The position numbers and the translations under genes were made by a program. From the IMG/VR virus record IMGVR_UViG_3300011339_000645, positions 1 through 53,865 of that record: 53,865 bases of DNA, one strand, 5' to 3'. This stretch comes from a virus (Duplodnaviria > Caudoviricetes). Position 1 is the stretch's first letter; each line of letters opens with the position of its first letter. The notes below the pieces were generated by a model that was not told the origin of the DNA, did no database searches, and saw nothing but the letters and a program-made list of their open reading frames with translations. Positions 1 to 53,865 of the stretch are shown piece by piece.

Positions 1-261
1 CAAATTCCAGATCAGCTTTTACTGACCTTCTGATCTGACCAATATTGTTTGACAGGAATTCTTGAGCCTCTTCAGTAGTTAAATCATCGAGAGCTTCTTC
101 GTTGTCGATGATCCACTCTTTCATCAACGGGCCTGCGATTCCGACGAACTCTCTCTGCTCGGCCTTGTTCATTTTAATATCATTGCTCCACTTTAAACTT
201 CCCTGCCACTTTGGAGGAGTAAGAGCATTCCTATACATGATTTGGAATGCAGGGTCAGGAG
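1..261. repeat. Terminal overlap with 53605-53865 (circular assembly overlap)
   Basis: 1-261 matches 53605-53865 except at positions 88 (C vs T) and 197 (A vs C); it lies inside one reading frame that continues across the join. Confidence 0.95.
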
Positions 262-3200
262 TCTCAGATGAAGCGATACGACCTACTAAAGACAATGCTC
301 TGCGCCCCGGCCCGTTCTCTTCTAGGATTGAATTGTATCTAGCAGGATCACCAAAGTATCCTAGTCTCTTATCTAGGAATGCAGAGCTACCGGGGAATTC
401 ACGAAGAAGATTTGTCACATATACATCACCTTCCAGCTTCTCATCAGTCAGCATCTTTTGCATATCACGCATGACGCCGGGAACTGCGAGACGGGAAATG
501 ATGTTAGTTGCGATGTTTTTACCAGCCGCTGGGATGTCTTGAGCTTCCTTAAGTTCGATCAGATCAGCAACACCAGTCAAGAATGATTGGTCTAGTGCAG
601 CTACAAATCCAATAGCAAACGGAGCGACAGCTACAGTTATAGCCGCCTCGACTGCATCAATAGGACTCTTATCTTTCTTCTTCTCAAACCTATCGTAGAA
701 CTCTGCAAGCATCGATCCAGTAGCGAGAGGAATAACTAGAGGAGTATAGAGGTAAGAGATATATTTATCTCCAACGCGGATTGAGTAAGGAACTCCACCA
801 TTCTCCTTCCAGATTTTATTCTGCTCTGGGTCTGCTGGGCCAGTTGCGTAGAACTGGACAGGAGGACGCTCTTTCTGATCCTCATCATCACCGCCAGTAA
901 GCGCGGCAATGATTACAGGAACTGCCATGCCTGCGAATCCAATAGCTGACTTGATAGCAATATCAGCAGCCTTCTCTTCACGGCCCATGATAAATGGACT
1001 TTTGAGAGCGGATGGTTTCAATTCAATCTTTCCTCTAAGTAGAGGAGAAAGTTTCACATTCGCCGCAAGACGAGCAATACCTACAGTCGGAAGGTAGTTA
1101 AGATTTTCGTTCAATACATTCGCAACAACATTGGAGAATGGAATGAACAACTGAGTAATCGGGCTGACTTGCAATAGCTTGTTAGCTAAGGATGCAATCG
1201 ATCCAACCACACCTACTGGAGTCTGTGCATAAATAGTTTCCAAGGCATCTTGCTCTGCCTTCAATCGATTATCTTCATCCAGTCTCTGTTGTGAATATAT
1301 TTCATTAGCGCGGATGATGATCTCACGATTCTTCTCTTTGCCTTTGCTCTTGGAACTAGCGAGTTCTCTGATCGCTTGCTCCTTGGCTTGGTTGTATTGA
1401 TCCTGTTGGAAGGGAGCCGCACCAAAGGATGCTGCCCTTACTTCGTATGCGACTTCCCGCATGAATGAATCCGTAGCCCTCATCGTCCTCATCAATCCCC
1501 TTGGACTGATCGTAGCGAGTGTAGCGTTTAACCATTCCGGAAAAGACTCAATCTTCCCATCACCAAAAGTAATAATATTGTAAACCCACTTCGGAGTATT
1601 ATTTGGATTAGCACCCTCAATAAGATTCGTTTTTGGATACTTCATCATCTTCTCATCTTGGATGCCTGATGGATTCAGACCTGTCTGCATTGTGTATGCA
1701 AACGCATTCCTAGATGGGGCTTCTTTTCTGATAGTAGCATTGTAAAGCGCACGAAGCATTGGCCCAGTCGATTTACCTTTGGTATAGACAGACCAGACTG
1801 CCATGTTTCCAAGCAAGTTGAATGTGCTTCCAAGGAAGTTAACAACTTGAGTTCCAGCTTGTGAAAGCAAAGCAAAATACCAGTAGCTAGAGAAGTAATC
1901 TCTGGCTGAGAAAACTTGGTTCTCCAACATGAACCTTCCAAGTTTTTGCTCTTCGATGGATCGAGTCACACCCTCTGGTAGTGCGGAAATCCTATCACCC
2001 CACTCACGCAGTTGCTGGGCGAGATTTGGATTCCATTCAAGGTATCCCTTACCAAAGTCATGGGTTTGGCGGAAGGCTTCGTAGACTCCGAACTCATCCA
2101 ACTGACCCATGTTTGCCATCTCAATCAATCTCTGGATGACTGTCCTCTGGTTAGCTTTCTTCTTGATTCCGTTGTTGGTTAGAGTTTCCTGCGCCCGATC
2201 AATTGCTCTCTGCAAGTTCTCACTCTTCTGAGCTTGGATAGCTTTCGCCATCTGCTCTTCGATATACTTAGAAAGTTCGTTTGATGTAGCGTCATCGAAT
2301 CCAAGTTCAGTAATGATCAGTTCGTTGAGCTTATCAAGGAATGCGCGTTGATCGGTAGCGGCCAGCTTGGTCAGACCCTTGAGAGTCTTTGCCAACTGGA
2401 ACCTCTCTTCAGCAGTAGCAACTTTCTTCATTGCTTCCTTCTCGATCTTTCCGCCGATGATCCTGCCAGTCTCTTTGCTGATCTCAAACCCAAGGCTTTT
2501 CTTCACCCGCTTGGCAGTCTCTTCATCCAAGTAGTTCTGGGCATCCTCAATGAACTTATTGATCTGCTCGTCAGTAGCTCCGATGTTGGAGAGTTCCGCC
2601 TTGATGTGTGCCTTCACGGCAGACTGGGCGGCATAGCGATTCTCTCCAATGTAGGAGATCAGATCATTAAACTTGTAATCTAGGAAGTCAGCAGAGTCTT
2701 TGATCGCTTGGTTCCGCATGGCTTCACTCCATTGCCTGTCTTCAAGCATGGAGAATAACTCTTTGTATTTATCTTGGAAATCAGCGTTATCTTGATACAG
2801 GCTACCGATCTTGGTCTTTAGCTCTGCAATGAATTGCTTGTAGGCTTTATCGTTACCGATAACTGACTTCACTTGGGCCAAGTATTTTCCTTCACGCTTC
2901 TTGGCTTCTTTAACTTTAGGCTCTCCTTCTTTGGCGGCGACCTCTTTAGCGGTCTGTTTGGCTACTGCGCCGAAGGCTTGGTAGATGTATTTGTAAACAT
3001 TGTCAGGCGAGAAGTCTTTACGATCCGCGCCAATCGACATGATAGCCTTGGCAGTCTCATCCACCACCATGTTGGCATACTTGTCTCCCTTGGTATCAAA
3101 CATCGAGGCACAGAACTCCAAGACGATCTCCCTAGCCTTACGAGTCTTCTTCTTTGCTACGGCTTTTCTAATAGCATTGACTGCCGCTTGCGGGTTCTTC

Positions 3201-6200
3201 TCTGCCTTTGTCTTGAGTTGAGAGATTCGAGACAGGACTTCTTTTAATGTGAATACATTGTCTACTGCCTTCCTTCTATCTCCACGGACTGCTTCAGCAA
3301 GCTGAGTAAAATCACCACGGATGATCGTATAGAGATCAGCAAGACCATCGATGATCTTAGATTTGTATGCGGCTACAGCAGTTCCTGCACTACCAATGTT
3401 CCTAACTTGCTTCGCGGCATTAAGCGTTCTCGCACTAGCCTGCTGTTGATCAACGATCAGTTTTGCAAGATTAGATTCCAGATCAAGAGACTTGAGTGCA
3501 ATCGCTTCACGATCTTTAATCGCGGCTTTCGACTCCATGATCTCTTCTCTGTAGGCTGGTATCAATCGATACAGGATAGGAGTGATCGCATTCCTCTCTG
3601 ATTCAGTAAGACCATAGCGATCCGCTTGGTTAGCAACATCGCTTACCACACTAAAGAAGTCGGCATCTGGATTCTTTGTGAAGAGTTTATTGAGAGCCTT
3701 AGTAGCCTCTTCGTAGGTATTGCTGGTGTAAAGATTCGCGGCCCGTGAGTATGGGCTAACCAATGAAGAAGGATAGGTCTTACCTTTCTGCGTAGTCCTA
3801 GAGACATACTCCTTGCCTGCTCTACTACGCTTTGGCTGGAGTGTAGCGATCATGTCGTTTAACTCCTCAAGCATATCGTTGGTTATCCTTCTCTGCTCAG
3901 ATACTACTTTAGGCGTTACGCCTGCACGGGCTACAATTCCAGATTCCCTCGGCCCTCTTTTCAGTCTAGGCTCACCTACAGTAAAGAACTTGAGCTTCTT
4001 CGCTCTGCTCTTCTGAGAAAGATTCTGATACTCAGGTGTGTTTCTAACAAGCTGGGCCGCTTCCGCTGGTGAGTTGGCTTCGACTACGATCTGCCTTTCC
4101 CTTTTATTTTCTCCATTCCTATCGAAGACTTCGATGTCTTGGACATATGGAGCAGCCTTGGCTACAATCTCACCTTCCGCTGGTGCGGTTGCTTCTGCTG
4201 GCGCAGCTTCCTCGGTTGGAGTTATCGTTAACGATACTTCACCTTTAGGCTGGGCAGCAGAGTAATCCTTAAACTCGTAGTTAGCTTCTCCCTTTACAAT
4301 ACCATACTCATCGAGGATAGCATTTATGGAATCCTCCATGCGTTTGACTTCGCGGGTTGAGGTTCCTTTACCAAGGTAACGGGCGAGTGAGTTGCGGACA
4401 AACTTGAGTGCATTGAGGATCGAGTTCTTGAGTGATGCAATAGCCCCCTTGTCAGCGTCAGAGAAGGCTTCGCGTTCTGCCGTCCTGATTGCATTCAAGT
4501 CTTCAGTAATCTGGCCCGTGCGAACTCGCTGGATGACCATTCGCATGAACTCCATCGAGAATCCAACATCATCCAATGTTCCCATCTCTGGGCCAAGGTA
4601 GGCTTCAGAAACACCCGGCACAGCGTTAGGATTCGTCCTCTTTACCTCTTGGGCAATCTGACCGATTCGGCTAACGATGTATTGTTGCTCGGTCTGCTTT
4701 GGCTTTTTAAGAGCAGCGAATTCATCCTGCAATGCCTGATACATGGAGAGGTGAATCATCTCCTCTTCAAGTTTCTTGTCGGCAGCGCGGGACTCTTGGT
4801 CTAGTGCGGCATCTTTGCTCGCTGCCCGTTGTTCTCCCTTGATCGTAGTAGCGGTCAGTTGGTTGACATCTGGAAGGACAAGATACTTCTTACCATTAAA
4901 GAATGCTGCTCGGTAGGTTCCCGAATCAGCGGCGACTTGCTTTCCACCAGTCAGCTTTCCGTAATCTTCAGAGGAAATAACTTCAGCGTTGATACCAGCG
5001 AGGAAGCCAGCGTTCCTAGCGATGTTTGTGCGGATGGCATTCTTGAGCTTCTGCGCTCGTTTGCCTGCGACTCGGATACCCTTGATAGCTTTATCAGCAG
5101 CCTTAACGAATGCCTGCAATACTGGGCGGTCTGGGTAGAATGTTCCAAATGGAGTTCTCCGACCAGATGGAGGAAGTCCCATCTCCCTAGTAGGAGTAGT
5201 AGCTTGAGGATCGACGCCTTGCTCGATAGCTGTCATCTCAGCTAGCTTATTCTGCTCCGCGAAGATAGCTTTGTTTACCCTGTCCTGCCCAGCGGTATCG
5301 TTCTCATCCAAGGCATCGAACTCTTTATTGAGTTCCTCAATTCGGGTATTGATTTGCTCTTTAGTTTCTGGCGCGGCCTCAGTAGGAGCGGCTTCTTTTG
5401 CAGGAGCGGCAGAGAGTTTAGCGAACTGCCCTTCCAATTGCGCGAGGTTGTCCTTCTTGGCCTTCAATGCCATGTCAGCCTGCTGACGCTCTGGTGTGCC
5501 AGTCTCAAACGCCTGTAGGCCCATCTCGTCATTATCGATCTCCTCTTTAAGGTTATCGATCTCCGTGGACTTCTCCATCATCTGAGCGGCTAATGCAGAC
5601 TCTGGATCAGGAGCCAGTTCCTGCACGGCCTTATCTGCCTCGGAGTCGATGTCATCCAATTCAGCACCAAGATTGTCACCTTGCTTCTGTTTCTGGTTAG
5701 TCTTCTTAACTCCAAGCATCTGGGTAAAGATAGATGCCATGACACCAGCAGCCCCGCCTACACCACCAGCGTAGACTGTTCCTTCAAAGATGTCTTGGTT
5801 AGGCTCGTAGACATACTTCTTAACGAGGTTGCCTGCGATCTGCTGTGGCATCTCATTGAACAATGCTTCTTCGGTTCCTTCAATGATTGCCGTAGCGGCC
5901 TTGTTCAGACCTTTGTAAATTTTATCCTGCTGGGCTTTATCGAATCTACTTACCCACTTCTGAAGTGGAGATACCAATTCCAGCGGAGCTTGAGTCAAAG
6001 CAGAGAACAATGCCGCCTGCTTGGCTTGCTGGTCAGTAGCTCCGTTGGCCCTAGCTTCACTATATCCACCCCATGCAGAGTTCAGTCCACCGAATCCTAG
6101 TGTAGTTCCTTTTTGGAAAAGATTGATTGCCCTAGCAGAGTTCAAGCCAAGCGATGCTCTAGCTGTATTACCAAGCACACCAGCAACAATAGCTGCTCCA

Positions 6201-7378
6201 GTAAATCCAAGTCCGCTGGATACATCTCTACCAAATTGGGCAAGTTCACTAACCTTGCGTGGGTCTTGACCTCTCTGCCTCATTTGGTCAGCAAAGTCAG
6301 CAGCCTCTACCAAGGATTGTCCTGCATTCTCAAGGCCGATTCCTTGTAACGCTAAACCAATTGGCCCTACAGTTCCCGAACCAACCGCACCAGCGAAGCC
6401 GTCCCATGCTCGGCCAAAAAGTTCACCAGCATTTTCAGCAAAGCTAGGAGTAGTCATTGCCCACTCTTCAGCGAGCCTCCTGACATCTTGGTTCTGCTTT
6501 AGCTTATCTAGCTCTTGATTGTATGCTTCAGACCCGATCCCGATACGGCCAAGTTTAGCCTGCAAGAAACTCGGTGTAGTAATTCCTTTTGTAGAGGCAT
6601 ACTCAAGGAAGTTATCGTTAACGATAATGTCATCGATCTGCTGGCGGAAATCACCTACCGCTTTAATTGCGGCTCCTGTTCTCTTTTGGGTCGGAATCTT
6701 TTCACCAGACGGAGTGACGCCCTCTCCTCCACCAATCATTTGAGATAGCCAGTTTTTGTATCTGCCATCATGCTCAAGTTGAGTGCGGCGAAGATTATTG
6801 ATTTCCTTAATCAATGGAGTTTCGCCAGCAGCAGTTTCCATTGCGAAACCAGAAACTTGAGTCCTATTAGATTCGTCCTGCTTTTGCTTTATGAGTTCAG
6901 CCCTCTGCTCGTAACTCATACCATCTGGGCTGATAGGTTCTGGAATAACTTTGCCAGTAAGGCTAATAGCCTCTGCCCTTCTAACCTCGACTGGCTGACC
7001 TTCTACAAAAGAAGTTATTTTGCCTCGTCCTCTTTGGCTTTCTATCTTTACAGGCTCACCTTCCATGAAGGTCTTTGTTTGCCCCGGCTCCAATGCCAGA
7101 ATATCTGGGCCACCTACCATAGGCTCTCCACCTACAGGAAGACCTTCTCCTCGATTGATAGCTTGTGGGACTTCTTTTAGTTTAGAGATTGTTTCCTGCT
7201 CTGCTGCGGACTGCGCTCTTGGCGATGTCGTATAGAAATCAGCGATCTCATCTATCGAGTATCCAGATTTAATTGCGTTGCCAATTTTAGGATATTTCTG
7301 GGAAGCTGTTGATATAATCTCATCATCAGAATACCCAGCCTCCCGTGCCTTCTTGAGTTTTTCGAGCGTCAGGGACAT
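1..7378 (-). CDS. Giant internal virion / DNA-ejection protein (~2,468 aa, continues across the join to the stop at 53576)
   Basis: ATG at 7378 (MSLTLEKLKKAREAGYSDDEII...). The ORF track lists no stop-terminated ORF in this frame. The frame matches ORF 53576-53842 through the overlap. It is the last gene of the virion operon, after two smaller ejection-type proteins, and has LEEEMIH near 4750-4770. Confidence 0.85.
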   Translation of the reverse strand, partial: MSLTLEKLKKAREAGYSDDEIISTASQKYPKIGNAIKSGYSIDEIADFYTTSPRAQSAAEQETISKLKEVPQAINRGEGLPVGGEPMVGGPDILALEPGQTKTFMEGEPVKIESQRGRGKITSFVEGQPVEVRRAEAISLTGKVIPEPISPDGMSYEQRAELIKQKQDESNRTQVSGFAMETAAGETPLIKEINNLRRTQLEHDGRYKNWLSQMIGGGEGVTPSGEKIPTQKRTGAAIKAVGDFRQQIDDIIVNDNFLEYASTKGITTPSFLQAKLGRIGIGSEAYNQELDKLKQNQDVRRLAEEWAMTTPSFAENAGELFGRAWDGFAGAVGSGTVGPIGLALQGIGLENAGQSLVEAADFADQMRQRGQDPRKVSELAQFGRDVSSGLGFTGAAIVAGVLGNTARASLGLNSARAINLFQKGTTLGFGGLNSAWGGYSEARANGATDQQAKQAALFSALTQAPLELVSPLQKWVSRFDKAQQDKIYKGLNKAATAIIEGTEEALFNEMPQQIAGNLVKKYVYEPNQDIFEGTVYAGGVGGAAGVMASIFTQMLGVKKTNQKQKQGDNLGAELDDIDSEADKAVQELAPDPESALAAQMMEKSTEIDNLKEEIDNDEMGLQAFETGTPERQQADMALKAKKDNLAQLEGQFAKLSAAPAKEAAPTEAAPETKEQINTRIEELNKEFDALDENDTAGQDRVNKAIFAEQNKLAEMTAIEQGVDPQATTPTREMGLPPSGRRTPFGTFYPDRPVLQAFVKAADKAIKGIRVAGKRAQKLKNAIRTNIARNAGFLAGINAEVISSEDYGKLTGGKQVAADSGTYRAAFFNGKKYLVLPDVNQLTATTIKGEQRAASKDAALDQESRAADKKLEEEMIHLSMYQALQDEFAALKKPKQTEQQYIVSRIGQIAQEVKRTNPNAVPGVSEAYLGPEMGTLDDVGFSMEFMRMVIQRVRTGQITEDLNAIRTAEREAFSDADKGAIASLKNSILNALKFVRNSLARYLGKGTSTREVKRMEDSINAILDEYGIVKGEANYEFKDYSAAQPKGEVSLTITPTEEAAPAEATAPAEGEIVAKAAPYVQDIEVFDRNGENKRERQIVVEANSPAEAAQLVRNTPEYQNLSQKSRAKKLKFFTVGEPRLKRGPRESGIVARAGVTPKVVSEQRRITNDMLEELNDMIATLQPKRSRAGKEYVSRTTQKGKTYPSSLVSPYSRAANLYTSNTYEEATKALNKLFTKNPDADFFSVVSDVANQADRYGLTESERNAITPILYRLIPAYREEIMESKAAIKDREAIALKSLDLESNLAKLIVDQQQASARTLNAAKQVRNIGSAGTAVAAYKSKIIDGLADLYTIIRGDFTQLAEAVRGDRRKAVDNVFTLKEVLSRISQLKTKAEKNPQAAVNAIRKAVAKKKTRKAREIVLEFCASMFDTKGDKYANMVVDETAKAIMSIGADRKDFSPDNVYKYIYQAFGAVAKQTAKEVAAKEGEPKVKEAKKREGKYLAQVKSVIGNDKAYKQFIAELKTKIGSLYQDNADFQDKYKELFSMLEDRQWSEAMRNQAIKDSADFLDYKFNDLISYIGENRYAAQSAVKAHIKAELSNIGATDEQINKFIEDAQNYLDEETAKRVKKSLGFEISKETGRIIGGKIEKEAMKKVATAEERFQLAKTLKGLTKLAATDQRAFLDKLNELIITELGFDDATSNELSKYIEEQMAKAIQAQKSENLQRAIDRAQETLTNNGIKKKANQRTVIQRLIEMANMGQLDEFGVYEAFRQTHDFGKGYLEWNPNLAQQLREWGDRISALPEGVTRSIEEQKLGRFMLENQVFSARDYFSSYWYFALLSQAGTQVVNFLGSTFNLLGNMAVWSVYTKGKSTGPMLRALYNATIRKEAPSRNAFAYTMQTGLNPSGIQDEKMMKYPKTNLIEGANPNNTPKWVYNIITFGDGKIESFPEWLNATLATISPRGLMRTMRATDSFMREVAYEVRAASFGAAPFQQDQYNQAKEQAIRELASSKSKGKEKNREIIIRANEIYSQQRLDEDNRLKAEQDALETIYAQTPVGVVGSIASLANKLLQVSPITQLFIPFSNVVANVLNENLNYLPTVGIARLAANVKLSPLLRGKIELKPSALKSPFIMGREEKAADIAIKSAIGFAGMAVPVIIAALTGGDDEDQKERPPVQFYATGPADPEQNKIWKENGGVPYSIRVGDKYISYLYTPLVIPLATGSMLAEFYDRFEKKKDKSPIDAVEAAITVAVAPFAIGFVAALDQSFLTGVADLIELKEAQDIPAAGKNIATNIISRLAVPGVMRDMQKMLTDEKLEGDVYVTNLLREFPGSSAFLDKRLGYFGDPARYNSILEENGPGRRALSLVGRIASSETPDPAFQIMYRNALTPPKWQGSLKWSNDIKMNKAEQREFVGIAGPLMKEWIIDNEEALDDLTTEEAQEFLSNNIGQIRRSVKADLEF

Positions 7379-7396
7379 TTATGATGAATAGCTTTA

Positions 7397-8614
7397 TTAA
7401 AGAATATCTGCAAGATTTTGTTTCTTGCTTGGAACATTTGGGGTAGGGATATTTATTCCTTCTGAACGGAGCATTGGCATTCCAAGAATTGCAGCTTGGT
7501 TTGGTGCATTGATAACTCCAATGAACAATTCTTTTAGGCCGGGGCTATTTTCTGTTCCGGGCCTTAATTTGATTGTCTTATCCTTGCCTTCCTTATCTTT
7601 GATCTTCCAGTAAATTACTCCTTTTTCTCCTTCTGTGTATGGCCCAATCTTATCGAAGCCTCCATAGTATCGGATTAGCTCATTGATCTCCGTGCTTTTA
7701 TCTAGCCTGTTGATTTGAGAATCGATAGTAGAAAGGAATTTCTGCCTAAGATTTTTTGATTCTTCTGAATTGTTAACATTCTCGTAGGAGATATTTCCTA
7801 GTTGCCCTTTTATAGTTATTCCTTTTTGCCTCAATCCTTCAATGTTTTTTGGCACAGCCATAGTTTCAATTCCTTCTCCAAGGAATCTTGATGCAGACTG
7901 AGGAAGTTTAATGATGTCAAAATTTTCTTTTATATTCTTATCTGAAAATTGAGTATCATCAACATAGTTCAAAGATGCTAATGCAGCACTTGTCCCTTCG
8001 TTCTGAACTTTTTGTTGAATTTCAGAAAACACATTTGCTGAATCCGTTAAAGCCCTCTGGTCATCATCTATGAATTGGGCATCTCCAATATCTTGTGTTG
8101 TTACATCATCAGAAGGTTCCACTATCGGAGACTGACCTGTTGCTGGAGGCTTTGGCGTTGTAGGCGGCTGACCTGTTGCTGGAGGAGTTACTGCGCCCGG
8201 TTGCTGAGTAAGATCAACTCCGAATTGTTTAGCAAGAAGCAAATCAGCAATTCCATACTGCGATCCCTGTTGAGTCTTTTGCTTCATCAAGAAATTATCA
8301 GATTCATCCTTGGTCGCCTTCATTGCGAATTCAAGCGCAGGAAGCAACATAGGATTCTGATTGTATTGAGGATTACTTATCAACGGAAGCAATTTGGAAT
8401 AAGCATCAGCCGATCTTCCTGATCCTGCATCACTCAAAGCGGCCTGCATCTGTTGCTGCATCGCTGGCAATGCTTCGGCAGCTTGCTTCTGATACTCGCG
8501 CATGGCTAGTTGTTGGCCAACTTGCTGACCGAGCTTACCAAGATTCTCTGACAAGACAGACCAGCTTTGTGACTGTCTCTCCGTCCCCGCCATTATTTGT
8601 TCAGCGATGCTCAT
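7397..8614 (-). CDS. Internal virion (ejection) protein
   Basis: 405 aa with a Q/A-rich helical N-terminus and Pro-rich linker; lies between the other two ejection-type genes. Confidence 0.65.
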   Translation of the reverse strand: MSIAEQIMAGTERQSQSWSVLSENLGKLGQQVGQQLAMREYQKQAAEALPAMQQQMQAALSDAGSGRSADAYSKLLPLISNPQYNQNPMLLPALEFAMKATKDESDNFLMKQKTQQGSQYGIADLLLAKQFGVDLTQQPGAVTPPATGQPPTTPKPPATGQSPIVEPSDDVTTQDIGDAQFIDDDQRALTDSANVFSEIQQKVQNEGTSAALASLNYVDDTQFSDKNIKENFDIIKLPQSASRFLGEGIETMAVPKNIEGLRQKGITIKGQLGNISYENVNNSEESKNLRQKFLSTIDSQINRLDKSTEINELIRYYGGFDKIGPYTEGEKGVIYWKIKDKEGKDKTIKLRPGTENSPGLKELFIGVINAPNQAAILGMPMLRSEGINIPTPNVPSKKQNLADIL

Positions 8615-8618
8615 AAAA

Positions 8619-9683
8619 TTATCCTAATGACCAACCTTGACTTCCGTATTGCCTTACTTGTGATGGCGCAACTCCGTATGCATTAGCAGCACCAATTTGT
8701 CCTTTATAAAAACCAGAATCCATTGGAGTAGTAGATGCACCTTTAGCGTTAGCGTATTGACTGTATGCATTGCCTACTCCGCTTACTCCGCTTGCTAAAG
8801 ATTCACCAATTCCTTTATACATTGCAATTTCAGATTCTTTTGCTGCTAAATTTGCAGCGATTCCTTCTTGCTGTCTAGTATATTGTCTTTGTCCCATCTG
8901 TTGCTGGGCTTCCGCGCCTCCGATTTGTGCTGTGTATAGATCAGAAAGCATCTGCCTGCGGGTATTAACCTTTTGCAGTCCTACATTCGCTGCACCCATT
9001 CCGTATTGGTAGCGGAGTCCGCTGATTTGTGGGACATTTTGAATGAATTGACCTGCTACTGCCTGCCATTTTGCAGACTGATCAAGACCCTGCTGCATTA
9101 CTCCATAGCTACTAGCCCCAATAGCCCTTGCGTAATCATATTGTGGAGCTTGGGCGATAGCACCTTTACCAGCGGTAGCAATATTAAATCCAGCTCCTCC
9201 ACGCTGTGCAGCCTCACGCATCGTCTCACCAATGACAGATTGAGGAAGTTTCCCTTGCATCATGTCATTGATAGCCAATGAAGCAAGTTGCCTTTGGTTT
9301 GCCGCGCCGGGGTAAATCCGTTCTAGCTGAGAAAGATTATATCCAGTAATCCGTTCAGCTTCTTTAATATCAGCCCCAATGTCCATGACTGGAGCTTGGA
9401 TTGCCGCTGTATCTTCTTCTAGTAGCTTTTGGCCTTCACCTAATTTCTTAATGGCTTTCTGTCTTGCTGCAAATGCCGCCCTCTCAGCTTTCGCTGCTTT
9501 CTTTCCAGCGGCCCCTTGCGCCCCAGCAGCTTTCTTAGACGCTGACGCTTGCATTCCTGCCGTGACTGCCGTTGTTCCAACAGTTATGACTGCCGCCGCT
9601 GTAGCTGCCCATACATGGTGCATCTGCCTTTCCCTTAGTGATGCACAGCGATATCTATCCTCAATTTTAATGTAGCAAGCCAT
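8619..9683 (-). CDS. Internal virion / pilot (ejection) protein
   Basis: 354 aa, Ala/Gly/Gln-rich, with hydrophobic AATAAAVITVG segment near the N-terminus as in P22 gp7 / T7 gp14-type proteins. Confidence 0.65.
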   Translation of the reverse strand: MACYIKIEDRYRCASLRERQMHHVWAATAAAVITVGTTAVTAGMQASASKKAAGAQGAAGKKAAKAERAAFAARQKAIKKLGEGQKLLEEDTAAIQAPVMDIGADIKEAERITGYNLSQLERIYPGAANQRQLASLAINDMMQGKLPQSVIGETMREAAQRGGAGFNIATAGKGAIAQAPQYDYARAIGASSYGVMQQGLDQSAKWQAVAGQFIQNVPQISGLRYQYGMGAANVGLQKVNTRRQMLSDLYTAQIGGAEAQQQMGQRQYTRQQEGIAANLAAKESEIAMYKGIGESLASGVSGVGNAYSQYANAKGASTTPMDSGFYKGQIGAANAYGVAPSQVRQYGSQGWSLG

Positions 9684-9684
9684 A

Positions 9685-10194
9685 TTAAGTTTCTATTCGA
9701 TTACACTTCCAAGTTTGCATTCTAGGATTACTCCTGTCAATATGTGGATTAAAATCATGCGCCATAATCTCCTCTGCAATTTCTTCTGGATCAGTAAGAG
9801 TAGTCACAAAGCAAGCAGCCCAGATCGTATCTTCATGGGTATAGAGTAGCCTTCGAGTTCCTGCTTTAGTGATCCCACTATAAGGTGCTTTGTATCTCTG
9901 CACAGGAACATCGTGATACCAAACAGAAACATCACCCTGCAAGATAAAGAATGGGTGAGTTGTAAGATGTAAAAGAGATGTCACTAGAGTATTCTTCGGC
10001 ATGAAGATTTCCCTAGTGTAGAGATTAGGCGTGAACTTATGAGTGACTGGGCAATCTACTGGAGGTAGATTTAGCGACTCAACTTCCAATAGATTAAGCG
10101 GATCATCGGGATTTTGATATCCAATAAATTCATTTGGATTAATCCGATTCGGGACTAGCTCCAGCTTTTGTTTCTCTTGGATTTCGAGTGTCAT
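9685..10194 (-). CDS. Cupin-like phage protein
   Basis: HKFTPNLYTREIFMPKNTLVTSLLHLTTHPFFILQGDVSV resembles a beta-barrel cupin pattern; tightly coupled to its neighbours. Confidence 0.55.
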   Translation of the reverse strand: MTLEIQEKQKLELVPNRINPNEFIGYQNPDDPLNLLEVESLNLPPVDCPVTHKFTPNLYTREIFMPKNTLVTSLLHLTTHPFFILQGDVSVWYHDVPVQRYKAPYSGITKAGTRRLLYTHEDTIWAACFVTTLTDPEEIAEEIMAHDFNPHIDRSNPRMQTWKCNRIET

Positions 10195-11156
10195 GGGTTG
10201 TAGAAGTAATCATCCGCACTCGGAGAGCCAAGATAATTCCCAACTAAATTATCGGGACGCTGGAAGTTTGCGATGCGAAGCGGTGCGGCAGTTGGAATCT
10301 CTTCGCCCTCCATCACCTTTTCTTCTTCTTGAACTGCCAATCCCAAGTTAGCCAAGAACTCTTGTGGCTTCCTGTTCTCCCTAGAGTTGAGAGCCAATAC
10401 CGCATAGATCATTGCATCGGGCGAGAACTCTACCAACTGCAACGGGTCGGTCACATCGTAGAATCTCTTGCTGGCATAGATCGTCATGCAGTCCACATTC
10501 TTTGGAATCTGGAACCTACGGAATACAGGGTTCACATCCGTTGGCTGGTAGATTGCAATCAAGAACTGGATGTCCAGCACAGGGTCATAAGCATACACTC
10601 GGATTCGTCCGTATGTTTTTGGCTTGCTGACCGTGCGGATTGCCGTGACTAGTTGAGTTGACTTGCCGATGCTTGGGCCGTTCTCTGCTGTTACCTCGAC
10701 ATTCTGATACGATTGGTATTCGTTCTGCGCCTCAAACAATAGCTTAACGCCAGCGTCTTCCATCTTCTCTGCCATTACAGCGATTTGATAGGGACGGGCG
10801 GTATAGTCGCGGAACAATACATGGTATCCACCAGCCTCAGTAATTAACCGATGGCAGGAGTTACCGCTATTGTAGAGGTTCTTCCATTGAGTAGCATTGA
10901 ACCACTCATCCGCGAGACTGGCCGATTCTCCGTTGATCCAAGCAAGACGGATTTGCTCGTAGCGATTAGGCAGCGTGAAGCAGGAATCAGCACACTTAAC
11001 GCAGAAATACTCTGCGGTGTTATTCCATTCCCTTTTGTTCCACAAAAGTCTGCGAGCTTGGTTAATAGCTTTGATGGCCCTTTCCGACGAGCAAACGCCA
11101 GAATCACCAACAAAGCCCTTCACCACCTCAACCATCTCATCGAGGGTATCGGCCAT
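10191..11156 (-). CDS. Probable tail adaptor (tail tubular protein A-like)
   Basis: 321 aa in the podoviral tail block; AIKAINQARRLL N-terminal helix and TLPNRYEQIR motif; mostly a positional call. Confidence 0.5.
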   Translation of the reverse strand: MADTLDEMVEVVKGFVGDSGVCSSERAIKAINQARRLLWNKREWNNTAEYFCVKCADSCFTLPNRYEQIRLAWINGESASLADEWFNATQWKNLYNSGNSCHRLITEAGGYHVLFRDYTARPYQIAVMAEKMEDAGVKLLFEAQNEYQSYQNVEVTAENGPSIGKSTQLVTAIRTVSKPKTYGRIRVYAYDPVLDIQFLIAIYQPTDVNPVFRRFQIPKNVDCMTIYASKRFYDVTDPLQLVEFSPDAMIYAVLALNSRENRKPQEFLANLGLAVQEEEKVMEGEEIPTAAPLRIANFQRPDNLVGNYLGSPSADDYFYNP

Positions 11157-11177
11157 AGGGTTTATCGTTAACGATAA

Positions 11178-11357
11178 TTAGCGAGGGCCACCGAATTGAG
11201 TGACAGGCTTGCCAACCGTAGGAAGTGGCTTGGAGCTATAAGGGCTAGGTGTCTTGGCTCCGAGGTTAGGCATATTGCCCATTCCTTCACGGATGGTTCC
11301 ACGGGTGGAAGAACCACCGCTGACGAGTTTAGGATCAGTTCCTTTAAGAGGTGTCAT
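11178..11357 (-). CDS. Small Pro/Gly-rich virion-module protein (59 aa)
   Basis: Hand-translated MTPLKGTDPKLVSGGSSTRGTIREGMG...GGPR*; fills the gap exactly; A-rich leader. Confidence 0.65.
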   Translation of the reverse strand: MTPLKGTDPKLVSGGSSTRGTIREGMGNMPNLGAKTPSPYSSKPLPTVGKPVTQFGGPR

Positions 11358-11366
11358 AGTATTAGT

Positions 11367-11882
11367 TTAGTTAGTGTGTGTGGCTGTCCATTGTAACTGG
11401 GTAACGGTTGCTGGATTGTCGTTAACCAGAATGGTGAAGCCTGTTGTTGTTTGCCCAGTCTGCAAAATATATTTACCAGCCGCTGCTGATGTAGCTGTTC
11501 CTACTGGAGTAATAGATATTCCATAGGTTGCGCTAGGTAGCGCGGCGAAAGTGACATTCAAAGTAGAGTTTCCAGCAGTAACTGAAATCAACCCAGTCCG
11601 AACCGTAATGATCGGACGAGCGAGAAGCGCAGTAATGTTAGCCTCAATAGTAACGATGTCAGCTTGGATGTCATTGACTTCAGTCTGGAGGTTGGCTACA
11701 TCAGTAGTAAGTTGCGCGATAGCCTCTGGGCTGAGATCGCTCAAGTCAGGAATGTTGACGGTTCCGTTAGCTAGAACTGTGTCGATAAAAGTCTGGAAGA
11801 TATTGCGCCAGTCACCAGATGGGCAGAAGTCATCTGGCACATTCGGAAAAATGATTTGAGGATTCGAGTCTTGATTATCCAT
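11367..11882 (-). CDS. Tail needle / short fibre-like protein
   Basis: Likely start MDNQDSNP at 11882, overlapping the upstream stop; heptad coiled coil (IAQLTTDVANLQTEVNDIQADIVTIEANITAL) followed by a small beta domain. Confidence 0.55.
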   Translation of the reverse strand: MDNQDSNPQIIFPNVPDDFCPSGDWRNIFQTFIDTVLANGTVNIPDLSDLSPEAIAQLTTDVANLQTEVNDIQADIVTIEANITALLARPIITVRTGLISVTAGNSTLNVTFAALPSATYGISITPVGTATSAAAGKYILQTGQTTTGFTILVNDNPATVTQLQWTATHTN

Positions 11883-13881
11883 TGTAAATAGCGTAGTCCC
11901 AGTATCTTTCGGGACAACAGATTTCAGCGCATTCTTGTTGGTCTTCTGGGCAATCACCAATAGGCGAGTCTTCGTTATTCTTGATGTTTGCCATGATCCG
12001 AACCCTATCCACGGTAGCTACTCCCGTCAAGCTGATTTTCAGTTGAAACTCACTACCTTCCACCGCTGGGATTCCAGCAATATCATTGCACTCCGATGGG
12101 TCTGGCGTTGTGAACTTGTAGCGTTTGTATTGATTCCCGCCCCTTCGTGGAGTGCAGTCATCAATCAGAGTTGGTGAACATGGGTTGCATCCGTAGGTAG
12201 TAGGAACCTTTAGCTCCGACCAGCATGGGTTGCTATCCGAGCGATACTCAACTTGGCTAGTCACCTCACCGGGGATATTGCTCATCCACATTTCTCCACC
12301 AGTAATTTTCTTCCGAATGAACTTGTTTGTCAGTCCACTCTTGTTGAAGTCGTAGCGTCCAGTCGTAATGAAGCCTTTGATCTGGCTAGTTCCATTAGGG
12401 CCGTAGTCATCGCCACCATCATTCGTGATTTCATACAGACGATTCTTTTCGTCTTGGTCAAAGCTAAATCCGAATCCGCGCTTTTCTCCGCTAATCATCG
12501 CAGTCAGTAATTGAGTTGGACGGAAGCCTGTCCATAGACCATTCCAGCGGAAGGTAAGATCGGCGTCTGGTGATGGGCTGGCAGTTTGATCCAAGTCCAA
12601 AACAATCATTCCCCTGTGGTATCTATGAAGTCCTTGAGCATTGTTCTTCTTTGTCTGTGGCGCGACTGTGCTTACCAAGTAGTTGTTGATATACATGGTC
12701 GAGGCGAATTGCTTTAACCATTTTGTATCCAAATCAACCCACTTGTTCACTTCGCGTGAAAGTTTTCGCAATGAAAAGTATTGGCTGAACTGAGATTGGC
12801 TATTAGAATAAAATGCCCAACCATCATGGGAGCGGAACCATAGTTCGCTATTTACCAATGCAACATTTGGGCTGGTGCAGCCGCGACCTATTAGCGAGAT
12901 GCGTTGTATACTTGTTAGATTCCATTGGATGCGAGGAATACTGACATCCATTGCGAACGCTCCATTAGATGTTAAGACAACGAGCATTCCTTGGCCGCGA
13001 AGGTTTAGACCTATCTCTGGCATAACCTTCATCGCAGTAATCTCACCCATCATCGCTGGAGTCGAGAACGCTCCACCCTCTGCCCAGTAGGTAATCTCTG
13101 TGAAGTTTTGGGTATTTGTTGTATCGGTGAAGCCTGCTCCGAAGATAATATCCGATGCGTAGATTTGGTTGTATTTGTCGGATACGAACACGCGCCCGAA
13201 TGCATACTCCATGATCGTGCCGATTGGCATCTGACCTTTAGCGGGATATAGCCTATACGCTGGCATTGCTACAGTCCCAGTTCCAGTCGCTGGGCCAGTT
13301 GCCGTGAACTTAACACCAACCGTATTCGATGGTGCGCCGATCAATGTATAATCGGTTGTGCCTACCGTTACGATCTCGCAGTAGGTATTAGCTGTGATTA
13401 GTGTTGCTGATACCGCCCCTACCACCCCGCCCCATGCTATTGCGTATTGGTAGCCATTCTGGATGTAGACTCGATCTTCAGCTTGCACAAACCATGTGTG
13501 CATGAGTGAAGCGTCATTCCAGTCAGTCAGCCCCGGCAGGATGTATGCCGTTGCGTAGTTATTGATAATATGCAGGAAGTATATCTTCCCAGATACAGAG
13601 AGCAGCAGCCCGTCTCCCAATGCCGCCTCGTTGACCTTGCGGTAGGGATAAGCCCCTTGGAAGTTTCCCGTCTCAATATCGTTAACGATAGTCGCTGGCT
13701 GTCCTTCGCCTGCAACTATTCGGAGATTCCGAATACTTGGCCTAGTCTGGTTAATACCCCCGCGAAAGGTGCGGTTGACCGACTCTGCTACATAGAACTC
13801 TGGAAGATACGATGGATGAGTATCAGCGTCTTGCGCTACGATACTTGTGAATCCATCGAATACTGATCCCTCTGTTGGCAT
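11875..13881 (-). CDS. Tail nozzle / tail tubular protein B-like (P22 gp10-type)
   Basis: 668 aa, beta-rich (YAFGRVFV, IYASD, LWFRSHDG), Cys-rich C-terminus; position in the tail block. Confidence 0.6.
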   Translation of the reverse strand: MPTEGSVFDGFTSIVAQDADTHPSYLPEFYVAESVNRTFRGGINQTRPSIRNLRIVAGEGQPATIVNDIETGNFQGAYPYRKVNEAALGDGLLLSVSGKIYFLHIINNYATAYILPGLTDWNDASLMHTWFVQAEDRVYIQNGYQYAIAWGGVVGAVSATLITANTYCEIVTVGTTDYTLIGAPSNTVGVKFTATGPATGTGTVAMPAYRLYPAKGQMPIGTIMEYAFGRVFVSDKYNQIYASDIIFGAGFTDTTNTQNFTEITYWAEGGAFSTPAMMGEITAMKVMPEIGLNLRGQGMLVVLTSNGAFAMDVSIPRIQWNLTSIQRISLIGRGCTSPNVALVNSELWFRSHDGWAFYSNSQSQFSQYFSLRKLSREVNKWVDLDTKWLKQFASTMYINNYLVSTVAPQTKKNNAQGLHRYHRGMIVLDLDQTASPSPDADLTFRWNGLWTGFRPTQLLTAMISGEKRGFGFSFDQDEKNRLYEITNDGGDDYGPNGTSQIKGFITTGRYDFNKSGLTNKFIRKKITGGEMWMSNIPGEVTSQVEYRSDSNPCWSELKVPTTYGCNPCSPTLIDDCTPRRGGNQYKRYKFTTPDPSECNDIAGIPAVEGSEFQLKISLTGVATVDRVRIMANIKNNEDSPIGDCPEDQQECAEICCPERYWDYAIYNG

Positions 13882-14309
13882 TAGACAACAATGCGAAGCT
13901 CACCAGTAGCAGTTTTGTAAACATCGTCAGCAACTAATCCGCCAGCAATAGCTGCGGCATTGTTTGCATAAGTTGGAAGCCCTTGCAATCGAACGGTTCC
14001 AAGAACATGAAGTGTTTTTGCTGGAATGCTAGTTCCAATTCCAAAATTAGCTCCTAAAAAACAAGTCGCCTTTGTTGCTGCTGTGCTTATGTTAGAAAAT
14101 GCAAAAACTCCATCTGTCGATCCATCGTAAGTTATTTCTCCTCCAGTAGATGGCATTAAATCAAGTTTACCTCTAGCTGTTGTTTGAATTGAAATAGCTC
14201 CTCCAGCTCCACTTTGGCTAACTGATAATCCAACTCCCGTGCTATTATCGCTGATTATTCCTCTTTTGGCGTAAAGAATTATTTTAGAAATGATGTCAGT
14301 TAGTGTCAT
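13881..14309 (-). CDS. Tail fibre-associated protein
   Basis: Start MTLTDII overlaps the upstream stop (ATGA); GIGTSIPAKTLHVLG and LPTYANNAAAIAGGL motifs are common in phage fibres. Confidence 0.6.
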   Translation of the reverse strand: MTLTDIISKIILYAKRGIISDNSTGVGLSVSQSGAGGAISIQTTARGKLDLMPSTGGEITYDGSTDGVFAFSNISTAATKATCFLGANFGIGTSIPAKTLHVLGTVRLQGLPTYANNAAAIAGGLVADDVYKTATGELRIVV

Positions 14310-14782
14310 AGGATTGAATATACCCTCCAAGTTGTTCCTTCAAAACGAATAGTGATTTGATTTGGCCAAGTTGTGTTAAGCACAAGATCATCTGCCACAT
14401 TTTCTATAAACGATCCATTTCGGCTGATTGTGACATTGTTTACTCCCCATGTATTGAAGTGATCGGCCAATACAATTTCCGTGAATTGAGCTGGGCTAGA
14501 TGGAAGTATAATCTGGAATGACCCAGTTGCACTATTCAAACTCAACTTGTCTCCGTTCTTTGCGAAGTATGTTGAGCTAATTGCTTGCCATCCGATTTGG
14601 GTTAGCCACTTAATTCCGTTGTCCCAGATAAGGGATGCTGGAGTTGTCGGGCTAGTCAACGCCTTTTGGCAGAATGCTTCATCTTCTACAATAAGTCGCT
14701 TGGCCGTATCCGTAGCAGGAAACGGATCGCAGAAAATCGGAAGCTCGTCGTTGGCTGGTGTGCAGGGTGTGCAGTTACTCAT
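14306..14782 (-). CDS. Tail-associated protein
   Basis: Cys-rich N-terminus; C-terminal IILPSSPA...VTISRNGSFI...TW beta domain typical of tail fibre/baseplate repeats. Confidence 0.6.
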   Translation of the reverse strand: MSNCTPCTPANDELPIFCDPFPATDTAKRLIVEDEAFCQKALTSPTTPASLIWDNGIKWLTQIGWQAISSTYFAKNGDKLSLNSATGSFQIILPSSPAQFTEIVLADHFNTWGVNNVTISRNGSFIENVADDLVLNTTWPNQITIRFEGTTWRVYSIL

Positions 14783-14784
14783 GT

Positions 14785-14913
14785 TTAAATATTTTTTATA
14801 TCAACTTTACTGAAATACTCAATAGCTTCTTTCGGTGCATTAGCAAACCAAGAAATGTAGTTTCCGCAGTCAATTCCAATTGCCGTGTTGTTCCAGTAGA
14901 TTAGGTTTTCCAT
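14785..14913 (-). CDS. Small hypothetical protein (42 aa)
   Basis: Hand-translated MENLIYWNNTAIGIDCGNYISWFANAPKEAIEYFSKVDIKNI*; fills the gap. Confidence 0.4.
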   Translation of the reverse strand: MENLIYWNNTAIGIDCGNYISWFANAPKEAIEYFSKVDIKNI

Positions 14914-14914
14914 A

Positions 14915-15184
14915 TCAGCAGTCTATTGCATCAGAGAACTCTGGCAAAGTTTTAATGTGGATGTATGCTTGTTTGATTGGATTCTCGCTTGAATTTAAAT
15001 CCAAATTGAAACGACCAACTTGCGTTTTTATACAATCGTTTGAATCTTTTGATTTCTTAAATTCCAAAATGTAAACCGAATTTTCTTTAGAACATTCGGT
15101 TGTTTTAACCTTAATGTAGGTATTTGGAATTTCCACTTCAATTCCAAAATTGTCTGTCAATTTTATGTTTTTTTGTAGTGCCAT
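14915..15184 (-). CDS. Small tail-fibre-associated protein
   Basis: 89 aa ending NPIKQAYIHIKTLPEFSDAIDC, directly after the tailspike gene. Confidence 0.6.
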   Translation of the reverse strand: MALQKNIKLTDNFGIEVEIPNTYIKVKTTECSKENSVYILEFKKSKDSNDCIKTQVGRFNLDLNSSENPIKQAYIHIKTLPEFSDAIDC

Positions 15185-15199
15185 AGTTTTATTTTTTTG

Positions 15200-16957
15200 T
15201 TAAAGAGTTCTTGATACTTCAAACCATGTTGATCCAGTATGAATTAATGTTAATGTTTGGCCCGCAAGAAAAGTATGATTTGCGTTATTTTGCAATCTCA
15301 TTGTTTCATTTGTTGATCCAGCATATGTGCTTGTAATTGTTATTGATTGATTAAAAAATAAAGTTACAATTCTTCTTGCCCATCCATGTCTTAAAAATTC
15401 AAAAGAAGAAGCAGATGGGCTAAAAATAATAAAAGCATCTCCTTGTTGTGGAATTTGTAATATACTAGATGATGGTTGTATTGTTGGTATTTTTATATTT
15501 CCAGATACTGGATTTGATGTAAAATTTGTTTTTAAATTTGTTATACTTATAGGTTCTCCTGTAACAACTGTAGATGATATTGGCTGACTTGCTGTTTCCG
15601 CATTTATATTTGATAAAATCGCTTTTGAAGAGGCATTATCTATTGTAACTGCTTTATCAATTCCAACTCCAGTTAGTAAATTATCAACAATTACATCACC
15701 AGAATAAACAAGAATTCCATGATCTGTATTCCCCCAACTACTATGGTTTGAAATTACTGTTGTAAGTCCCGCTGTTGTGTTTACATAAACTCCAGCAGTT
15801 GCTTGTGCTGCTGATTGGCAATTAACAATTTTTGTATTTCTGCAATCTCCGCTTATTACAAATCCAATTGTTCCGCCAAGACCATCATTTACATTGTCTG
15901 CTCCGCATCCAGATATTGTTACATCATCGCAATTTGAGATTAGATATCCTCTTACATATCCATAACTAAAACAATTTGTTATTTTATTCCAATCTCCTCC
16001 ATTTGCTAAAGTTATGAATGCACCGGATCTTTTTAAATCTCCAATAGCTACTCCTGCAAAAGGCCAAGCATGAACATTTTCAATATATGAAATATCATAA
16101 CAAGCATCAATTCTAATTCCATTTATATTATCTAAATATACATAATTGAATTTAATCCTTTGATTTCCATTGGATGTAAATGCAATATTAAATCCAAGTA
16201 TCATTGAATGTGTTACTGAAACATCATCTCCAGTTGCAGTAATTGCAGTTCCAGAATACAAGGATGATGCAGCGGGGAATGTCATTCCTTTTCTATAAAT
16301 TAAAAGTTTATTTATAGAAGAACCGCCCTGCATTGTGATTGTTATTGCAGGATTTACAATTAGCGTCCCTTTTACTTCATTGTAATTATTCCAAGTATTG
16401 TTTGACGCGCTGCCAATAAATTCATTTGGCCCAATCAAAGACACATGAGGCTTAATTGTTAATGCTGTATCAATCAAGCACACCATTGAATTTGGTATCA
16501 ATACAGTTCCTCCTGCAATTCCAAGACTATTGATTGCTGCTTGGATGAATGGGGTATCGTCCGCTACTCCATCACCAACCGCGCCGAAATCTTTCACATT
16601 CACCACATCAGCAAAGCGAGTGACAAGGTTGCGTGGTGCAGTCGATCCAGTAGCAAGGAATGGAGTGAACTCATTGAACCCAGTAGCGGTCACCCATGCT
16701 AGTCCAGTCCAAGCATAAAGTTCGCTGGCTCCAGTATTCCAATACAACGCTCCAACTTGAAGCGGATTCCCCTCGTTATCTTGCGTTGGTGCTACCGCGA
16801 ATGCTCCGAGGTATAGTGCGTTGAACTCAAGCCAAAGGTCTTCAGCCTTGTTAGCCTGCGTCTGGGCGTATTGAGCATACTGACCAGCCTTCGTGAGTGC
16901 TTGATTGAAAGATGAACCGCACGGATCGTGGTTACAATTAGAGTTGCAGCAGGACAT
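15200..16957 (-). CDS. Tailspike 1 (pectate-lyase-like right-handed beta-helix)
   Basis: VNVKDFGAVGDGVADDT motif followed by Asn/Ile-rich beta-helix repeats; AT-rich 3' part. Confidence 0.85.
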   Translation of the reverse strand: MSCCNSNCNHDPCGSSFNQALTKAGQYAQYAQTQANKAEDLWLEFNALYLGAFAVAPTQDNEGNPLQVGALYWNTGASELYAWTGLAWVTATGFNEFTPFLATGSTAPRNLVTRFADVVNVKDFGAVGDGVADDTPFIQAAINSLGIAGGTVLIPNSMVCLIDTALTIKPHVSLIGPNEFIGSASNNTWNNYNEVKGTLIVNPAITITMQGGSSINKLLIYRKGMTFPAASSLYSGTAITATGDDVSVTHSMILGFNIAFTSNGNQRIKFNYVYLDNINGIRIDACYDISYIENVHAWPFAGVAIGDLKRSGAFITLANGGDWNKITNCFSYGYVRGYLISNCDDVTISGCGADNVNDGLGGTIGFVISGDCRNTKIVNCQSAAQATAGVYVNTTAGLTTVISNHSSWGNTDHGILVYSGDVIVDNLLTGVGIDKAVTIDNASSKAILSNINAETASQPISSTVVTGEPISITNLKTNFTSNPVSGNIKIPTIQPSSSILQIPQQGDAFIIFSPSASSFEFLRHGWARRIVTLFFNQSITITSTYAGSTNETMRLQNNANHTFLAGQTLTLIHTGSTWFEVSRTL

Positions 16958-16998
16958 AATTTTATCGTTAACGATAGTTAGGGTTTAAGTCAAATGTT

Positions 16999-17580
16999 TT
17001 ATTGGGTTTTTTGAAAATGCATGGCGTCCCGAAAAATCACCGCGCCAAGGTTGATCCAGCCATGCTGGGCGAATACCTCGATCACCTGTAGGGGCATCCG
17101 CGATCTTGTAGGCCAGACTGTGTGCAGACCATTGTTGCTGGCATCTAGGTCGATTGCCGCTGCCCATGCGTGTTTGCTTGGCTCTGATCCGCCGCGCTGT
17201 GGTCGATTCACATAGCTTCCGAAGAACTTGTCGATGCCAGCCGCGCTTCTTGAGTCTGGAGTCATGTAGATGTCTAGCAAGTCCTCAAAGATTTCTATGA
17301 GGCTTTCAGCGCACTTGGCGTGGATTGGAATCCCGCTGATCACCTCTGGCCCGTCATACAGATACATTTTATATGGAGCGTTGATTCGGACAATAGGAAC
17401 TTGCCCCGGCTTGCCGAAGAACTCTGTGCAGGCTTTCGTGCTAGGCTTTGGTGAGATAGGAGGATTGGGGGACATAACAGCAAGGTGCTTCTTTAAAGCA
17501 GCCATACTCTTTGGCCCCCACCACCCGTCTGGCGTTACACCAATACGGGCTTGCATACTCTCTATCTCAGACCTAGTCAT
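16999..17580 (-). CDS. Endolysin, M15-family peptidase with N-terminal peptidoglycan-binding segment
   Basis: SKHAWAAAIDL and DAMHFQ zinc-ligand motifs; N-terminal MQARIGVTPDGWWGPKS. Confidence 0.85.
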   Translation of the reverse strand: MTRSEIESMQARIGVTPDGWWGPKSMAALKKHLAVMSPNPPISPKPSTKACTEFFGKPGQVPIVRINAPYKMYLYDGPEVISGIPIHAKCAESLIEIFEDLLDIYMTPDSRSAAGIDKFFGSYVNRPQRGGSEPSKHAWAAAIDLDASNNGLHTVWPTRSRMPLQVIEVFAQHGWINLGAVIFRDAMHFQKTQ

Positions 17581-17750
17581 TTACCTTTACGGAGGACATT
17601 GATGACGCCAACCAATCCCAAGCCAGCTACGAGGATTTGGTTCTGCAATTCTGGGTCAAGTTTTACTCCAAGTGCCGTAGCTACTAGGATGAGTCCGCGC
17701 CATGTCGAGTTCTCGGACAGGCGTTGCAATACGATGTTTACGATTTTCAT
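17577..17750 (-). CDS. Holin-like protein (57 aa)
   Basis: Hand-translated MKIVNIVLQRLSENSTWRGLILVATALG...GLGLVGVINVLRKGK*; two hydrophobic segments and a basic tail; ATGA overlap with the endolysin. Confidence 0.7.
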   Translation of the reverse strand: MKIVNIVLQRLSENSTWRGLILVATALGVKLDPELQNQILVAGLGLVGVINVLRKGK

Positions 17751-17974
17751 TTGTCTTTTAATGTTTTAGAGAATTGCTCAAATGCAAATATTACACTTGG
17801 GTCTGTTTTCTCTGTTTCTGTTTTGTTTTCTGGTTTGATGCGCGGAATATACGATACCGCCAATTTGAGTTGGATTGAACCAAGTTTTCCTTGATCCTTT
17901 CCAATTGGAGGTATCGGTATATTTACGCAGGAGGAAAGTAGTATCACCGAGATTATCGTTAACGATAATTTCAT
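17747..17974 (-). CDS. Lipoprotein, possible spanin component
   Basis: Signal peptide with lipobox LLSSC followed by a Pro-rich segment; in the lysis cluster. Confidence 0.6.
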   Translation of the reverse strand: MKLSLTIISVILLSSCVNIPIPPIGKDQGKLGSIQLKLAVSYIPRIKPENKTETEKTDPSVIFAFEQFSKTLKDK

Positions 17975-18168
17975 TTGTCTTCTTTACGCTTCAATTTTGA
18001 AAGCATCAGAAATATCGAAACCCATGCGGCGATAATCGCGCTCAAGGATGCTAAAATTCGGAGCCATATATCTAGTTCTGGTAACATTGAAATCATTACA
18101 GCGAACACGCTAAATACTGTGCCAGCAATTCCAGTTCCATGTGATGTCATGCTTGTATCAGGGTTCAT
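17971..18168 (-). CDS. Two-TM membrane protein (holin/antiholin-like)
   Basis: Two hydrophobic helices and basic C-terminus KLKRKEDK; in the lysis cluster. Confidence 0.6.
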   Translation of the reverse strand: MNPDTSMTSHGTGIAGTVFSVFAVMISMLPELDIWLRILASLSAIIAAWVSIFLMLSKLKRKEDK

Positions 18169-18377
18169 AAATCTTGTGGTTGATCTGGGTATTTAAGGTC
18201 TAAATTTTTAATTTGATTTTCGCACTCTTGTTCCGTTCCGACAAAAAGTGTTCCGCCAGTAGCTATTGGCTCATCCGTCTGCTCGTAAAAAATGATTATT
18301 TTGTCGTGATATGACAACTTCCAGTTTCCTAAAGAATCGTCATATGACCAGCCATTTTCGTTTGGTGGAATTGTCAT
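18165..18377 (-). CDS. Hypothetical protein
   Basis: 70 aa with ATGA overlaps on both sides. Confidence 0.6.
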   Translation of the reverse strand: MTIPPNENGWSYDDSLGNWKLSYHDKIIIFYEQTDEPIATGGTLFVGTEQECENQIKNLDLKYPDQPQDL

Positions 18378-19228
18378 GGGACTGTTACTGCGAGAGTTGA
18401 GGTTGCAGAAGTATAGGTTGCAGTTGTTCCTGCTGGGACACCTGTAAGGCTAATCACTCCCGGTGCGTAAGACTGAACAGTTGTGCCTTGGAAAAATCTA
18501 AAATTAGTTGTTGTCGCAACTGGTGGCGAAACATTAAAAACAACTGATAAGCTAGGGGATGTAAATTTTGCCGTTGCGGTAGATAACCCTGTAGTTTGCG
18601 ATACAATAAGTTGCCCTGCTGTTGTGCTTGTTGATCCGGTGTAGGTTAAGTTACTTGCGTTTAATGACAAAAAGCCATTGCCTAATTTTAAGAGGTTGCC
18701 TGCGCCAGAGATTGTGCCAGTAATTGTTGTGTTTCCGCCAGATATTCGGAAAACCATCTGGAAATTAGAAGTAAAATTATTTGGCAGGGTTATTGCGCCC
18801 GCGCCTCTAATGTCCCACCCGCCTGTCCCAGTAACTGTTCCAGTCCCGAATGCGTTGCTGCTGGAAATAATTACAATACCAATTAGAGATGTGCCTCCAG
18901 AGTATGTGTTGCTGCCACCTATTGTTAGAGTGTTTGCTCCACTTTTTATCAACGATCCCGCTCCGCTAATAACTCCATTCAAAACTGATGCGCTTGAAAT
19001 TTCAAGTTGCCCAGCATTGATTTGCGTAGGCCCAGTATAGTTAAATATTTGGCCAGTTTGCAGAGTCCCGTTTCCAGTTTTAACAAGTCCGGTTGTGCCA
19101 CTAATTGGTTGGTTATAAGAAACTACTCCGGGATAAATATGGAAATAGCGAAATGCCGCCGTTGCAGATGCAATTGAACTTACATTACTTGTCCCAACTT
19201 CTGCTGCGGTAGAATCAGTTAAAATCAT
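18374..19228 (-). CDS. Fibre/adhesin with autotransporter-associated beta-strand repeats
   Basis: Three repeats of type G-L-K-G-G-L-L...YTG-T-I-AG-L (LVKTGNGTLQ, LIKSGANTLT, LLKLGNGFLS). Confidence 0.75.
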   Translation of the reverse strand: MILTDSTAAEVGTSNVSSIASATAAFRYFHIYPGVVSYNQPISGTTGLVKTGNGTLQTGQIFNYTGPTQINAGQLEISSASVLNGVISGAGSLIKSGANTLTIGGSNTYSGGTSLIGIVIISSSNAFGTGTVTGTGGWDIRGAGAITLPNNFTSNFQMVFRISGGNTTITGTISGAGNLLKLGNGFLSLNASNLTYTGSTSTTAGQLIVSQTTGLSTATAKFTSPSLSVVFNVSPPVATTTNFRFFQGTTVQSYAPGVISLTGVPAGTTATYTSATSTLAVTVP

Positions 19229-20235
19229 CCTACGATAATGTAAAGTGTGTTTGCAGTAGGAGTTACAATTGCGCTGTAGGCAGCAGAAGTGATTTGCACC
19301 ATGTTGAGTAATTGCGTTCCTCCTTGTGCTGCGGTGGTGTCGCTTAAAACGCCAGTGTTAGAAAGAGTGCCAGCAGTCAGAGATAGACCAGTTCCAATCG
19401 ATATTTCCTCCGCAACACCTGTTCCTGCCGTAGATCGACCAAGCAACTTGTTTGTCGCCATGCTGGTCGAGATGACTGGAGTTGTGCCACCAGTGCTTGT
19501 GATTGGTGAGGTTGCTGATACTGATGTAACTGCCGCCGTAGTTTGAATTGTATTGTCGTTAAATTTAATGCCAGTTGAAGCAACAACTAATTGCCCAGTC
19601 ATCGTGTCGCCAGCCTTTAAAACATAAGCAGAAAGGTCTACAGAAGGAAGGGAAGTAGTAGTTTGAGCAACATTTGCATCTTCAAAATGCATTGTCATTG
19701 TTCTGCCGCCAAGATCAAGTGCGTAGAATTTAACTACAAGTCGATCTGTAGCTAAAATACTTGTTGCAGGAACTGCGATGCTCCACAAATACAATTCGTT
19801 TACTGTCCCATCTGTAATTGGATGTGGGTTAGAAATATTTGTTGCAATTAGCGTTTCTGTTCCAGCAAGATTGCGCGAATAAATTTCGCCATAAATTTTA
19901 GGTGTTCCACCATTGGAATTCATTGAAACATAATTTTCAAAATTCCAGTTACCTGATGGGATTGTTGTAACATTTGGATCATTTAAAACTGTTGCAAATG
20001 ACCCAACTAATTGTGTGCCTGCGCCAGTAGCCGTTAGCGTAGTCCCTGCACCAATTACCAAGTTTTTAGACATCTCATAGTATCCAAAGATACTTGATGG
20101 AATTGAGCGGTTGAAGTAATATACTGCCCCAAAAGTTCCACCGCCTCCTCCTCCGGTTTGTGCGGCTTGGTAAATCTCCCATAACTGACCATCTTCGGTC
20201 AGCGCGGCGAAACATTCTTTAGAGTCAATTGGCAT
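19225..20235 (-). CDS. Fibre-like structural protein
   Basis: YVLKAGDTMTG, LLGRSTAGTGVAEEISIGTGLSL and ANTLYII motifs seen in phage fibres; N-terminal ECF..L..D.QL motif. Confidence 0.7.
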   Translation of the reverse strand: MPIDSKECFAALTEDGQLWEIYQAAQTGGGGGGTFGAVYYFNRSIPSSIFGYYEMSKNLVIGAGTTLTATGAGTQLVGSFATVLNDPNVTTIPSGNWNFENYVSMNSNGGTPKIYGEIYSRNLAGTETLIATNISNPHPITDGTVNELYLWSIAVPATSILATDRLVVKFYALDLGGRTMTMHFEDANVAQTTTSLPSVDLSAYVLKAGDTMTGQLVVASTGIKFNDNTIQTTAAVTSVSATSPITSTGGTTPVISTSMATNKLLGRSTAGTGVAEEISIGTGLSLTAGTLSNTGVLSDTTAAQGGTQLLNMVQITSAAYSAIVTPTANTLYIIVG

Positions 20236-20250
20236 ATTTGAAATAGTATT

Positions 20251-20424
20251 CTAGCTACCACCGCCCCATGCCCTCCAGACATGATACAATTGGTAGTCGG
20301 TTGAAAGATTGATAAAGCATTCTCTGGATGGAAGAACATATCCAGATGTTTCCGACAATGCTTGAGCTATGTAATACAACTGGTAGTCAGTTGTTGCGCT
20401 CATAAAGCATTCTTTAGTCGGCAT
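20251..20424 (-). CDS. Small two-repeat protein (57 aa)
   Basis: Hand-translated MPTKECFMSATTDYQLYYIAQALSETSGYVLPSRECFINLSTDYQLYHVWRAWGGGS*. Confidence 0.75.
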   Translation of the reverse strand: MPTKECFMSATTDYQLYYIAQALSETSGYVLPSRECFINLSTDYQLYHVWRAWGGGS

Positions 20425-20439
20425 AGAAATCCAGTTGTA

Positions 20440-20471
20440 TGGAGCGCAGAGGGATTGAACCTATACGCCCC
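20440..20471 (-). ncRNA. tRNA-Ala-like minihelix (acceptor stem plus T arm only)
   Basis: GGGGCGT-ATAGG-TTCAATC-CCTCT-GCGCTCC-A: 7-bp acceptor stem with G3.U70, T-loop TTCAATC and discriminator A; no D or anticodon arm and no encoded CCA. Confidence 0.45.
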
Positions 20472-20490
20472 AAGATTATCGTTAACGATA

Positions 20491-21102
20491 TTAGTAGTAG
20501 ATACCAGTAACGAAGGCGTTCACTTTAAGTGCGCCAACTCGTCCAGCGGTATCAGCACCAGAAACCACATCAGCACCAACATTCTCGTAGGTGAAGGTGG
20601 TCGAATTCACAACAGTCACGCAAGCGTCAACAGCATCGAAGCTGGTATCAGTCATCAAAGCGATGGTGATAGAGTCGCCAGTAGTGAAGCCATGAGCAGC
20701 ACCAGTCACGATGGTTGCGACACCATTCGTGCGAGCGCGTGTAGCCGTAGCTTGACCAAGACCAACAACAACCTTCTCAAGGGTGAGAGTGTCGGTTCCG
20801 CTGACAACTGGAACAGGGTTGGCAACAAGCGCGAGGTAATTCGCACCGCCAACATTGTCTAGCGCATCGGTGATGGTGAGGGTTGAGGTGATAGCATTGG
20901 TTCCATCGGTGGCACGAACTTGAGGATCGGTTGCCGTGGTTCCTTTGGCGTATGCAGTTTCGAGGATAACACTCTGGACGAGGAAACGGGTGTCCTGATC
21001 GTTGAGACGAACGAGGACAGCGTTACCAGTTTCCAAGAGGTTGATGGTTTGTGGGCCGAACATAGCGACCCGTTGTGGCACGATTGGGCGTCGATTAGAC
21101 AT
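20491..21102 (-). CDS. Head decoration / minor capsid-like protein
   Basis: 203 aa, T/A/V-rich beta protein (ATIVTGAAHGFTTGDSITI) two genes downstream of the capsid gene. Confidence 0.55.
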   Translation of the reverse strand: MSNRRPIVPQRVAMFGPQTINLLETGNAVLVRLNDQDTRFLVQSVILETAYAKGTTATDPQVRATDGTNAITSTLTITDALDNVGGANYLALVANPVPVVSGTDTLTLEKVVVGLGQATATRARTNGVATIVTGAAHGFTTGDSITIALMTDTSFDAVDACVTVVNSTTFTYENVGADVVSGADTAGRVGALKVNAFVTGIYY

Positions 21103-21122
21103 ATTATTTAATTAGTTTTTTG

Positions 21123-21392
21123 TTACAGAGGTGGTGTAAAAGCAGACGCAAGAGCCTCGTTAGTGAGGTTCATTTGGGCGTCTTCAGTTAGCTGTTCAAA
21201 GCAGTTTTGTGTTACAGGAGATTCAACTCCAGCAATCGTCGCAAGCGTGATGTAGAACTGGTAGAGTTTACCAGAGTCATTCATCGTGCTGTAGCATCCG
21301 AGTCCAACTGGATTAATTCCAGCGGCGTTCGCAAGCGTGATAACGAATTGATAGGAGCGATCTGCGTAACTGAGGTCTGTGAAGCAAGCCAT
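21123..21392 (-). CDS. Small three-repeat head-associated protein
   Basis: Three C[FY]..[LM]..D-type repeats; directly after the capsid gene. Confidence 0.65.
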   Translation of the reverse strand: MACFTDLSYADRSYQFVITLANAAGINPVGLGCYSTMNDSGKLYQFYITLATIAGVESPVTQNCFEQLTEDAQMNLTNEALASAFTPPL

Positions 21393-21407
21393 ATTGTTTT
21401 TCTTTTT

Positions 21408-21448
21408 CCCATTGAGGAGCGGGAGTTTTCCCGCCCCTCAGTTAGGGA
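21408..21448 (-). other. Strong stem-loop after the capsid gene (no U-tract on the coding strand)
   Basis: CTGAGGGGCGGG-AAAACT-CCCGCTCCTCAA followed by an A-rich leader; probably a stabiliser or partial attenuator. Confidence 0.5.
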
Positions 21449-21455
21449 TTATGGG

Positions 21456-22868
21456 TTAGGTTGTTGGAGCAACGATGTCACCTACGCCTTCGCAGGAGTA
21501 GCAATCAGGGTTCGTGCTGCAAGCGGTGTAGGTGTTCAGTTCGCAGCAGGAGCCGTAAAGGTTACGGGCTTTCGGCATACGATGCAGGAACACATGGATG
21601 AGCGTTGGGTCTTTGACCTGTGCGGCGAGGCGGAACTGGGCCTGATAGAAGCCCGATTTGCGCCAGCGGTTGCACTCCCAATCTGGGTTCTTCCATTCCC
21701 AATCGCCAGCGTAGTTCTGGGTCATTTGTTGGGCTTGGCCGTATCCAGTCGAGGAAGGCATCGTCCATTTCAACATGGCTTTGTTAACAATCGCGGCAGA
21801 GATCGCAAAGTCAGCGTTCTGGTAGTCGCGGTTAGGAACATACGAGCATCCGTTCTCTTGAGCCACTTTCACATAGCGAGGAACGCGAACGAGGCGCGGC
21901 CATGTGGAAGCATCGCCTGCGCTGAACGCAGGAAGCGTAGCGTTGAAGGCAGAATCCGCATTGAAACGGAGCGAGTTGATGTCGTAACCGAAGCCGTAGT
22001 CGCCGATGATGCGGTTCACGCCCAGCTTGAGGCTGGTAAGGCGGCTGTCGAAGTCGGTGTTAGCATCCCAGTAACCATTGTTGCGCTTGGCTTGGAAGTA
22101 AAGTCCACGGCCAACGCGAGGGTCAGGGATAACGATGTCGAGGAGAGGCATTCCAGCGGCCTCAGAGAGGTCGAGGCGGAAGGCGTCATCTTCGTTTTGG
22201 AGTTCGACGAGCGCGTCATCGAGCATATCCAACGAGAGGTAAGCGATCTTATTCAGATCAGCAGCGGCGACTTTGACACGGATGTGGCAGAGGTCGTAAC
22301 CAGATTCGTTGTTGGTGGTATGCTCAGGGATATACCAAGCGGCGTCATCGAGGAGTCCGCAGTAAACACCATCATCGTTAACGACGCCAAGCCACTTGTG
22401 GCCTGCACCGCCGATGTAGTTGGCGCGGAGGAATTCCTCATGGACATTCTTGGTGATGCGAGCGTTCGACTCCTCGAACTGAAGGATTTCTTCAGCGGGG
22501 AAGAGGCGATAGAGCAAGCTCTCAACGCAAATCCAGTCCGTGGTCATCTCTTTGCGGAGAAGCTCGAAAGTGTAGCTCTCCGTGCCGGGACGCTGAATGA
22601 CTTCGGGTTTGCTGTCGCAGGAGTCCGTGTTGCAGTAGGTGTCAACGATCTTGCGGAACGGGCTGCAAGGATCATAGAAACCACGGCCAAAGCGGAAGCC
22701 TTTTTGCTCGGTGGTGTGATTGAGGGGCCATGCTTGCTCCTCGAAACGGGTGAAGTAGGTCGAGTTAGTGACGAGTTTCTTCACATAAAGGTCGTTGAAA
22801 TATTCACGGCCTTCGCGGAAAAAGCTATCAATCTCGGCGCAACTATTGAAGTAGAGTTGTTCTGACAT
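21456..22868 (-). CDS. Major capsid protein (470 aa)
   Basis: Start MSEQLYF at 22868 behind an A-rich leader; follows portal and scaffold; own promoter; strong codon bias (long antisense shadow ORF). Positional call. Confidence 0.8.
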   Translation of the reverse strand: MSEQLYFNSCAEIDSFFREGREYFNDLYVKKLVTNSTYFTRFEEQAWPLNHTTEQKGFRFGRGFYDPCSPFRKIVDTYCNTDSCDSKPEVIQRPGTESYTFELLRKEMTTDWICVESLLYRLFPAEEILQFEESNARITKNVHEEFLRANYIGGAGHKWLGVVNDDGVYCGLLDDAAWYIPEHTTNNESGYDLCHIRVKVAAADLNKIAYLSLDMLDDALVELQNEDDAFRLDLSEAAGMPLLDIVIPDPRVGRGLYFQAKRNNGYWDANTDFDSRLTSLKLGVNRIIGDYGFGYDINSLRFNADSAFNATLPAFSAGDASTWPRLVRVPRYVKVAQENGCSYVPNRDYQNADFAISAAIVNKAMLKWTMPSSTGYGQAQQMTQNYAGDWEWKNPDWECNRWRKSGFYQAQFRLAAQVKDPTLIHVFLHRMPKARNLYGSCCELNTYTACSTNPDCYSCEGVGDIVAPTT

Positions 22869-23076
22869 TTGATTTATTTGTTTAGGTTTAGTTTGGTTTT
22901 GACTCGCTAACAATTCACAGAGGAACGCCAAGCGAGTGCTTGTTTCCTCTGCTGGAATCAACCCAGAGTGCCTTTCGGCTCAGTCCAGAATTACAGTTTG
23001 TTTGCGAGGTCTGTGACTCGCCAGTCTGGGTGCGACTGAATCCCTAACGGCTCACGCCTTCGGATATCCCATTTCG
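22869..23076 (-). ncRNA. Structured 5' leader of the capsid gene (candidate cis-regulatory RNA)
   Basis: Two GNRA hairpins, long-range ACCCAGA/TCTGGGT pairing, GCAGAGGAA/TTCCTCTGT stem and possible pseudoknots. Confidence 0.55.
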
Positions 23077-23082
23077 ATGCGA

Positions 23083-23110
23083 AAAGTAATCGGTATAGAA
23101 AACCTGTCAA
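23083..23110 (-). promoter_or_regulatory. Sigma70-like promoter for the capsid operon
   Basis: TTGACA-16 bp-TACTTT. Confidence 0.6.
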
Positions 23111-23121
23111 ATCTTTTTTTC

Positions 23122-23168
23122 ATAAAAATAAAAAGGGAGGAATGTGGCAGTATCACACTCCTCCCTTT
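23122..23168 (-). terminator. Intrinsic terminator after the scaffold gene
   Basis: AAAGGGAGGAGTGTG-ATACTGC-CACATTCCTCCC followed by TTTTTATTTTT. Confidence 0.7.
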
Positions 23169-23187
23169 CAGCTTTGTTGGATCAGGG

Positions 23188-24480
23188 CTACGCGCTCGCA
23201 AGATTACGGCCAGATGGCGAGAACCTCGCCAGCTTTGCCGCCAGTCCCTCAGTCACATTCATCCGCCGTTGCTGAGATTCTGAAGCGCGAGGAGACGAGT
23301 CCACACGCGAAGCTCCCTTGAGTTTTCCGATGTAGTCATCTTTCTCCTTCACCATTTCTTGAAGTGCTTTCACTTGAGCGTGAAGTTTCTTGTAGGCTCT
23401 ACCTTGATTGATAAGTCGGTTCATTTCATCAACGGACGCTTCATCACTTGATTGCTGGGTGGCAATGAGTGCAATAGCATCATCCTTTGATGTGTCATAT
23501 TTGATTCCCTTTTCTTTCATGTAGGCCGCGATGTCATCAGAGATAGTGGATTCTTGTTCCACTTCCTGCGCCTGCTGTTTGTAGCTATCGTGCCATGTAT
23601 TGATGAATTTATTTCGGGCTTCGCTTTCCTTACGCTTTGCTGCGTTTTGGATTTCGGTCTTTGTCTGCTGGTAATTGATGAGTGCTTCAGAGTGGCGTTC
23701 CGTGGCATCAAGGTAGTCTTTGATGTAATCAGCAAACCTTACTTGTTTGAAGGTTCCTAAACTGTTCGTGATTTCATCGAAAGCCTCGTCGCGCTCGCGC
23801 AGGGATGCAGTCCGGTCATCTTCGTTAGTATGGTGGTAGACTGCTCCGTTTGCCGCGATTGCCCTTTGAAACAATGACTGAAGAGTGCTATCGCTTCCGA
23901 TAATCTCCCGCGCCGAGTTATAGCTTTGCTTGATTGGCTCAAAGTATTGCTTCTGGAAATCAGGATTGCTCGTAAGATCATGGAAGTCCAGCTTGCCGCG
24001 AAGGTCTTGGATTTCCTTGGAGAGGTTTGACTCCAATTCCGCTTTCTCCTCGTTGGCTTTATTGAGTTGTGCTTGGTAGTGGTTAGCTTCCGTTGTAGTC
24101 GAGGAGTTCTGAACCAATGCTTCAAGCTCGGCAATTTTCTGAGTATACTTAGGAACCTCGTCCTTCTTGAACTTCTCCAACTCTTCTTTAAGTCGGCGGT
24201 TCTCCTCGATCTGCTTCTGAACAAACCCAGATTTCTTGATGTTTAAATCTTTCTTAGGCTCGTTATCGTTAACGATAACTTCAGATTCATCTTCCATTGG
24301 CTCCTCTTCAGATTGGCGCATACCAATCATTGGGTCGCCGACATTGGTTCCGCTTGGCTTGCCGTCATCGGCTTGCTGTTTGCTGAACTTGGCAAGGAAG
24401 TCCTTAGTGTTCCCTTTGATAGGAACCTCTGGCTTGCTTGTTAGGTCTTTGATGATTTCTGCTGTGGTTTGTTCGCTCAT
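23188..24480 (-). CDS. Capsid scaffolding protein
   Basis: 430 aa, charged coiled coil; lies between portal and capsid genes. Confidence 0.7.
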   Translation of the reverse strand: MSEQTTAEIIKDLTSKPEVPIKGNTKDFLAKFSKQQADDGKPSGTNVGDPMIGMRQSEEEPMEDESEVIVNDNEPKKDLNIKKSGFVQKQIEENRRLKEELEKFKKDEVPKYTQKIAELEALVQNSSTTTEANHYQAQLNKANEEKAELESNLSKEIQDLRGKLDFHDLTSNPDFQKQYFEPIKQSYNSAREIIGSDSTLQSLFQRAIAANGAVYHHTNEDDRTASLRERDEAFDEITNSLGTFKQVRFADYIKDYLDATERHSEALINYQQTKTEIQNAAKRKESEARNKFINTWHDSYKQQAQEVEQESTISDDIAAYMKEKGIKYDTSKDDAIALIATQQSSDEASVDEMNRLINQGRAYKKLHAQVKALQEMVKEKDDYIGKLKGASRVDSSPRASESQQRRMNVTEGLAAKLARFSPSGRNLASA

Positions 24481-24719
24481 AGGTCTTGTAGATCAGGGTC
24501 TGATATTGCGCTTTCTTCAACTTGGATGGTTGGTTTTTTGGTTTTCTTGAATTGGGTAGGTGTATCCTCCCCGATTGCATTTATCCTATTGAAGATGTCC
24601 CTAGCTGTATCAATGCCGCTCGATGGTTGGGCGGTCATTAGCAGGTAGGTTTGTAGAGTAGCCCAATCCTCATGGTTGGCTATGCTTGCACAGAGGCTTT
24701 TGATTTTATCGGTTTTCAT
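24477..24719 (-). CDS. Small protein between portal and scaffold
   Basis: 80 aa with ATGA overlaps on both sides. Confidence 0.65.
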   Translation of the reverse strand: MKTDKIKSLCASIANHEDWATLQTYLLMTAQPSSGIDTARDIFNRINAIGEDTPTQFKKTKKPTIQVEESAISDPDLQDL

Positions 24720-27208
24720 TGTTTAGGTTGCGTAGGAGTCTGTGGTTTCTGTTCTTCAGTTTCCATTTCGATCTCCTCCATCTCGACTTCTTCGCCGGGG
24801 GTTTCTACCTCCTCGACTTCTTCCTCTTCTTCCATCTCTGGAGCCTGTTGCATAGGCTTGGCTTTGCCCATTGTCTTTTGAATCTCGGCGCGAGCCTTGG
24901 CTTTCTGTAGCGCGAGTTGGGTGATACCCTGCTGTTTGCGCTGCTCTGTGCGTTGGGCGTGGCTGACAGATGCCTTGCCGATAGAGATGTCTGCGAGCTT
25001 CTGCTTGGTGTCGATGTCGATACCAGACTTCGCCGCGAGGTATTGGAGTTTGATGTCTTCTTCGGACATTCCTTTGCCCTCAGATTGCTGTTCGCTTTGG
25101 AGCATTTCTTGGTAGATAGCGTTGATCTCGTCGCCCATCTTGCCTGCTTGTCCCATGCCTTCCATGAATTGCTTGAGGAAGTCTTGCTTGGTTTGGTCTT
25201 TGGCGATGAACTCCACATGGGCCATAATGTGACCACCCTTGAACTGGATGGAGCGAACAACCTTGGCGAGTTCGTTGACATCCGCCGCACCTTGCTGAAT
25301 CGCTTCCATGTTTGTCTGAATCTGCATCATCATGTCTTGGAAGTGACCAGTAGCGTGTTCGATATGCGGATCGGTTGGCAAGACAGGGAAGTTCGCTGGG
25401 TTGACGAACACATCCGTCATTCCTGCGTTCTCGAAACCAATGATACGGGCAGTATCATCAATCTTGCTCATCTTAGTATTGCGATACCTAGCTACATTGT
25501 CCCTCCCCGCCAAAGCTGCGATGGCGTCTTTAACGGCATTCTCTTGTCCTTCGTTGGCTGGTGTGATCGAAGTAAGTTGAACAAGTTTCTCCGCTGTGAT
25601 GAGCTTGAAGCTAGGGCTTCCTGCTCCATTGATAAGGTTGCTTCGGATGCTTGTAATGTTCTTAAAGGCGGCAGCTTCTTTAGGAGTTCCAAGTTCCTCA
25701 AGAATTTCGTAGAATTTTTTGACATACTGGTATCCCTCATCATTGCGAGTTGAGGATACAAATCGGCGGTATAGCTCACGGAAGTATAGAGTTTCGCACT
25801 CATTGAAACGCCTGATTTGTGTTCCCGAAAGTTTTGCCGATTCCGCCGCATCTAGTTCCGCTTCACCTTTGGTGCGTTGCGCCCCTCCTGCTGTTGGTGC
25901 ATTGATACGATACTGGCCGAGGCCGCGATAAAGATCGCCCATGTAGAACTGCATGAACTGCATTCCCTCGGCGACTGGCATCTGGAACCTGTTCTGTGTG
26001 AACTTAGCCCCATCTGGCATAACGCTGATCGGCAACCATTCCATCTGCTTGAGCATCTTGGTTGAGTCTGGCGAGCCGCCATCCAATAGAAGCATTGAGT
26101 TCAGACGAACGGCATCCACAAGCCCGTTCATCGTAAAGTCATACTGGCGGCAGGCTACGAACGCCGCTTCCGCTTGGGACTTGATGTCATGGAATAATCC
26201 GCTACCCACCGAGTCGGTGAGCATATAGATAATTTCGTCCCAGTTGTCAAAAAGCCCGACATTAAGTTGGAGGAACCCGTGTTGGTCGCGGACAATTTCT
26301 TCGCTGACTTTTTCGCTGCCTTTGACATACTGGTTGATGTATTGGCTGATCGGGTTGTAGTCTTGGAGGATGACTGCTTTGGAGATTTTGCCGTCGAATT
26401 CCCTCCAGTAGATTTCGTAGAGGTCAATCTTTTGGTTGACCGAGAGTGACCAGTTGAATCCGCTTTCCGAGATTGTGCGGAAGAAGTCTTCCCTTGTTTT
26501 GTTGTGTTCTGAAAAAGCCTTGTGGAATCTAATGGCGTCCACGACTGCATCGACATTCCACCCAAGGTCTTCGGCGGCAGATCGGTTTTCGATGATCTTG
26601 TAGAGTTGATACGGGGTGAGTCGAACTCGCCGCACAAATTCTTCCAGATTCGAGAAATCAACCTTGACATCATCTGCAACCAATACGTCAGAAAGCGGAA
26701 CATATTCTGGCATCCATCCAAGAGGAGAGTGCCACATACCGATGCCTTTTCCGTAGAGCAGCATTGACTCAAGTTCTTGCTCTTTGTTGTAGAGATACCC
26801 CGGCCATTCGCGGATCGCTTTGTCGAACGCGAGCGTGATGTTTTCTGTGTGGACGAGTCTTTCTTTTTCATTGCCATATTTTGTTTCGATTGATGCACAA
26901 GCCTGACGCTCAGTTACCACGTCATAATAACTTGATTTCTGGTTATTTACGATGAACTCCATCTGCCCCCAGTTAACGTCGCATTGCCAGTTTAATTTCT
27001 TTTCAGCTATCTTGCTATAACCCGTCGGTGGAAATCTTTTATATGATTTATAAATTCTAATCCTTTTATTTTCCCTGCCGGAATTTGCTAATGCTAAATT
27101 ATTTGCAATTTGCCAAGCATGGTTTGAAGAAGAAATACGAGTTTTCGGCGGCTTGCCGTCTGCATCTAGGGATAACAAACTGAAGTTGTCATTGCCAATT
27201 GTGATCAT
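24716..27208 (-). CDS. Portal protein (P22/T7-like, long helical C-terminus)
   Basis: 830 aa; first gene of the head block; MLLYGKGIG and RTKGEAEL motifs; Q/E-rich tail. Confidence 0.75.
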   Translation of the reverse strand: MITIGNDNFSLLSLDADGKPPKTRISSSNHAWQIANNLALANSGRENKRIRIYKSYKRFPPTGYSKIAEKKLNWQCDVNWGQMEFIVNNQKSSYYDVVTERQACASIETKYGNEKERLVHTENITLAFDKAIREWPGYLYNKEQELESMLLYGKGIGMWHSPLGWMPEYVPLSDVLVADDVKVDFSNLEEFVRRVRLTPYQLYKIIENRSAAEDLGWNVDAVVDAIRFHKAFSEHNKTREDFFRTISESGFNWSLSVNQKIDLYEIYWREFDGKISKAVILQDYNPISQYINQYVKGSEKVSEEIVRDQHGFLQLNVGLFDNWDEIIYMLTDSVGSGLFHDIKSQAEAAFVACRQYDFTMNGLVDAVRLNSMLLLDGGSPDSTKMLKQMEWLPISVMPDGAKFTQNRFQMPVAEGMQFMQFYMGDLYRGLGQYRINAPTAGGAQRTKGEAELDAAESAKLSGTQIRRFNECETLYFRELYRRFVSSTRNDEGYQYVKKFYEILEELGTPKEAAAFKNITSIRSNLINGAGSPSFKLITAEKLVQLTSITPANEGQENAVKDAIAALAGRDNVARYRNTKMSKIDDTARIIGFENAGMTDVFVNPANFPVLPTDPHIEHATGHFQDMMMQIQTNMEAIQQGAADVNELAKVVRSIQFKGGHIMAHVEFIAKDQTKQDFLKQFMEGMGQAGKMGDEINAIYQEMLQSEQQSEGKGMSEEDIKLQYLAAKSGIDIDTKQKLADISIGKASVSHAQRTEQRKQQGITQLALQKAKARAEIQKTMGKAKPMQQAPEMEEEEEVEEVETPGEEVEMEEIEMETEEQKPQTPTQPKQ

Positions 27209-27221
27209 ATAAATTTATTGT

Positions 27222-27809
27222 TTAAGGTTTGGCCCAGACAAATACTTTACTTGCTTGTTTTTTCAAGTTTATTGTTGCTGGAATAACTTGAAGATTTTTA
27301 GGGTGATGCATACCGCCCCAACATAATGGTATTATATGATCAACATGAAAATCTATCCCAATTCTATTTTTCAAACGATTAGCCGATTCATAGAAGCATA
27401 AAATTATTTTTCTTTGGTTTTCTGTTAATTCTTTAGTGTCTGTTATACGCGCTCTTCTTTTAGCGCAATTCTGTCTGGATAGAATTAATGATCTCTCATG
27501 ATTTCTATAATAGTGGTTTAATGCTATTTTCCTTACCACATTCCTGTTTTTTTCCACCCATTTATATCCTACGATTTTTTTCCTATCTTTATTTTTAGAA
27601 TACCATTCTTTATTTTTAAGATTCTTTTTTTGGGGTTTTAGTTTGTATTGAATCCTATTTTTTTCTTTATTTCTTTCGGTATAGATTTGGTATTTTTCTT
27701 TTGTTATCCATGTTTGTCCATTTGTTGCAAATTTATTGTAGCACCAAAATACCATTCCATCTTCTCTGGTAAAACCTTTTTTGATTTTGTCTTGATTGGC
27801 AGTAATCAT
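27222..27809 (-). CDS. Free-standing HNH homing endonuclease 1
   Basis: HVDHIIPLCWGGMHHPKNLQVIPATIN; AT-rich. Confidence 0.85.
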   Translation of the reverse strand: MITANQDKIKKGFTREDGMVFWCYNKFATNGQTWITKEKYQIYTERNKEKNRIQYKLKPQKKNLKNKEWYSKNKDRKKIVGYKWVEKNRNVVRKIALNHYYRNHERSLILSRQNCAKRRARITDTKELTENQRKIILCFYESANRLKNRIGIDFHVDHIIPLCWGGMHHPKNLQVIPATINLKKQASKVFVWAKP

Positions 27810-27826
27810 TATCGTTAACGATAAAA

Positions 27827-28204
27827 CTATTTTTTGAAAAAGCTATTTAATGCTTGTCGGCGTTGTCTGCAACTAGAGCATCCTTTCGCTTTCTGTTCAA
27901 GTCTTGTTCCTGCTATCCTGTCAACCACTCTTGCTACTCCATGAATAGCTTGTGCAACATGATCTCCTGCTCCCATCCAGCATCTTTCTGGAGGTTGGCG
28001 TTCGCAGATTTGAGTTTCGATAACATCAGCAAGATCGACTGGCGCAGTAACGCCATTTGATCTCATGTCTTTGTTAACATTCTCGATCAGGCGGGACAAT
28101 GATTCTCCGTAAACAGTCGCTGGGAAATCTAGGTTATTACGATTGATTACATACTTGTAATACCATCCACCTACAGGAGCGCGTCTAGGTTCTTTAAGTT
28201 TCAT
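27827..28204 (-). CDS. Cys-containing hypothetical protein
   Basis: Probable start MKLKEPRR at 28204; C-terminal GDHVAQAI...KGCSSCRQRRQALN. Confidence 0.65.
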   Translation of the reverse strand: MKLKEPRRAPVGGWYYKYVINRNNLDFPATVYGESLSRLIENVNKDMRSNGVTAPVDLADVIETQICERQPPERCWMGAGDHVAQAIHGVARVVDRIAGTRLEQKAKGCSSCRQRRQALNSFFKK

Positions 28205-28241
28205 CTTGCCTTGCGCGTGAAGATGAGGTTTCATCATTCCC

Positions 28242-30095
28242 ATGTCAAGAAAAATTGTTTCTCAAAATGGCATTCGGAAATACGGGATGGTCTTCCCAGA
28301 AAACATGAATCCGCTTGAGATTGAGCTTTATTGCTACGCTTTAACCCGTGGTGATTATGGAAAGACGATGCGAGTTAAGAAGAACATGGAGCTTTCTGAC
28401 TACAAACTTTTGTCACCATACGAACACTTTATCATAGCTGTCCAGTATATGTGGCCGACTGATGTTGTGATTAAGAATCGCGGTTATACAAATACCCAAC
28501 TTCTTAGGACTCTTGAGGAGTTGTGTAACAATGACGATGTGTGTCTCGCAGGCGCGGCTTCAATGGGTAAGTCGTTTCCTGTTGGTCTTTGGATTTATCT
28601 TGATTGGTGTGCTGCCCCGCATTGCACATCTTCTTGGGTAGCCACCACAACCCTTGGAGCTTCGGAAGATCGTATTTGGGGTATCATCTCAAAACTTTGG
28701 AAGTGTGCATCCAATAAGATTGGGAACCTAGTTGACTATCGCCACATGATTGTTTGGGGTGGTGCGTCTGGAGATGATGAGAAGGATTACAGGAATGCTA
28801 TTAAGGCTATTGCCTTCCCTCCCGGCTCTGAGGGTCAGAAGGCTATTGATACCACCCGTGGCCGTAAGAACGATAGGATTCGCGTAGCATTGGACGAGTT
28901 GCCAGAAATGGAGATGGGCGCAATTAACATTAGGCAGAACCTTTCCTCTAACGATGACAAGGTTTTTATTGGTATCGGAAACCCGTCCGCTGGGGACAAT
29001 CCCCACACACGATGGGCCATGCCTAAAGGTAACACTAACTTCGATGCGGTGAGTGCTGATATGGAGAAGTGGGAGACTGAGACTGGTGTCTGCTTGTTTT
29101 ACAATGGAATGAAGTCTCCGAACTTTCAAGCTCCTGCTGATGAACCATCTCCATTCCCGTTCCTAATGGATCGTAAGAAGCAGGCGGACATTTTGAAGAT
29201 GTCTTATGGAGATGAAAACTCTGTAGACTATGTGCGTAACGCTATTGGCTGGTGGCCTAAGTCTGGCTTTGCCCAAACGATCCTAACCGCAGATGTTATT
29301 CGGAATGCCGATACCTACTCAGAACCTATCTGGGATCACAATGACCTCATTAAGATTGCTGGTTTCGATACTGCTTTCACGGCTGGTGGCGATAGATGCG
29401 TTCTAACAATCTGCAAGCTAGGCTATGTCCGTGGAACTTCTCAGAAGGTTATGTATCTGGAAAACCAAGAAGTGATCCAAATCGCTGCTGGTCAGGCTAC
29501 CGAGTTCGATGTCCAAGTAGCCGCGAAGGTCGTTGAGCTATGCCGTAAGCATGAAGTTACGCCTAGCAAGTTTGGTATGGATGTCAGCGGTGATGGTGGT
29601 CGAGTTGGGCAAGCTATCATGCGCGAGTGGCTGCGGTATGATAAGGATGGTTCTTCTATCGCTCTTATCTCTTCTATGGGTCGCCCAACTGATCGTATAG
29701 CAGCCGATGTCGATAAGCGTCCTTGCACAGAAGTTTATGATCGTCTTGTGAGTGAATATCACTTTTCTCTATATCACGCATTTAAGAGCAGAGTTCTTTA
29801 TGGTATATCTACAACTGATGATTTAGGTAGAGAACTTTGCTTGAGAAGATATACAGTTAGAAACAAAAAGATTTCAATTGAAACAAAATCAGATTTCAAA
29901 GGCAGAACTGGTTTTTCTTGTGACCTTGCTGATAGCCTAACTTACTCACTAGAAATGGGTAGAAGAAATGGTTTGGTATTTCATGGAACAGAAAAGAAAG
30001 TTCCAACAGACAGGTTTTGGGCAAGAAAAGAAGAGGTAGCTAAAATAGATGATGAAGATGATTGCTATTCAAGCGATGACGATGGCGAGTGGTAG
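28242..30095 (+). CDS. terL: Terminase large subunit
   Basis: Walker A GAASMGKS, Walker B VALDE, coupling motif GIGNP, RNase-H-like nuclease motifs GFDTA...GD and DLADS. Confidence 0.9.
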   Translation: MSRKIVSQNGIRKYGMVFPENMNPLEIELYCYALTRGDYGKTMRVKKNMELSDYKLLSPYEHFIIAVQYMWPTDVVIKNRGYTNTQLLRTLEELCNNDDVCLAGAASMGKSFPVGLWIYLDWCAAPHCTSSWVATTTLGASEDRIWGIISKLWKCASNKIGNLVDYRHMIVWGGASGDDEKDYRNAIKAIAFPPGSEGQKAIDTTRGRKNDRIRVALDELPEMEMGAINIRQNLSSNDDKVFIGIGNPSAGDNPHTRWAMPKGNTNFDAVSADMEKWETETGVCLFYNGMKSPNFQAPADEPSPFPFLMDRKKQADILKMSYGDENSVDYVRNAIGWWPKSGFAQTILTADVIRNADTYSEPIWDHNDLIKIAGFDTAFTAGGDRCVLTICKLGYVRGTSQKVMYLENQEVIQIAAGQATEFDVQVAAKVVELCRKHEVTPSKFGMDVSGDGGRVGQAIMREWLRYDKDGSSIALISSMGRPTDRIAADVDKRPCTEVYDRLVSEYHFSLYHAFKSRVLYGISTTDDLGRELCLRRYTVRNKKISIETKSDFKGRTGFSCDLADSLTYSLEMGRRNGLVFHGTEKKVPTDRFWARKEEVAKIDDEDDCYSSDDDGEW

Positions 30096-30688
30096 TCTTG
30101 CCATATAAATATATTCTTATATCCCTTGGCTCTATTTATTTTCATTGGAAGAACCTGCAAGTTGCGTGGTTCATGCTTTCCTCCTCTTGCTACTGGAGTA
30201 ATGTGATCTACCTCAAATTGAAATCCAAATCTTTCCGTCAATCTTACAGCTTGCTTATAGAAGCAGTCTATTATTTTTTTTTGATTTTCATTAAGCGTTG
30301 GTGCTTGGTCTTTTTGTCTGCATCTTCGAAGAGCTAGTTTTTTTACTCTATTTTCTGGATAAAGAATATAATGATTCTTTTGTGCTTCTTTATTTTTTTC
30401 TGGGTTGTTTAGCCTCCATGCTTTTTTAGATGCATAGGATTTAGAGTAATTTTTTCTTGCCCAATCTCTGCAATATTTATTTCTTTTTTCTTTGTTTTGC
30501 TTTATCCATTCACTTACTTTTGCAATTACTTTTTCTCTATTTTTAGGATACCATTTTTTTTGGATATATTCTTTGTATTGCAATTTGTTTTTTTCAAATT
30601 GCTCCGCAGTAACCCAAATTTCCTTTCCATTCTTCCTGCTCCAAAATACTAGTCCGTCTTCACGAACTGTTCCTCGCTTTATTTTCAT
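30065..30688 (-). CDS. Free-standing HNH homing endonuclease 2
   Basis: EVDHITPVARGGKHEPRNLQVLPMKIN; clear paralogue of 27222-27809. Confidence 0.85.
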   Translation of the reverse strand: MKIKRGTVREDGLVFWSRKNGKEIWVTAEQFEKNKLQYKEYIQKKWYPKNREKVIAKVSEWIKQNKEKRNKYCRDWARKNYSKSYASKKAWRLNNPEKNKEAQKNHYILYPENRVKKLALRRCRQKDQAPTLNENQKKIIDCFYKQAVRLTERFGFQFEVDHITPVARGGKHEPRNLQVLPMKINRAKGYKNIFIWQDYHSPSSSLE

Positions 30689-30694
30689 TCAATA

Positions 30695-30723
30695 AAAGTA
30701 TATTCTATTGGAATTAAAGTCAA
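30695..30723 (-). promoter_or_regulatory. Sigma70-like promoter for HNH 2
   Basis: TTGACT-17 bp-TACTTT; ATG 6 nt downstream; the 16-bp palindrome ends 5 bp upstream of the -35. Confidence 0.55.
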
Positions 30724-30749
30724 GGAAATTATCGTTAACGATAATTAGA

Positions 30750-30785
30750 GACTACTATATGTCGGACGATGATGGAGAGGATTGA
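30750..30785 (+). pseudogene. Orphan duplicate of the terL 3' end
   Basis: Encodes DYYMSDDDGED*, codon-for-codon comparable with the terL end DCYSSDDDGEW* at 30060-30095. Confidence 0.7.
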
Positions 30786-30827
30786 GCAATGCGGAGCGTT
30801 CAGTTGCTCATAGTTTATTTTAAAATT

Positions 30828-32780
30828 TTACCAATTATCAAGAACTCTTTTTACTGCTCCGGGTTTTGTCCCTCCATCTGTAACAAGTTTACCATATACA
30901 GTATTGAATGAAATATCATAATAATCTGACACTACAGAAGCATTTAATACAATTGCTGTTGTTGCGGATGGATTAGAAAGTGTTATTGCATTTGATTTTA
31001 CAGTTAAACGATTAACATCAGAACTCAACCATATTCCAAATATATTTGATGCCGTATTTATTTGATTATTTGTTACATCAGTATTTCTTAATGCGTTTTC
31101 TAACCTTATTCCATCTGCTTGATTTTGATAAATATTATTATTAGAAATAGTTAAATCTGTTCCAAATGTTGTTCCTTGAGATCGTATTCCGTATGATATT
31201 GAATTTATTACATTTCCTATAAAATTACTATTTGTTGAATCTTGAATATAAATTCCATCATAATACGCATTTACTCCTCCATCAATTTTGTTTCCGCTAC
31301 ATACTACATTTGATGAAGTGTATACACCAATCCCAACTCTTGTTCCAGTTGATGAATATGGAAGATACAACGCATTATTAGAAACAACCATGCTACCACA
31401 ATTTACTATTGCTATGTCGATTGTTGAAGTATTTGGGGTTCCGTTGTAATCCGGTGATCCAGTTCTGTAAATAACATTGTTTGAAATTACTCCATTTGGA
31501 TTCCATGTATTTGTTCTTCCATCATATCTGATTGCGTGTGATCTGCAATTGTAAAATGAATTATTTGTAACTGAAAAATTTTCTGGGCCTTCTCTTCCAG
31601 CAAAACCAAACCATCCAAGATTTACACCCCAATCACAACTATCAATTGTATTACTATCAATTTGCAATGTGTTATTATATGATGGATCGGTAGTATTTCC
31701 TACCGCACCGCATCCAATTCCAAGATTACATTTGTAAATGTAATTATCAGATATAATTCCCCTCGCTCCATTATTATATGCGACTCCACCATCTCCTCCA
31801 TTACGGATTTGATTATTATTACAAATAATTATTCCACCATTAAAATTAAAAACATCTCCACCACATTGATCTGAAAAATTATTAGAAACAATACAATTAA
31901 CATTATTAAATCCAATAGCATGATATTCTGGTGATGTTGTTGGAATGTTAATAAATCTATTGTTTAGAATTTTAACATTATTAAATAATCCACTTCCAAC
32001 TCTTACATATATTGCTGATGACCTTAAACCTACATCAATTGGATTTGGATTTATTATTGATAAACCAACGCAATCCAGAATAAAATTTTGAATTGTGATG
32101 TTTTCAAGTCCAACAAGTCTGAAAATGTAATTCTGCCCAGTTTTACCTTTTAATGTTGATCCATTTCCTTCAATAATAATATTACTTCCAACAGTTATTT
32201 CTTGAGTAATATAAATTCCATCTGCAAAATACAATGTTCCTCCAATTGGATTTGCTGATACTGCATTTACAGCAGCTTGAATCGCAGCAGTATCATCCGT
32301 AACTCCATCACCTACAGCACCAAAATCCTTAACATTGACTACATCAGTAAAGCGAGTAACAAGGTTCCTAGCTGTAGTAGTTCCTGTAGCCGTGAAGTTG
32401 GTGAACTCGTTGAAGTCTGCGCTTGCCCATGCGCTACCATTCCATACAAACAATCCATTGCTAGTGCTGTTGTAATATAGTGCGCCTTCTTGTAGGGGAT
32501 TACCTTGGTTGTCTACAGTAGGAGCTACAGCTTTCGCTCCAAGATAACGCTCGTCAAAATCATTGAAGATATTTGTTACTTGCGTGAGGTAGTTATTAGC
32601 CTCGCTCGCGCTATCCGCTGAATCATTTGCACTATTCTGCGAGTTTGTCGCACTCGTTGCTGAGTTTGTGGCATTGGTAAAAGATGAAGCGCAGTTAGCT
32701 TCGGCGCAGGCAGCGGCTTCTCGCGCCTTGTTCACGATCAGCATTCCCTCTTGATTGGAAGAATTATTGCAGCAACTCAT
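30828..32780 (-). CDS. Tailspike 2 (right-handed beta-helix)
   Basis: VNVKDFGAVGDGVTDDT plus beta-helix repeats; N-terminal region homologous to tailspike 1. Confidence 0.85.
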   Translation of the reverse strand: MSCCNNSSNQEGMLIVNKAREAAACAEANCASSFTNATNSATSATNSQNSANDSADSASEANNYLTQVTNIFNDFDERYLGAKAVAPTVDNQGNPLQEGALYYNSTSNGLFVWNGSAWASADFNEFTNFTATGTTTARNLVTRFTDVVNVKDFGAVGDGVTDDTAAIQAAVNAVSANPIGGTLYFADGIYITQEITVGSNIIIEGNGSTLKGKTGQNYIFRLVGLENITIQNFILDCVGLSIINPNPIDVGLRSSAIYVRVGSGLFNNVKILNNRFINIPTTSPEYHAIGFNNVNCIVSNNFSDQCGGDVFNFNGGIIICNNNQIRNGGDGGVAYNNGARGIISDNYIYKCNLGIGCGAVGNTTDPSYNNTLQIDSNTIDSCDWGVNLGWFGFAGREGPENFSVTNNSFYNCRSHAIRYDGRTNTWNPNGVISNNVIYRTGSPDYNGTPNTSTIDIAIVNCGSMVVSNNALYLPYSSTGTRVGIGVYTSSNVVCSGNKIDGGVNAYYDGIYIQDSTNSNFIGNVINSISYGIRSQGTTFGTDLTISNNNIYQNQADGIRLENALRNTDVTNNQINTASNIFGIWLSSDVNRLTVKSNAITLSNPSATTAIVLNASVVSDYYDISFNTVYGKLVTDGGTKPGAVKRVLDNW

Positions 32781-32842
32781 ATTGCCGCAAAAGTCATCTG
32801 ATATTTTTCAGATGTCAAGAGGATTATCGTTAACGATAAAGA

Positions 32843-32975
32843 TTAGCAGGAACGAGTATGCATCCCCTTTTCAGTCGCCGGGTTTCCAAGGTTATGAGCC
32901 GCCTACGGCTCCCCGACCTCGATGTGGCTTCCCGCTACGCAGTTTGCTCATCAGTATATCTCGACTGCCTGCTAA
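32843..32975 (-). ncRNA. Candidate structured non-coding RNA (strand uncertain)
   Basis: Nested stems TTAGCAGG/CCTGCTAA, CAGTCG/CGACTG, CGGG/CCCG, CGAGGT/ACCTTG and GAGCCG-TAGG-CGGCTC in an intergenic gap. Confidence 0.45.
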
Positions 32976-33072
32976 AATTATCCATCGCCATTTCAATGCC
33001 CAAACGCATATTGTGAGACGATGATTCGGTTAGTTTAGAAAGAGGGGATTGCAGTCCCCAACTATGAAAAGT

Positions 33073-33288
33073 TTACTCTAGCACACCCTGCAACTCCATC
33101 AAGTTCGCTAGGTCTTCTGTGACTGTAATCCTGCAAGCCTTTTCTCCCTCGAAAGTAATTCCCAACATTTCAAGTTTCTCTAGGTCGGTTTTCTTGATCC
33201 AGCAGTCCACATAGTCTTGGCGGAAGCGAATTTTCTGTGGGTTTTCGTCAATGAATGTGCCTTCGCACACAATGAGTGATTTGAACAT
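33073..33288 (-). CDS. Hypothetical protein
   Basis: 71 aa, coupled to the upstream gene. Confidence 0.65.
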   Translation of the reverse strand: MFKSLIVCEGTFIDENPQKIRFRQDYVDCWIKKTDLEKLEMLGITFEGEKACRITVTEDLANLMELQGVLE

Positions 33289-33289
33289 A

Positions 33290-33895
33290 TTATTTGTTTT
33301 CTGCGTATTTCCAAATGTAACCTTTTGCTGATTTAACTCTTCCTTTTAGGCAATTGTTTACACCATTTCCAAAAACTTTTTGAGCATCTACTTGAAAATC
33401 AAATTCGATTTTTTCTCCAGTAGATATTGATATTCCATAAATCGGCTTTTTATTTTTTCTAAGTTTTATTCTGTGTAGTCTTTCAATTTCTTTTTCATCT
33501 GTTGGCCTATCTATTTTATTTTTACGCTTGTATTCATTGCAAGCGTGGCATAATCCCCTCCAGCTTCTATGCTCTCCTTTTGAAGAAAGAGTGCTTCCTT
33601 TGCAATTAACACAGATTTGAACAATTTTTTTTCTTTTTGTAAATGCTTGTTCTTTTGGAGTGGCCCAACGGCAATTTGATTTTTCATAATTTCCGTTTGG
33701 GTCTATTCGGTCAAGAGTTGTGCCTTGTGGGCGCGGAGCCATGTCTTCTGCGAAATTTGAAAATGTTCTCCATCGTTCGCATACTTTAATTCCTCGCCCA
33801 CCATACAAGTGCCAAGAATCTCTTTTTGGATTTGTGCATCTTTGGATCATTGATCCCCATATTGAATATAGCTCTCGTCTCATAGAGCTTAACAT
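33290..33895 (-). CDS. HNH endonuclease with C-terminal NUMOD1-like domain
   Basis: [12 protein letters not shown]...[20 protein letters not shown] and [10 protein letters not shown]; AT-rich. Confidence 0.85.
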
Positions 33896-33917
33896 TTAGT
33901 GTATCATTCATTGGCAG

Positions 33918-34235
33918 TCAAGTGTATTCCCTGACTATGTATCCTTTTTCCGTTGCCCATTTGACATTTTGGTGCAGGTAGGTGTGACATTGGCGGCATA
34001 CAGCCAAGAAAGTGCGCTTCTCGCAGGTGTTACGGCCTCTGCCGCTTTTATGGTGTATGTCTGTTGCTTCCCCACCACATATTTCACATCTCCCGTTTTT
34101 TTCTTCAAGATACTCTCTCCTTACCCTACTGTATTCAATGCTTCGCTTTTTGAGTCTGGCTGAAATGGGATTGAGCTTCCCTCCTCTTTTCTTGAATCCG
34201 CTTTTGGCTTTAAGTGGAGTTTTGCGTCTGAGCAT
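33918..34235 (-). CDS. Small Zn-binding HNH protein
   Basis: CEICG...DIHH...LAVCRQCH. Confidence 0.8.
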   Translation of the reverse strand: MLRRKTPLKAKSGFKKRGGKLNPISARLKKRSIEYSRVRREYLEEKNGRCEICGGEATDIHHKSGRGRNTCEKRTFLAVCRQCHTYLHQNVKWATEKGYIVREYT

Positions 34236-34474
34236 AAGACAATAATTTTACCGATCTGTTCTTTTTTGAGAACCGATTTTGCTGATGTTTCGATTTGATT
34301 GATAAGGCTACCAGTAACGCCAATTTTTTCACCAAGTTCACGCACGGAAAAACCAAGACGCAAACGAGCATCGCGCAAGTGTGCGCCAAACATCTTTCTA
34401 GCGTTATGCTTGATGTTTCTGCTATGCTCTATAGCTGATAGGTAGCTATTGTATGCGACTTCTAACTGGTGCAT
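34121..34474 (-). CDS. XRE-family helix-turn-helix regulator
   Basis: Probable start MHQLEV at 34474; FGAHLRDARLRLGFSVRELGEKIGVTGSLINQIET. Confidence 0.8.
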   Translation of the reverse strand: MHQLEVAYNSYLSAIEHSRNIKHNARKMFGAHLRDARLRLGFSVRELGEKIGVTGSLINQIETSAKSVLKKEQIGKIIVLCSDAKLHLKPKADSRKEEGSSIPFQPDSKSEALNTVG

Positions 34475-34482
34475 ATCGATGG

Positions 34483-34527
34483 AGTATAGACAAACATATT
34501 GACAGGTCAATCTTTTTTTTGTAGTAT
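34483..34527. promoter_or_regulatory. Overlapping divergent sigma70-like promoters
   Basis: Plus strand TTGACA(34499)-17-TAGTAT; minus strand TTGACC(34510)-16-TATACT; the two -35 boxes form TTGACAGGTCAA. Confidence 0.65.
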
Positions 34528-34535
34528 TGGAGGCT

Positions 34536-34931
34536 ATGGATAACCACAACAGCAACATTGATTTAGACATGACGGCATTCAAGTTTCTTGAGTTTGCCAG
34601 AAAGTCCGTTCTGATAACAAATATGTCTCTCGCCGAGGCGATGGGACAAGGAATCTTTTCGACTCACGAAGTCTTCAATGGAGATGGAGGCTACATGATC
34701 ATGGGAGTCCGACCAAACTCTACCGCACTCGCCGCGACCTACTCTGGAAAACGCATCCTTTGGTCTGAACTTGCCCTGATCAAAGATGAAGATTTGGAAC
34801 TCCATCACAAACTCCACGCTGTAGATTGCTCAGATGATCATATGTCTGATCTGGCTTGGACAAACCTCGTAGACCAGATCGAGGAATGGGTGAAGTGCGA
34901 GCGTGAAGAAATTGATTTGGATTATCGGTAA
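34536..34931 (+). CDS. Hypothetical protein
   Basis: Probable start MDNHNS at 34536; first gene of the rightward replication block. Confidence 0.65.
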   Translation: MDNHNSNIDLDMTAFKFLEFARKSVLITNMSLAEAMGQGIFSTHEVFNGDGGYMIMGVRPNSTALAATYSGKRILWSELALIKDEDLELHHKLHAVDCSDDHMSDLAWTNLVDQIEEWVKCEREEIDLDYR

Positions 34932-34979
34932 CAATAAAAAATAATTCTTGACCCGTCACAATCAGTAGTGATAGGGTTA

Positions 34980-35122
34980 GCGCGTCTGAGAGATCAGACC
35001 TCGGCGTAGGAACCGAGTAAGGAAAAATTAAATTAACAACAAAATATATGGCCCCTTTGCGGCGGTTAATTCCTACGCGTCTGTTGCCGCTTTTTTCGCC
35101 ACCGCTAGGGGTCGCCTTTTTT
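34980..35122 (+). ncRNA. Structured leader of the replication-initiator gene
   Basis: Hairpins GTCTGA-GAGA-TCAGAC and CTCGG-CGTAGGAA-CCGAG; loop sequence GCGTAGGAA is complementary to TTCCTACGC at 35070-35078; GGCCCCT/AGGGGTC closing stem followed by a T-run. Confidence 0.55.
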
Positions 35123-35124
35123 AA

Positions 35125-35949
35125 ATGAAATTAGTAAAACAACCTCAACGCTTATTCGTCCAGATGAAGAAGGCGGTATTGAGAGAGGACTTGATGAAGA
35201 TCACAGATGATGTGGTTCAAGCAATGGTTCTCGGACAAATGCTCTACTGGACTAAAACACTAGACAAGGTGAATGATTGGCTTTTCGAGGAGAACAAGCG
35301 ACTAGCTGAATACGATTTCCCGCAACACGAATACAATTACGGATGGATATACAAATCCGCTAAACAAATGCGGGAAGACTTAATGAACGCATTCAGCGAG
35401 GATTCAATCCAAAGAGCATTCGCGTCTCTTACGAAATGTGGAGTTCTTCTGAAACGGAACAACCCACTTTGCGGGTATGACAGGAAACTTCAGTATCGAA
35501 TTGATCTGGTTTTACTGCGCCGAAAGCTCAAGGAAATCGGTTGGGAAATGACAGATTTTGTCATGGATTCCATTCCGCAGGATGCGGCTTTCATTCCGCA
35601 GGGTGCGGAATCAATTCCGCTATATGCGGGAGCAATAGCAGAGATTAAAACAGAGAGTAAAAACAAAGAAACCCCTATAGTCCCCAATGGGGACGCAGCT
35701 TTGCTTTTTGATACCGAACCAAGTTCAGTTCCCAAGAAACGGAAACCCAAACTCGTCGATGATTCCTTCATCTCTGAACTCAAGAAACTAAACCCCACGA
35801 AAGATGTCGATGCTCAAGTCATCGCCGCAAAGAACTGGCTGCTCGCCCACCCACCGCGCCAGTTCACCAAACAATTCTTTTCTTCATGGATCAACCGAAC
35901 CAAACCAACGATTGATCCTGAAGGAAGCTGGAAACCAACAACCATCTAA
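35125..35949 (+). CDS. Replication initiator protein
   Basis: Winged-helix-like N-terminus (VLGQMLYW...GWIYKSAKQMREDL...SIQRAFASL), internal iterons, and location directly upstream of DnaB. Confidence 0.75.
   Translation: MKLVKQPQRLFVQMKKAVLREDLMKITDDVVQAMVLGQMLYWTKTLDKVNDWLFEENKRLAEYDFPQHEYNYGWIYKSAKQMREDLMNAFSEDSIQRAFASLTKCGVLLKRNNPLCGYDRKLQYRIDLVLLRRKLKEIGWEMTDFVMDSIPQDAAFIPQGAESIPLYAGAIAEIKTESKNKETPIVPNGDAALLFDTEPSSVPKKRKPKLVDDSFISELKKLNPTKDVDAQVIAAKNWLLAHPPRQFTKQFFSSWINRTKPTIDPEGSWKPTTI
35572..35629. repeat. Iteron-like repeats (putative replication origin)
   Basis: ATTCCGCAGGATGCGG, ATTCCGCAGGGTGCGG and ATTCCGCTATATGCGG at 35572, 35593 and 35614 (21-bp period), followed by an A-rich stretch. 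Confidence 0.7.
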
Positions 35950-35952
35950 CAC

Positions 35953-37233
35953 ATGAAACCCGCAACCAAACCAACCTATAACTTCAAAGTCGTAACCCCA
36001 ATGAAAGATGTACCTGTTCGATCATCGTCCGAGCAAGCCGCCTTGTCGCTGATGATGCAAGACCCAGACATCCTTACCAAGCAAAGCTGGGATGCCTCGT
36101 ATTTCCTCCTAGAAGCCCATAAAATCATTTTTGATGCGATAAAGGCTGTCCATAGCCGAGCGGGTAGGGCAGACGAGTTTATGGTCATTGCAGAGCTAGA
36201 GAACGCTGGTCTGAAAGAACTGGCTGGAGGAGATACTGCGATCTACGATATTCTCTCCTGCATCAGAATGGTTGCAGGAAAGGTCTGCCAAGACATCGCC
36301 GCCGATTACCGATACGAATTGCGGAAAGCAAAAGCCTACCGAGATTTAATCTCATACTGGGAAACAAACGAGCAAGACATCCGCCAAGGTCGGGGAAACA
36401 TGGAAGAGTTATCGGTAACGATAAACGCAATCCAGTATGATGACACAAAACCAAAGCGGACAAAGAAGGATATGCTTAACCAGATCATCGACGAGATGGA
36501 AGGTAAGGCGAAGAAGGATTGCTACTCGACTGGACTGATCCTCCTAGACCGAAACATGGGTGGAGGAATGCACAAAGGTGAGATGATGACTATCGCCGCT
36601 GAAACGGGTGGAGGAAAATCCATCCTATTAGTCCAAGCTATAGTAGCGAATCTCCTAGAAGGAAAATCCTGTCTATTCTTTTCCCTTGAAATGTCCGGTG
36701 AAGATATTTACCGCCGACTTGCATCCAACATGGCAGGCGTTCCAGTCCGCGAGATGGAAGACTACAAGATAAACTACGGAAGGGAACTGCCAGCAATCAC
36801 AGAGGCACTTACTAAACTCTACTCTCTTCCAATTGAGGTGATCGACTTCATGCATGACATGGATGCTATCGAGTCTGAGATCACTAGAGCAGCCAGCGAG
36901 AATCGTGCAGATGTAATTGCCGTGGACTACATCCAGATTCTAAATATGAATGACTCAGATAACAGGGAAACTGCTATATCCGAGGCCGCTAGAAGGCTAA
37001 AAACCCTAGCTGCAAAGCACAAATCTGTGCTTTTTACCGCCTCCCAAGTCAATGATGAGGGCCGCTTGCGGGAGTCTAGAGCCATAGGAATGCACTCAGA
37101 TCAGGTAGTCCAGATCGAACATAAGAACGAAAAGAGCAGGATTATCGTCAAAAAGAACCGCCGTGGAGCTAGAAACTACACCATTCCTGTAGAGATGAAG
37201 GGTGAAGTCAGCAGGTTTGTTGAGGTGTTCTAA
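35953..37233 (+). CDS. dnaB: DnaB-like replicative helicase
   Basis: AAETGGGKS, FFSLEMS, VDYIQIL, ASQVN, LRESRAI and KNRRG motifs. Confidence 0.92.
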   Translation: MKPATKPTYNFKVVTPMKDVPVRSSSEQAALSLMMQDPDILTKQSWDASYFLLEAHKIIFDAIKAVHSRAGRADEFMVIAELENAGLKELAGGDTAIYDILSCIRMVAGKVCQDIAADYRYELRKAKAYRDLISYWETNEQDIRQGRGNMEELSVTINAIQYDDTKPKRTKKDMLNQIIDEMEGKAKKDCYSTGLILLDRNMGGGMHKGEMMTIAAETGGGKSILLVQAIVANLLEGKSCLFFSLEMSGEDIYRRLASNMAGVPVREMEDYKINYGRELPAITEALTKLYSLPIEVIDFMHDMDAIESEITRAASENRADVIAVDYIQILNMNDSDNRETAISEAARRLKTLAAKHKSVLFTASQVNDEGRLRESRAIGMHSDQVVQIEHKNEKSRIIVKKNRRGARNYTIPVEMKGEVSRFVEVF

Positions 37234-37280
37234 ATAATTTTATTGACATACAATAATCAGAGGTATAGGAAATGTGTTCA

Positions 37281-37610
37281 ATGAACTCCAGAGCTAAAGG
37301 AGCAGTCGGCGAAAGAGAATGGCGTGACCAACTTCGTAATGAAGGATTCACAGCCCGTCGAGGTCAGCAATTTGCAGGAGGGCCAGATTCCCCAGATGTT
37401 ATCTGCGAGGAATTGTCCAACCTCCACATGGAGGTAAAGCGAGTGCAGAACCTCAATCTTGACAAAGCCTGCGAACAAGCAGAAAGAGATTCTCGCGGTA
37501 AACCATACATCGTGGCTCACCGCAAAAACAACAAGAAGTGGAAGGTTACAATGCCATCTGACCTTTTCTTCTCACTACTACGCGATGGCATGGAAGGTAT
37601 AAAAAAATGA
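37281..37610 (+). CDS. PD-(D/E)XK Holliday-junction resolvase-like nuclease
   Basis: NSRAKGAVGERE...PDV...HMEVKR. Confidence 0.8.
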   Translation: MNSRAKGAVGEREWRDQLRNEGFTARRGQQFAGGPDSPDVICEELSNLHMEVKRVQNLNLDKACEQAERDSRGKPYIVAHRKNNKKWKVTMPSDLFFSLLRDGMEGIKK

Positions 37611-37753
37611 AAGCTGGACTCTACGCAAACATCAACGCAAAGAAAAAACGCATCGCCGCAGGCAGCGGTGAGAAAATGAGGAAGGTTGGAGCCAAAGGCG
37701 CACCGACTGCCAAAGCATTTAAACAATCAGCTAAGACAGCAAAGAAACGATAG
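37607..37753 (+). CDS. Small basic phage protein (48 aa)
   Basis: Hand-translated MKAGLYANINAKKKRIAAGSGEKMRKVGAKGAPTAKAFKQSAKTAKKR*. Confidence 0.75.
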   Translation: MKAGLYANINAKKKRIAAGSGEKMRKVGAKGAPTAKAFKQSAKTAKKR

Positions 37754-37778
37754 TATACCACCGAATAAATTGATATAA

Positions 37779-38021
37779 ATGGAAAAGCGATTCACAAAGG
37801 TAGTTAAGAACCCAAAGACTGGTAGGACAAAGACAGTCAAGTATGGGCAGGCTGGTAAAGCTAAAGACGGAGGAGATCGCATTCGCCCCGGCACATCCAA
37901 AGGCGATGCTTATTGTGCTAGGTCAGCAAAGATCAAAGGAGATTGGAAGTCTGATCCCAATTCTCCAAACAACCTTTCACGCCGCAAGTGGCGTTGCAAA
38001 GGTAGTAAGTCAATGAAATGA
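37779..38021 (+). CDS. Small basic phage protein
   Basis: KNPKTGRTKTVKYGQ...YCARS...SRRKWRC. Confidence 0.75.
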   Translation: MEKRFTKVVKNPKTGRTKTVKYGQAGKAKDGGDRIRPGTSKGDAYCARSAKIKGDWKSDPNSPNNLSRRKWRCKGSKSMK

Positions 38022-38563
38022 TCTTCTCCAAGATCGCGCCTTTACCTACGCACAGATATGTCTTGGTGGATTCCGACTTCACGCACAAGAGTCCGTGTGG
38101 ACTTGTTGACGCCATGTGGGTTGGAATCACCAGCATCCCCGGCAGAGCATGGGGAATCAATGTCATTCTTAGGGATGGTGGTGCTTTGTATCGCAATCTG
38201 CCTCCTCATAGTATCGGATTTCATTCTGAAGACTTTGGGTGGACTATTCAGCAAGCTCAACTCTGGGATTGCTACTCATACCACTTCACCATCGTCCAAA
38301 GCCCGATCCTGCGAGGTCTGCGGATGCGAGCTAAAGTCAAAGGAGAACTCCTAACTGGAGAATACCTATTCCATGTCACCCATGTAGATGATGGGTGGTC
38401 AGACTCCCCAGACCAAGATAAGGAGTTTTACTTTATCAAGCTAGATAACGGAAGGCTAACCATCCAGCCGACGAATAGAATTACATTCGTAGATGCCAGC
38501 TTTATCGTTAACGATAAAATGCCAGAGTTAAAGTTGAGCGAAACTATTTATTCTTGCGAATAA
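38018..38563 (+). CDS. Hypothetical phage protein
   Basis: 181 aa with ATGA overlap; GALYRNLPPH, QLWDC and IKLDNGRLTIQPTNR motifs. Confidence 0.7.
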   Translation: MIFSKIAPLPTHRYVLVDSDFTHKSPCGLVDAMWVGITSIPGRAWGINVILRDGGALYRNLPPHSIGFHSEDFGWTIQQAQLWDCYSYHFTIVQSPILRGLRMRAKVKGELLTGEYLFHVTHVDDGWSDSPDQDKEFYFIKLDNGRLTIQPTNRITFVDASFIVNDKMPELKLSETIYSCE

Positions 38564-38570
38564 AATTCTC

Positions 38571-38598
38571 TTGACACCATGACAAGATGTAGTATGCT
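38571..38598 (+). promoter_or_regulatory. Sigma70-like promoter
   Basis: TTGACA-16 bp-TATGCT. Confidence 0.55.
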
Positions 38599-38630
38599 TG
38601 ATGGAACCTATAGCAATAGGTGAAGCAACC

Positions 38631-39023
38631 ATGAAAAAACTAATACTACTACTAGTTATAGCGGGACTCCAAGCCTGTTCTACAGTCAGCAAGGAAACCT
38701 ATACCGAGATGAGAACTCTGACCTACCCAAAGGGTGGTCAACCTCACCTAAAAGAGATGTATCTAAAAGATGGAAAACATCAGGAGCAGAATACCTATAT
38801 CGGGACAAATGACCCCGCCCCTCAGTCAGCTCCACAACCAGTTCATTATCCCGCGCCCGAACCCTATATCAACGATGTAGACCTAATCGCGCCAGTCCCA
38901 GAGGTCAACAACTACCAAACTAGCGTCGAGCCAGAAAGGGAAATGACATTAGATCAATTGATCCATGAGAACCTAATGCTGCAAGCCAAACAAAGGAACG
39001 CATGGTTAAGAAGCCAAATGTAG
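38631..39023 (+). CDS. Lipoprotein
   Basis: MKKLILLLVIAGLQAC signal peptide with lipobox. Confidence 0.7.
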   Translation: MKKLILLLVIAGLQACSTVSKETYTEMRTLTYPKGGQPHLKEMYLKDGKHQEQNTYIGTNDPAPQSAPQPVHYPAPEPYINDVDLIAPVPEVNNYQTSVEPEREMTLDQLIHENLMLQAKQRNAWLRSQM

Positions 39024-39187
39024 AATATCCAAAGTGGTCTTGCCAAGAGTGTGGTAAGAAGCACGGAAAGAAACAAAAAGAAGTATCATGCTGGCATTAC
39101 GGAAAGTGTGATGTCTGCCAAACAAATAAAAGTGTTACAGAAGTAAGAGACTTCGGGCATTTCCATAACTGGTTTAAATCTAAATAA
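39002..39187 (+). CDS. Small Zn-finger protein
   Basis: CQEC...CDVC. Confidence 0.65.
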   Translation: MVKKPNVEYPKWSCQECGKKHGKKQKEVSCWHYGKCDVCQTNKSVTEVRDFGHFHNWFKSK

Positions 39188-39564
39188 TGTGTCCAAAATG
39201 CAACTCAACAAAAACAGGAATCTACAACTCAAGAAAGAACGGAAAACATGGCGGGTCAGTATGGAGACGCAGGCATTGCTTAAATTGCTTCCATAACTGG
39301 TCAACAGTAGAGATAAACCAAGATAGCTATGATGAATTGACAAATAAGTCCAACCTACTAGAAACACTCAGAAACCTTGAAAAAACAGCTTCAAATATTA
39401 TCGGAAAGGTTAAGGGAATTCTTCCCGAAGACGGAATTACCAGTCATGTTCATGCTGATCTCGATGACGATCATTGGGATATTATACAACATATACAAGG
39501 AGAAGAATCCAGAAAAGCCCTACCAATGTCCAGCCTGCGGCCAACCCACAGAAAAGAAACATGA
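39187..39564 (+). CDS. Protein with NrdR-like N-terminal zinc ribbon
   Basis: MCPKC...NSR...VWRRRHCLNCFHNWSTVE; no ATP-cone evident. Confidence 0.7.
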   Translation: MCPKCNSTKTGIYNSRKNGKHGGSVWRRRHCLNCFHNWSTVEINQDSYDELTNKSNLLETLRNLEKTASNIIGKVKGILPEDGITSHVHADLDDDHWDIIQHIQGEESRKALPMSSLRPTHRKET

Positions 39565-39646
39565 GAGATATATTTTTTGATCTGATGATCATGGCGATCA
39601 TCTTCTACGCAATAACAATAATAGTATACCACTACGGCCCGAACCA

Positions 39647-39856
39647 ATGAACGACCGACCTACACCAGAGACGGATGCGTTACGCGAATCAATCGACAGC
39701 GGAGCGGATACCGAAGCGCAGATGACGGCGTTTGCTCGCAAACTGGAGCAAGAGCGCGACGAGGCGCGGGGATTGTTACGCATTTTGGCAGGTCTTGTTG
39801 CCTGCGGCCTCGGCCAGTCAGGTGAGGAGTGGTCGCTGGAGGACATGCAACCATGA
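39647..39856 (+). CDS. PTPETDA / ERDEAR-type coiled-coil protein
   Basis: MNDRPTPETDA...LEQERDEAR. Confidence 0.7.
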   Translation: MNDRPTPETDALRESIDSGADTEAQMTAFARKLEQERDEARGLLRILAGLVACGLGQSGEEWSLEDMQP

Positions 39857-40077
39857 GAACGACCCCAAGAACTGATGCGGTTATGCAAGATCCGTTGCGT
39901 GACGGAAACGATCTGCCAGAATTAGCGCGTCAACTCGAAAATGAACTCTCGGAGGCTTTACGCGAACTCGCCGAGGCGCGAGAAGCATTGCAAGAAATCG
40001 CAAATGCAAGTCACTTCGACAACATAGGAAACTGGGCACGCAATAAAGCCCGTAAAGCATTGGAGGAAACAAAATGA
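39853..40077 (+). CDS. TPRTDA-type coiled-coil protein
   Basis: Start MRTTPRTDA by ATGA overlap; LARQLENEL. Confidence 0.65.
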   Translation: MRTTPRTDAVMQDPLRDGNDLPELARQLENELSEALRELAEAREALQEIANASHFDNIGNWARNKARKALEETK

Positions 40078-40781
40078 TGATCGACACGCAGACGCGTATC
40101 CATCAGGCACAAGACATTGAAAAGACTTGCGAGCAACTGGAACATTCACGCGACGAGTGGGCGGCAATGTGTGGCAGATACAAGCAAGAGCGAGACATCG
40201 CGGAGCAGGATGCCACAAACTATCATGCAAGGACTATTGAATTAATTAACGAGCGGGACAAGACGAGGCAAGAGCGCGACGAGGCGCGGGCCGATTTGGA
40301 GTTTCGGCGTGGTCTTTACAAGGTTCAAGAAGAATTCCTTGAAGCGGCAAGGCGCGATCTTGCTGAGGCGCAAATAGAATGCTTAGAACAGGCAAGGTTG
40401 CTCAGTATGTCTTCAGAAAGAGAAGCAAAACTCATTTATGAGCGCGACGAGGCGATAAGGCTGCATAAAAAATCTTTATGCGAACGCGAAGCGGCTGAAC
40501 GGGAGACTGATGATATGCTTGAACGAGCGCAAAAAGTAGAGCGTGAGCGCGACGATGCGAGGAAGATTGCCAGCGAACTTGCAATACAGGCAGAACGACT
40601 CCGCAAAGGGCGCGACGAGGCGCGTGAACTTGTAAAAGCTTATCAGGATTACGCGCAACTCCTTGGGGACGAGATTAACGATATGACCTCAGTGGCTTAT
40701 GTCCATGGCTGGAGATCAAATCGCTATGAGCAAGGCAAGGTGCTGCGAGAAAAAATTAAACAAATGGAGGAAACAAAATGA
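40074..40781 (+). CDS. ERDEAR-repeat coiled-coil protein
   Basis: Several ERDEAR-like repeats. Confidence 0.7.
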   Translation: MMIDTQTRIHQAQDIEKTCEQLEHSRDEWAAMCGRYKQERDIAEQDATNYHARTIELINERDKTRQERDEARADLEFRRGLYKVQEEFLEAARRDLAEAQIECLEQARLLSMSSEREAKLIYERDEAIRLHKKSLCEREAAERETDDMLERAQKVERERDDARKIASELAIQAERLRKGRDEARELVKAYQDYAQLLGDEINDMTSVAYVHGWRSNRYEQGKVLREKIKQMEETK

Positions 40782-41128
40782 GCGAACGGCCTACACCAGA
40801 GACGGATGCGGCTGAAGCTAAACGCCGAGCTGAATGGCTACACAAACATAAAGCGCCAAAAAACTGGATTATTCTCACTATGTTTGAGGTTTCAACGATT
40901 CGCACAGACCTCATGGCCCTTGAGCGCGAGCGCGACGAGGCGCGGGAGGCGTTAGCTGAGGAAATAAGATTCCATCACCGGACTCACTCAGAACTAATCC
41001 AGACTCAATGCAGGCTTATGGATATGACGCAATCTATAATCCTCACACTAGAAGAAAATCGCAACCTATCGGACGGGGACGATTGCACACTAGCTAAACT
41101 GAAATCCGTAGTCCCAGACTGGAAGTAA
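40778..41128 (+). CDS. PTPETDA / ERDEAR-type coiled-coil protein
   Basis: MSERPTPETDA...LERERDEAR. Confidence 0.7.
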   Translation: MSERPTPETDAAEAKRRAEWLHKHKAPKNWIILTMFEVSTIRTDLMALERERDEAREALAEEIRFHHRTHSELIQTQCRLMDMTQSIILTLEENRNLSDGDDCTLAKLKSVVPDWK

Positions 41129-41152
41129 CAATTATCGTTAACGATAACCAAA

Positions 41153-41440
41153 ATGAAAAAAACCAAGAAACAAGAAATAGAAGCAATAAAAAAACAAAGA
41201 GACGAAGCATTAGAAAAATGGAAGACAGAAAGAAGTTTCTACTGCTCCTCTCAAGACGAGGTATTAAGACTAACATTTGAAAACAGATCCCTCCAGCAAG
41301 AAAACGACTTGCTGCGCGACAGAATACAAACCATCGCTTCAGTCTACTACGAGAATAAGAAGAAAAAAGAAAACTTCAAAAAGATGGAAGATTATTACTC
41401 AAGCCATTTTGAAGAAAATCTTGAACGCGCATTACAATGA
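41153..41440 (+). CDS. Hypothetical coiled-coil protein
   Basis: 95 aa; starts just after a palindrome copy; contains QRDEA. Confidence 0.6.
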   Translation: MKKTKKQEIEAIKKQRDEALEKWKTERSFYCSSQDEVLRLTFENRSLQQENDLLRDRIQTIASVYYENKKKKENFKKMEDYYSSHFEENLERALQ

Positions 41441-41625
41441 ACCAAAACGAAAAATCCAGAATCGCCGACTTAATTGAGGAAGTCATCAAAGCATCCAAAT
41501 CAGATAAAGAATCCATAGATCGAATCCACTACCTCGGCCACATAGACAGAAGCCAGAAACAATACCGAGTCTACCTAACATTCACAGAAGCTAAAGCACC
41601 AATATCAGACAGGAATCTAGACTAA
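41437..41625 (+). CDS. Hypothetical protein
   Basis: 62 aa with ATGA overlap. Confidence 0.55.
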   Translation: MNQNEKSRIADLIEEVIKASKSDKESIDRIHYLGHIDRSQKQYRVYLTFTEAKAPISDRNLD

Positions 41626-41656
41626 AAGGAAGATGTATTATCGTTAACGATAACCA

Positions 41657-42049
41657 ATGAACTGGGACGAATACGGAATACAGATAGCTCAAGTCGCCGC
41701 CCTCAAATCCAAAGACCCGTGGAAAAAAGTAGGCGCAGCCATCCTAAGAGAGGATAACACAATAGGAGGTATAGGATACAACGGCTTCCCCCAAGGAGTA
41801 AAAGAAGACTGGGAGAACAGAGACGAAAGAAGATTGCTTGTAGTCCACGCAGAACAAAACGCCCTCAGATACCTTAAACCCGGAGAAGGAAAGACACTCT
41901 ACTCCACCCTTCTCCCATGCAACGACTGCCTAAAAACAATCGCCGCCTACCAAATAAAGAGAGTCCTCTACAAAGACATCTACAACTACGATACCTCCTC
42001 CCTCCTCACAGCAAAGAAACTAGGCATAGAACTAGTCCAATACGAATGA
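41657..42049 (+). CDS. dCMP deaminase
   Basis: SKDPWKKVGA, GYNGFP, HAEQNAL and PCNDC motifs. Confidence 0.92.
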   Translation: MNWDEYGIQIAQVAALKSKDPWKKVGAAILREDNTIGGIGYNGFPQGVKEDWENRDERRLLVVHAEQNALRYLKPGEGKTLYSTLLPCNDCLKTIAAYQIKRVLYKDIYNYDTSSLLTAKKLGIELVQYE

Positions 42050-42276
42050 CAGAATCCAAACGACTACTAGACTTCGCCAAGTTCTACCTCGACCCCCGCG
42101 AACTACAAATCATAACCCTCAGACTCGGCCTCAATAGAAGGAAACCAAAAACCCTCCAAGCCATAGGAGAAATACTCAACCTATCCAGAGAACGGGTAAG
42201 GCAAATAGAGAGAATAGCCATACTAAAACTAAAGAAGGGTTTCAAGGATAGACAAGCAGCCAAGATAACAGGATAA
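42046..42276 (+). CDS. Stand-alone sigma70 region-4 HTH protein (76 aa)
   Basis: LDPRELQIITLRLGL...TLQAIGEILNLSRERVRQIERIAILKL; start by ATGA overlap. Confidence 0.85.
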   Translation: MTESKRLLDFAKFYLDPRELQIITLRLGLNRRKPKTLQAIGEILNLSRERVRQIERIAILKLKKGFKDRQAAKITG

Positions 42277-42562
42277 CCTGAGAAGCAAGGAAAAAGCATA
42301 AACCGAGTTTGTCTCGCTGCTGGAGGAAGGAAAACTGGATCACACGATAAGCACCAAAATGGGTTCTGTGTCGCTGTCTGGAGTGCTACGCTTATGGTTT
42401 TGAGCTGCAATCTAGGCTGTGTGGGGTGGCCCACCACCGCCGTCGCCCTCCTATAAGAAAAGAGATTCCTTTAAAGCTTGACGCTGTCTCACGCTCACGC
42501 TCACGCGCTTTTCTTTTATCGTTCAACGCTAAAAAATAACTAGGAAAAAATAAGATAATGGG

Positions 42563-42590
42563 TTGACGCAAAGGGGAATTGTGCTACTAT
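42563..42590 (+). promoter_or_regulatory. Strong early sigma70-like promoter
   Basis: A-rich UP region, then TTGACG-16 bp-TACTAT with extended TG. Confidence 0.7.
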
Positions 42591-42769
42591 TAATTTGTCA
42601 CCTGGAAAGGTTTCCGCTTGTGACATTTGATATTTGAAAGTTAGTTTGTTCACTTCATGTTTCGCATTCCGTTTTTCGGCCTGGAATCAATCCTGTGGAA
42701 ACATAACACGAAATCCGCATTCGTTGAATTAGCGTTTAACGATAGGTTCGGAAGATGGAAACTCGAGAC

Positions 42770-43471
42770 ATGAAAACAAAAGAGAAAAACGCAATAGCTG
42801 TGAAGAATGCAAAGGTTGAAATTGTGCGGGAGACTGGTTCGATTGAATCCATGCTAACGCAAACGCGCTCTGGATATATCCACGCTGATAAAAAGCTAAA
42901 CGACATACCAACGGCTGATCTGGTGAACTATGCGGTCGATAAGTTGACCGCTGGTCAGTCTGCTTTGCGGCAAGCTTGTCTTTTTACTGGTGCGATCTAT
43001 AAAACTTGCACAGAGGAGAAAGCCAAGCTTTATGCAGACGGGTTGTCTGTAGCATGGGGCGGAATGTCGAAGGATATTTTATCAATCGGCAAAGCCCTCC
43101 CCGATTTAGAATCAACTGGCTTGGCTTTGTCCAATGTTAAAGACCTGTATGGTTTGCGCGAGGTTAGGAAAATCCTTTTAGGGGATGACAAGACGCAAAC
43201 TAGTAAAGCTGTGGCCTTGCTTAATGAAGGAAAAGCCCCGCGTAAGGTTCGTGAGGCTGTTCTTGGAACCTCCAAAGGTGACAAAGAACCTGCTCCTAAG
43301 GATGAGCCTGCCGAGAAGATCGAAGATAGTGCCTTGGTCATCGAAACTCAGTTCATAAGATTGGCCGAGCGCGTGGCTCTTATGATCGATCACGATGATC
43401 GTGTGAAAGTGGCAATGCAGGTTTTCGCCAAGCTTAAGCTGGCTGGCTATGCAATGCAGAAAGTGAAGTGA
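42770..43471 (+). CDS. Early protein in its own transcription unit
   Basis: About 233 aa (start 42770 or 42755) between a strong promoter and a terminator. Confidence 0.75.
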   Translation: MKTKEKNAIAVKNAKVEIVRETGSIESMLTQTRSGYIHADKKLNDIPTADLVNYAVDKLTAGQSALRQACLFTGAIYKTCTEEKAKLYADGLSVAWGGMSKDILSIGKALPDLESTGLALSNVKDLYGLREVRKILLGDDKTQTSKAVALLNEGKAPRKVREAVLGTSKGDKEPAPKDEPAEKIEDSALVIETQFIRLAERVALMIDHDDRVKVAMQVFAKLKLAGYAMQKVK

Positions 43472-43476
43472 ACAAC

Positions 43477-43514
43477 AAAAATCGGGAGTGTCCTTCGGGA
43501 TGCTCCCATTTTTT
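43477..43514. terminator. Bidirectional intrinsic terminator
   Basis: AAAAATC-GGGAGTGTCC-TTCG-GGATGCTCCC-ATTTTTT between convergent genes. Confidence 0.85.
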
Positions 43515-43543
43515 GTGCCTAAATTTCCTGGCGATTTTGCCTT

Positions 43544-44143
43544 TTAGATTTCGACTAGCTCATCCTCATCCTGCTCTTCTTCGTTCTCGTTAACGATAGA
43601 ATTTACGGGCGCGATTTCCCCTTCAAAGATTTGAATGTTATGTTTCTCTGTAACATTTCCCATCTCATCCCTCATCGGCGGCGTCACATGAAGGGAGATC
43701 ATCGCATTCACGCTCATTGCCCGTTGGTTCTGAACCTCTTGCTGATCCAGTCCAAGCGTCCTCCTCGCAGTCTTGTCCAGCTCCGTGAGTAGTTCCAAGC
43801 GTTCCTTTTGTTCTTTTGTGCCTTTCAGCTTCTTCCTCTCATCAATCACTTTCCTCTCTTCTTCTAGCTGCTTCAGCATAAACCACAGATGCTGTTCGCT
43901 TTCCTCTCCCATCTTGTGGATGAGCTTTTTTTCTATTTTCGCTGATGCCTGCGTTCTGATCAGGTCGCGCTGCTTTGCCCATTTCTCTCTAACCATCACA
44001 TTCCTAAAGTAAAACGGGGACAGCCCTTTGTATTGTGGGAGTTTTGTTATGTCTGCAACATCAAGCCCGGCCATGTAGTGGGATTTGATTTCTTCCCAAT
44101 TCCACTTCTTTGGGCGTCCAATGTTTTCTGGGTTTCTATCCAT
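43544..44143 (-). CDS. Probable terminase small subunit
   Basis: GRPKKWNWEEIKSHYMAG...REKW HTH-type N-terminus, central helices ending RRTLGLD, acidic tail. Confidence 0.6.
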   Translation of the reverse strand: MDRNPENIGRPKKWNWEEIKSHYMAGLDVADITKLPQYKGLSPFYFRNVMVREKWAKQRDLIRTQASAKIEKKLIHKMGEESEQHLWFMLKQLEEERKVIDERKKLKGTKEQKERLELLTELDKTARRTLGLDQQEVQNQRAMSVNAMISLHVTPPMRDEMGNVTEKHNIQIFEGEIAPVNSIVNENEEEQDEDELVEI

Positions 44144-44150
44144 ATCGTTG

Positions 44151-44179
44151 ACGATAATCTGTCCACATTTTCATGTCAA
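44151..44179 (-). promoter_or_regulatory. Promoter whose -10 box is half of a palindrome copy
   Basis: TTGACA-17 bp-TATCGT, then 7 nt to the ATG at 44143. Confidence 0.55.
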
Positions 44180-44207
44180 ACTTTCTTCTTAAATCCACAA
44201 ATAAATG

Positions 44208-44235
44208 TTGACAGAAAATATATATGTGGTATTAT
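44208..44235 (+). promoter_or_regulatory. Strong early sigma70-like promoter
   Basis: TTGACA-16 bp-TATTAT with extended TG. Confidence 0.75.
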
Positions 44236-44438
44236 ATATATAGTCGATGGAGTAGTTCCATCTGACCATTGTTCCTTTAACATTTTAAATGTTTTCAGTT
44301 TCGGTTTTTCGTGGCCCCTGCCGCCTTTCTCTTTTGGCGGTGGGGGTAATGCGGCGCAAGTTCTCGTTAACGATAACTTGATGCGGTGACAAGCCCGTAA
44401 AGCATAACGCAAACGCAGAGTCACAACCACGAAACAAA

Positions 44439-44573
44439 ATGAATACACAGAAAGTAATCCTTGAGCTTATCAAATTGCTGTCGCAGGCAATTTATATTAT
44501 CCGCAATCATGGTGCAGAAGATGATGCAGATTATCTAGACAATAAACTTCAACAAATTATTGATCCAGAATAA
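44439..44573 (+). CDS. Small early protein (44 aa)
   Basis: Hand-translated MNTQKVILELIKLLSQAIYIIRNHGAEDDADYLDNKLQQIIDPE*; preceded by the CACGAAACAAA leader. Confidence 0.6.
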   Translation: MNTQKVILELIKLLSQAIYIIRNHGAEDDADYLDNKLQQIIDPE

Positions 44574-44574
44574 T

Positions 44575-44802
44575 ATGAACACAATCGAAGAAAGCGGAAC
44601 AATCACAATTAACTCGCCTGTTCATGGCGCGAAGTTTGTGTTTGCCAATCCAACCCAACAGCTTGTTTACAAGCGTCTCGTTGAACGATACAGCATCGAA
44701 CCTCGCAATATCTACAAAGGATTCTGCGGAGACAATGTTGTTATCTGCGAGTGGGATCACATCACAATCGGCATCGAGGAGGATGGATATGCACACTCGT
44801 GA
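44575..44802 (+). CDS. Small early protein
   Basis: Start MNTIEES; ends IGIEEDGYAHS. Confidence 0.7.
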   Translation: MNTIEESGTITINSPVHGAKFVFANPTQQLVYKRLVERYSIEPRNIYKGFCGDNVVICEWDHITIGIEEDGYAHS

Positions 44803-45028
44803 GATCACAACAGCAAAGGGTAACACCTATATTTGTCCAGTATTCACGGCTGATGAATATCAGGTCGTAACCTATGGCTTGTCTAATGACGGCTGGTGTC
44901 TCACCTGCGGCGAACTCGTCGATGATGTGGAACCAGACGCTCGAAAGTATATGTGCGGGTGCTGTGGTAAAAAATCCATCTATGGCTTGGAAGAGCTATT
45001 AATGATTGGCATCCTTCAAATCCAGTAA
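44783..45028 (+). CDS. Small zinc-ribbon early protein
   Basis: GWCLTCG...VEPDARKYMCGCCG...IYGLEELL; start at 44783 or 44789. Confidence 0.75.
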   Translation: MDMHTREITTAKGNTYICPVFTADEYQVVTYGLSNDGWCLTCGELVDDVEPDARKYMCGCCGKKSIYGLEELLMIGILQIQ

Positions 45029-45104
45029 TTAGCCACTCTGCTCTGTTATCGTTTAACGATAGCAGGGCAGCAGGCTGACTACAACCAGTCAGTAAAACAC
45101 GAAA
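45029..45104 (+). repeat. Early intergenic structured element, copy A
   Basis: TTAGCC-ACT-[CTGCTCTGTTATCGT-TTA-ACGATAGCAGGGCAG]-CA-GGCTGACT-ACAACC-AGTCAG-TAAAACACGAAA-ATG. Confidence 0.75.
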
Positions 45105-45782
45105 ATGATAATACATGAAACGCAAGACATCGTAGCAATTGCTACTCGCAATTCGACCAATCGCAAGACTGGTAAATCTGTCCAGATATGGATTCTTGAT
45201 GCAACCATGCATCCTGTAGAGTCCAGACGCTCTGGGCATGACGCAGACAACCAATGCAATGGATGCCCGTTCGCCTCCAATAATGGATGCTATGTGAACG
45301 CTAATCCTCTTGGTGCAATCTGGCGAGCCTATCAGCGGGGTTCATATGAATACCTTCAGATGGGAACTCGCGAGTGGCATGATTTCTTCTCTGTCCCATT
45401 TGTCCGCTTCGGCGCATACGGCAATCCATCCCATCTCCCAGTCGAGATGATCGATAGCATCGCCCGACTCTCCAAGCGTATCACAGGTTATTTCCATGAT
45501 TGGCATGAAATGCCAGTGCCACTTGCCAAAGCATATGGCCGCTACTTCATGGCTTCCTGTGAGCCTACCAATGTAGAGTATGCAAAGAACCTCGGACTCC
45601 GCACATTCACTATCAGCGAGACTCCTCTCGTTAACGATATTGAATGCCTCGCAGATTCCAAGGGGCTTTCCTGCTCACAATGTGGTTTGTGTGACGGCAA
45701 CAATCGTCGCTCATCCCTTCCATCCGTGTGGATCAATCCTCACGGCTATCAACTCAAGAAAGCTGTAGAAGTAGTCAAATGA
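45105..45782 (+). CDS. Cys-rich putative Fe-S/Zn protein (Gp88-like)
   Basis: NRKTG, CNGCPF...CYV, VRFGAYGNP, TGYFHDW and C...CSQCGLC motifs; family name is tentative. Confidence 0.6.
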   Translation: MIIHETQDIVAIATRNSTNRKTGKSVQIWILDATMHPVESRRSGHDADNQCNGCPFASNNGCYVNANPLGAIWRAYQRGSYEYLQMGTREWHDFFSVPFVRFGAYGNPSHLPVEMIDSIARLSKRITGYFHDWHEMPVPLAKAYGRYFMASCEPTNVEYAKNLGLRTFTISETPLVNDIECLADSKGLSCSQCGLCDGNNRRSSLPSVWINPHGYQLKKAVEVVK

Positions 45783-45955
45783 GAGAAGCAAAACGCTACA
45801 AACCATCCGCTCTAGCCTCACAGAAGTGGGTCGATGAGTGGGAAAACCGCACAGACAAAGAAACCAATGATGCCAAGGACAAGTTCTTGTGGCTTCTATT
45901 GATTCTTATCGTGAACCTCGGCCTTGTCGCGCTGATGTTCGCACTCAAGTGGTAG
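45779..45955 (+). CDS. Small membrane protein
   Basis: Start MREAKR by ATGA overlap; C-terminal TM helix. Confidence 0.6.
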   Translation: MREAKRYKPSALASQKWVDEWENRTDKETNDAKDKFLWLLLILIVNLGLVALMFALKW

Positions 45956-46032
45956 CAGACACTCTGGTTATCGTCAACGATAGCCAGCAGTCTGCTTGCA
46001 TGGTGCAAGTGGAAAACCAAACACGAAACAAA
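45954..46032 (+). repeat. Early intergenic structured element, copy B
   Basis: AGCAGAC-ACT-[CTGGTTATCGT-CA-ACGATAGCCAG]-CA-GTCTGCTTGCA-TGG-TGCAAGTGGA...ACACGAAACAAA-ATG. Confidence 0.8.
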
Positions 46033-46320
46033 ATGAACACATACTACATCAAACAAGACGACGGAACATTCGCAGAGGTTACATTCTCTGATGGAATGCT
46101 AATCACAATGCTCACAGAGAAACTCGTAAAAGATGCTCTGTGGAATGCTAGCGCAATCATCAATGAGAGGGTTAACAAGCGGGTTAGTGAAGAGATTGAC
46201 AAGCTCAACATTGCTCAATCCGTTCAGAGTATTGCTGATGATCTAGATATGGAGGATATGGTCAAAGACTCTATCGAATCATATCTAGACAATGTAAGCT
46301 GGGATTTGCGAGTCTGTTAG
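46033..46320 (+). CDS. Small early protein
   Basis: Start MNTYYIK after element B. Confidence 0.7.
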   Translation: MNTYYIKQDDGTFAEVTFSDGMLITMLTEKLVKDALWNASAIINERVNKRVSEEIDKLNIAQSVQSIADDLDMEDMVKDSIESYLDNVSWDLRVC

Positions 46321-46401
46321 TCAGACACACCGCTCATTATCGTTTAACGATAGTGGGCGGTAGTCTGATAGCATGGTGCTATTAGTAAACACGAAACACA
46401 T
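46320..46401 (+). repeat. Early intergenic structured element, copy C
   Basis: TCAGAC-ACA-[CCGCTCATTATCGT-TTA-ACGATAGTGGGCGG]-TA-GTCTGATAGCA-TGG-TGCTATTAG-TAAACACGAAACACAT-ATG. Confidence 0.8.
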
Positions 46402-46836
46402 ATGAAAATAGATGATTACATTATCGACAAACTCAATGAAGAGTTTGAGTCAATTGACATTAAAGAAGCTACCAAGGATATGCTCGATGAGTCTTATCCT
46501 TTCATCAATCTAGGTGGCCCGTTCACCTATATGTCCGCTGGTCATGTGCTAGAGCATTATGATCATTCTGCATTCCGTGAGGAGGTTAATAACTATACTG
46601 ACCTCATGGTTAGAGATGGGAATTGGTATGAGTTCCAAAATAATTATTGGGGCAAGTCCGCCGAGCGCGTAGCAGATGAGTATCGACTTGCTCTTCAGCA
46701 TTGTGATCCATTCCAAGTCACAGGTGTCGAGCATCCCGGCTGGTATTACTACGACAAGATGTCATTCTCGCAGGGGCCGTTCAACTCCCCCGATGAATGC
46801 TACGATCATGCCCTAGATCAATACTACAAGATATGA
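46402..46836 (+). CDS. Acidic, aromatic-rich early protein
   Basis: 144 aa, very D/E/Y-rich. Confidence 0.7.
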   Translation: MKIDDYIIDKLNEEFESIDIKEATKDMLDESYPFINLGGPFTYMSAGHVLEHYDHSAFREEVNNYTDLMVRDGNWYEFQNNYWGKSAERVADEYRLALQHCDPFQVTGVEHPGWYYYDKMSFSQGPFNSPDECYDHALDQYYKI

Positions 46837-47018
46837 ACACGCCAGTAATAGATCGCCCAGAGATTCAAGACATACTAGCTCAACTCAAGAATCTTGATCG
46901 TGAGGGATGGTGCGGCATTACCGATGGTTCATTTGATGATGAGCCTAGCTCAAGCGTCGAACTGACAATCCAATATGCGATGAATTACATTCTAAGTGAA
47001 ATTGTAATTAATAAATGA
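46833..47018 (+). CDS. Small acidic early protein
   Basis: Start MNTPVID by ATGA overlap. Confidence 0.6.
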   Translation: MNTPVIDRPEIQDILAQLKNLDREGWCGITDGSFDDEPSSSVELTIQYAMNYILSEIVINK

Positions 47019-47111
47019 TCAGACACTCCGCTCATCCGAAAGGGTGGGCGGCAGTCTGGTTATCGTTGACGATAATCGGAAACCAAACGAAACAACAAAC
47101 GAAACAAACAC
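47017..47111 (+). repeat. Early intergenic structured element, copy D
   Basis: GATCAGAC-ACT-[CCGCTCATCC-GAAA-GGGTGGGCGG]-CA-GTCTGGTTATCGT-TG-ACGATAATCGGA...AACGAAACAAACAC-ATG. Confidence 0.8.
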
Positions 47112-47333
47112 ATGACAACAGTAATAGACACACAGGAAGGGTTGGAGATGTATAATCTTCTCCGACTCAAAAGCGCATTAAAGTTAGAAGTTGCAGGCAT
47201 GAAGCATTCAAGCGGCAAGTCCGTGTATGCCCATGTCAAACGCAGATTCGGATTCAAAGGCTCGAAAGAGTCTGTCCTTCAGCAACTCATCAACTACATC
47301 AACACAACCTACGGAGTAGACTTCGTAAAATAA
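47112..47333 (+). CDS. Small early protein
   Basis: LKSALKLEVAGMKHS...FGFKGSKESVLQQL. Confidence 0.75.
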   Translation: MTTVIDTQEGLEMYNLLRLKSALKLEVAGMKHSSGKSVYAHVKRRFGFKGSKESVLQQLINYINTTYGVDFVK

Positions 47334-47337
47334 AAGT

Positions 47338-47574
47338 ATGACACTAGATATAAAGCCAGAAGATTCAATTGGCGAGGAAATCGCATCGCAAATCAGATCA
47401 ACAGGATCAAAATTTACCATAACAATGGTAGATGATCTTGATGGTCAAGAAACAGCCATTCTTGCAGATCAAGACTGGAATGACATGACGATTATCCAAA
47501 CCATTGGCGGTGAAATCAAGGTGACTCATCTTGATGAGAAAGAAATAGCAGCAATCAAAGCAATACTTCTATGA
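47338..47574 (+). CDS. Small acidic protein
   Basis: 78 aa, coupled to neighbours. Confidence 0.65.
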   Translation: MTLDIKPEDSIGEEIASQIRSTGSKFTITMVDDLDGQETAILADQDWNDMTIIQTIGGEIKVTHLDEKEIAAIKAILL

Positions 47575-47711
47575 GCGCAACAGAAAGAACCCAACCAACC
47601 TGTCTTCCGCCAGAAGCCTACATTCGCTTGTGGGCCAATGCCAAGACAGACAAGGAACCAAAGTTCCAGTCTTCCGTTTACCCAAAGAAAAAGAAGGAGC
47701 CAAAGAAATGA
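47571..47711 (+). CDS. Small basic protein (46 aa)
   Basis: Hand-translated MSATERTQPTCLPPEAYIRLWANAK...KKKKEPKK*; ATGA overlaps on both sides. Confidence 0.55.
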   Translation: MSATERTQPTCLPPEAYIRLWANAKTDKEPKFQSSVYPKKKKEPKK

Positions 47712-49318
47712 CTCTTTCTAGTCTTATTGATTGCGTTGACTTTAGTCAGCCAATGCGACTCCAGACCAAGCGTGGGTTGCGCCTTCTTCGGAAGGCGTCT
47801 CCCACCAAGGAGTTCTGGGATATCTACAGGTCAGACAAGGAAGTGTTCTCATCCGAGCTTCGGAAGCTAGGGATTCAAGTATCAGAATTCCGTGGCAATT
47901 GGGAACTATCATGGTGGTCGAAGGATGATCTTTCCTTCCCGGCTATCCATGACTTCGCTGTCTCAGAGCAGAAGGATGAGCCTATCGTTTACGATATGCC
48001 TTCCCTCATGCATCCAGAGAACTTGTTTGAGTATCAACTCACATCAGTTCAGCTAGGATTGCGCTCGATGATGAAGTATAACCGCGCTCTTCTCGGTCAT
48101 GGCACAGGCATGGGCAAGACGGCAATCGCCCTTGCTATCGCCCGTGAGCGTGGCCGTAAGGTCGCAGTCATCTGTCCCAAGCCAATCGTCACAGACTGGC
48201 ATAGGATGGCAAAATACCTCGGCGTAGAAACGCATGAAGTATGTGGATGGGAATGGGTCAAGACTGGTAAGTCTAACATTGGTCGCTGGACAGATGATAA
48301 GAAGAAGGAATTCAAGTATCATCTGCCTCCAGATGTTGATCTCATCTTCGACGAGGTTCATCGCGGCAAAGGAATGGGAACACAGAACGCATACCTAGTT
48401 AGGGATGCAGTTGTTCAGAATGTCCCTGCCCTAGCATTATCGGCAACGATAGCAGATGACCCTACCAAGATGTGGGCAATCGGCCAGTTCCTTGGCTTGC
48501 ACAGAGGTAGTGACTACTATCCCTTTCTTCATAGGAATGGGTGCGTAAAGACCCAATGGGGTATGCAGTTCCGTGGTGGAATGAAAGTCCTTCGTTCTAT
48601 TCACAAAAGCATATTCCCAGATCGCGGCAATCGCCTCAAACCATCCGATGTCGGTGATGCGTTTCCAGAGACTCTCATCCATGCCAGAGCATTCGACATG
48701 GATAGTGCCAAGGAAATCGCTACCGAATACGACAAGCTACTGACTCGCATCGAGGAACTGCGTATGCAGGAAAACTTCGCGGCCAATGTCCTAGCAGAAC
48801 AAACCAGAGCAAGACAAGCTATCGAGCTTCTTAAGGCTCCAGCCGTTTGTTCTCTGGTCAAGGACTTGACCGAAGAAGGCAACTCAGTCTTCATCGCAGT
48901 CAACTATGTAGAGACACTCAAGTTCATGGAGGAGGAAATCAAGACCAAATGCACGATCCAAGGTGGTCAGAATGACCTCACCCGCCGGGGAAATATCGAT
49001 TCATTCCAGAACGATAAATCCAGAGTAATCATAGGAATCATCCAAGCCTGCCGTGAAGGTCTTAACCTCCATGACTTGAATGGTGATCATCCTCGCGTTG
49101 CTCTCATCATGCCTACCTACTCAGTCTTCGATCTCAAGCAAGTCTTGGGTCGAGTTCACCGAGCAGGCGGCAAATCAAAATCAATCCAATACCTAGTCTA
49201 CGCCGCTGGCGTTGCTTTGGAAGAGGATATCTGTAATTCACTAGACAAGAAACTGAAACAAATGGATCAACTGATGGATGGAGAAGTAGATGCTTCCATC
49301 TCTCTAGTTGCCAAGTAA
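47708..49318 (+). CDS. Superfamily-2 (SNF2/DEXH-like) helicase
   Basis: GTGMGKT, DEVH, SAT, EGLNL and QVLGRVHR motifs; probable start MTLSSL. Confidence 0.9.
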   Translation: MTLSSLIDCVDFSQPMRLQTKRGLRLLRKASPTKEFWDIYRSDKEVFSSELRKLGIQVSEFRGNWELSWWSKDDLSFPAIHDFAVSEQKDEPIVYDMPSLMHPENLFEYQLTSVQLGLRSMMKYNRALLGHGTGMGKTAIALAIARERGRKVAVICPKPIVTDWHRMAKYLGVETHEVCGWEWVKTGKSNIGRWTDDKKKEFKYHLPPDVDLIFDEVHRGKGMGTQNAYLVRDAVVQNVPALALSATIADDPTKMWAIGQFLGLHRGSDYYPFLHRNGCVKTQWGMQFRGGMKVLRSIHKSIFPDRGNRLKPSDVGDAFPETLIHARAFDMDSAKEIATEYDKLLTRIEELRMQENFAANVLAEQTRARQAIELLKAPAVCSLVKDLTEEGNSVFIAVNYVETLKFMEEEIKTKCTIQGGQNDLTRRGNIDSFQNDKSRVIIGIIQACREGLNLHDLNGDHPRVALIMPTYSVFDLKQVLGRVHRAGGKSKSIQYLVYAAGVALEEDICNSLDKKLKQMDQLMDGEVDASISLVAK

Positions 49319-49324
49319 AGAAAT

Positions 49325-49370
49325 GGGGCAGATTCACAGGTTAATTCCTGCGGTCTGCCCCTTTTTGTTT
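49325..49370 (+). terminator. Intrinsic terminator
   Basis: GGGGCAGA...TCTGCCCC-TTTTTGTTT, directly followed by a palindrome variant. Confidence 0.75.
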
Positions 49371-49473
49371 ATCGTTAACGAGAATTTTTCCCGCTGTCAC
49401 ATGGTAACCCTTAAACTTGCGACCATGTAACACTCCGCTTTTGCGGGGAGGTATTAGCTCACGGGAAAAGTTG

Positions 49474-49728
49474 TTACTCCTCTTTCTTCTCGTCTGGTGG
49501 TCGGCGTTCCATACCGATGCGGTAGTGCAGGAACGCTAGGCCAAGATACTTGATCGCTTCCGATCCTTCTTGGTATCGCGCTCCCGTCCTCACCACCATC
49601 TGAGCAAGGAGGTTTGCCGTGCTGGCGAAGGCGTGGATAGCCTCGTCAGTCTTTTCATTGTTCGTTGTTGGAAACGAGAAGATCGTTTTCAGACTCTCGT
49701 TCAGTTCATTTGCTGGGTTGTTTTCCAT
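49474..49728 (-). CDS. Hypothetical protein
   Basis: 84 aa; last gene of the leftward block. Confidence 0.6.
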   Translation of the reverse strand: MENNPANELNESLKTIFSFPTTNNEKTDEAIHAFASTANLLAQMVVRTGARYQEGSEAIKYLGLAFLHYRIGMERRPPDEKKEE

Positions 49729-49730
49729 AA

Positions 49731-50141
49731 TTAGTCTTTAGGTATGTATTTTTGGCTTGCGTATTTATTGAATGCTTTTTTGAGTCTTACTGCTTGATTG
49801 TAGAATGAGTCCACAATTTCTTTTGTGCATTCTGGAAAGTCATCATCCCAAGGAGAACCGCTCAGTTCGTCTTTTATGAATTGATCTACAATCTTTTTTA
49901 CAGTAATTTCAATGGGCGGATATTCGTAACCATTTGGATGTTTAACCTCAATGCTTGCTATACTACCATCAGTTGTGAGGCGAACAGTCATGTCATCCAT
50001 CATTTTGTCGATGGCTAATGCTATGTCTAAAGAAGCGAGTTCTTTGTCTCCCTGCAATAATTTAAGAATCGCATCTTGAACGCAAGAGGATAGTGCCTCC
50101 TTAACAAATGGATTCATTAGGGCTTTTGTTGTTCTTTTCAT
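49731..50141 (-). CDS. Hypothetical protein
   Basis: Probable start MKRTTK by TAATG overlap; AT-rich. Confidence 0.6.
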   Translation of the reverse strand: MKRTTKALMNPFVKEALSSCVQDAILKLLQGDKELASLDIALAIDKMMDDMTVRLTTDGSIASIEVKHPNGYEYPPIEITVKKIVDQFIKDELSGSPWDDDFPECTKEIVDSFYNQAVRLKKAFNKYASQKYIPKD

Positions 50142-51094
50142 TATTCTCCTCTCAAAAACTGCATCCATTCATTCTCCGCTGCATCGAACCAGCTTTTCCC
50201 TTGCAGGTCGATGATTAATTGGTGAGCCTCTACTTCATCGGGAACTTGGGATACAACTTCAGAGTTAGACCAGTTCTCCACATTCAGAACAAGGTAGCGG
50301 TGAGGCAGGGGTTTCATCTTGTCATCCCTGCCTTGGGCTTCACGGACTTTGCCGCGAACCTCTTGGCTCGATAGCTTCTCTACCTTGGCGCATTCAAGCA
50401 GCTTCTGCATCTTGTCCTTGGACAGGTCTGCTGTAGCCACTTCAAGGTGGACTGTGAATGGGAGCATAGGGTCACGGGATTCATGGCCCAAGACTCGGCA
50501 GGTGCGAGCGTAGTTGCTGACTGTGCTGTAGCTCTTCTTGAACTGGGCGCACAATTGATTGACTACATTCTCATGTCCCGCATCCTCAAGTGCGACTACC
50601 GCATCCCCGATGATCCATTGGCTTCCGCTTTCCAAAGTAAGGCCGAAAGCAAAAGCTTTGACCCAGTCTTTAGCTTCTACCTGACCTTTAGGAACGCAGC
50701 GTGTCATACCTCCAAGGTCGAACTTCTGTGTGAAGGATGAGAAATCAAGACCCTCAGTCACAGAGTTGACAAGCTCAAGGCTTTCATTCTCTGGCTCGAC
50801 TACCTCAACATTATCGTTAACGATAGTTTCGGTGTTCTTGGATTCAATAAGATCAACGGCAGTCTCGTAGTCGAATGCCATCTTCTCATACATCTCTGCG
50901 ACCTCGTCGGCCACATTGTCTTCCAAGTATTGGTTCTTTTTTACCTTATCCCATACCTTCTTTACCAAGGCATCTGTCATGTTGATTCCCTTCCACTCCT
51001 GTTGAGCAAAGGTTAACATCTGCTTGAGATAGGTTGCTTCGTTGACGAGTTGTCCCTCGTTGAGAGGGCTGAATAGTTCTAGTTTAGTTTTCAT
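50141..51094 (-). CDS. DNA-binding protein with LmbU-like domain
   Basis: SQWIIGD...SYSTVSNYARTC...R...LPFTVHLEVA...LLECAKVEKLSSQEVR resembles, from memory, the LmbU-family pattern WWxGD...YQTLRNYAWVA...LSFxHHAEVA. Confidence 0.6.
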   Translation of the reverse strand: MKTKLELFSPLNEGQLVNEATYLKQMLTFAQQEWKGINMTDALVKKVWDKVKKNQYLEDNVADEVAEMYEKMAFDYETAVDLIESKNTETIVNDNVEVVEPENESLELVNSVTEGLDFSSFTQKFDLGGMTRCVPKGQVEAKDWVKAFAFGLTLESGSQWIIGDAVVALEDAGHENVVNQLCAQFKKSYSTVSNYARTCRVLGHESRDPMLPFTVHLEVATADLSKDKMQKLLECAKVEKLSSQEVRGKVREAQGRDDKMKPLPHRYLVLNVENWSNSEVVSQVPDEVEAHQLIIDLQGKSWFDAAENEWMQFLRGE

Positions 51095-51321
51095 GTGTTT
51101 ATTGTGAATTTCATTAATGCTATGAGGACATTTCCTCTTGGGGTTACGCCGTATTCTTTGTCCAATGCAAGCCAGCGACTTACTTGCACGGCTCCGCTCC
51201 TGCCTTCGGAGATTTTCTCACCCTCTGGCAGGTAGCGGTTGAGGATGCGAGGCATATCCTTTATCAGAATACCCTCGACCCTCATGCGTTCTAAGACGCG
51301 CTCTATGACATCGTCTACCAC
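51091..51321 (-). CDS. Small HTH-like protein
   Basis: AVQVSRWL...TPRGNVLIAL. Confidence 0.55.
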   Translation of the reverse strand: MVDDVIERVLERMRVEGILIKDMPRILNRYLPEGEKISEGRSGAVQVSRWLALDKEYGVTPRGNVLIALMKFTINT

Positions 51322-52121
51322 GGGATGTCATCCTGCACTTCATCGGTCAAAGGCCCGTCCAAATTAAGGTCGATGCCAGCTTGCTCGACACACTTGGAGA
51401 ACGGGCAGTTAAACCCTTTCTCTAGGTAGTGTTGAAACAACTTAGTCAAGGCAGGCTTTCCGATTGAACCCAAGGTTTTACCCTTCATGGAACCACTCGG
51501 CACAATAGCCGCGCCCCAGTCTTTCGGATCACAGACAGGAGCGGCAGGCTCAGACGCTACAGCGTAGACGATACCCTTCCTGTTGGATTCAATGAAGACT
51601 GACGCCACATAAGAGCGAAGAGTCTCCTCATCTGTAGCCCTGCCAGCGTAGGCATGGCGAACTAACCCATCGATGTAGAGATGCATCTCAACAATCTTAT
51701 CAATGGCACTCTTCGGATCGCCTATCTCTGTCTGTCGAGGTGTTGCAGAACTTGCAACACGGGGAGGTTCCTCGCTTTGCCCTTCGATCTCTACCTTGCC
51801 AGACCCAGTCACCTTGATGACATCGCGGTCAACATGACCATTCTTTCCATCGTAGGATTCATGGTCGAGGGTAACTCCATTAAGCCCATGCTTACTGCGG
51901 ACTGAGGACAGGGCAATCACCCTACCCTTCAAGGATTCTGGCTGAGTGTTGTTCCAGAACGACAGGCCGTAGGTTGCGCCGTCGATCTCGATCTCTCCAC
52001 CTTGTTTAGTGAATTCGCCTTTAGGCCCGTTGAAGGTCTTGGCTTCCCATAGCTTCGTTACTTTACCAGTAACGCGCTTGATGATGTCTTTCTGTTCGAT
52101 TCCGTCTAGTTGCTTGCTCAT
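51315..52121 (-). CDS. Single-stranded DNA-binding protein (OB fold)
   Basis: RVTGKVTKLWEAKTF...LSFWN OB-type N-terminus; acidic DEVQDDIPW tail. Confidence 0.75.
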   Translation of the reverse strand: MSKQLDGIEQKDIIKRVTGKVTKLWEAKTFNGPKGEFTKQGGEIEIDGATYGLSFWNNTQPESLKGRVIALSSVRSKHGLNGVTLDHESYDGKNGHVDRDVIKVTGSGKVEIEGQSEEPPRVASSATPRQTEIGDPKSAIDKIVEMHLYIDGLVRHAYAGRATDEETLRSYVASVFIESNRKGIVYAVASEPAAPVCDPKDWGAAIVPSGSMKGKTLGSIGKPALTKLFQHYLEKGFNCPFSKCVEQAGIDLNLDGPLTDEVQDDIPW

Positions 52122-52128
52122 AATTTAT

Positions 52129-52365
52129 TTACCAGTTTTCCTCGTTTATTGTTAATGATTTCTTTTCCTTCGTTGACCTGTCGTAGATGTAATAGAAGTC
52201 AAATACTCCGCTAAGAGAGATGTGAACTTCCCATCGGCTTGTTGGATCAACAGTTTCGTCTATGTCTGCTGGAGGCTGGATTGCCATCCAATCTAATGCT
52301 TCTTGTCTATTCTCTTCTGGCAGCATTGCCAGTCTTTCAATAGATGGCAATAGTCTTTTACTCAT
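52129..52365 (-). CDS. Hypothetical protein
   Basis: Probable start MSKRLLP at 52365. Confidence 0.6.
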   Translation of the reverse strand: MSKRLLPSIERLAMLPEENRQEALDWMAIQPPADIDETVDPTSRWEVHISLSGVFDFYYIYDRSTKEKKSLTINEENW

Positions 52366-53227
52366 GTGTTTGGTATTTGGTTTTGTAGTAGTGGCAGAAT
52401 GGTGCGACAGAGCAGAACCGCTCGCATCGTATGTCACCACCCGCACGGGTTTCTATGCTATGCTTTGCTCCGTAGGATGGAAGAAGATTCTGTGCTTCCT
52501 CCATCGTGGAACAAACTTTTACTGCCCTCTTGCCACCCTCTTTCTTGATGGCAAAGGTATCTGCTTTAGCCCACCGCTCTTCGGGCGAGCATTCTGGGAT
52601 GTCATCGTCGAGCTTCTTGGCTGCGGCTTGATGCAAGGCGACTCGCTCCGTAGCGTAAGCGATGCACTCTGCTTCACTCCACAATGGAATGTCAACGATG
52701 TGGACTGCACACTTAGGGTAGTCATTCTCATACTCAGCCTTGCTCGACTGCCAGTCCCGAAGGATGGCGACGATCTGACCTTTCTTGACTTCATACCCAT
52801 AGCTCCTCCAGAGCATGGCATTCAAGTTGATCTGCGCTTCCCACTCACTCTTGGTTCCAAGCATGAATGAGAAGACCGATGTTACCTTGAAGTCGGAGAT
52901 GGTTTTGCTCTCCGTCTCGTAGAGATCAGTCTGACCAGACAATGTCCAACCATTGATGTCCATGTAGAGTCGGCGTTCTGTCTGCTCTGTCTCGCCGCCT
53001 GCTAGTTCAAGGACTTTGTGGACTGACTGACCTAACAGAGTCCAGACCCTGTCGGATGCGTCCTCTGTGATCTCTTCCCCATGCCGCTTGCGAAGCTGGA
53101 AGATTTTCGGTGGGCCTATCAAGCTAGTCACCGAGATGTCGAATGGCTTCGCACCCGGTGTGTATCCATCATGGCTCAACGCACGAAACATTGGGGCTGG
53201 TAGCCCGTGATTGTTTGTGATCTTCAT
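52358..53227 (-). CDS. PD-(D/E)XK exonuclease (Cas4/RecB-like)
   Basis: LGQSVH, GQTDLY, ISDFKVT and QINLN motifs with C-terminal RCERFCSVAPFC. Confidence 0.85.
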   Translation of the reverse strand: MKITNNHGLPAPMFRALSHDGYTPGAKPFDISVTSLIGPPKIFQLRKRHGEEITEDASDRVWTLLGQSVHKVLELAGGETEQTERRLYMDINGWTLSGQTDLYETESKTISDFKVTSVFSFMLGTKSEWEAQINLNAMLWRSYGYEVKKGQIVAILRDWQSSKAEYENDYPKCAVHIVDIPLWSEAECIAYATERVALHQAAAKKLDDDIPECSPEERWAKADTFAIKKEGGKRAVKVCSTMEEAQNLLPSYGAKHSIETRAGGDIRCERFCSVAPFCHYYKTKYQTHE

Positions 53228-53415
53228 TTGGCTTCGTATGTAGCAGAGATGATCTCGGCAACTCCACGGAGGTGCTTTGCGATCTTCTGAACTTCATCAC
53301 CAGATTTCAGTTCCCCCAATGCAAAGGTTCCAGAGTTTGCTGTAGCCTCTACAAGGCGAAGGAAGATATCGTCTTGGATGTTTGTTTTGACTGCTGGTTT
53401 TTTTGGTTCGCTCAT
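53224..53415 (-). CDS. Hypothetical protein
   Basis: 63 aa; first gene behind the promoter at 53452. Confidence 0.65.
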   Translation of the reverse strand: MSEPKKPAVKTNIQDDIFLRLVEATANSGTFALGELKSGDEVQKIAKHLRGVAEIISATYEAK

Positions 53416-53424
53416 AGGAATACC

Positions 53425-53452
53425 AAGATAACACTTCTGTTGTTTCTGTCAA
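53425..53452 (-). promoter_or_regulatory. Sigma70-like promoter of the recombination block
   Basis: TTGACA-16 bp-TATCTT with extended TG; palindrome 12 bp upstream of the -35. Confidence 0.65.
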
Positions 53453-53476
53453 TAGTTTTATTTCTATCGTTAACGA

Positions 53477-53514
53477 TAAAAGAAAAAGAGGGGCCGATTA
53501 CTCAGCCCCCCTCT
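53477..53514 (-). terminator. Intrinsic terminator ending the virion operon
   Basis: GC-rich GAGGGGG...CCCCCTC hairpin followed by TTTTTCTTTT on the minus strand. Confidence 0.75.
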
Positions 53515-53575
53515 CACGAAACGAACACATGAAAACACCGACAACTAGTGCCAGTCCAGCAAGGATACTCGGATA

Positions 53576-53865
53576 TTATTCCAAGTCAACTTCAATTCCT
53601 TTTTCAAATTCCAGATCAGCTTTTACTGACCTTCTGATCTGACCAATATTGTTTGACAGGAATTCTTGAGCCTCTTCAGTAGTTAAATCATTGAGAGCTT
53701 CTTCGTTGTCGATGATCCACTCTTTCATCAACGGGCCTGCGATTCCGACGAACTCTCTCTGCTCGGCCTTGTTCATTTTAATATCATTGCTCCACTTTAA
53801 CCTTCCCTGCCACTTTGGAGGAGTAAGAGCATTCCTATACATGATTTGGAATGCAGGGTCAGGAG
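53576..53865 (-). CDS. C-terminal end of the giant internal virion protein
   Basis: In frame with 1-7378 through the terminal overlap; ends EKGIEVDLE*. Confidence 0.85.
   Translation of the reverse strand, partial: PDPAFQIMYRNALTPPKWQGRLKWSNDIKMNKAEQREFVGIAGPLMKEWIIDNEEALNDLTTEEAQEFLSNNIGQIRRSVKADLEFEKGIEVDLE

Follow-up and report, generated by a model that had tools for sequence, protein, structure and literature searches.

Known dispersed-operator systems include KorB with its OB sites, Noc with its NBS sites, and the stoperators, and the palindromes described here appear, by analogy, to be a new variant of them. The phage sites can be likened to each of the three, also for an added genome-wide organizing role. 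The central domain of the candidate binding protein resembles the fold of Noc and the DNA-binding domain of ParB/Spo0J, although a ParB N-terminal domain and a ParA partner were not found by Pfam among the proteins scanned here. The candidate also shows weak sequence similarity to the palindrome-binding regulators of the LmbU family; LmbU itself is a helix-turn-helix (HTH) homodimer that binds a palindrome (PMC6510168).

The 14-mer TATCGTTAACGATA was present in 16 exact copies in the window (the whole stretch of 53,865 nt that was analyzed), at every coordinate given by an earlier, sequence-only reading, compared to a mean of 0.00 in 100 dinucleotide-preserving shuffles. Ten copies with one mismatch and two with two mismatches brought the number with no more than two mismatches to 28 (0.13 expected), and five variants with a 5-nt center or an indel (42517, 42730, 44676, 45047, and 46338) brought it to 33. 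The same reading's ten one-mismatch copies and several indel variants were reproduced in this count, and a further site at 23889, with both arms perfect, makes 34. Matches to TATCG-N2-8-CGATA numbered 26 versus 0.18 expected. The sites were as follows:

2848..2861, site TATCGTTACCGATA, in giant gene; kept in 14/14 distinct homologous segments (46-94% protein identity)
4223..4236, exact, in giant gene, S-L-T-I frame; kept in 1/9 homologous segments
6613..6626, exact, in giant gene; kept in 9/9 homologous segments (39-74% identity)
11163..11176, exact, intergenic, 6 nt upstream of ATG of gene 10191-11156(-)
13677..13690, exact, in gene 11875-13881(-); kept in 27/28 segments, biased upward since many loci were fetched through the 16-mer
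16963..16976, exact, 5 nt upstream of ATG of AT-rich tailspike gene 15200-16957(-); homology breakpoint at 16955
17954..17967, exact, first codons of gene 17747-17974(-)
20477..20490, exact, abutting stop codon of gene 20491-21102(-)
23889..23902, arm-perfect TATCGCTTCCGATA, in gene 23188-24480(-)
24264..24277, exact, in gene 23188-24480(-); kept in 9/22 segments
27810..27823, exact, abutting ATG of gene 27222-27809(-); breakpoints at 27794 and 27809
30730..30743, exact, 6 nt upstream of leftward-firing TTGACT -35-like hexamer
32825..32838, exact, 6 nt upstream of a leftward TTGACA directed into AT-rich tailspike gene 30828-32780(-)
34923..34936, degenerate TATCGGTAACAATA, 11 nt upstream of rightward promoter-like TTGACC...TAGGGT
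36410..36423, site TATCGGTAACGATA, in DnaB-like helicase gene; kept in 18/21 segments (44-95% identity)
38503..38516, exact, near 3' end of gene 38018-38563(+), 55 nt upstream of promoter-like 38571; kept in 6/28 segments
41133..41146, exact, 6 nt upstream of ATG 41153; left edge of 505-nt segment absent from other-run contig
41639..41652, exact, 4 nt upstream of dCMP deaminase ATG (41657-42049); right edge of the 505-nt absent segment
42517..42531, 5-nt-center variant, 32 nt upstream of promoter-like 42563
42730..42744, 5-nt-center variant, 11 nt upstream of gene 42755-43471
43585..43598, one-mismatch TCTCGTTAACGATA, in gene 43544-44143(-)
44143..44156, one-mismatch; arm TATCGT is the -10 of leftward promoter-like TTGACA-17-TATCGT, abutting ATG of gene 43544-44143(-)
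44362..44375, one-mismatch, dyad lengthened by palindromic flanks; dG -14.3 kcal/mol, z -2.1
44676..44690, 5-nt-center variant
45047..45061, 5-nt center, tip of long hairpin; dG -29.5 kcal/mol, z -6.9
45626..45639, one-mismatch, in gene 45105-45782
45969..45982, one-mismatch, tip of long hairpin; dG -26.1 kcal/mol, z -5.3
46338..46352, 5-nt center, tip of long hairpin; dG -32.6 kcal/mol, z -9.2
47061..47074, one-mismatch, directly after long hairpin of the same family, itself without the motif
47983..47996, one-mismatch, in helicase gene 47630-49318; kept in 1/48 segments, with a site about 30 nt away in many relatives
48438..48451, site TATCGGCAACGATA, in helicase gene 47630-49318; kept in 17/49 segments
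49370..49383, one-mismatch, between convergent ends 49318(+)/49474(-), just after hairpin and T-run
50812..50825, exact, inside the candidate binder's own gene; kept in 4/50 segments
53465..53478, exact, between giant-gene terminator (53515-53484) and promoter-like TTGACA-16-TATCTT (53452-53425) of the candidate binder's operon

The ORF list placed 15 of the 33 sites in coding sequences, 1 across a gene edge, and 17 between genes; at least one of the coding calls, the site at 45969, probably lies between genes, the start of its ORF having been set too far upstream. About half of the sites fall in the 8% of the window that is noncoding (coding share, 92%), many of them closely upstream of promoters or start codons. 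Coding copies used two frames only, giving I-V-N-D and S-L-T-I type peptides, and the third frame, read off the sequence, would bring TAA in frame. These figures agree with the earlier description of roughly half the copies as intragenic in two frames. The described absence of copies from the AT-rich tailspike bodies (13691-16962 and 30744-32824) and the HNH gene (33290-33895) was likewise borne out, as was a spacing of 1 to 4.5 kb in the late region that tightens in 41-49 kb. Spacing was more even than random in G000 (P = 0.0008), G001 (P = 0.0036), and G002 (P = 0.0002), marginally so in G004 (P = 0.038), and not significantly so in G003 and G005. The distance from site to -35 ranged from 6 to 31 nt, which does not fit the fixed geometry of an activator or a repressor.

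The sites are under selection as DNA. When coding sequences were shuffled among synonymous codons (n = 300), TATCG-N4-CGATA occurred on average 0.41 times (maximum, 3) compared to 12 observed, and the exact 14-mer 0.07 times compared to 7. Orthologous intragenic sites persisted down to 39 to 56% protein identity (9/9, 14/14, 18/21, and an upward-biased 27/28) while their flanks diverged, but other intragenic sites were poorly conserved (1/9, 4/50, and 6/28). The sequence-only proposal that selection acts on the DNA and not on the peptide is upheld by both comparisons, with conservation at orthologous positions holding for part of the sites. Its perfect 14- to 16-mer is true of this genome, whereas the element of the lineage as a whole is TATCG-N4-CGATA with a variable center. 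In its general form, T-TATCG-N4-CGATA-A, the arms are one fixed sequence across hundreds of sites and changes cluster in the four central bases. Half-sites outside full sites were not enriched (TTATCG, 20, versus 42 for the reversed word), and thus the full dyad is needed. Together with the synonymous shuffles, the conservation at orthologous positions, and the sites conserved in terminator-promoter spacers, this makes them look like targets of a dimeric protein. The positions in the terminator-promoter spacer (53465) and between convergent gene ends (49370) argue for a role at the level of DNA rather than RNA.

The motif is lineage-wide. All 61 loci fetched by protein alone, not by the motif, carried sites (497 in 1,112,207 bp, versus 2 for the reversed control). 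Sites were also present in all six complete genomes of relatives, of which two are distant: G001 to G005 had 27, 17, 15, 17, and 9 sites, and G006, reached only via a distant homologue of the candidate binder, had 29, with a control of 0 in each case. About 160 related loci carry the motif, and the relatives are uncultured, with 10 to 30 copies each. Of 110 viral stretches fetched with the 16-mer, 98 belong to this phage lineage; the other 12, without a tblastn match to window proteins, were single-copy loci where compared. In a 0.8-Mb MAG, all 20 sites were on a single phage contig and none on the nonphage contigs, the MAG probably not being the host. Chance, an assembly or adapter artifact, and a repeated peptide are already refuted as its origin: shuffles give 0 expected sites, copies use two reading frames as well as noncoding DNA, and the motif recurs in the related loci and in independent assemblies, with the same stretch or close variants in contigs assembled from further runs on freshwater, river, and sediment samples. 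No point was found in favor of such an origin.

Three genes bear on the identity of the binder:

50141..51094, - strand, candidate site-binding protein of 317 aa; central domain with a ParB-like HTH fold, weak similarity to the LmbU family, homodimer predicted
52358..53227, - strand, PD-(D/E)XK nuclease-like gene of the candidate's operon (feature score 0.99)
34121..34582, - strand, HTH_31 (Cro/CI-type) protein, rival candidate binder; present in G001-G004, not detected in G005 and G006

The 50141-51094 product is the best candidate binder. It matched NCBIfam LmbU_fam_TF with an E value of 1.1e-10, at 41.7 bits far under the NCBI cutoff of 125 bits. Residues of about 136 to 257 of its AF2 model (pLDDT 78.7) aligned to Spo0J-parS, Noc-NBS, and ParB structures, which made up 11 of the top 13 rows (rmsd 2.6-4.2 Å over 96-132 residues), with Z scores of 8.7 to 9.9, although in helical domains a Z below about 13 may stem from a widely shared arrangement; Foldseek E values against ParB/Noc were not significant (0.15 or worse). 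A symmetric homodimer was predicted with a score of 0.66 (best of three controls, 0.00), a mark reached by 20/30 proteins solved as one-chain pairs and 1/23 solved as single chains; runs agreed in at least 73% of contacts, with partner pLDDT of at least 72. Only 7 to 8 window proteins were detectable in the distant, motif-bearing G005, and the candidate was the only recognizable DNA-binding one. It was also present in G006 and is the only recognizable DNA-binding protein common to all motif-bearing genomes. Portal, terminase, an HNH-like protein, a tail protein, the 138-aa product of 27827-28243, and a 76-aa protein were equally co-conserved; as the genomes with the motif all come from a single broad lineage, any conserved gene is expected to co-occur with it. 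The putative recognition helix Y-x-T-V-S-x3-R was invariant among proteins 29 to 61% identical, whose genomes share the same arms. Upstream of the operon, a site followed by TTGAC was found in 57/62 related loci and the order terminator-site-TTGAC in 56/62 (46 distinct contexts); 34 of those 56 had an extra half-site within 17 nt after TTGAC. The operon's nuclease-like gene had no match in Pfam itself, and PF12705 was carried by 49 to 59% of members of its best clusters; the assignment as a PD-(D/E)XK nuclease is a lead only.

It is rather unlikely that the sites are operators of the HTH_31 protein, another small phage protein, or a host regulator, forming a stoperator-like or CIR-like repressor array. 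The HTH_31 gene adjoins divergent promoter-like sites (34499 and 34510), a degenerate site lies nearby, 11 nt upstream of rightward promoter-like 34948, and the free 4-nt center between conserved outer arms may resemble 434- or lambda-type operators. Cro/CI-type operators, more typically than parS or NBS, combine a variable center with conserved outer arms, which would favor the HTH_31 protein or an unrecognized binder. However, no HTH_31 homologue was found in the motif-bearing G005 and G006, even with profiles from at least 28 homologues, and the Sigma70_r4 ORF (42046-42276 region) is not conserved in relatives. Among the binders listed in the sequence-only reading, these two are weakened and 50141-51094 stands best. 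A host factor may be the binder, but the 98/110 share of this lineage does not suggest a host-wide motif common to unrelated phages, nor do the motif-free nonphage contigs of the MAG point to one, although the MAG is probably not the host.

A hairpin of RNA or extruded single-stranded DNA, whether a cruciform, a hairpin promoter, or a signal for processing, stabilization, or attenuation, that is recognized by a structure- and sequence-specific factor is distinctly improbable. Variation is concentrated in four "loop" bases and 5-nt centers are tolerated; several copies lie 0 to 6 nt upstream of start codons, and the phage codes for an uncharacterized 2,555-aa protein. In the early region the motif tips long, very stable hairpins (dG -26 to -33 kcal/mol, z -5.3 to -9.2); the arms that flank it vary in sequence yet remain complementary. 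A structure-only signal is excluded, however, because the arms never covary across hundreds of sites; the common arm variant TCTCG has no compensating change in the opposite arm. Sites standing alone form weak folds (dG about -5 to -11 kcal/mol, z -0.8 to -1.5), a perfect palindrome carries no strand direction, and little transcript is expected to cover the conserved sites that follow a terminator and precede a promoter or that separate convergent terminator-like hairpins. The long hairpins are an element of their own, because a sister hairpin at 47015-47060 shares their outer stem but lacks the motif. Extrudable cruciforms, raised earlier, are plausible for the few early-region copies that tip long hairpins but not elsewhere. 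Very unlikely, too, is a primary role as recombination linkers for cassette exchange or recombination-dependent replication, possibly as targets of neighboring nuclease or recombination genes such as the one sharing the candidate's operon. Comparison of the window with relatives gave 108 distinct homology breakpoints, 11 of them within 20 nt of a site (3.3% for random positions), an enrichment that is only about threefold and confounded by the intergenic position of sites; 9/33 sites were affected and 24/33 were not. Copies flank AT-rich tailspike genes, and an other-run contig joins 41150 to 41656, removing exactly the intercopy segment, but any dispersed repeat is expected to give recombination at shared 16-mers as a side effect, and the sites kept within the giant gene and DnaB, both essential, do not mark cassette borders.

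The preferred explanation, to which we give about an even chance, is that the palindromes are double-stranded DNA sites for a phage-encoded homodimeric HTH protein, most likely the 50141-51094 product, that would act as global regulator and genome organizer. Co-occurrence of this protein with the sites is observed; we infer that it binds them and to what effect. Two invariant TTATCG half-sites separated by four loosely constrained bases would be bound as double-stranded DNA, and the homodimer may occupy about 30 sites genome-wide. Many of these adjoin promoters, that of the binder's own operon among them, or gene starts or the borders of transcription units; there the dimer would act as a global regulator, probably repressing or insulating. 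Sites inside long genes would be kept to hold site-free stretches to about 4.5 kb at most, which suggests an added genome-wide organizing role. The earlier proposal of binding sites for a dimeric protein is supported as far as a dyad target of a dimer goes; the dimer could coat, protect, condense, silence, or pull in the genome. If the explanation is correct, a single phage DNA-binding protein would regulate or organize the whole 54-kb genome of this freshwater phage.

The palindrome TATCGTTAACGATA was found in 16 exact copies in the window, which is a complete virus record of 53,865 bp, compared to a mean of 0.00 copies in 100 dinucleotide-preserving shuffles. At up to two mismatches there were 28 sites (0.13 expected), and tolerating one extra central base brought the number to 33. 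A search for TATCG-N2-8-CGATA returned 26 matches versus 0.18 expected and added an arm-perfect site at 23889, for a total of 33 to 34. Most copies extend over the 16-mer T-TATCG-TTAA-CGATA-A. Seventeen of 33 sites are intergenic and one lies across a gene edge, an approximately six-fold enrichment in noncoding DNA (92% of the sequence is coding in our own ORF list). The 15 intragenic copies are confined to two reading frames, both of which lack an in-frame TAA, and none was found within the two AT-rich tailspike genes or the HNH gene. A sequence-only reading had listed the exact copies, had placed about half of all copies inside genes in two frames, and had seen none in the tailspike and HNH genes; its description, including all 16 coordinates, proved right on every point that could be checked. 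Copies are denser and mostly imperfect in the early region (42.5 to 49.4 kb). The spacing of sites was more even than random in G000 (P = 0.0008), a genome listed beside the complete relatives G001 to G005, and in the relatives G001 (P = 0.0036) and G002 (P = 0.0002); evenness was marginal in G004 (P = 0.038) and not significant in G003 or G005.

The sequence-only reading had also held that selection acts on the DNA and not on the peptide, and this was borne out. In synonymous-codon shuffles of all genes, which preserve every protein sequence and global codon usage, TATCG-N4-CGATA occurred 0.41 times on average (maximum, 3 in 300 shuffles) compared to 12 times in the actual sequence, and the exact 14-mer occurred 0.07 times compared to 7. 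Codon-level alignments with relatives revealed that several intragenic sites are fixed at orthologous positions while the adjoining codons change freely.

Retention of intragenic sites at orthologous positions in related phages
Site 2848, giant gene (the 2555-amino-acid protein gene at the window ends), kept in 14 of 14 segments, 46 to 94% protein identity
Site 6613, giant gene, kept in 9 of 9 segments, 39 to 74% protein identity
Site 36410, DnaB gene, kept in 18 of 21 segments, 44 to 95% protein identity
Site 13677, gene 11875-13881, kept in 27 of 28 segments, a biased count because many loci were fetched via the 16-mer
Site 48438, helicase gene, kept in 17 of 49 segments
Site 24264, gene 23188-24480, kept in 9 of 22 segments
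Site 38503, gene 38018-38563, kept in 6 of 28 segments
Site 50812, candidate binder gene (50141-51094, minus strand), kept in 4 of 50 segments
Site 4223, giant gene, kept in 1 of 9 segments
Site 47983, helicase gene, kept in 1 of 48 segments, many relatives having a site about 30 nt away

Conservation at orthologous positions, which had been put forward as a check on function, held for the sites at 2848, 6613, 36410, and 13677 but did not extend to those at 4223, 50812, and 47983. The pattern at 47983 looks like local turnover of a site and not like its loss. Across the lineage, this dyad-symmetric DNA site is subject to purifying selection strong enough to freeze synonymous codon positions while the proteins diverge to about 40% identity, and it provides a clean natural example of overlapping DNA-level and protein-level constraints.

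The 16-mer was present in more than 110 viral stretches, and 98 of the 110 that were fetched encode relatives of window proteins. The loci fetched via the 317-amino-acid product of 50141-51094, the candidate binder, were chosen by protein and not by motif and are hence more telling: all 61 carry sites, 497 in 1,112,207 bp or one per 2.2 kb, compared to 2 for the reversed control. In the five complete genomes reached through the 16-mer (G001 to G005), TATCG-N4-CGATA occurred 27, 17, 15, 17, and 9 times, respectively, and the reversed control 0 times. Another 29 sites were found in G006, a distant relative that was reached only via a distant homologue of the candidate binder. The arms TATCG and CGATA are invariant across the lineage, and the four central bases vary (GAAA, GTAA, GTTA, GAAC, TTAA, and others), mostly in the form K-W-W-M; the TTAA-centered perfect palindrome is the local form of the window's close relatives. 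Half-sites outside full sites were not enriched, which indicates that the dyad is the functional unit.

Runs of seven studies contained the window's phage; two of these may themselves have been the source of the window DNA. The runs were examined as contigs, and RNA-library contigs spanning parts of the region are no proof of transcription. The lineage is one of abundant, widespread, uncultured freshwater phages. A megablast search of the GenBank phage collection with 12 kb of the window gave no match, and most structural proteins, as well as the giant protein, received no name from PHROGs, Pfam, or NCBIfam. A frequency of about one TATCG-N4-CGATA per 2 kb provides a simple sequence marker for spotting this lineage in metagenomes.

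No integrase or ParA was found in scans of the window proteins, and neither Pfam searches of 30 window proteins nor a genome search revealed signs of lysogeny or plasmid life. The only genome match was a phage-sized contig of ∼52 kb binned in a 0.8-Mb archaeal MAG labeled Woesearchaeota. This contig is a complete-looking relative that carries all 20 sites of the MAG, the other contigs having none, and its presence there most likely reflects a binning error and is no evidence for a host. Shine-Dalgarno-like sequences were not seen at the starts inspected (e.g., 11156, 16957, 27809, 41153, 41657, and 44143), and a transcript from the promoter-like site at 44143 would be leaderless, its start coinciding with or adjoining the ATG. 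In combination with the LmbU-like candidate binder, these features hint at an actinobacterial host. The giant open reading frame (2-7378, minus strand) is cut by the start of the record and resumes in the same frame at 53576-53865 (minus strand); read circularly, it is one gene with its stop at 53576 and no Pfam match. This continuity indicates a circular or circularly permuted genome, although the record is classed as linear. The "direct terminal repeats" of 123 nt in G005 and 127 nt in G006 look like assembly overlaps that give no physical ends.

The sites are enriched at promoters, gene starts, and borders of transcription units, and others recur at intervals within long genes. Four (30730, 32825, 34923, and 53465) are 6 to 12 nt upstream of −35-like hexamers, and five (27810, 41133, 41639, 11163, and 16963) are 0 to 6 nt upstream of start codons. 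At 44143, the arm TATCGT doubles as the −10 element of a strong promoter-like site abutting the ATG of a leftward gene, and the site at 49370 lies between convergent gene ends. The site at 53465 is located between a terminator-like hairpin (53515-53484, the strongest of the region) and the promoter-like TTGACA-16-TATCTT. In 57 of 62 loci a site is found 1.5 to 3.6 kb upstream of the candidate binder homologue, and in every case TTGAC comes within 12 to 31 nt after the site. The site is preceded by a GC-rich inverted repeat in 56 of the 57 loci (46 distinct contexts), and in 34 of those 56 an extra half-site occurs at most 17 nt after TTGAC, inside the promoter core. That a site is retained in the spacer from a terminator to the next promoter speaks for a function at the level of DNA, not RNA. 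Across the full set of 797 distinct contexts, no fixed distance from site to TTGAC emerged. In the window, generic scans for promoters and terminators did not rise above shuffles, and the promoter and terminator evidence is limited to individual best-scoring sites. The orientation of asymmetric centers relative to transcription was also considered, in a test confounded by orthologous copies and coding constraints.

The site is probably bound by a dimeric, sequence-specific protein. Only 7 to 8 of 66 window proteins are detectable in the distant relative G005 (tail protein, portal, the 138-amino-acid product of 27827-28243, large terminase, an HNH-like protein, a 76-amino-acid protein, and the candidate binder), and the candidate binder is the only one of these with a recognizable DNA-binding domain. 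Its residues 140 to 273 match positions 11 to 142 of the 171 in the NCBI LmbU-family model NF038070 (E = 1.1e-10; 41.7 bits, below the cutoff of 125); Pfam (E ≤ 0.01, whole protein) assigned no family. LmbU is described as a palindrome-binding homodimer of the helix-turn-helix (HTH) type that also regulates its own gene (PMC6510168). In the AlphaFold model of the candidate binder (pLDDT, 78.7), a central helical domain (residues 136 to 257, approximately) aligns with the DNA-binding domains of Spo0J-parS, Noc-NBS, and several ParB structures, with Z scores of 8.7 to 9.9 over 96 to 132 residues (VIA-align), and ParB/Spo0J/Noc structures account for 11 of the top 13 rows. Foldseek E values for the same matches are not significant (0.15 or worse), and helical domains reach such Z scores without kinship; thus, the fold match is support, not proof. 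Residues 1 to 94 match only unrelated chains (Z of about 4 to 5), the G005 homologue lacks the N-terminal part altogether, and a motif like the GERRxRA of ParB was not seen in the alignment of the family.

The predicted homodimer of the candidate binder scored 0.66 (best of three controls, 0.00), a mark that was reached by 20 of 30 proteins solved as one-chain pairs and by 1 of 23 with single-chain structures. Contacts agree between runs to at least 73%, with a partner pLDDT of at least 72, and the symmetric predicted interface leaves the putative recognition helix free. This helix, Y-x-T-V-S-x3-R, is invariant in homologues 29 to 61% identical, the genomes of which have identical arms. The family comprises 233 clusters at 50% identity, and the helix varies among distant members; for eight distant homologues no locus was found among the viral or metagenome contigs searched. 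The G005 protein as a query matched only itself, and a five-sequence alignment added one genome, G006, with the same arms. Two genes upstream of the candidate binder, 52358-53227 and 51315-52121 (both minus strand), are conserved across the lineage. No family could be assigned to the latter, the position of which would fit a single-strand annealing protein; the former resembles PD-(D/E)XK (Cas4/RecB-type) nucleases by language-model features only and is only a lead.

It is unlikely that a different protein, either the HTH_31 (Cro/CI-type) product of 34121-34582 (minus strand) or a host factor, binds the sites. Pfam recognized two HTH proteins in the window, HTH_31 and a Sigma70_r4 ORF. HTH_31 is present in G001 to G004 but was undetected by profiles in G005 or G006, and on the basis of sequence comparison and structure prediction the 317-amino-acid product of 50141-51094 appears to be the stronger candidate. 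Next to the HTH_31 gene, at 34483-34527, two divergent promoter-like sites (10 of 12 positions each) have −35 hexamers that overlap in the palindrome TTGACAGGTCAA. The pair is followed by a rightward ORF of ∼130 amino acids (34527-34931), in a layout that resembles a cI/cro-type switch; no integrase was detected in the phage. Farther on, ∼145 nt of noncoding DNA (34980-35124) lie between the early promoter-like site at 34948 and a DnaD-like gene. This stretch contains two T-runs and several GC-rich hairpins and could represent a leader, the origin region, or a small RNA; Rfam gave no match.

A function as a hairpin, in RNA or extruded DNA, appears quite improbable. The variable center is loop-like, and three early-region sites form the tips of long hairpins (dG, −26 to −33 kcal/mol; z, −5.3 to −9.2). 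However, the arms are invariant, arm variants are uncompensated, isolated sites fold weakly (z, −0.8 to −1.5), and some sites are in nontranscribed spacers. A sister hairpin has the same outer stem without the motif, and we read the long hairpins as a separate early-region element that has incorporated the palindrome. Members of this hairpin family (45950-46000, 46318-46372, 47015-47060, and 45030-45078) have the outer stem CAGAC...GTCTG in common. Another small hairpin and the leader aaacacgaaacaaaATG come after each of them; T-runs are absent throughout, and one member has no palindrome at its tip. Lying between early genes, they could be elements for processing or stabilizing RNA. The stem of the motif is AT rich, with two G-C pairs per arm, in contrast to the GC-rich stem and T-run of an intrinsic terminator, and a terminator scan picked up only the copy at 17954. 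Rfam 15 gave 0 matches at the gathering score across the whole window, in which no tRNA was found either.

The possibility that the sites are recombination linkers is regarded as very improbable. Eleven of 108 homology breakpoints were within 20 nt of a site (3.3% expected), one contig from another run is missing precisely what lies between the copies at 41133 and 41639, and the operon of the candidate binder includes the nuclease-like gene. However, the breakpoint enrichment is modest and confounded, and exchange at the repeats is therefore regarded as a by-product. The contig just mentioned, from an RNA-library run of another study, joins 41150 to 41656, omitting exactly the two small genes between those motif copies; these genes have 0 and 2 homologues among related loci, and their absence is likely cassette gain or loss by recombination between repeats. 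Tailspike-like genes at 15200-16957 and 30828-32780 (both minus strand) are bordered by motif copies (16963 for the one, 30730 and 32825 for the other), have only their N-terminal parts in common with relatives, and have a G+C content in 2-kb windows of 0.36 and 0.32, compared to 0.45 overall. They look like swapped host-range cassettes. Because the repeats coincide with some mosaic junctions, they may shape the exchange of such cassettes among these phages.

Other readings were rejected. Palindromic restriction or modification targets are normally avoided rather than enriched; these sites are enriched, and no methyltransferase was seen. The HNH gene (33290-33895) occurs in only one related locus, which speaks against a homing-endonuclease target, and MITE or transposon ends do not fit copies in frame inside conserved genes. 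A sigma-factor promoter element was dismissed because the flanks have no conserved hexamers and the Sigma70_r4 ORF (41917-42276, plus strand) is not conserved in relatives, its sole similarity being the part that overlaps the deaminase gene. A Sigma-70 region 4 domain is clearly recognizable in this ORF (E = 1.4e-13), which follows the dCMP deaminase gene; in contigs from two other runs, ∼320 nt are missing here (joints 42045 to 42365 and 42045 to 42367). An artifact was also excluded.

Binding of a dimeric protein to dispersed dyads has precedents. In IncP-1 plasmids such as RK2, KorB, a ParB-fold HTH dimer, binds about a dozen copies of a short palindrome, OB, on a replicon of ∼60 kb, and these operators, at variable distances from promoters, provide global control of replicon genes. 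Here, too, one short palindrome is dispersed over the replicon at variable distances to promoters, and an HTH dimer with a possible ParB fold is predicted, but the site sequence is different, many sites are inside genes, and the replicon is a phage without sign of plasmid or prophage life. Pfam detected no ParB N-terminal CTP-binding domain, ParA/IncC, or KorA in 30 window proteins. For the candidate's central domain, the best-matching structures are the solved Noc-NBS and ParB/Spo0J-parS complexes 6y93, 7ol9, and 4umk (Z, 9.2 to 9.9). Noc and ParB dimers also have palindromic targets of 14 to 16 bp, and Noc sites are many, dispersed, and mark the whole chromosome; the 16-bp dyad, which the candidate would bind, occurs 33 to 34 times. 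In contrast to Noc and ParB, sequence similarity is below Pfam detection and the site center is variable, whereas parS and NBS are conserved throughout.

Stoperators are oriented relative to transcription. Those of the L5 gp71 type are similar in being roughly 20 to 30 copies in a phage genome of ∼50 kb, many of them at gene borders, for a single phage protein with control over the entire genome. In Cluster A mycobacteriophages they are described as asymmetric and bound by the monomeric immunity repressor of temperate phages (PMC9283540). In contrast, the sites in the window are perfect or near-perfect dyads without enrichment of half-sites alone, nearly half are intragenic, and the searches revealed neither an integrase nor a prophage copy. 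The central HTH domain of the candidate is weakly similar to the LmbU family of actinomycetes (E = 1.1e-10); the described site of LmbU itself, the 8-bp CGCCGGCG, occurs at a few promoters in a biosynthetic cluster (PMC6510168). Unlike LmbU, the array here is dispersed, the N- and C-terminal domains differ, and the score is far below the family cutoff. The inverted repeats of the Streptomyces phage phiC31, the C1 operators of P1, and the sopC centromeres of N15 are likewise dispersed sites for one regulator or partition protein. Those phages are temperate, however, their sites are far less numerous and have known roles in repression or partition, and the sequences are unrelated to the palindrome in the window. 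The system appears to work like KorB-OB, Noc-NBS, stoperators, or phiC31 repeats and to be a member of none of them. A literature search of main texts found no description of this palindrome/protein system and no phage LmbU protein; the motif core appeared only in primers and unrelated constructs.

In the proposed mechanism, a ParB-fold, LmbU-like homodimer would occupy the dyad. At the promoter of its own operon, the full upstream dyad and the half-site in the promoter core would allow autoregulation, and binding at other promoters and gene starts would result in genome-wide regulation that is probably repressive or insulating. The distance from site to −35 varies from 6 to 31 nt, which rules out a strict activator geometry and is reminiscent of KorB, whose action at OB tolerates variable distances. 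Promoter control alone does not explain intragenic, evenly spaced, deeply conserved sites, which suggests a roadblock or structural role; intragenic sites may serve as elongation roadblocks, as with stoperators, or in loading, bridging, or compaction of the phage chromosome. Judged from sequence and modeled structure, there is about an even chance that the candidate binder binds the sites with a regulatory or organizing role.

Dispersed arrays of sites through which one protein controls an entire replicon are known from a few models, such as RK2 KorB, Bacillus Noc, and mycobacteriophage stoperators, and the same logic appears here with a different protein architecture. The unstudied HTH family related to LmbU and ParB offers a testable protein and site pair. 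It is conceivable, if rather doubtful, that this apparently lytic freshwater lineage marks its own chromosome with evenly spaced docking sites bound by a ParB-fold protein without a CTPase domain, and that the array compacts, compartmentalizes, or shields the replicating genome as a phage-built nucleoid or "self" label in addition to tuning promoters. If true, such a system would represent a new mode of DNA organization for a small phage.

Follow-up and report, generated by a model that had tools for sequence, protein, structure and literature searches.

It has long been asked how phages can shuffle their small early genes and still keep expression intact. Such genes often serve host takeover or counter-defence and, to our knowledge, the only worked example of their shuffling is the promoter/terminator PeSL of T4-type phages. 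The early operon described here raises the question again: four hairpin elements of similar build lie between its genes, and both what these elements are and what they do at the junctions have to be accounted for.

The window analyzed is the entire virus record IMGVR_UViG_3300011339_000645 (53,865 nt) of an uncultured phage. No nucleotide match to it was found among GenBank phages, the helicase encoded in the gene array is at most 24% identical to any cultured phage protein, and tRNAs were not detected in the window. A giant unannotated ORF is present at 2-7378. The elements, designated A to D, are best explained as one family of intercistronic RNA modules that join independently exchangeable gene groups.

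Architecture of the Early Gene Array

The array is preceded by a promoter which was the top site of a promoter scan over 41000-49600, with 11 of 12 consensus positions and an extended -10 (Table 1). This promoter is the likely source of a polycistronic early transcript, and the array genes are presumably co-transcribed as one message. Exactly four module copies occur in the window, all of them on the + strand and within this single early operon.

Table 1. Features of the early gene array and recombination genes of the window; element scores are from the covariance model.
Feature	Position	Strand	Description
Sigma-70-type promoter	44208..44235	+	Strong; TTGACA, 16 nt, TG-TATTAT; upstream of the gene array
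Leader end	44362..44438	+	Minimal downstream half of the module, without P1/P2
Gene group 1	44439..45028	+	ORFs 44439-44573, 44575-44802, 44789-45028
Element A	45028..45104	+	77.5 bits; P1 5' strand 45028-45034; loop ACT; P2 45038-45070; palindrome cap 45047-45061; loop CA; P1 3' strand 45073-45079; P3 45074-45093, loop ACAACC; ACGAAA 45099-45104
Gene group 2	45105..45955	+	DUF7227/GP88-like 225-aa protein (45105-45782); 58-aa ORF (45779-45955)
Element B	45954..46032	+	65.7 bits; P1 AGCAGAC/GTCTGCT; P2 10 bp, capped by TATCGTCAACGATA; P3 CTTGCA-TGG-TGCAAG, extendable over UCUG; ACGAAAC 46023-46029
Gene group 3	46033..46320	+	One ORFan
Element C	46320..46401	+	89.5 bits; P1 GTCAGAC/GTCTGAT; P2 15 bp, palindrome cap 46338-46352; P3 ATAGCA-TGG-TGCTAT, extendable over CUG; ACGAAAC 46391-46397
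Gene group 4	46402..47018	+	ORFs 46402-46836, 46833-47018
Element D	47018..47111	+	49.1 bits; P1 ATCAGAC/GTCTGGT; P2 10 bp with GAAA loop; P3 is the palindrome 47061-47074; ACGAAAC 47087-47093 and 47099-47105
Genes after element D	47112..49318	+	Conserved; 47112-47333 (phrog_19182), 47338-47574, 47571-47711, SNF2-type helicase 47708-49318
RusA-like resolvase gene	37272-37610		Phage recombination gene
Exonuclease gene	52358-53227		Phage recombination gene

Each module runs from the upstream stop codon through an outer stem (P1), a 3x2 internal loop, an inner stem of variable sequence (P2) and a small hairpin (P3) to the motif AACACGAAA(C) and the ATG. P1 is CAGAC/GUCUG, reading AG[A/C]C...G[G/T]CUG in the four copies, where the internal loop opposes AC[U/A] to [C/U]A and P3 is followed by A[C/A]ACGAAA(C). 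The stacked P1+P2 helix measures 22 bp in A and C and about 17 bp in B and D. In the first three copies P2 ends in the palindrome TATCG..CGATA, which in the fourth makes P3. Upstream stop codons end at 45028, 45955, 46320 and 47018, with the elements beginning 1-2 nt after them, and the downstream ATGs lie at 45105, 46033, 46402 and 47112. An earlier note, made from the sequence of the window, had placed elements at 45029, 45954, 46320 and 47017, each starting at the upstream stop codon; all four were found there, and every feature of the shared architecture that it described was seen, including the changing place of the palindrome and the GAAA tetraloop of D.

The start region that follows the module is unstructured and A/C-rich (AACACGAAAC) and carries no Shine-Dalgarno sequence; a Shine-Dalgarno-like motif precedes only 15 of the 81 genes of the window. 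The leader of the operon holds a one-mismatch variant of the palindrome (44362-44375) and ACGAAAC (44429-44435) directly before the first ATG at 44439, and the covariance model detects no full element in 44362..44438. As to the genes themselves, ORF 44789-45028 encodes a small Cys-rich protein conserved in relatives and the protein of 45105-45782 matches phrog_2554 (E 1.6e-35), while family searches with the conserved array proteins and 10 variable-cassette proteins returned no informative family.

Evidence for a Structured RNA Motif

The earlier note had called for a covariance model and for searches of Rfam and phage metagenomes. An unfiltered scan of the whole window with the model returned the four elements at 49-90 bits, followed by the reverse strands of the same elements (17.5-25.6 bits), with all else at or below 14.1 bits. 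Outside the window the module was detected in a further 15 phage records of IMG/VR and on many metagenome contigs, amounting to 120 distinct copies; the carriers are uncultured phages of one clade, whose records measure about 50-60 kb. Rfam, searched with E values up to 10 over 43000-48500, gave five weak matches, none over an element, the best scoring 22.2 bits against a gathering score of 67.2. A specific three-block pattern was also sought for the host in one genome each of about 186,000 species; none of its 19 matches was a true element, and the best reached 18.9 bits (E 0.06) under the covariance model. Two other identities were discarded: a transposable element (MITE), for which target duplications at the four copies, copies outside the array and a transposase were all missing, and a mimic of CRISPR repeats (a hairpin followed by ..GAAAC), given that no Rfam CRISPR-DR match was obtained and the distance from hairpin to motif varies.

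Folding of the four copies as RNA gave z-scores of -6.4, -4.5, -6.0 and -6.2 (A to D), and none of 200 shuffles folded as well. In a MAFFT alignment of 20 copies, RNAalifold reported compensatory changes at 13 of 20 pairs. The claim that pairing is kept while sequences differ was borne out on the larger sets: the paired fraction is 97.4% of 1026 cells for 53 distinct viral copies, with two-sided changes at 15 of 20 pairs, and 97.0% of 1796 cells for 93 distinct metagenome copies, with such changes at 14 of 20, it being noted that alignments A3, A4 and A8 are fitted to the model and biased towards structure. None of 500 shuffles reached the level of the viral copies and slid controls paired at 21-54%, although the module copies share descent, so that shuffle controls overstate the significance of the covariation. 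The 3x2 internal loop is a conserved structural feature of alignments A2 and A4, AC[U/A] against [C/U/A]A. Compensatory change thus extends across the roughly 120 distinct natural copies and, judged from these alignments, the module is a well-supported new structured RNA motif.

The strand on which the structure resides is also distinguishable. Model scores are 49-90 bits in sense and 17-30 bits in antisense, and all 52 distinct copies compared fold more stably as sense than as antisense RNA (mean -27.7 vs. -20.0 kcal/mol). U.G pairs are frequent and fixed in orientation, G.T wobbles being tolerated also in single-stranded DNA under DNA folding parameters, and the apical loop is GAAA in 29 distinct copies vs. 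its complement TTTC in 2. This sense-strand-specific structure points to the RNA level, as had been suspected. Genome-wide, an RNA-hairpin role of the palindrome is only putative: its asymmetric variants carry a GNRA loop 22 times on the coding strand and 12 times on the opposite one, with 3 ambiguous, counts in which the strand calls are crude and a few rows are copies embedded in elements.

Two Alternative Folds of the Module

It had been proposed that P3 reuses the 3' strand of P1, making the two stems partly exclusive. In every one of the 51 distinct tails examined, the CUG of that strand is part of P3, and the competition is conserved. P3 loops fall into 3-, 4- and 6-nt classes and are themselves conserved; in the 3-nt form P3 is a hairpin of 5-7 bp, and in the 20 tails of this class all but one of 180 cells pair (179), CUG being partnered by only the four compatible triplets. 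Folding predicts two alternative states, namely P1 with P2, or P2 with a P3 that extends across the CUG of P1. All predicted folds leave the start region open and neither state sequesters the start, so any regulatory output of the two-state fold is putative.

Exchange of Gene Cassettes Among Relatives

A further proposal was that the elements act as modules for the exchange of gene cassettes, to be examined by comparing the genes between them in related phages. Gene content between elements was found to vary: slots are empty or variously filled, whole genes differ at the elements through gain, loss or replacement, and one cassette is found at more than one position. Nothing occupies the slot after element A in the window and in two relatives (L243 and L244); elsewhere this slot bears six different fillings. 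One of these, the two-gene cassette f18+f19, occupies this slot in L001 and L239 and is located after the third gene group in G004. Compared along the array with L001, a near-identical relative, the window shows amino-acid identities of 98, 97, 44, 96, 99 and 95%, the ORFan of gene group 3 being only 44% identical to its counterpart whereas its neighbours are at 96-99%, and the point where the nucleotide sequences become identical again is precisely the stop codon and element C.

Several junctions could be placed precisely. Element A of the window is an A/E hybrid, in which a type-A body is fused within AAACACGAAA to the gene found after element E in relatives. The insertion of G004 relative to L242 is bounded by a common 16-nt block that corresponds to the P1 3' strand plus the P3 5' arm. 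Overall, breakpoints occur at four places: AAACACGAAA, the P1 3' strand/P3 arm, the stop codon/P1 5' edge, and the interior of genes. One breakpoint outside the elements lies about 70 nt inside a gene, and a deletion in L241 is internal to a cassette. Those located in elements fall, by sequence comparison, in the conserved blocks of the element. Breakpoints at four differing places fit an exchange driven by homology, not a single crossover point and, with the same conserved blocks at every junction, homologous exchange would be possible without upsetting expression.

Proposed Function and Alternative Explanations

The reading favored here, in which our confidence is roughly evenly balanced, is that of an RNA junction between cistrons, which is probably a processing or stabilizing site of RNase III type and whose conserved blocks also drive homologous cassette exchange. 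P1 and P2 would stack into a helix of 17-22 bp interrupted by the 3x2 loop, which a double-strand-specific endoribonuclease, either the host RNase III or a phage enzyme, would cut on one strand at the loop. The upstream message would keep the P2 hairpin as a protective 3' cap, while the released GUCUG strand would refold into the extended P3, providing the downstream message with a 5' hairpin and an open start region. Every gene group would in this way obtain its own separately stable message, and the phage recombination genes (exonuclease and RusA-like resolvase) could swap genes between junctions by homologous recombination with expression undisturbed. The position of the module is in keeping with this reading: in 58 of 61 distinct contexts the stop codon upstream ends -2 to +6 nt ahead of the element, the distance being exactly 2 nt in 46. 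According to the portions of the literature drawn on here, substrates of Escherichia coli RNase III typically comprise about two turns of helix, an internal loop confines the cut to one strand, and the 3' hairpin left by the enzyme protects against 3'-5' exonucleases (PMC1540722). The stacks of about 17 bp in B and D are short for the E. coli enzyme, and cleavage at the elements is putative.

An uncut structural insulator appears rather unlikely. In such a device P1/P2 would block 3' exonucleases, or pause or attenuate the polymerase, and P3 with the A-rich tract would serve as a ribosome standby site, no endonuclease being involved. In its favor are the very stable P1/P2 hairpin (-24 to -32 kcal/mol), which follows the stop codon directly, and the start region left open by all folds, and PeSL stem-loops are described as working as terminators in the cited excerpts (PMC2839356). 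However, no U-tract follows the hairpin, a terminator scan flags no site in any element, and the conserved internal loop, the P1 sequence and the maintained pairing of P3 with the P1 strand are left unexplained.

Against cutting by a generic double-strand RNase, the sequences of P1, of the internal loop and of the TATCG stem are strongly conserved, which suggests that the partner is sequence-specific. It is judged unlikely that the elements are operators for an RNA-binding regulator of the phage, one that recognizes P1/loop and/or the UAUCG stem and controls translation, stability or antitermination of the early genes and perhaps their late shut-off. Such a regulator would account for conservation beyond pairing (CAGAC/GUCUG, AC[U/A]/[C/U]A, and a TATCG..CGATA stem, which 107 of the 120 distinct copies possess and whose loops measure 3-5 nt), for the conserved P3 loops, and for the occurrence of the same palindrome at other places in the genome, where it precedes several start codons by 0-7 nt. 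On the other hand, no candidate RNA-binding protein was found, no function is known for the conserved genes of the array, the elements are 30-60 nt away from the start codon without overlapping it, and 7 of the 22 matched palindrome sites are within coding sequence. The palindrome was also tried as a -10 box and rejected: a -35 box at 16-18 nt shows no clear enrichment, with 11 of 52 orientations matching at least 4 of 6 positions vs. 12.6% of random positions.

We regard as quite improbable a working switch that is read by the ribosome. In this scheme a terminating ribosome would melt P1 at the embedded stop codon, GUCUG would flip into the extended P3, and the flip would gate cutting or expression of the next group. 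The folded strand may also be a nuclease substrate, in which case two EndoVII/HNH-like genes and the RusA-like gene are the candidate structure-specific nucleases starting the exchange. If such a switch operates, every swappable cassette would have its own translation-coupled RNA gate, constituting an "RNA-defined gene cassette" system.

Comparison With Known Systems

In integrons, one promoter precedes a row of same-strand genes that lack promoters of their own, and behind each gene lies an imperfect palindrome (attC); crossover takes place at one fixed position in the conserved outer box, and an integron-type tyrosine recombinase is adjacent. The present array has the same layout behind one promoter, and its palindromes share with attC a conserved outer stem, an unpaired spacer, a variable tip and a strand-specific fold, in slots that are empty or filled with differing genes. 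It is nonetheless very unlikely that the elements are attC-like, structure-specific recombination sites acting at the DNA level, by which a recombinase would move cassettes behind one promoter via a folded single strand. In contrast to integrons, no tyrosine recombinase (PF00589) was found in four related records (G000, G001, G006 and G007; three of them complete), the search having recovered the family in 14 of 14 control genomes; crossover points are scattered over four places, and the bias for GAAA over TTTC loops fits RNA.

N4-type promoters are hairpins of similar small stem and loop size to a P3 of 5-7 bp with a 3-nt loop, and the giant ORF was considered in connection with a phage RNA polymerase. 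Hairpin promoters for such a polymerase, or composite promoter/terminator cassettes of PeSL type, which occupy the same stop-codon-to-ATG position and have a similar apparent evolutionary role in the excerpted account (PMC2839356), are hardly credible here, given that none of the 14 promoter-like sites of 41000-49600 falls within an element, P3 loops are of three size classes, the giant ORF matches no family or solved structure, and a strong host-type promoter already lies upstream of the array.

The PeSLs of T4-type phages are closer in behavior. As far as the cited excerpts describe them, they combine a strong sigma-70-like promoter with a terminator stem-loop, border small genes without known function within a variable region, and contain the crossovers of insertions, deletions and replacements between close relatives, acting as portable linkers by which genes are swapped with neighbours undisturbed (PMC2839356, PMC4122927); the formation of mini-circles by recombination between neighbouring elements is a further PeSL trait. 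Like PeSLs, the present elements are stable stem-loops between an upstream stop and a downstream ATG that host the crossovers of indels and replacements between relatives. Unlike them, they contain no sigma-70 promoter, and the sequence scan flags no T-run after the stem and no terminator-like site; any termination there would have to work independently of a U-tract. The PeSL parallel drawn in the earlier note thus holds for evolutionary behavior, that is, crossovers and gene swaps, but not for membership. The long two-part covarying helix, the conserved loop and the two-state fold of the sense strand are features not described for PeSLs in those excerpts.

In the early region of T7, RNase III sites lie between the early cistrons. 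The layout predicted here is similar, with irregular hairpins between cistrons of an early transcript made by the host polymerase and a stacked helix that may reach about two turns, and by analogy the internal loop would confine the cut to a single strand, so that a hairpin protecting the 3' end is left. The present elements differ in having no sequence similarity to the T7 sites and no Rfam match, and in the helix of about 17 bp of two copies; we know of no alternative P3-type pairing, fixed stop distance or gene-exchange role for the T7 sites.

A similar arrangement is found in Cluster K mycobacteriophages, where a short asymmetric conserved motif (SAS) lies just upstream of many start codons and a subset (ESAS) has imperfect inverted repeats with a variable spacer before it; in the portions cited, both occur in a single orientation and are kept with the gene across relatives, their function being unverified (PMC3203893, PMC12699233). 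The present module likewise is a start-proximal motif after inverted repeats in one orientation. The SAS consensus GGGATAGGAGCCC (PMC3203893) is unrelated to AACACGAAAC or AACACGAAA(C), which do not match it within two mismatches; the arms of ESAS are a conserved 17-bp sequence, whereas P2 varies freely with compensation; and neither a two-state fold nor a role in cassette exchange is reported for SAS/ESAS in those portions.

The module is nonetheless linked to these repeats by a similar layout of unproven function. It offers a handle on RNA processing in phages whose hosts use Shine-Dalgarno sequences little, and a marker for the variable early-gene repertoire of the clade in metagenomes. With respect to PeSLs, this clade reaches a similar modularity by a different device, a covarying and, as modeled, two-state RNA junction within a single operon.

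The spacer elements and their setting

The four elements that separate the early gene groups (A to D) were confirmed to share one architecture, as the earlier note had described. Each starts 1-2 nt past the stop codon of the upstream gene and consists, in this order, of the outer stem P1, an internal loop, the variable inner stem P2, the small hairpin P3 and A[C/A]ACGAAA(C), followed by ATG after 0-18 nt. The core of P1 is CAGAC/GUCUG (AGCC/GGCU in element A), the internal loop is 3x2 with AC[U/A] opposite [C/U]A, and P2 comprises 10-15 bp whose sequence differs between all four copies. RNA folding gave z-scores of -6.4, -4.5, -6.0 and -6.2, and 0 of 200 shuffles folded as well as the elements. 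A strong promoter (44208-44235; 11 of 12 consensus positions, extended -10) stands ahead of the array, which makes it most likely that the elements lie within a single early transcript.

Features of the window and their positions
Feature	Position	Strand
Element A	45028-45104	
Element B	45954-46032	
Element C	46320-46401	
Element D	47018-47111	
HNH/EndoVII-like nucleases (three)	27222-27809, 30065-30688, 33290-33895	-
Repressor-like HTH protein	34121-34570	
Replication initiator/loader-like protein	35125-35949	
DnaB-type helicase	35953-37233	
RusA-like resolvase	37272-37610	
dCMP deaminase	41657-42049	
Exonuclease	52358-53227	
Tail fibre or spike proteins (also recognisable)		
Palindrome sites (examples)	4223, 11163, 16963, 27810, 30730, 32825, 41133, 41639, 44143, 53465	

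The position of the upstream gene is also conserved. In 58 of 61 distinct contexts AG[A/C]CAC is preceded by an ORF (40 codons or longer) whose end lies -2 to +6 nt before this motif, and the gap from the stop codon is exactly 2 nt in 46 of the 61. Of the three contexts that depart from this, one is a locus edge, one a slot (the gene position between successive elements) with only a four-codon remnant, and one a pattern match in locus L236 that the covariance model did not confirm as an element. Since the stop codon is fixed in position, the terminating ribosome must cover the 5' strand of P1. The start region is open and has no Shine-Dalgarno sequence.

ACGAAAC also precedes two start codons without a full element, those of the first array gene (44439) and of a + strand gene at 53529; both have upstream of them a GC-rich hairpin together with the palindrome or a variant of it (regions 44429-44441 and 53465-53531). 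The conserved P3 loop CAUGGUG includes an AUG (46374-46405, 46000-46035), which in element C starts a mini-ORF of 10 codons, its TGA overlapping the start codon (ATG) of gene 46402, and in element B is in frame with gene 46033, to which it would add 11 codons. Other copies have a CAUAGUG loop, without AUG, so the loop AUG may be incidental. A weak twister-P1 ribozyme match in the operon leader (44343-44426; 22.2 bits against a gathering score of 67.2, E 0.31) is probably due to chance.

Occurrence in relatives and covariation

Five element copies occur in L001, a related locus with a 95% identical helicase. A covariance model built from 20 copies and run over the window with filters off picked out the four elements and nothing more, each on the + strand with a score of 49-90 bits; the reverse strands of the elements scored 17.5-25.6 bits and everything else in the window at most 14.1 bits. 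Scanning IMG/VR with a three-block pattern gave 18 stretches in 16 contigs, and 15 of those records together with the window hold 69 model-confirmed copies (53 distinct), 2 to 6 per record. The same pattern yielded 87 stretches in metagenome contigs; the 80 given to the model contained 171 copies at E <=1e-5, the best 150 of which come from 58 stretches and represent 93 distinct sequences. Combined, the viral and metagenome sets comprise 120 distinct copies. Rfam, also proposed as a place to search, had no match to the elements.

The claim that pairing is kept while the sequence varies held in both sets. Among the distinct viral copies (53), standard pairs fill 97.4% of 1026 pair cells and 15 of 20 pairs show both-sided changes; in the metagenome set the values are 97.0% of 1796 cells and 14 of 20 pairs. 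For the viral set, 0 of 500 shuffles reached the observed values on four of five measures and 6 of 500 on the fifth, counts that are not probabilities because the copies are kin by descent and the larger alignments are fitted to the model. When the partner was slid by 1-3 columns, pairing in the viral set fell to 21-54%. An alignment not fitted to the model (MAFFT and RNAalifold, 20 copies) had compensation in 13 of 20 pairs.

Strand specificity and the two-state fold

Several measures favour the RNA-level signal suspected earlier. Model scores are about threefold higher on the sense than on the antisense strand. U.G pairs, which would be C.A mismatches on the other strand, are common and fixed in orientation (37 of 53 and 39 of 53 copies at two P2 positions). 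In all 52 distinct copies compared, sense RNA is the more stable (mean -27.7 kcal/mol, antisense -20.0 kcal/mol; Wilcoxon p = 3.5e-10); from this set and that of the tails one copy was dropped, its P1 3' strand falling outside the search pattern. The TATCG stem carries a GAAA loop in 29 distinct copies, against 2 with its complement TTTC. It is the sense strand that carries the structure, and the strand evidence favours RNA; single-stranded DNA of that strand, which likewise folds better than its complement, may be the folded species instead.

P1 and P3 overlap and are partly exclusive, as had been claimed: the best hairpin after P1 includes CUG of the P1 3' strand, usually as UCUG, in 51 of 51 distinct tails. 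Where the tail has a 3-nt loop (20 of 23 such tails aligned), 179 of 180 cells pair, three pairs carry compensatory changes, and the partners of the invariant CUG are only CAG, UAG, CGG and UGG, exactly the four compatible triplets. Full-length folds predict P1 with P2 in about half of the copies and P2 with an extended P3 in the other half, at similar energies. Together these data show that the sense-strand fold is under selection and the two-state fold conserved.

Proposed mechanism

The predicted length of the stacked P1 and P2 helix is 22 bp for elements A and C, and 17 bp for B and D. According to the account in PMC1540722, RNase III sites typically measure about two helical turns, an internal loop in the site limits cutting to one strand, and cleavage produces a 3' hairpin that shields the RNA from exonucleases. 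By this analogy the stacked helix with its conserved internal loop would have the layout of a bacterial RNase III site, and we see a roughly even chance that the elements are RNase III-type processing sites, cut at the loop and refolding to the extended P3. After such a cut, P2 would remain on the upstream message as its 3' cap and GUCUG would be freed, whereupon the extended P3 would fold at the new 5' end of the downstream message; this would explain the conservation of two mutually exclusive pairings.

Neither predicted state covers AACACGAAAC or the ATG. An element acting uncut, as a stabiliser or attenuator, is considered unlikely. A putative operator for an RNA-binding regulator is somewhat more doubtful still; in its favour, P1, the loop and the UAUCG stem are conserved in sequence, and 107 of 120 distinct copies have the stem, its loops being 3-5 nt long.

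Exchange of gene cassettes

The array has a conserved backbone, in which small genes lead to element A, a variable slot to element E (a further element of the relatives), a 225-aa DUF7227/GP88-like gene and a small gene to element B, an ORFan to element C, and a 140-156-aa gene with or without a small gene to a further element; another variable slot and the last element follow, and then a 67-78-aa gene, small genes and the helicase. Comparison of relatives, in which the genes between elements vary rather than remain constant, shows that gene exchange takes place at the elements, in line with the cassette exchange put forward in the earlier note. The slot after A is absent in the window and in the relatives L243 and L244, where a single hybrid element stands, and holds six unrelated fillings across nine other records (including G002, whose filling is that of G001). 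One two-gene filling occurs after A in L001 and L239 and after the third gene group in G004. Family searches assigned the cassette genes no known function.

In L241 the slot after A is reduced to a four-codon remnant between two complete elements, keeping the first 10 and last 9 nt of the L001 two-gene cassette; the cassette genes were deleted and both elements retained. This empty slot lies on the reverse strand, near the element pair 4542-4713. Set against L242, the insertion in G004 has a shared 16-nt block (P1 3' strand and P3 5' arm) at its borders. The window and L001 are mosaic to each other: in order along the array, amino-acid identities are 98, 97, 44, 96, 99 and 95%, and the nucleotide match breaks off about 70 nt inside the third-group gene, to resume exactly at its stop codon and element C. 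Element A of the window is a hybrid, the A body being joined, inside AAACACGAAA, to the gene that follows E in relatives. Breakpoints thus lie in several conserved element blocks and sometimes inside genes, a scatter that homologous exchange via shared linkers would predict and a single-site recombinase would not. An attC-like DNA site is very improbable, given these several breakpoints and the lack of a tyrosine recombinase in the four records searched, three of them complete. Least credible is a promoter-type element; a site scan found no promoter-like or terminator-like sites inside the elements.

The genome-wide palindrome

The palindrome TATCGTTAACGATA has 16 exact occurrences in the window, and TATCGT-N1-4-ACGATA has 22 sites against 0.04 expected. 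Several copies sit 0-7 nt ahead of a start codon, on one strand or the other. Three are followed after 6-12 nt by a -35-like TTGACA/TTGACT box (30743-, 32838-, 53478-), one overlaps a -10 box and seven are inside ORFs. The palindrome is common to relatives, and is present in record G006 (locus L002, helicase 60% identical) although no elements were found in this more distant relative. Ahead of the divergent gene 43544-44143 (44141-44179, - strand) the order is TTGACA, 17 nt, TATCGT of the palindrome, 7 nt and ATG; from this spacing the message looks leaderless, with its -10 box in the palindrome, a layout that would suit an operator.

Genome content and host

The 53,865-nt window is an entire IMG/VR virus record (CheckV completeness 100%), and GenBank phages offer no nucleotide match to it. 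No cultured phage protein is more than 24% identical to its SNF2-type helicase, and the majority of large ORFs have no match in PHROG, Pfam or PDB. Two EndoVII/HNH-like genes both match phrog_1035 and the third nuclease is an HNH protein; a palindrome lies directly upstream of each of the first two (27810, 30730). An ORF of at least 2459 codons (2-7378, - strand) runs past the record end, has no PHROG, Pfam or PDB match and carries three palindrome copies (2848, 4223, 6613). GC content dips to 0.32 at 30-32 kb and 0.36 at 14-16 kb. The PHROG matched by a 181-aa protein (38018-38563; E 1e-29) carries the annotation ferredoxin, category auxiliary-metabolic, a possible hint to host physiology. 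Shine-Dalgarno-like motifs precede only 15 of 81 crudely called genes and several promoters are of the TTGACA/TAnnnT type, which points to a host with sigma-70-type promoters and sparing use of Shine-Dalgarno sequences.

Comparison with known systems

Literature searches, aimed at parallels rather than at the element sequence, found no description of the element; with the absence of Rfam, GenBank-phage and PHROG matches, this leads us to regard it as not in print. Nearest in layout are the SAS/ESAS repeats of Cluster K mycobacteriophages, described as a start-associated motif with upstream imperfect inverted repeats in one orientation, their function there still unverified (PMC3203893, PMC12699233); their sequences are unrelated to the elements. 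Nearest in behaviour are the PeSLs of T4-type phages, described as stop-to-ATG motifs, repeated on either side of ORFans, through which indels and replacements arise (PMC2839356; PMC4122927). The parallel drawn earlier with PeSLs holds for evolutionary behaviour and fails for composition, since the promoter that defines a PeSL is absent from these elements and a terminator is unsupported. The putative cleavage mechanism comes nearest to that of the early RNase III sites of T7.
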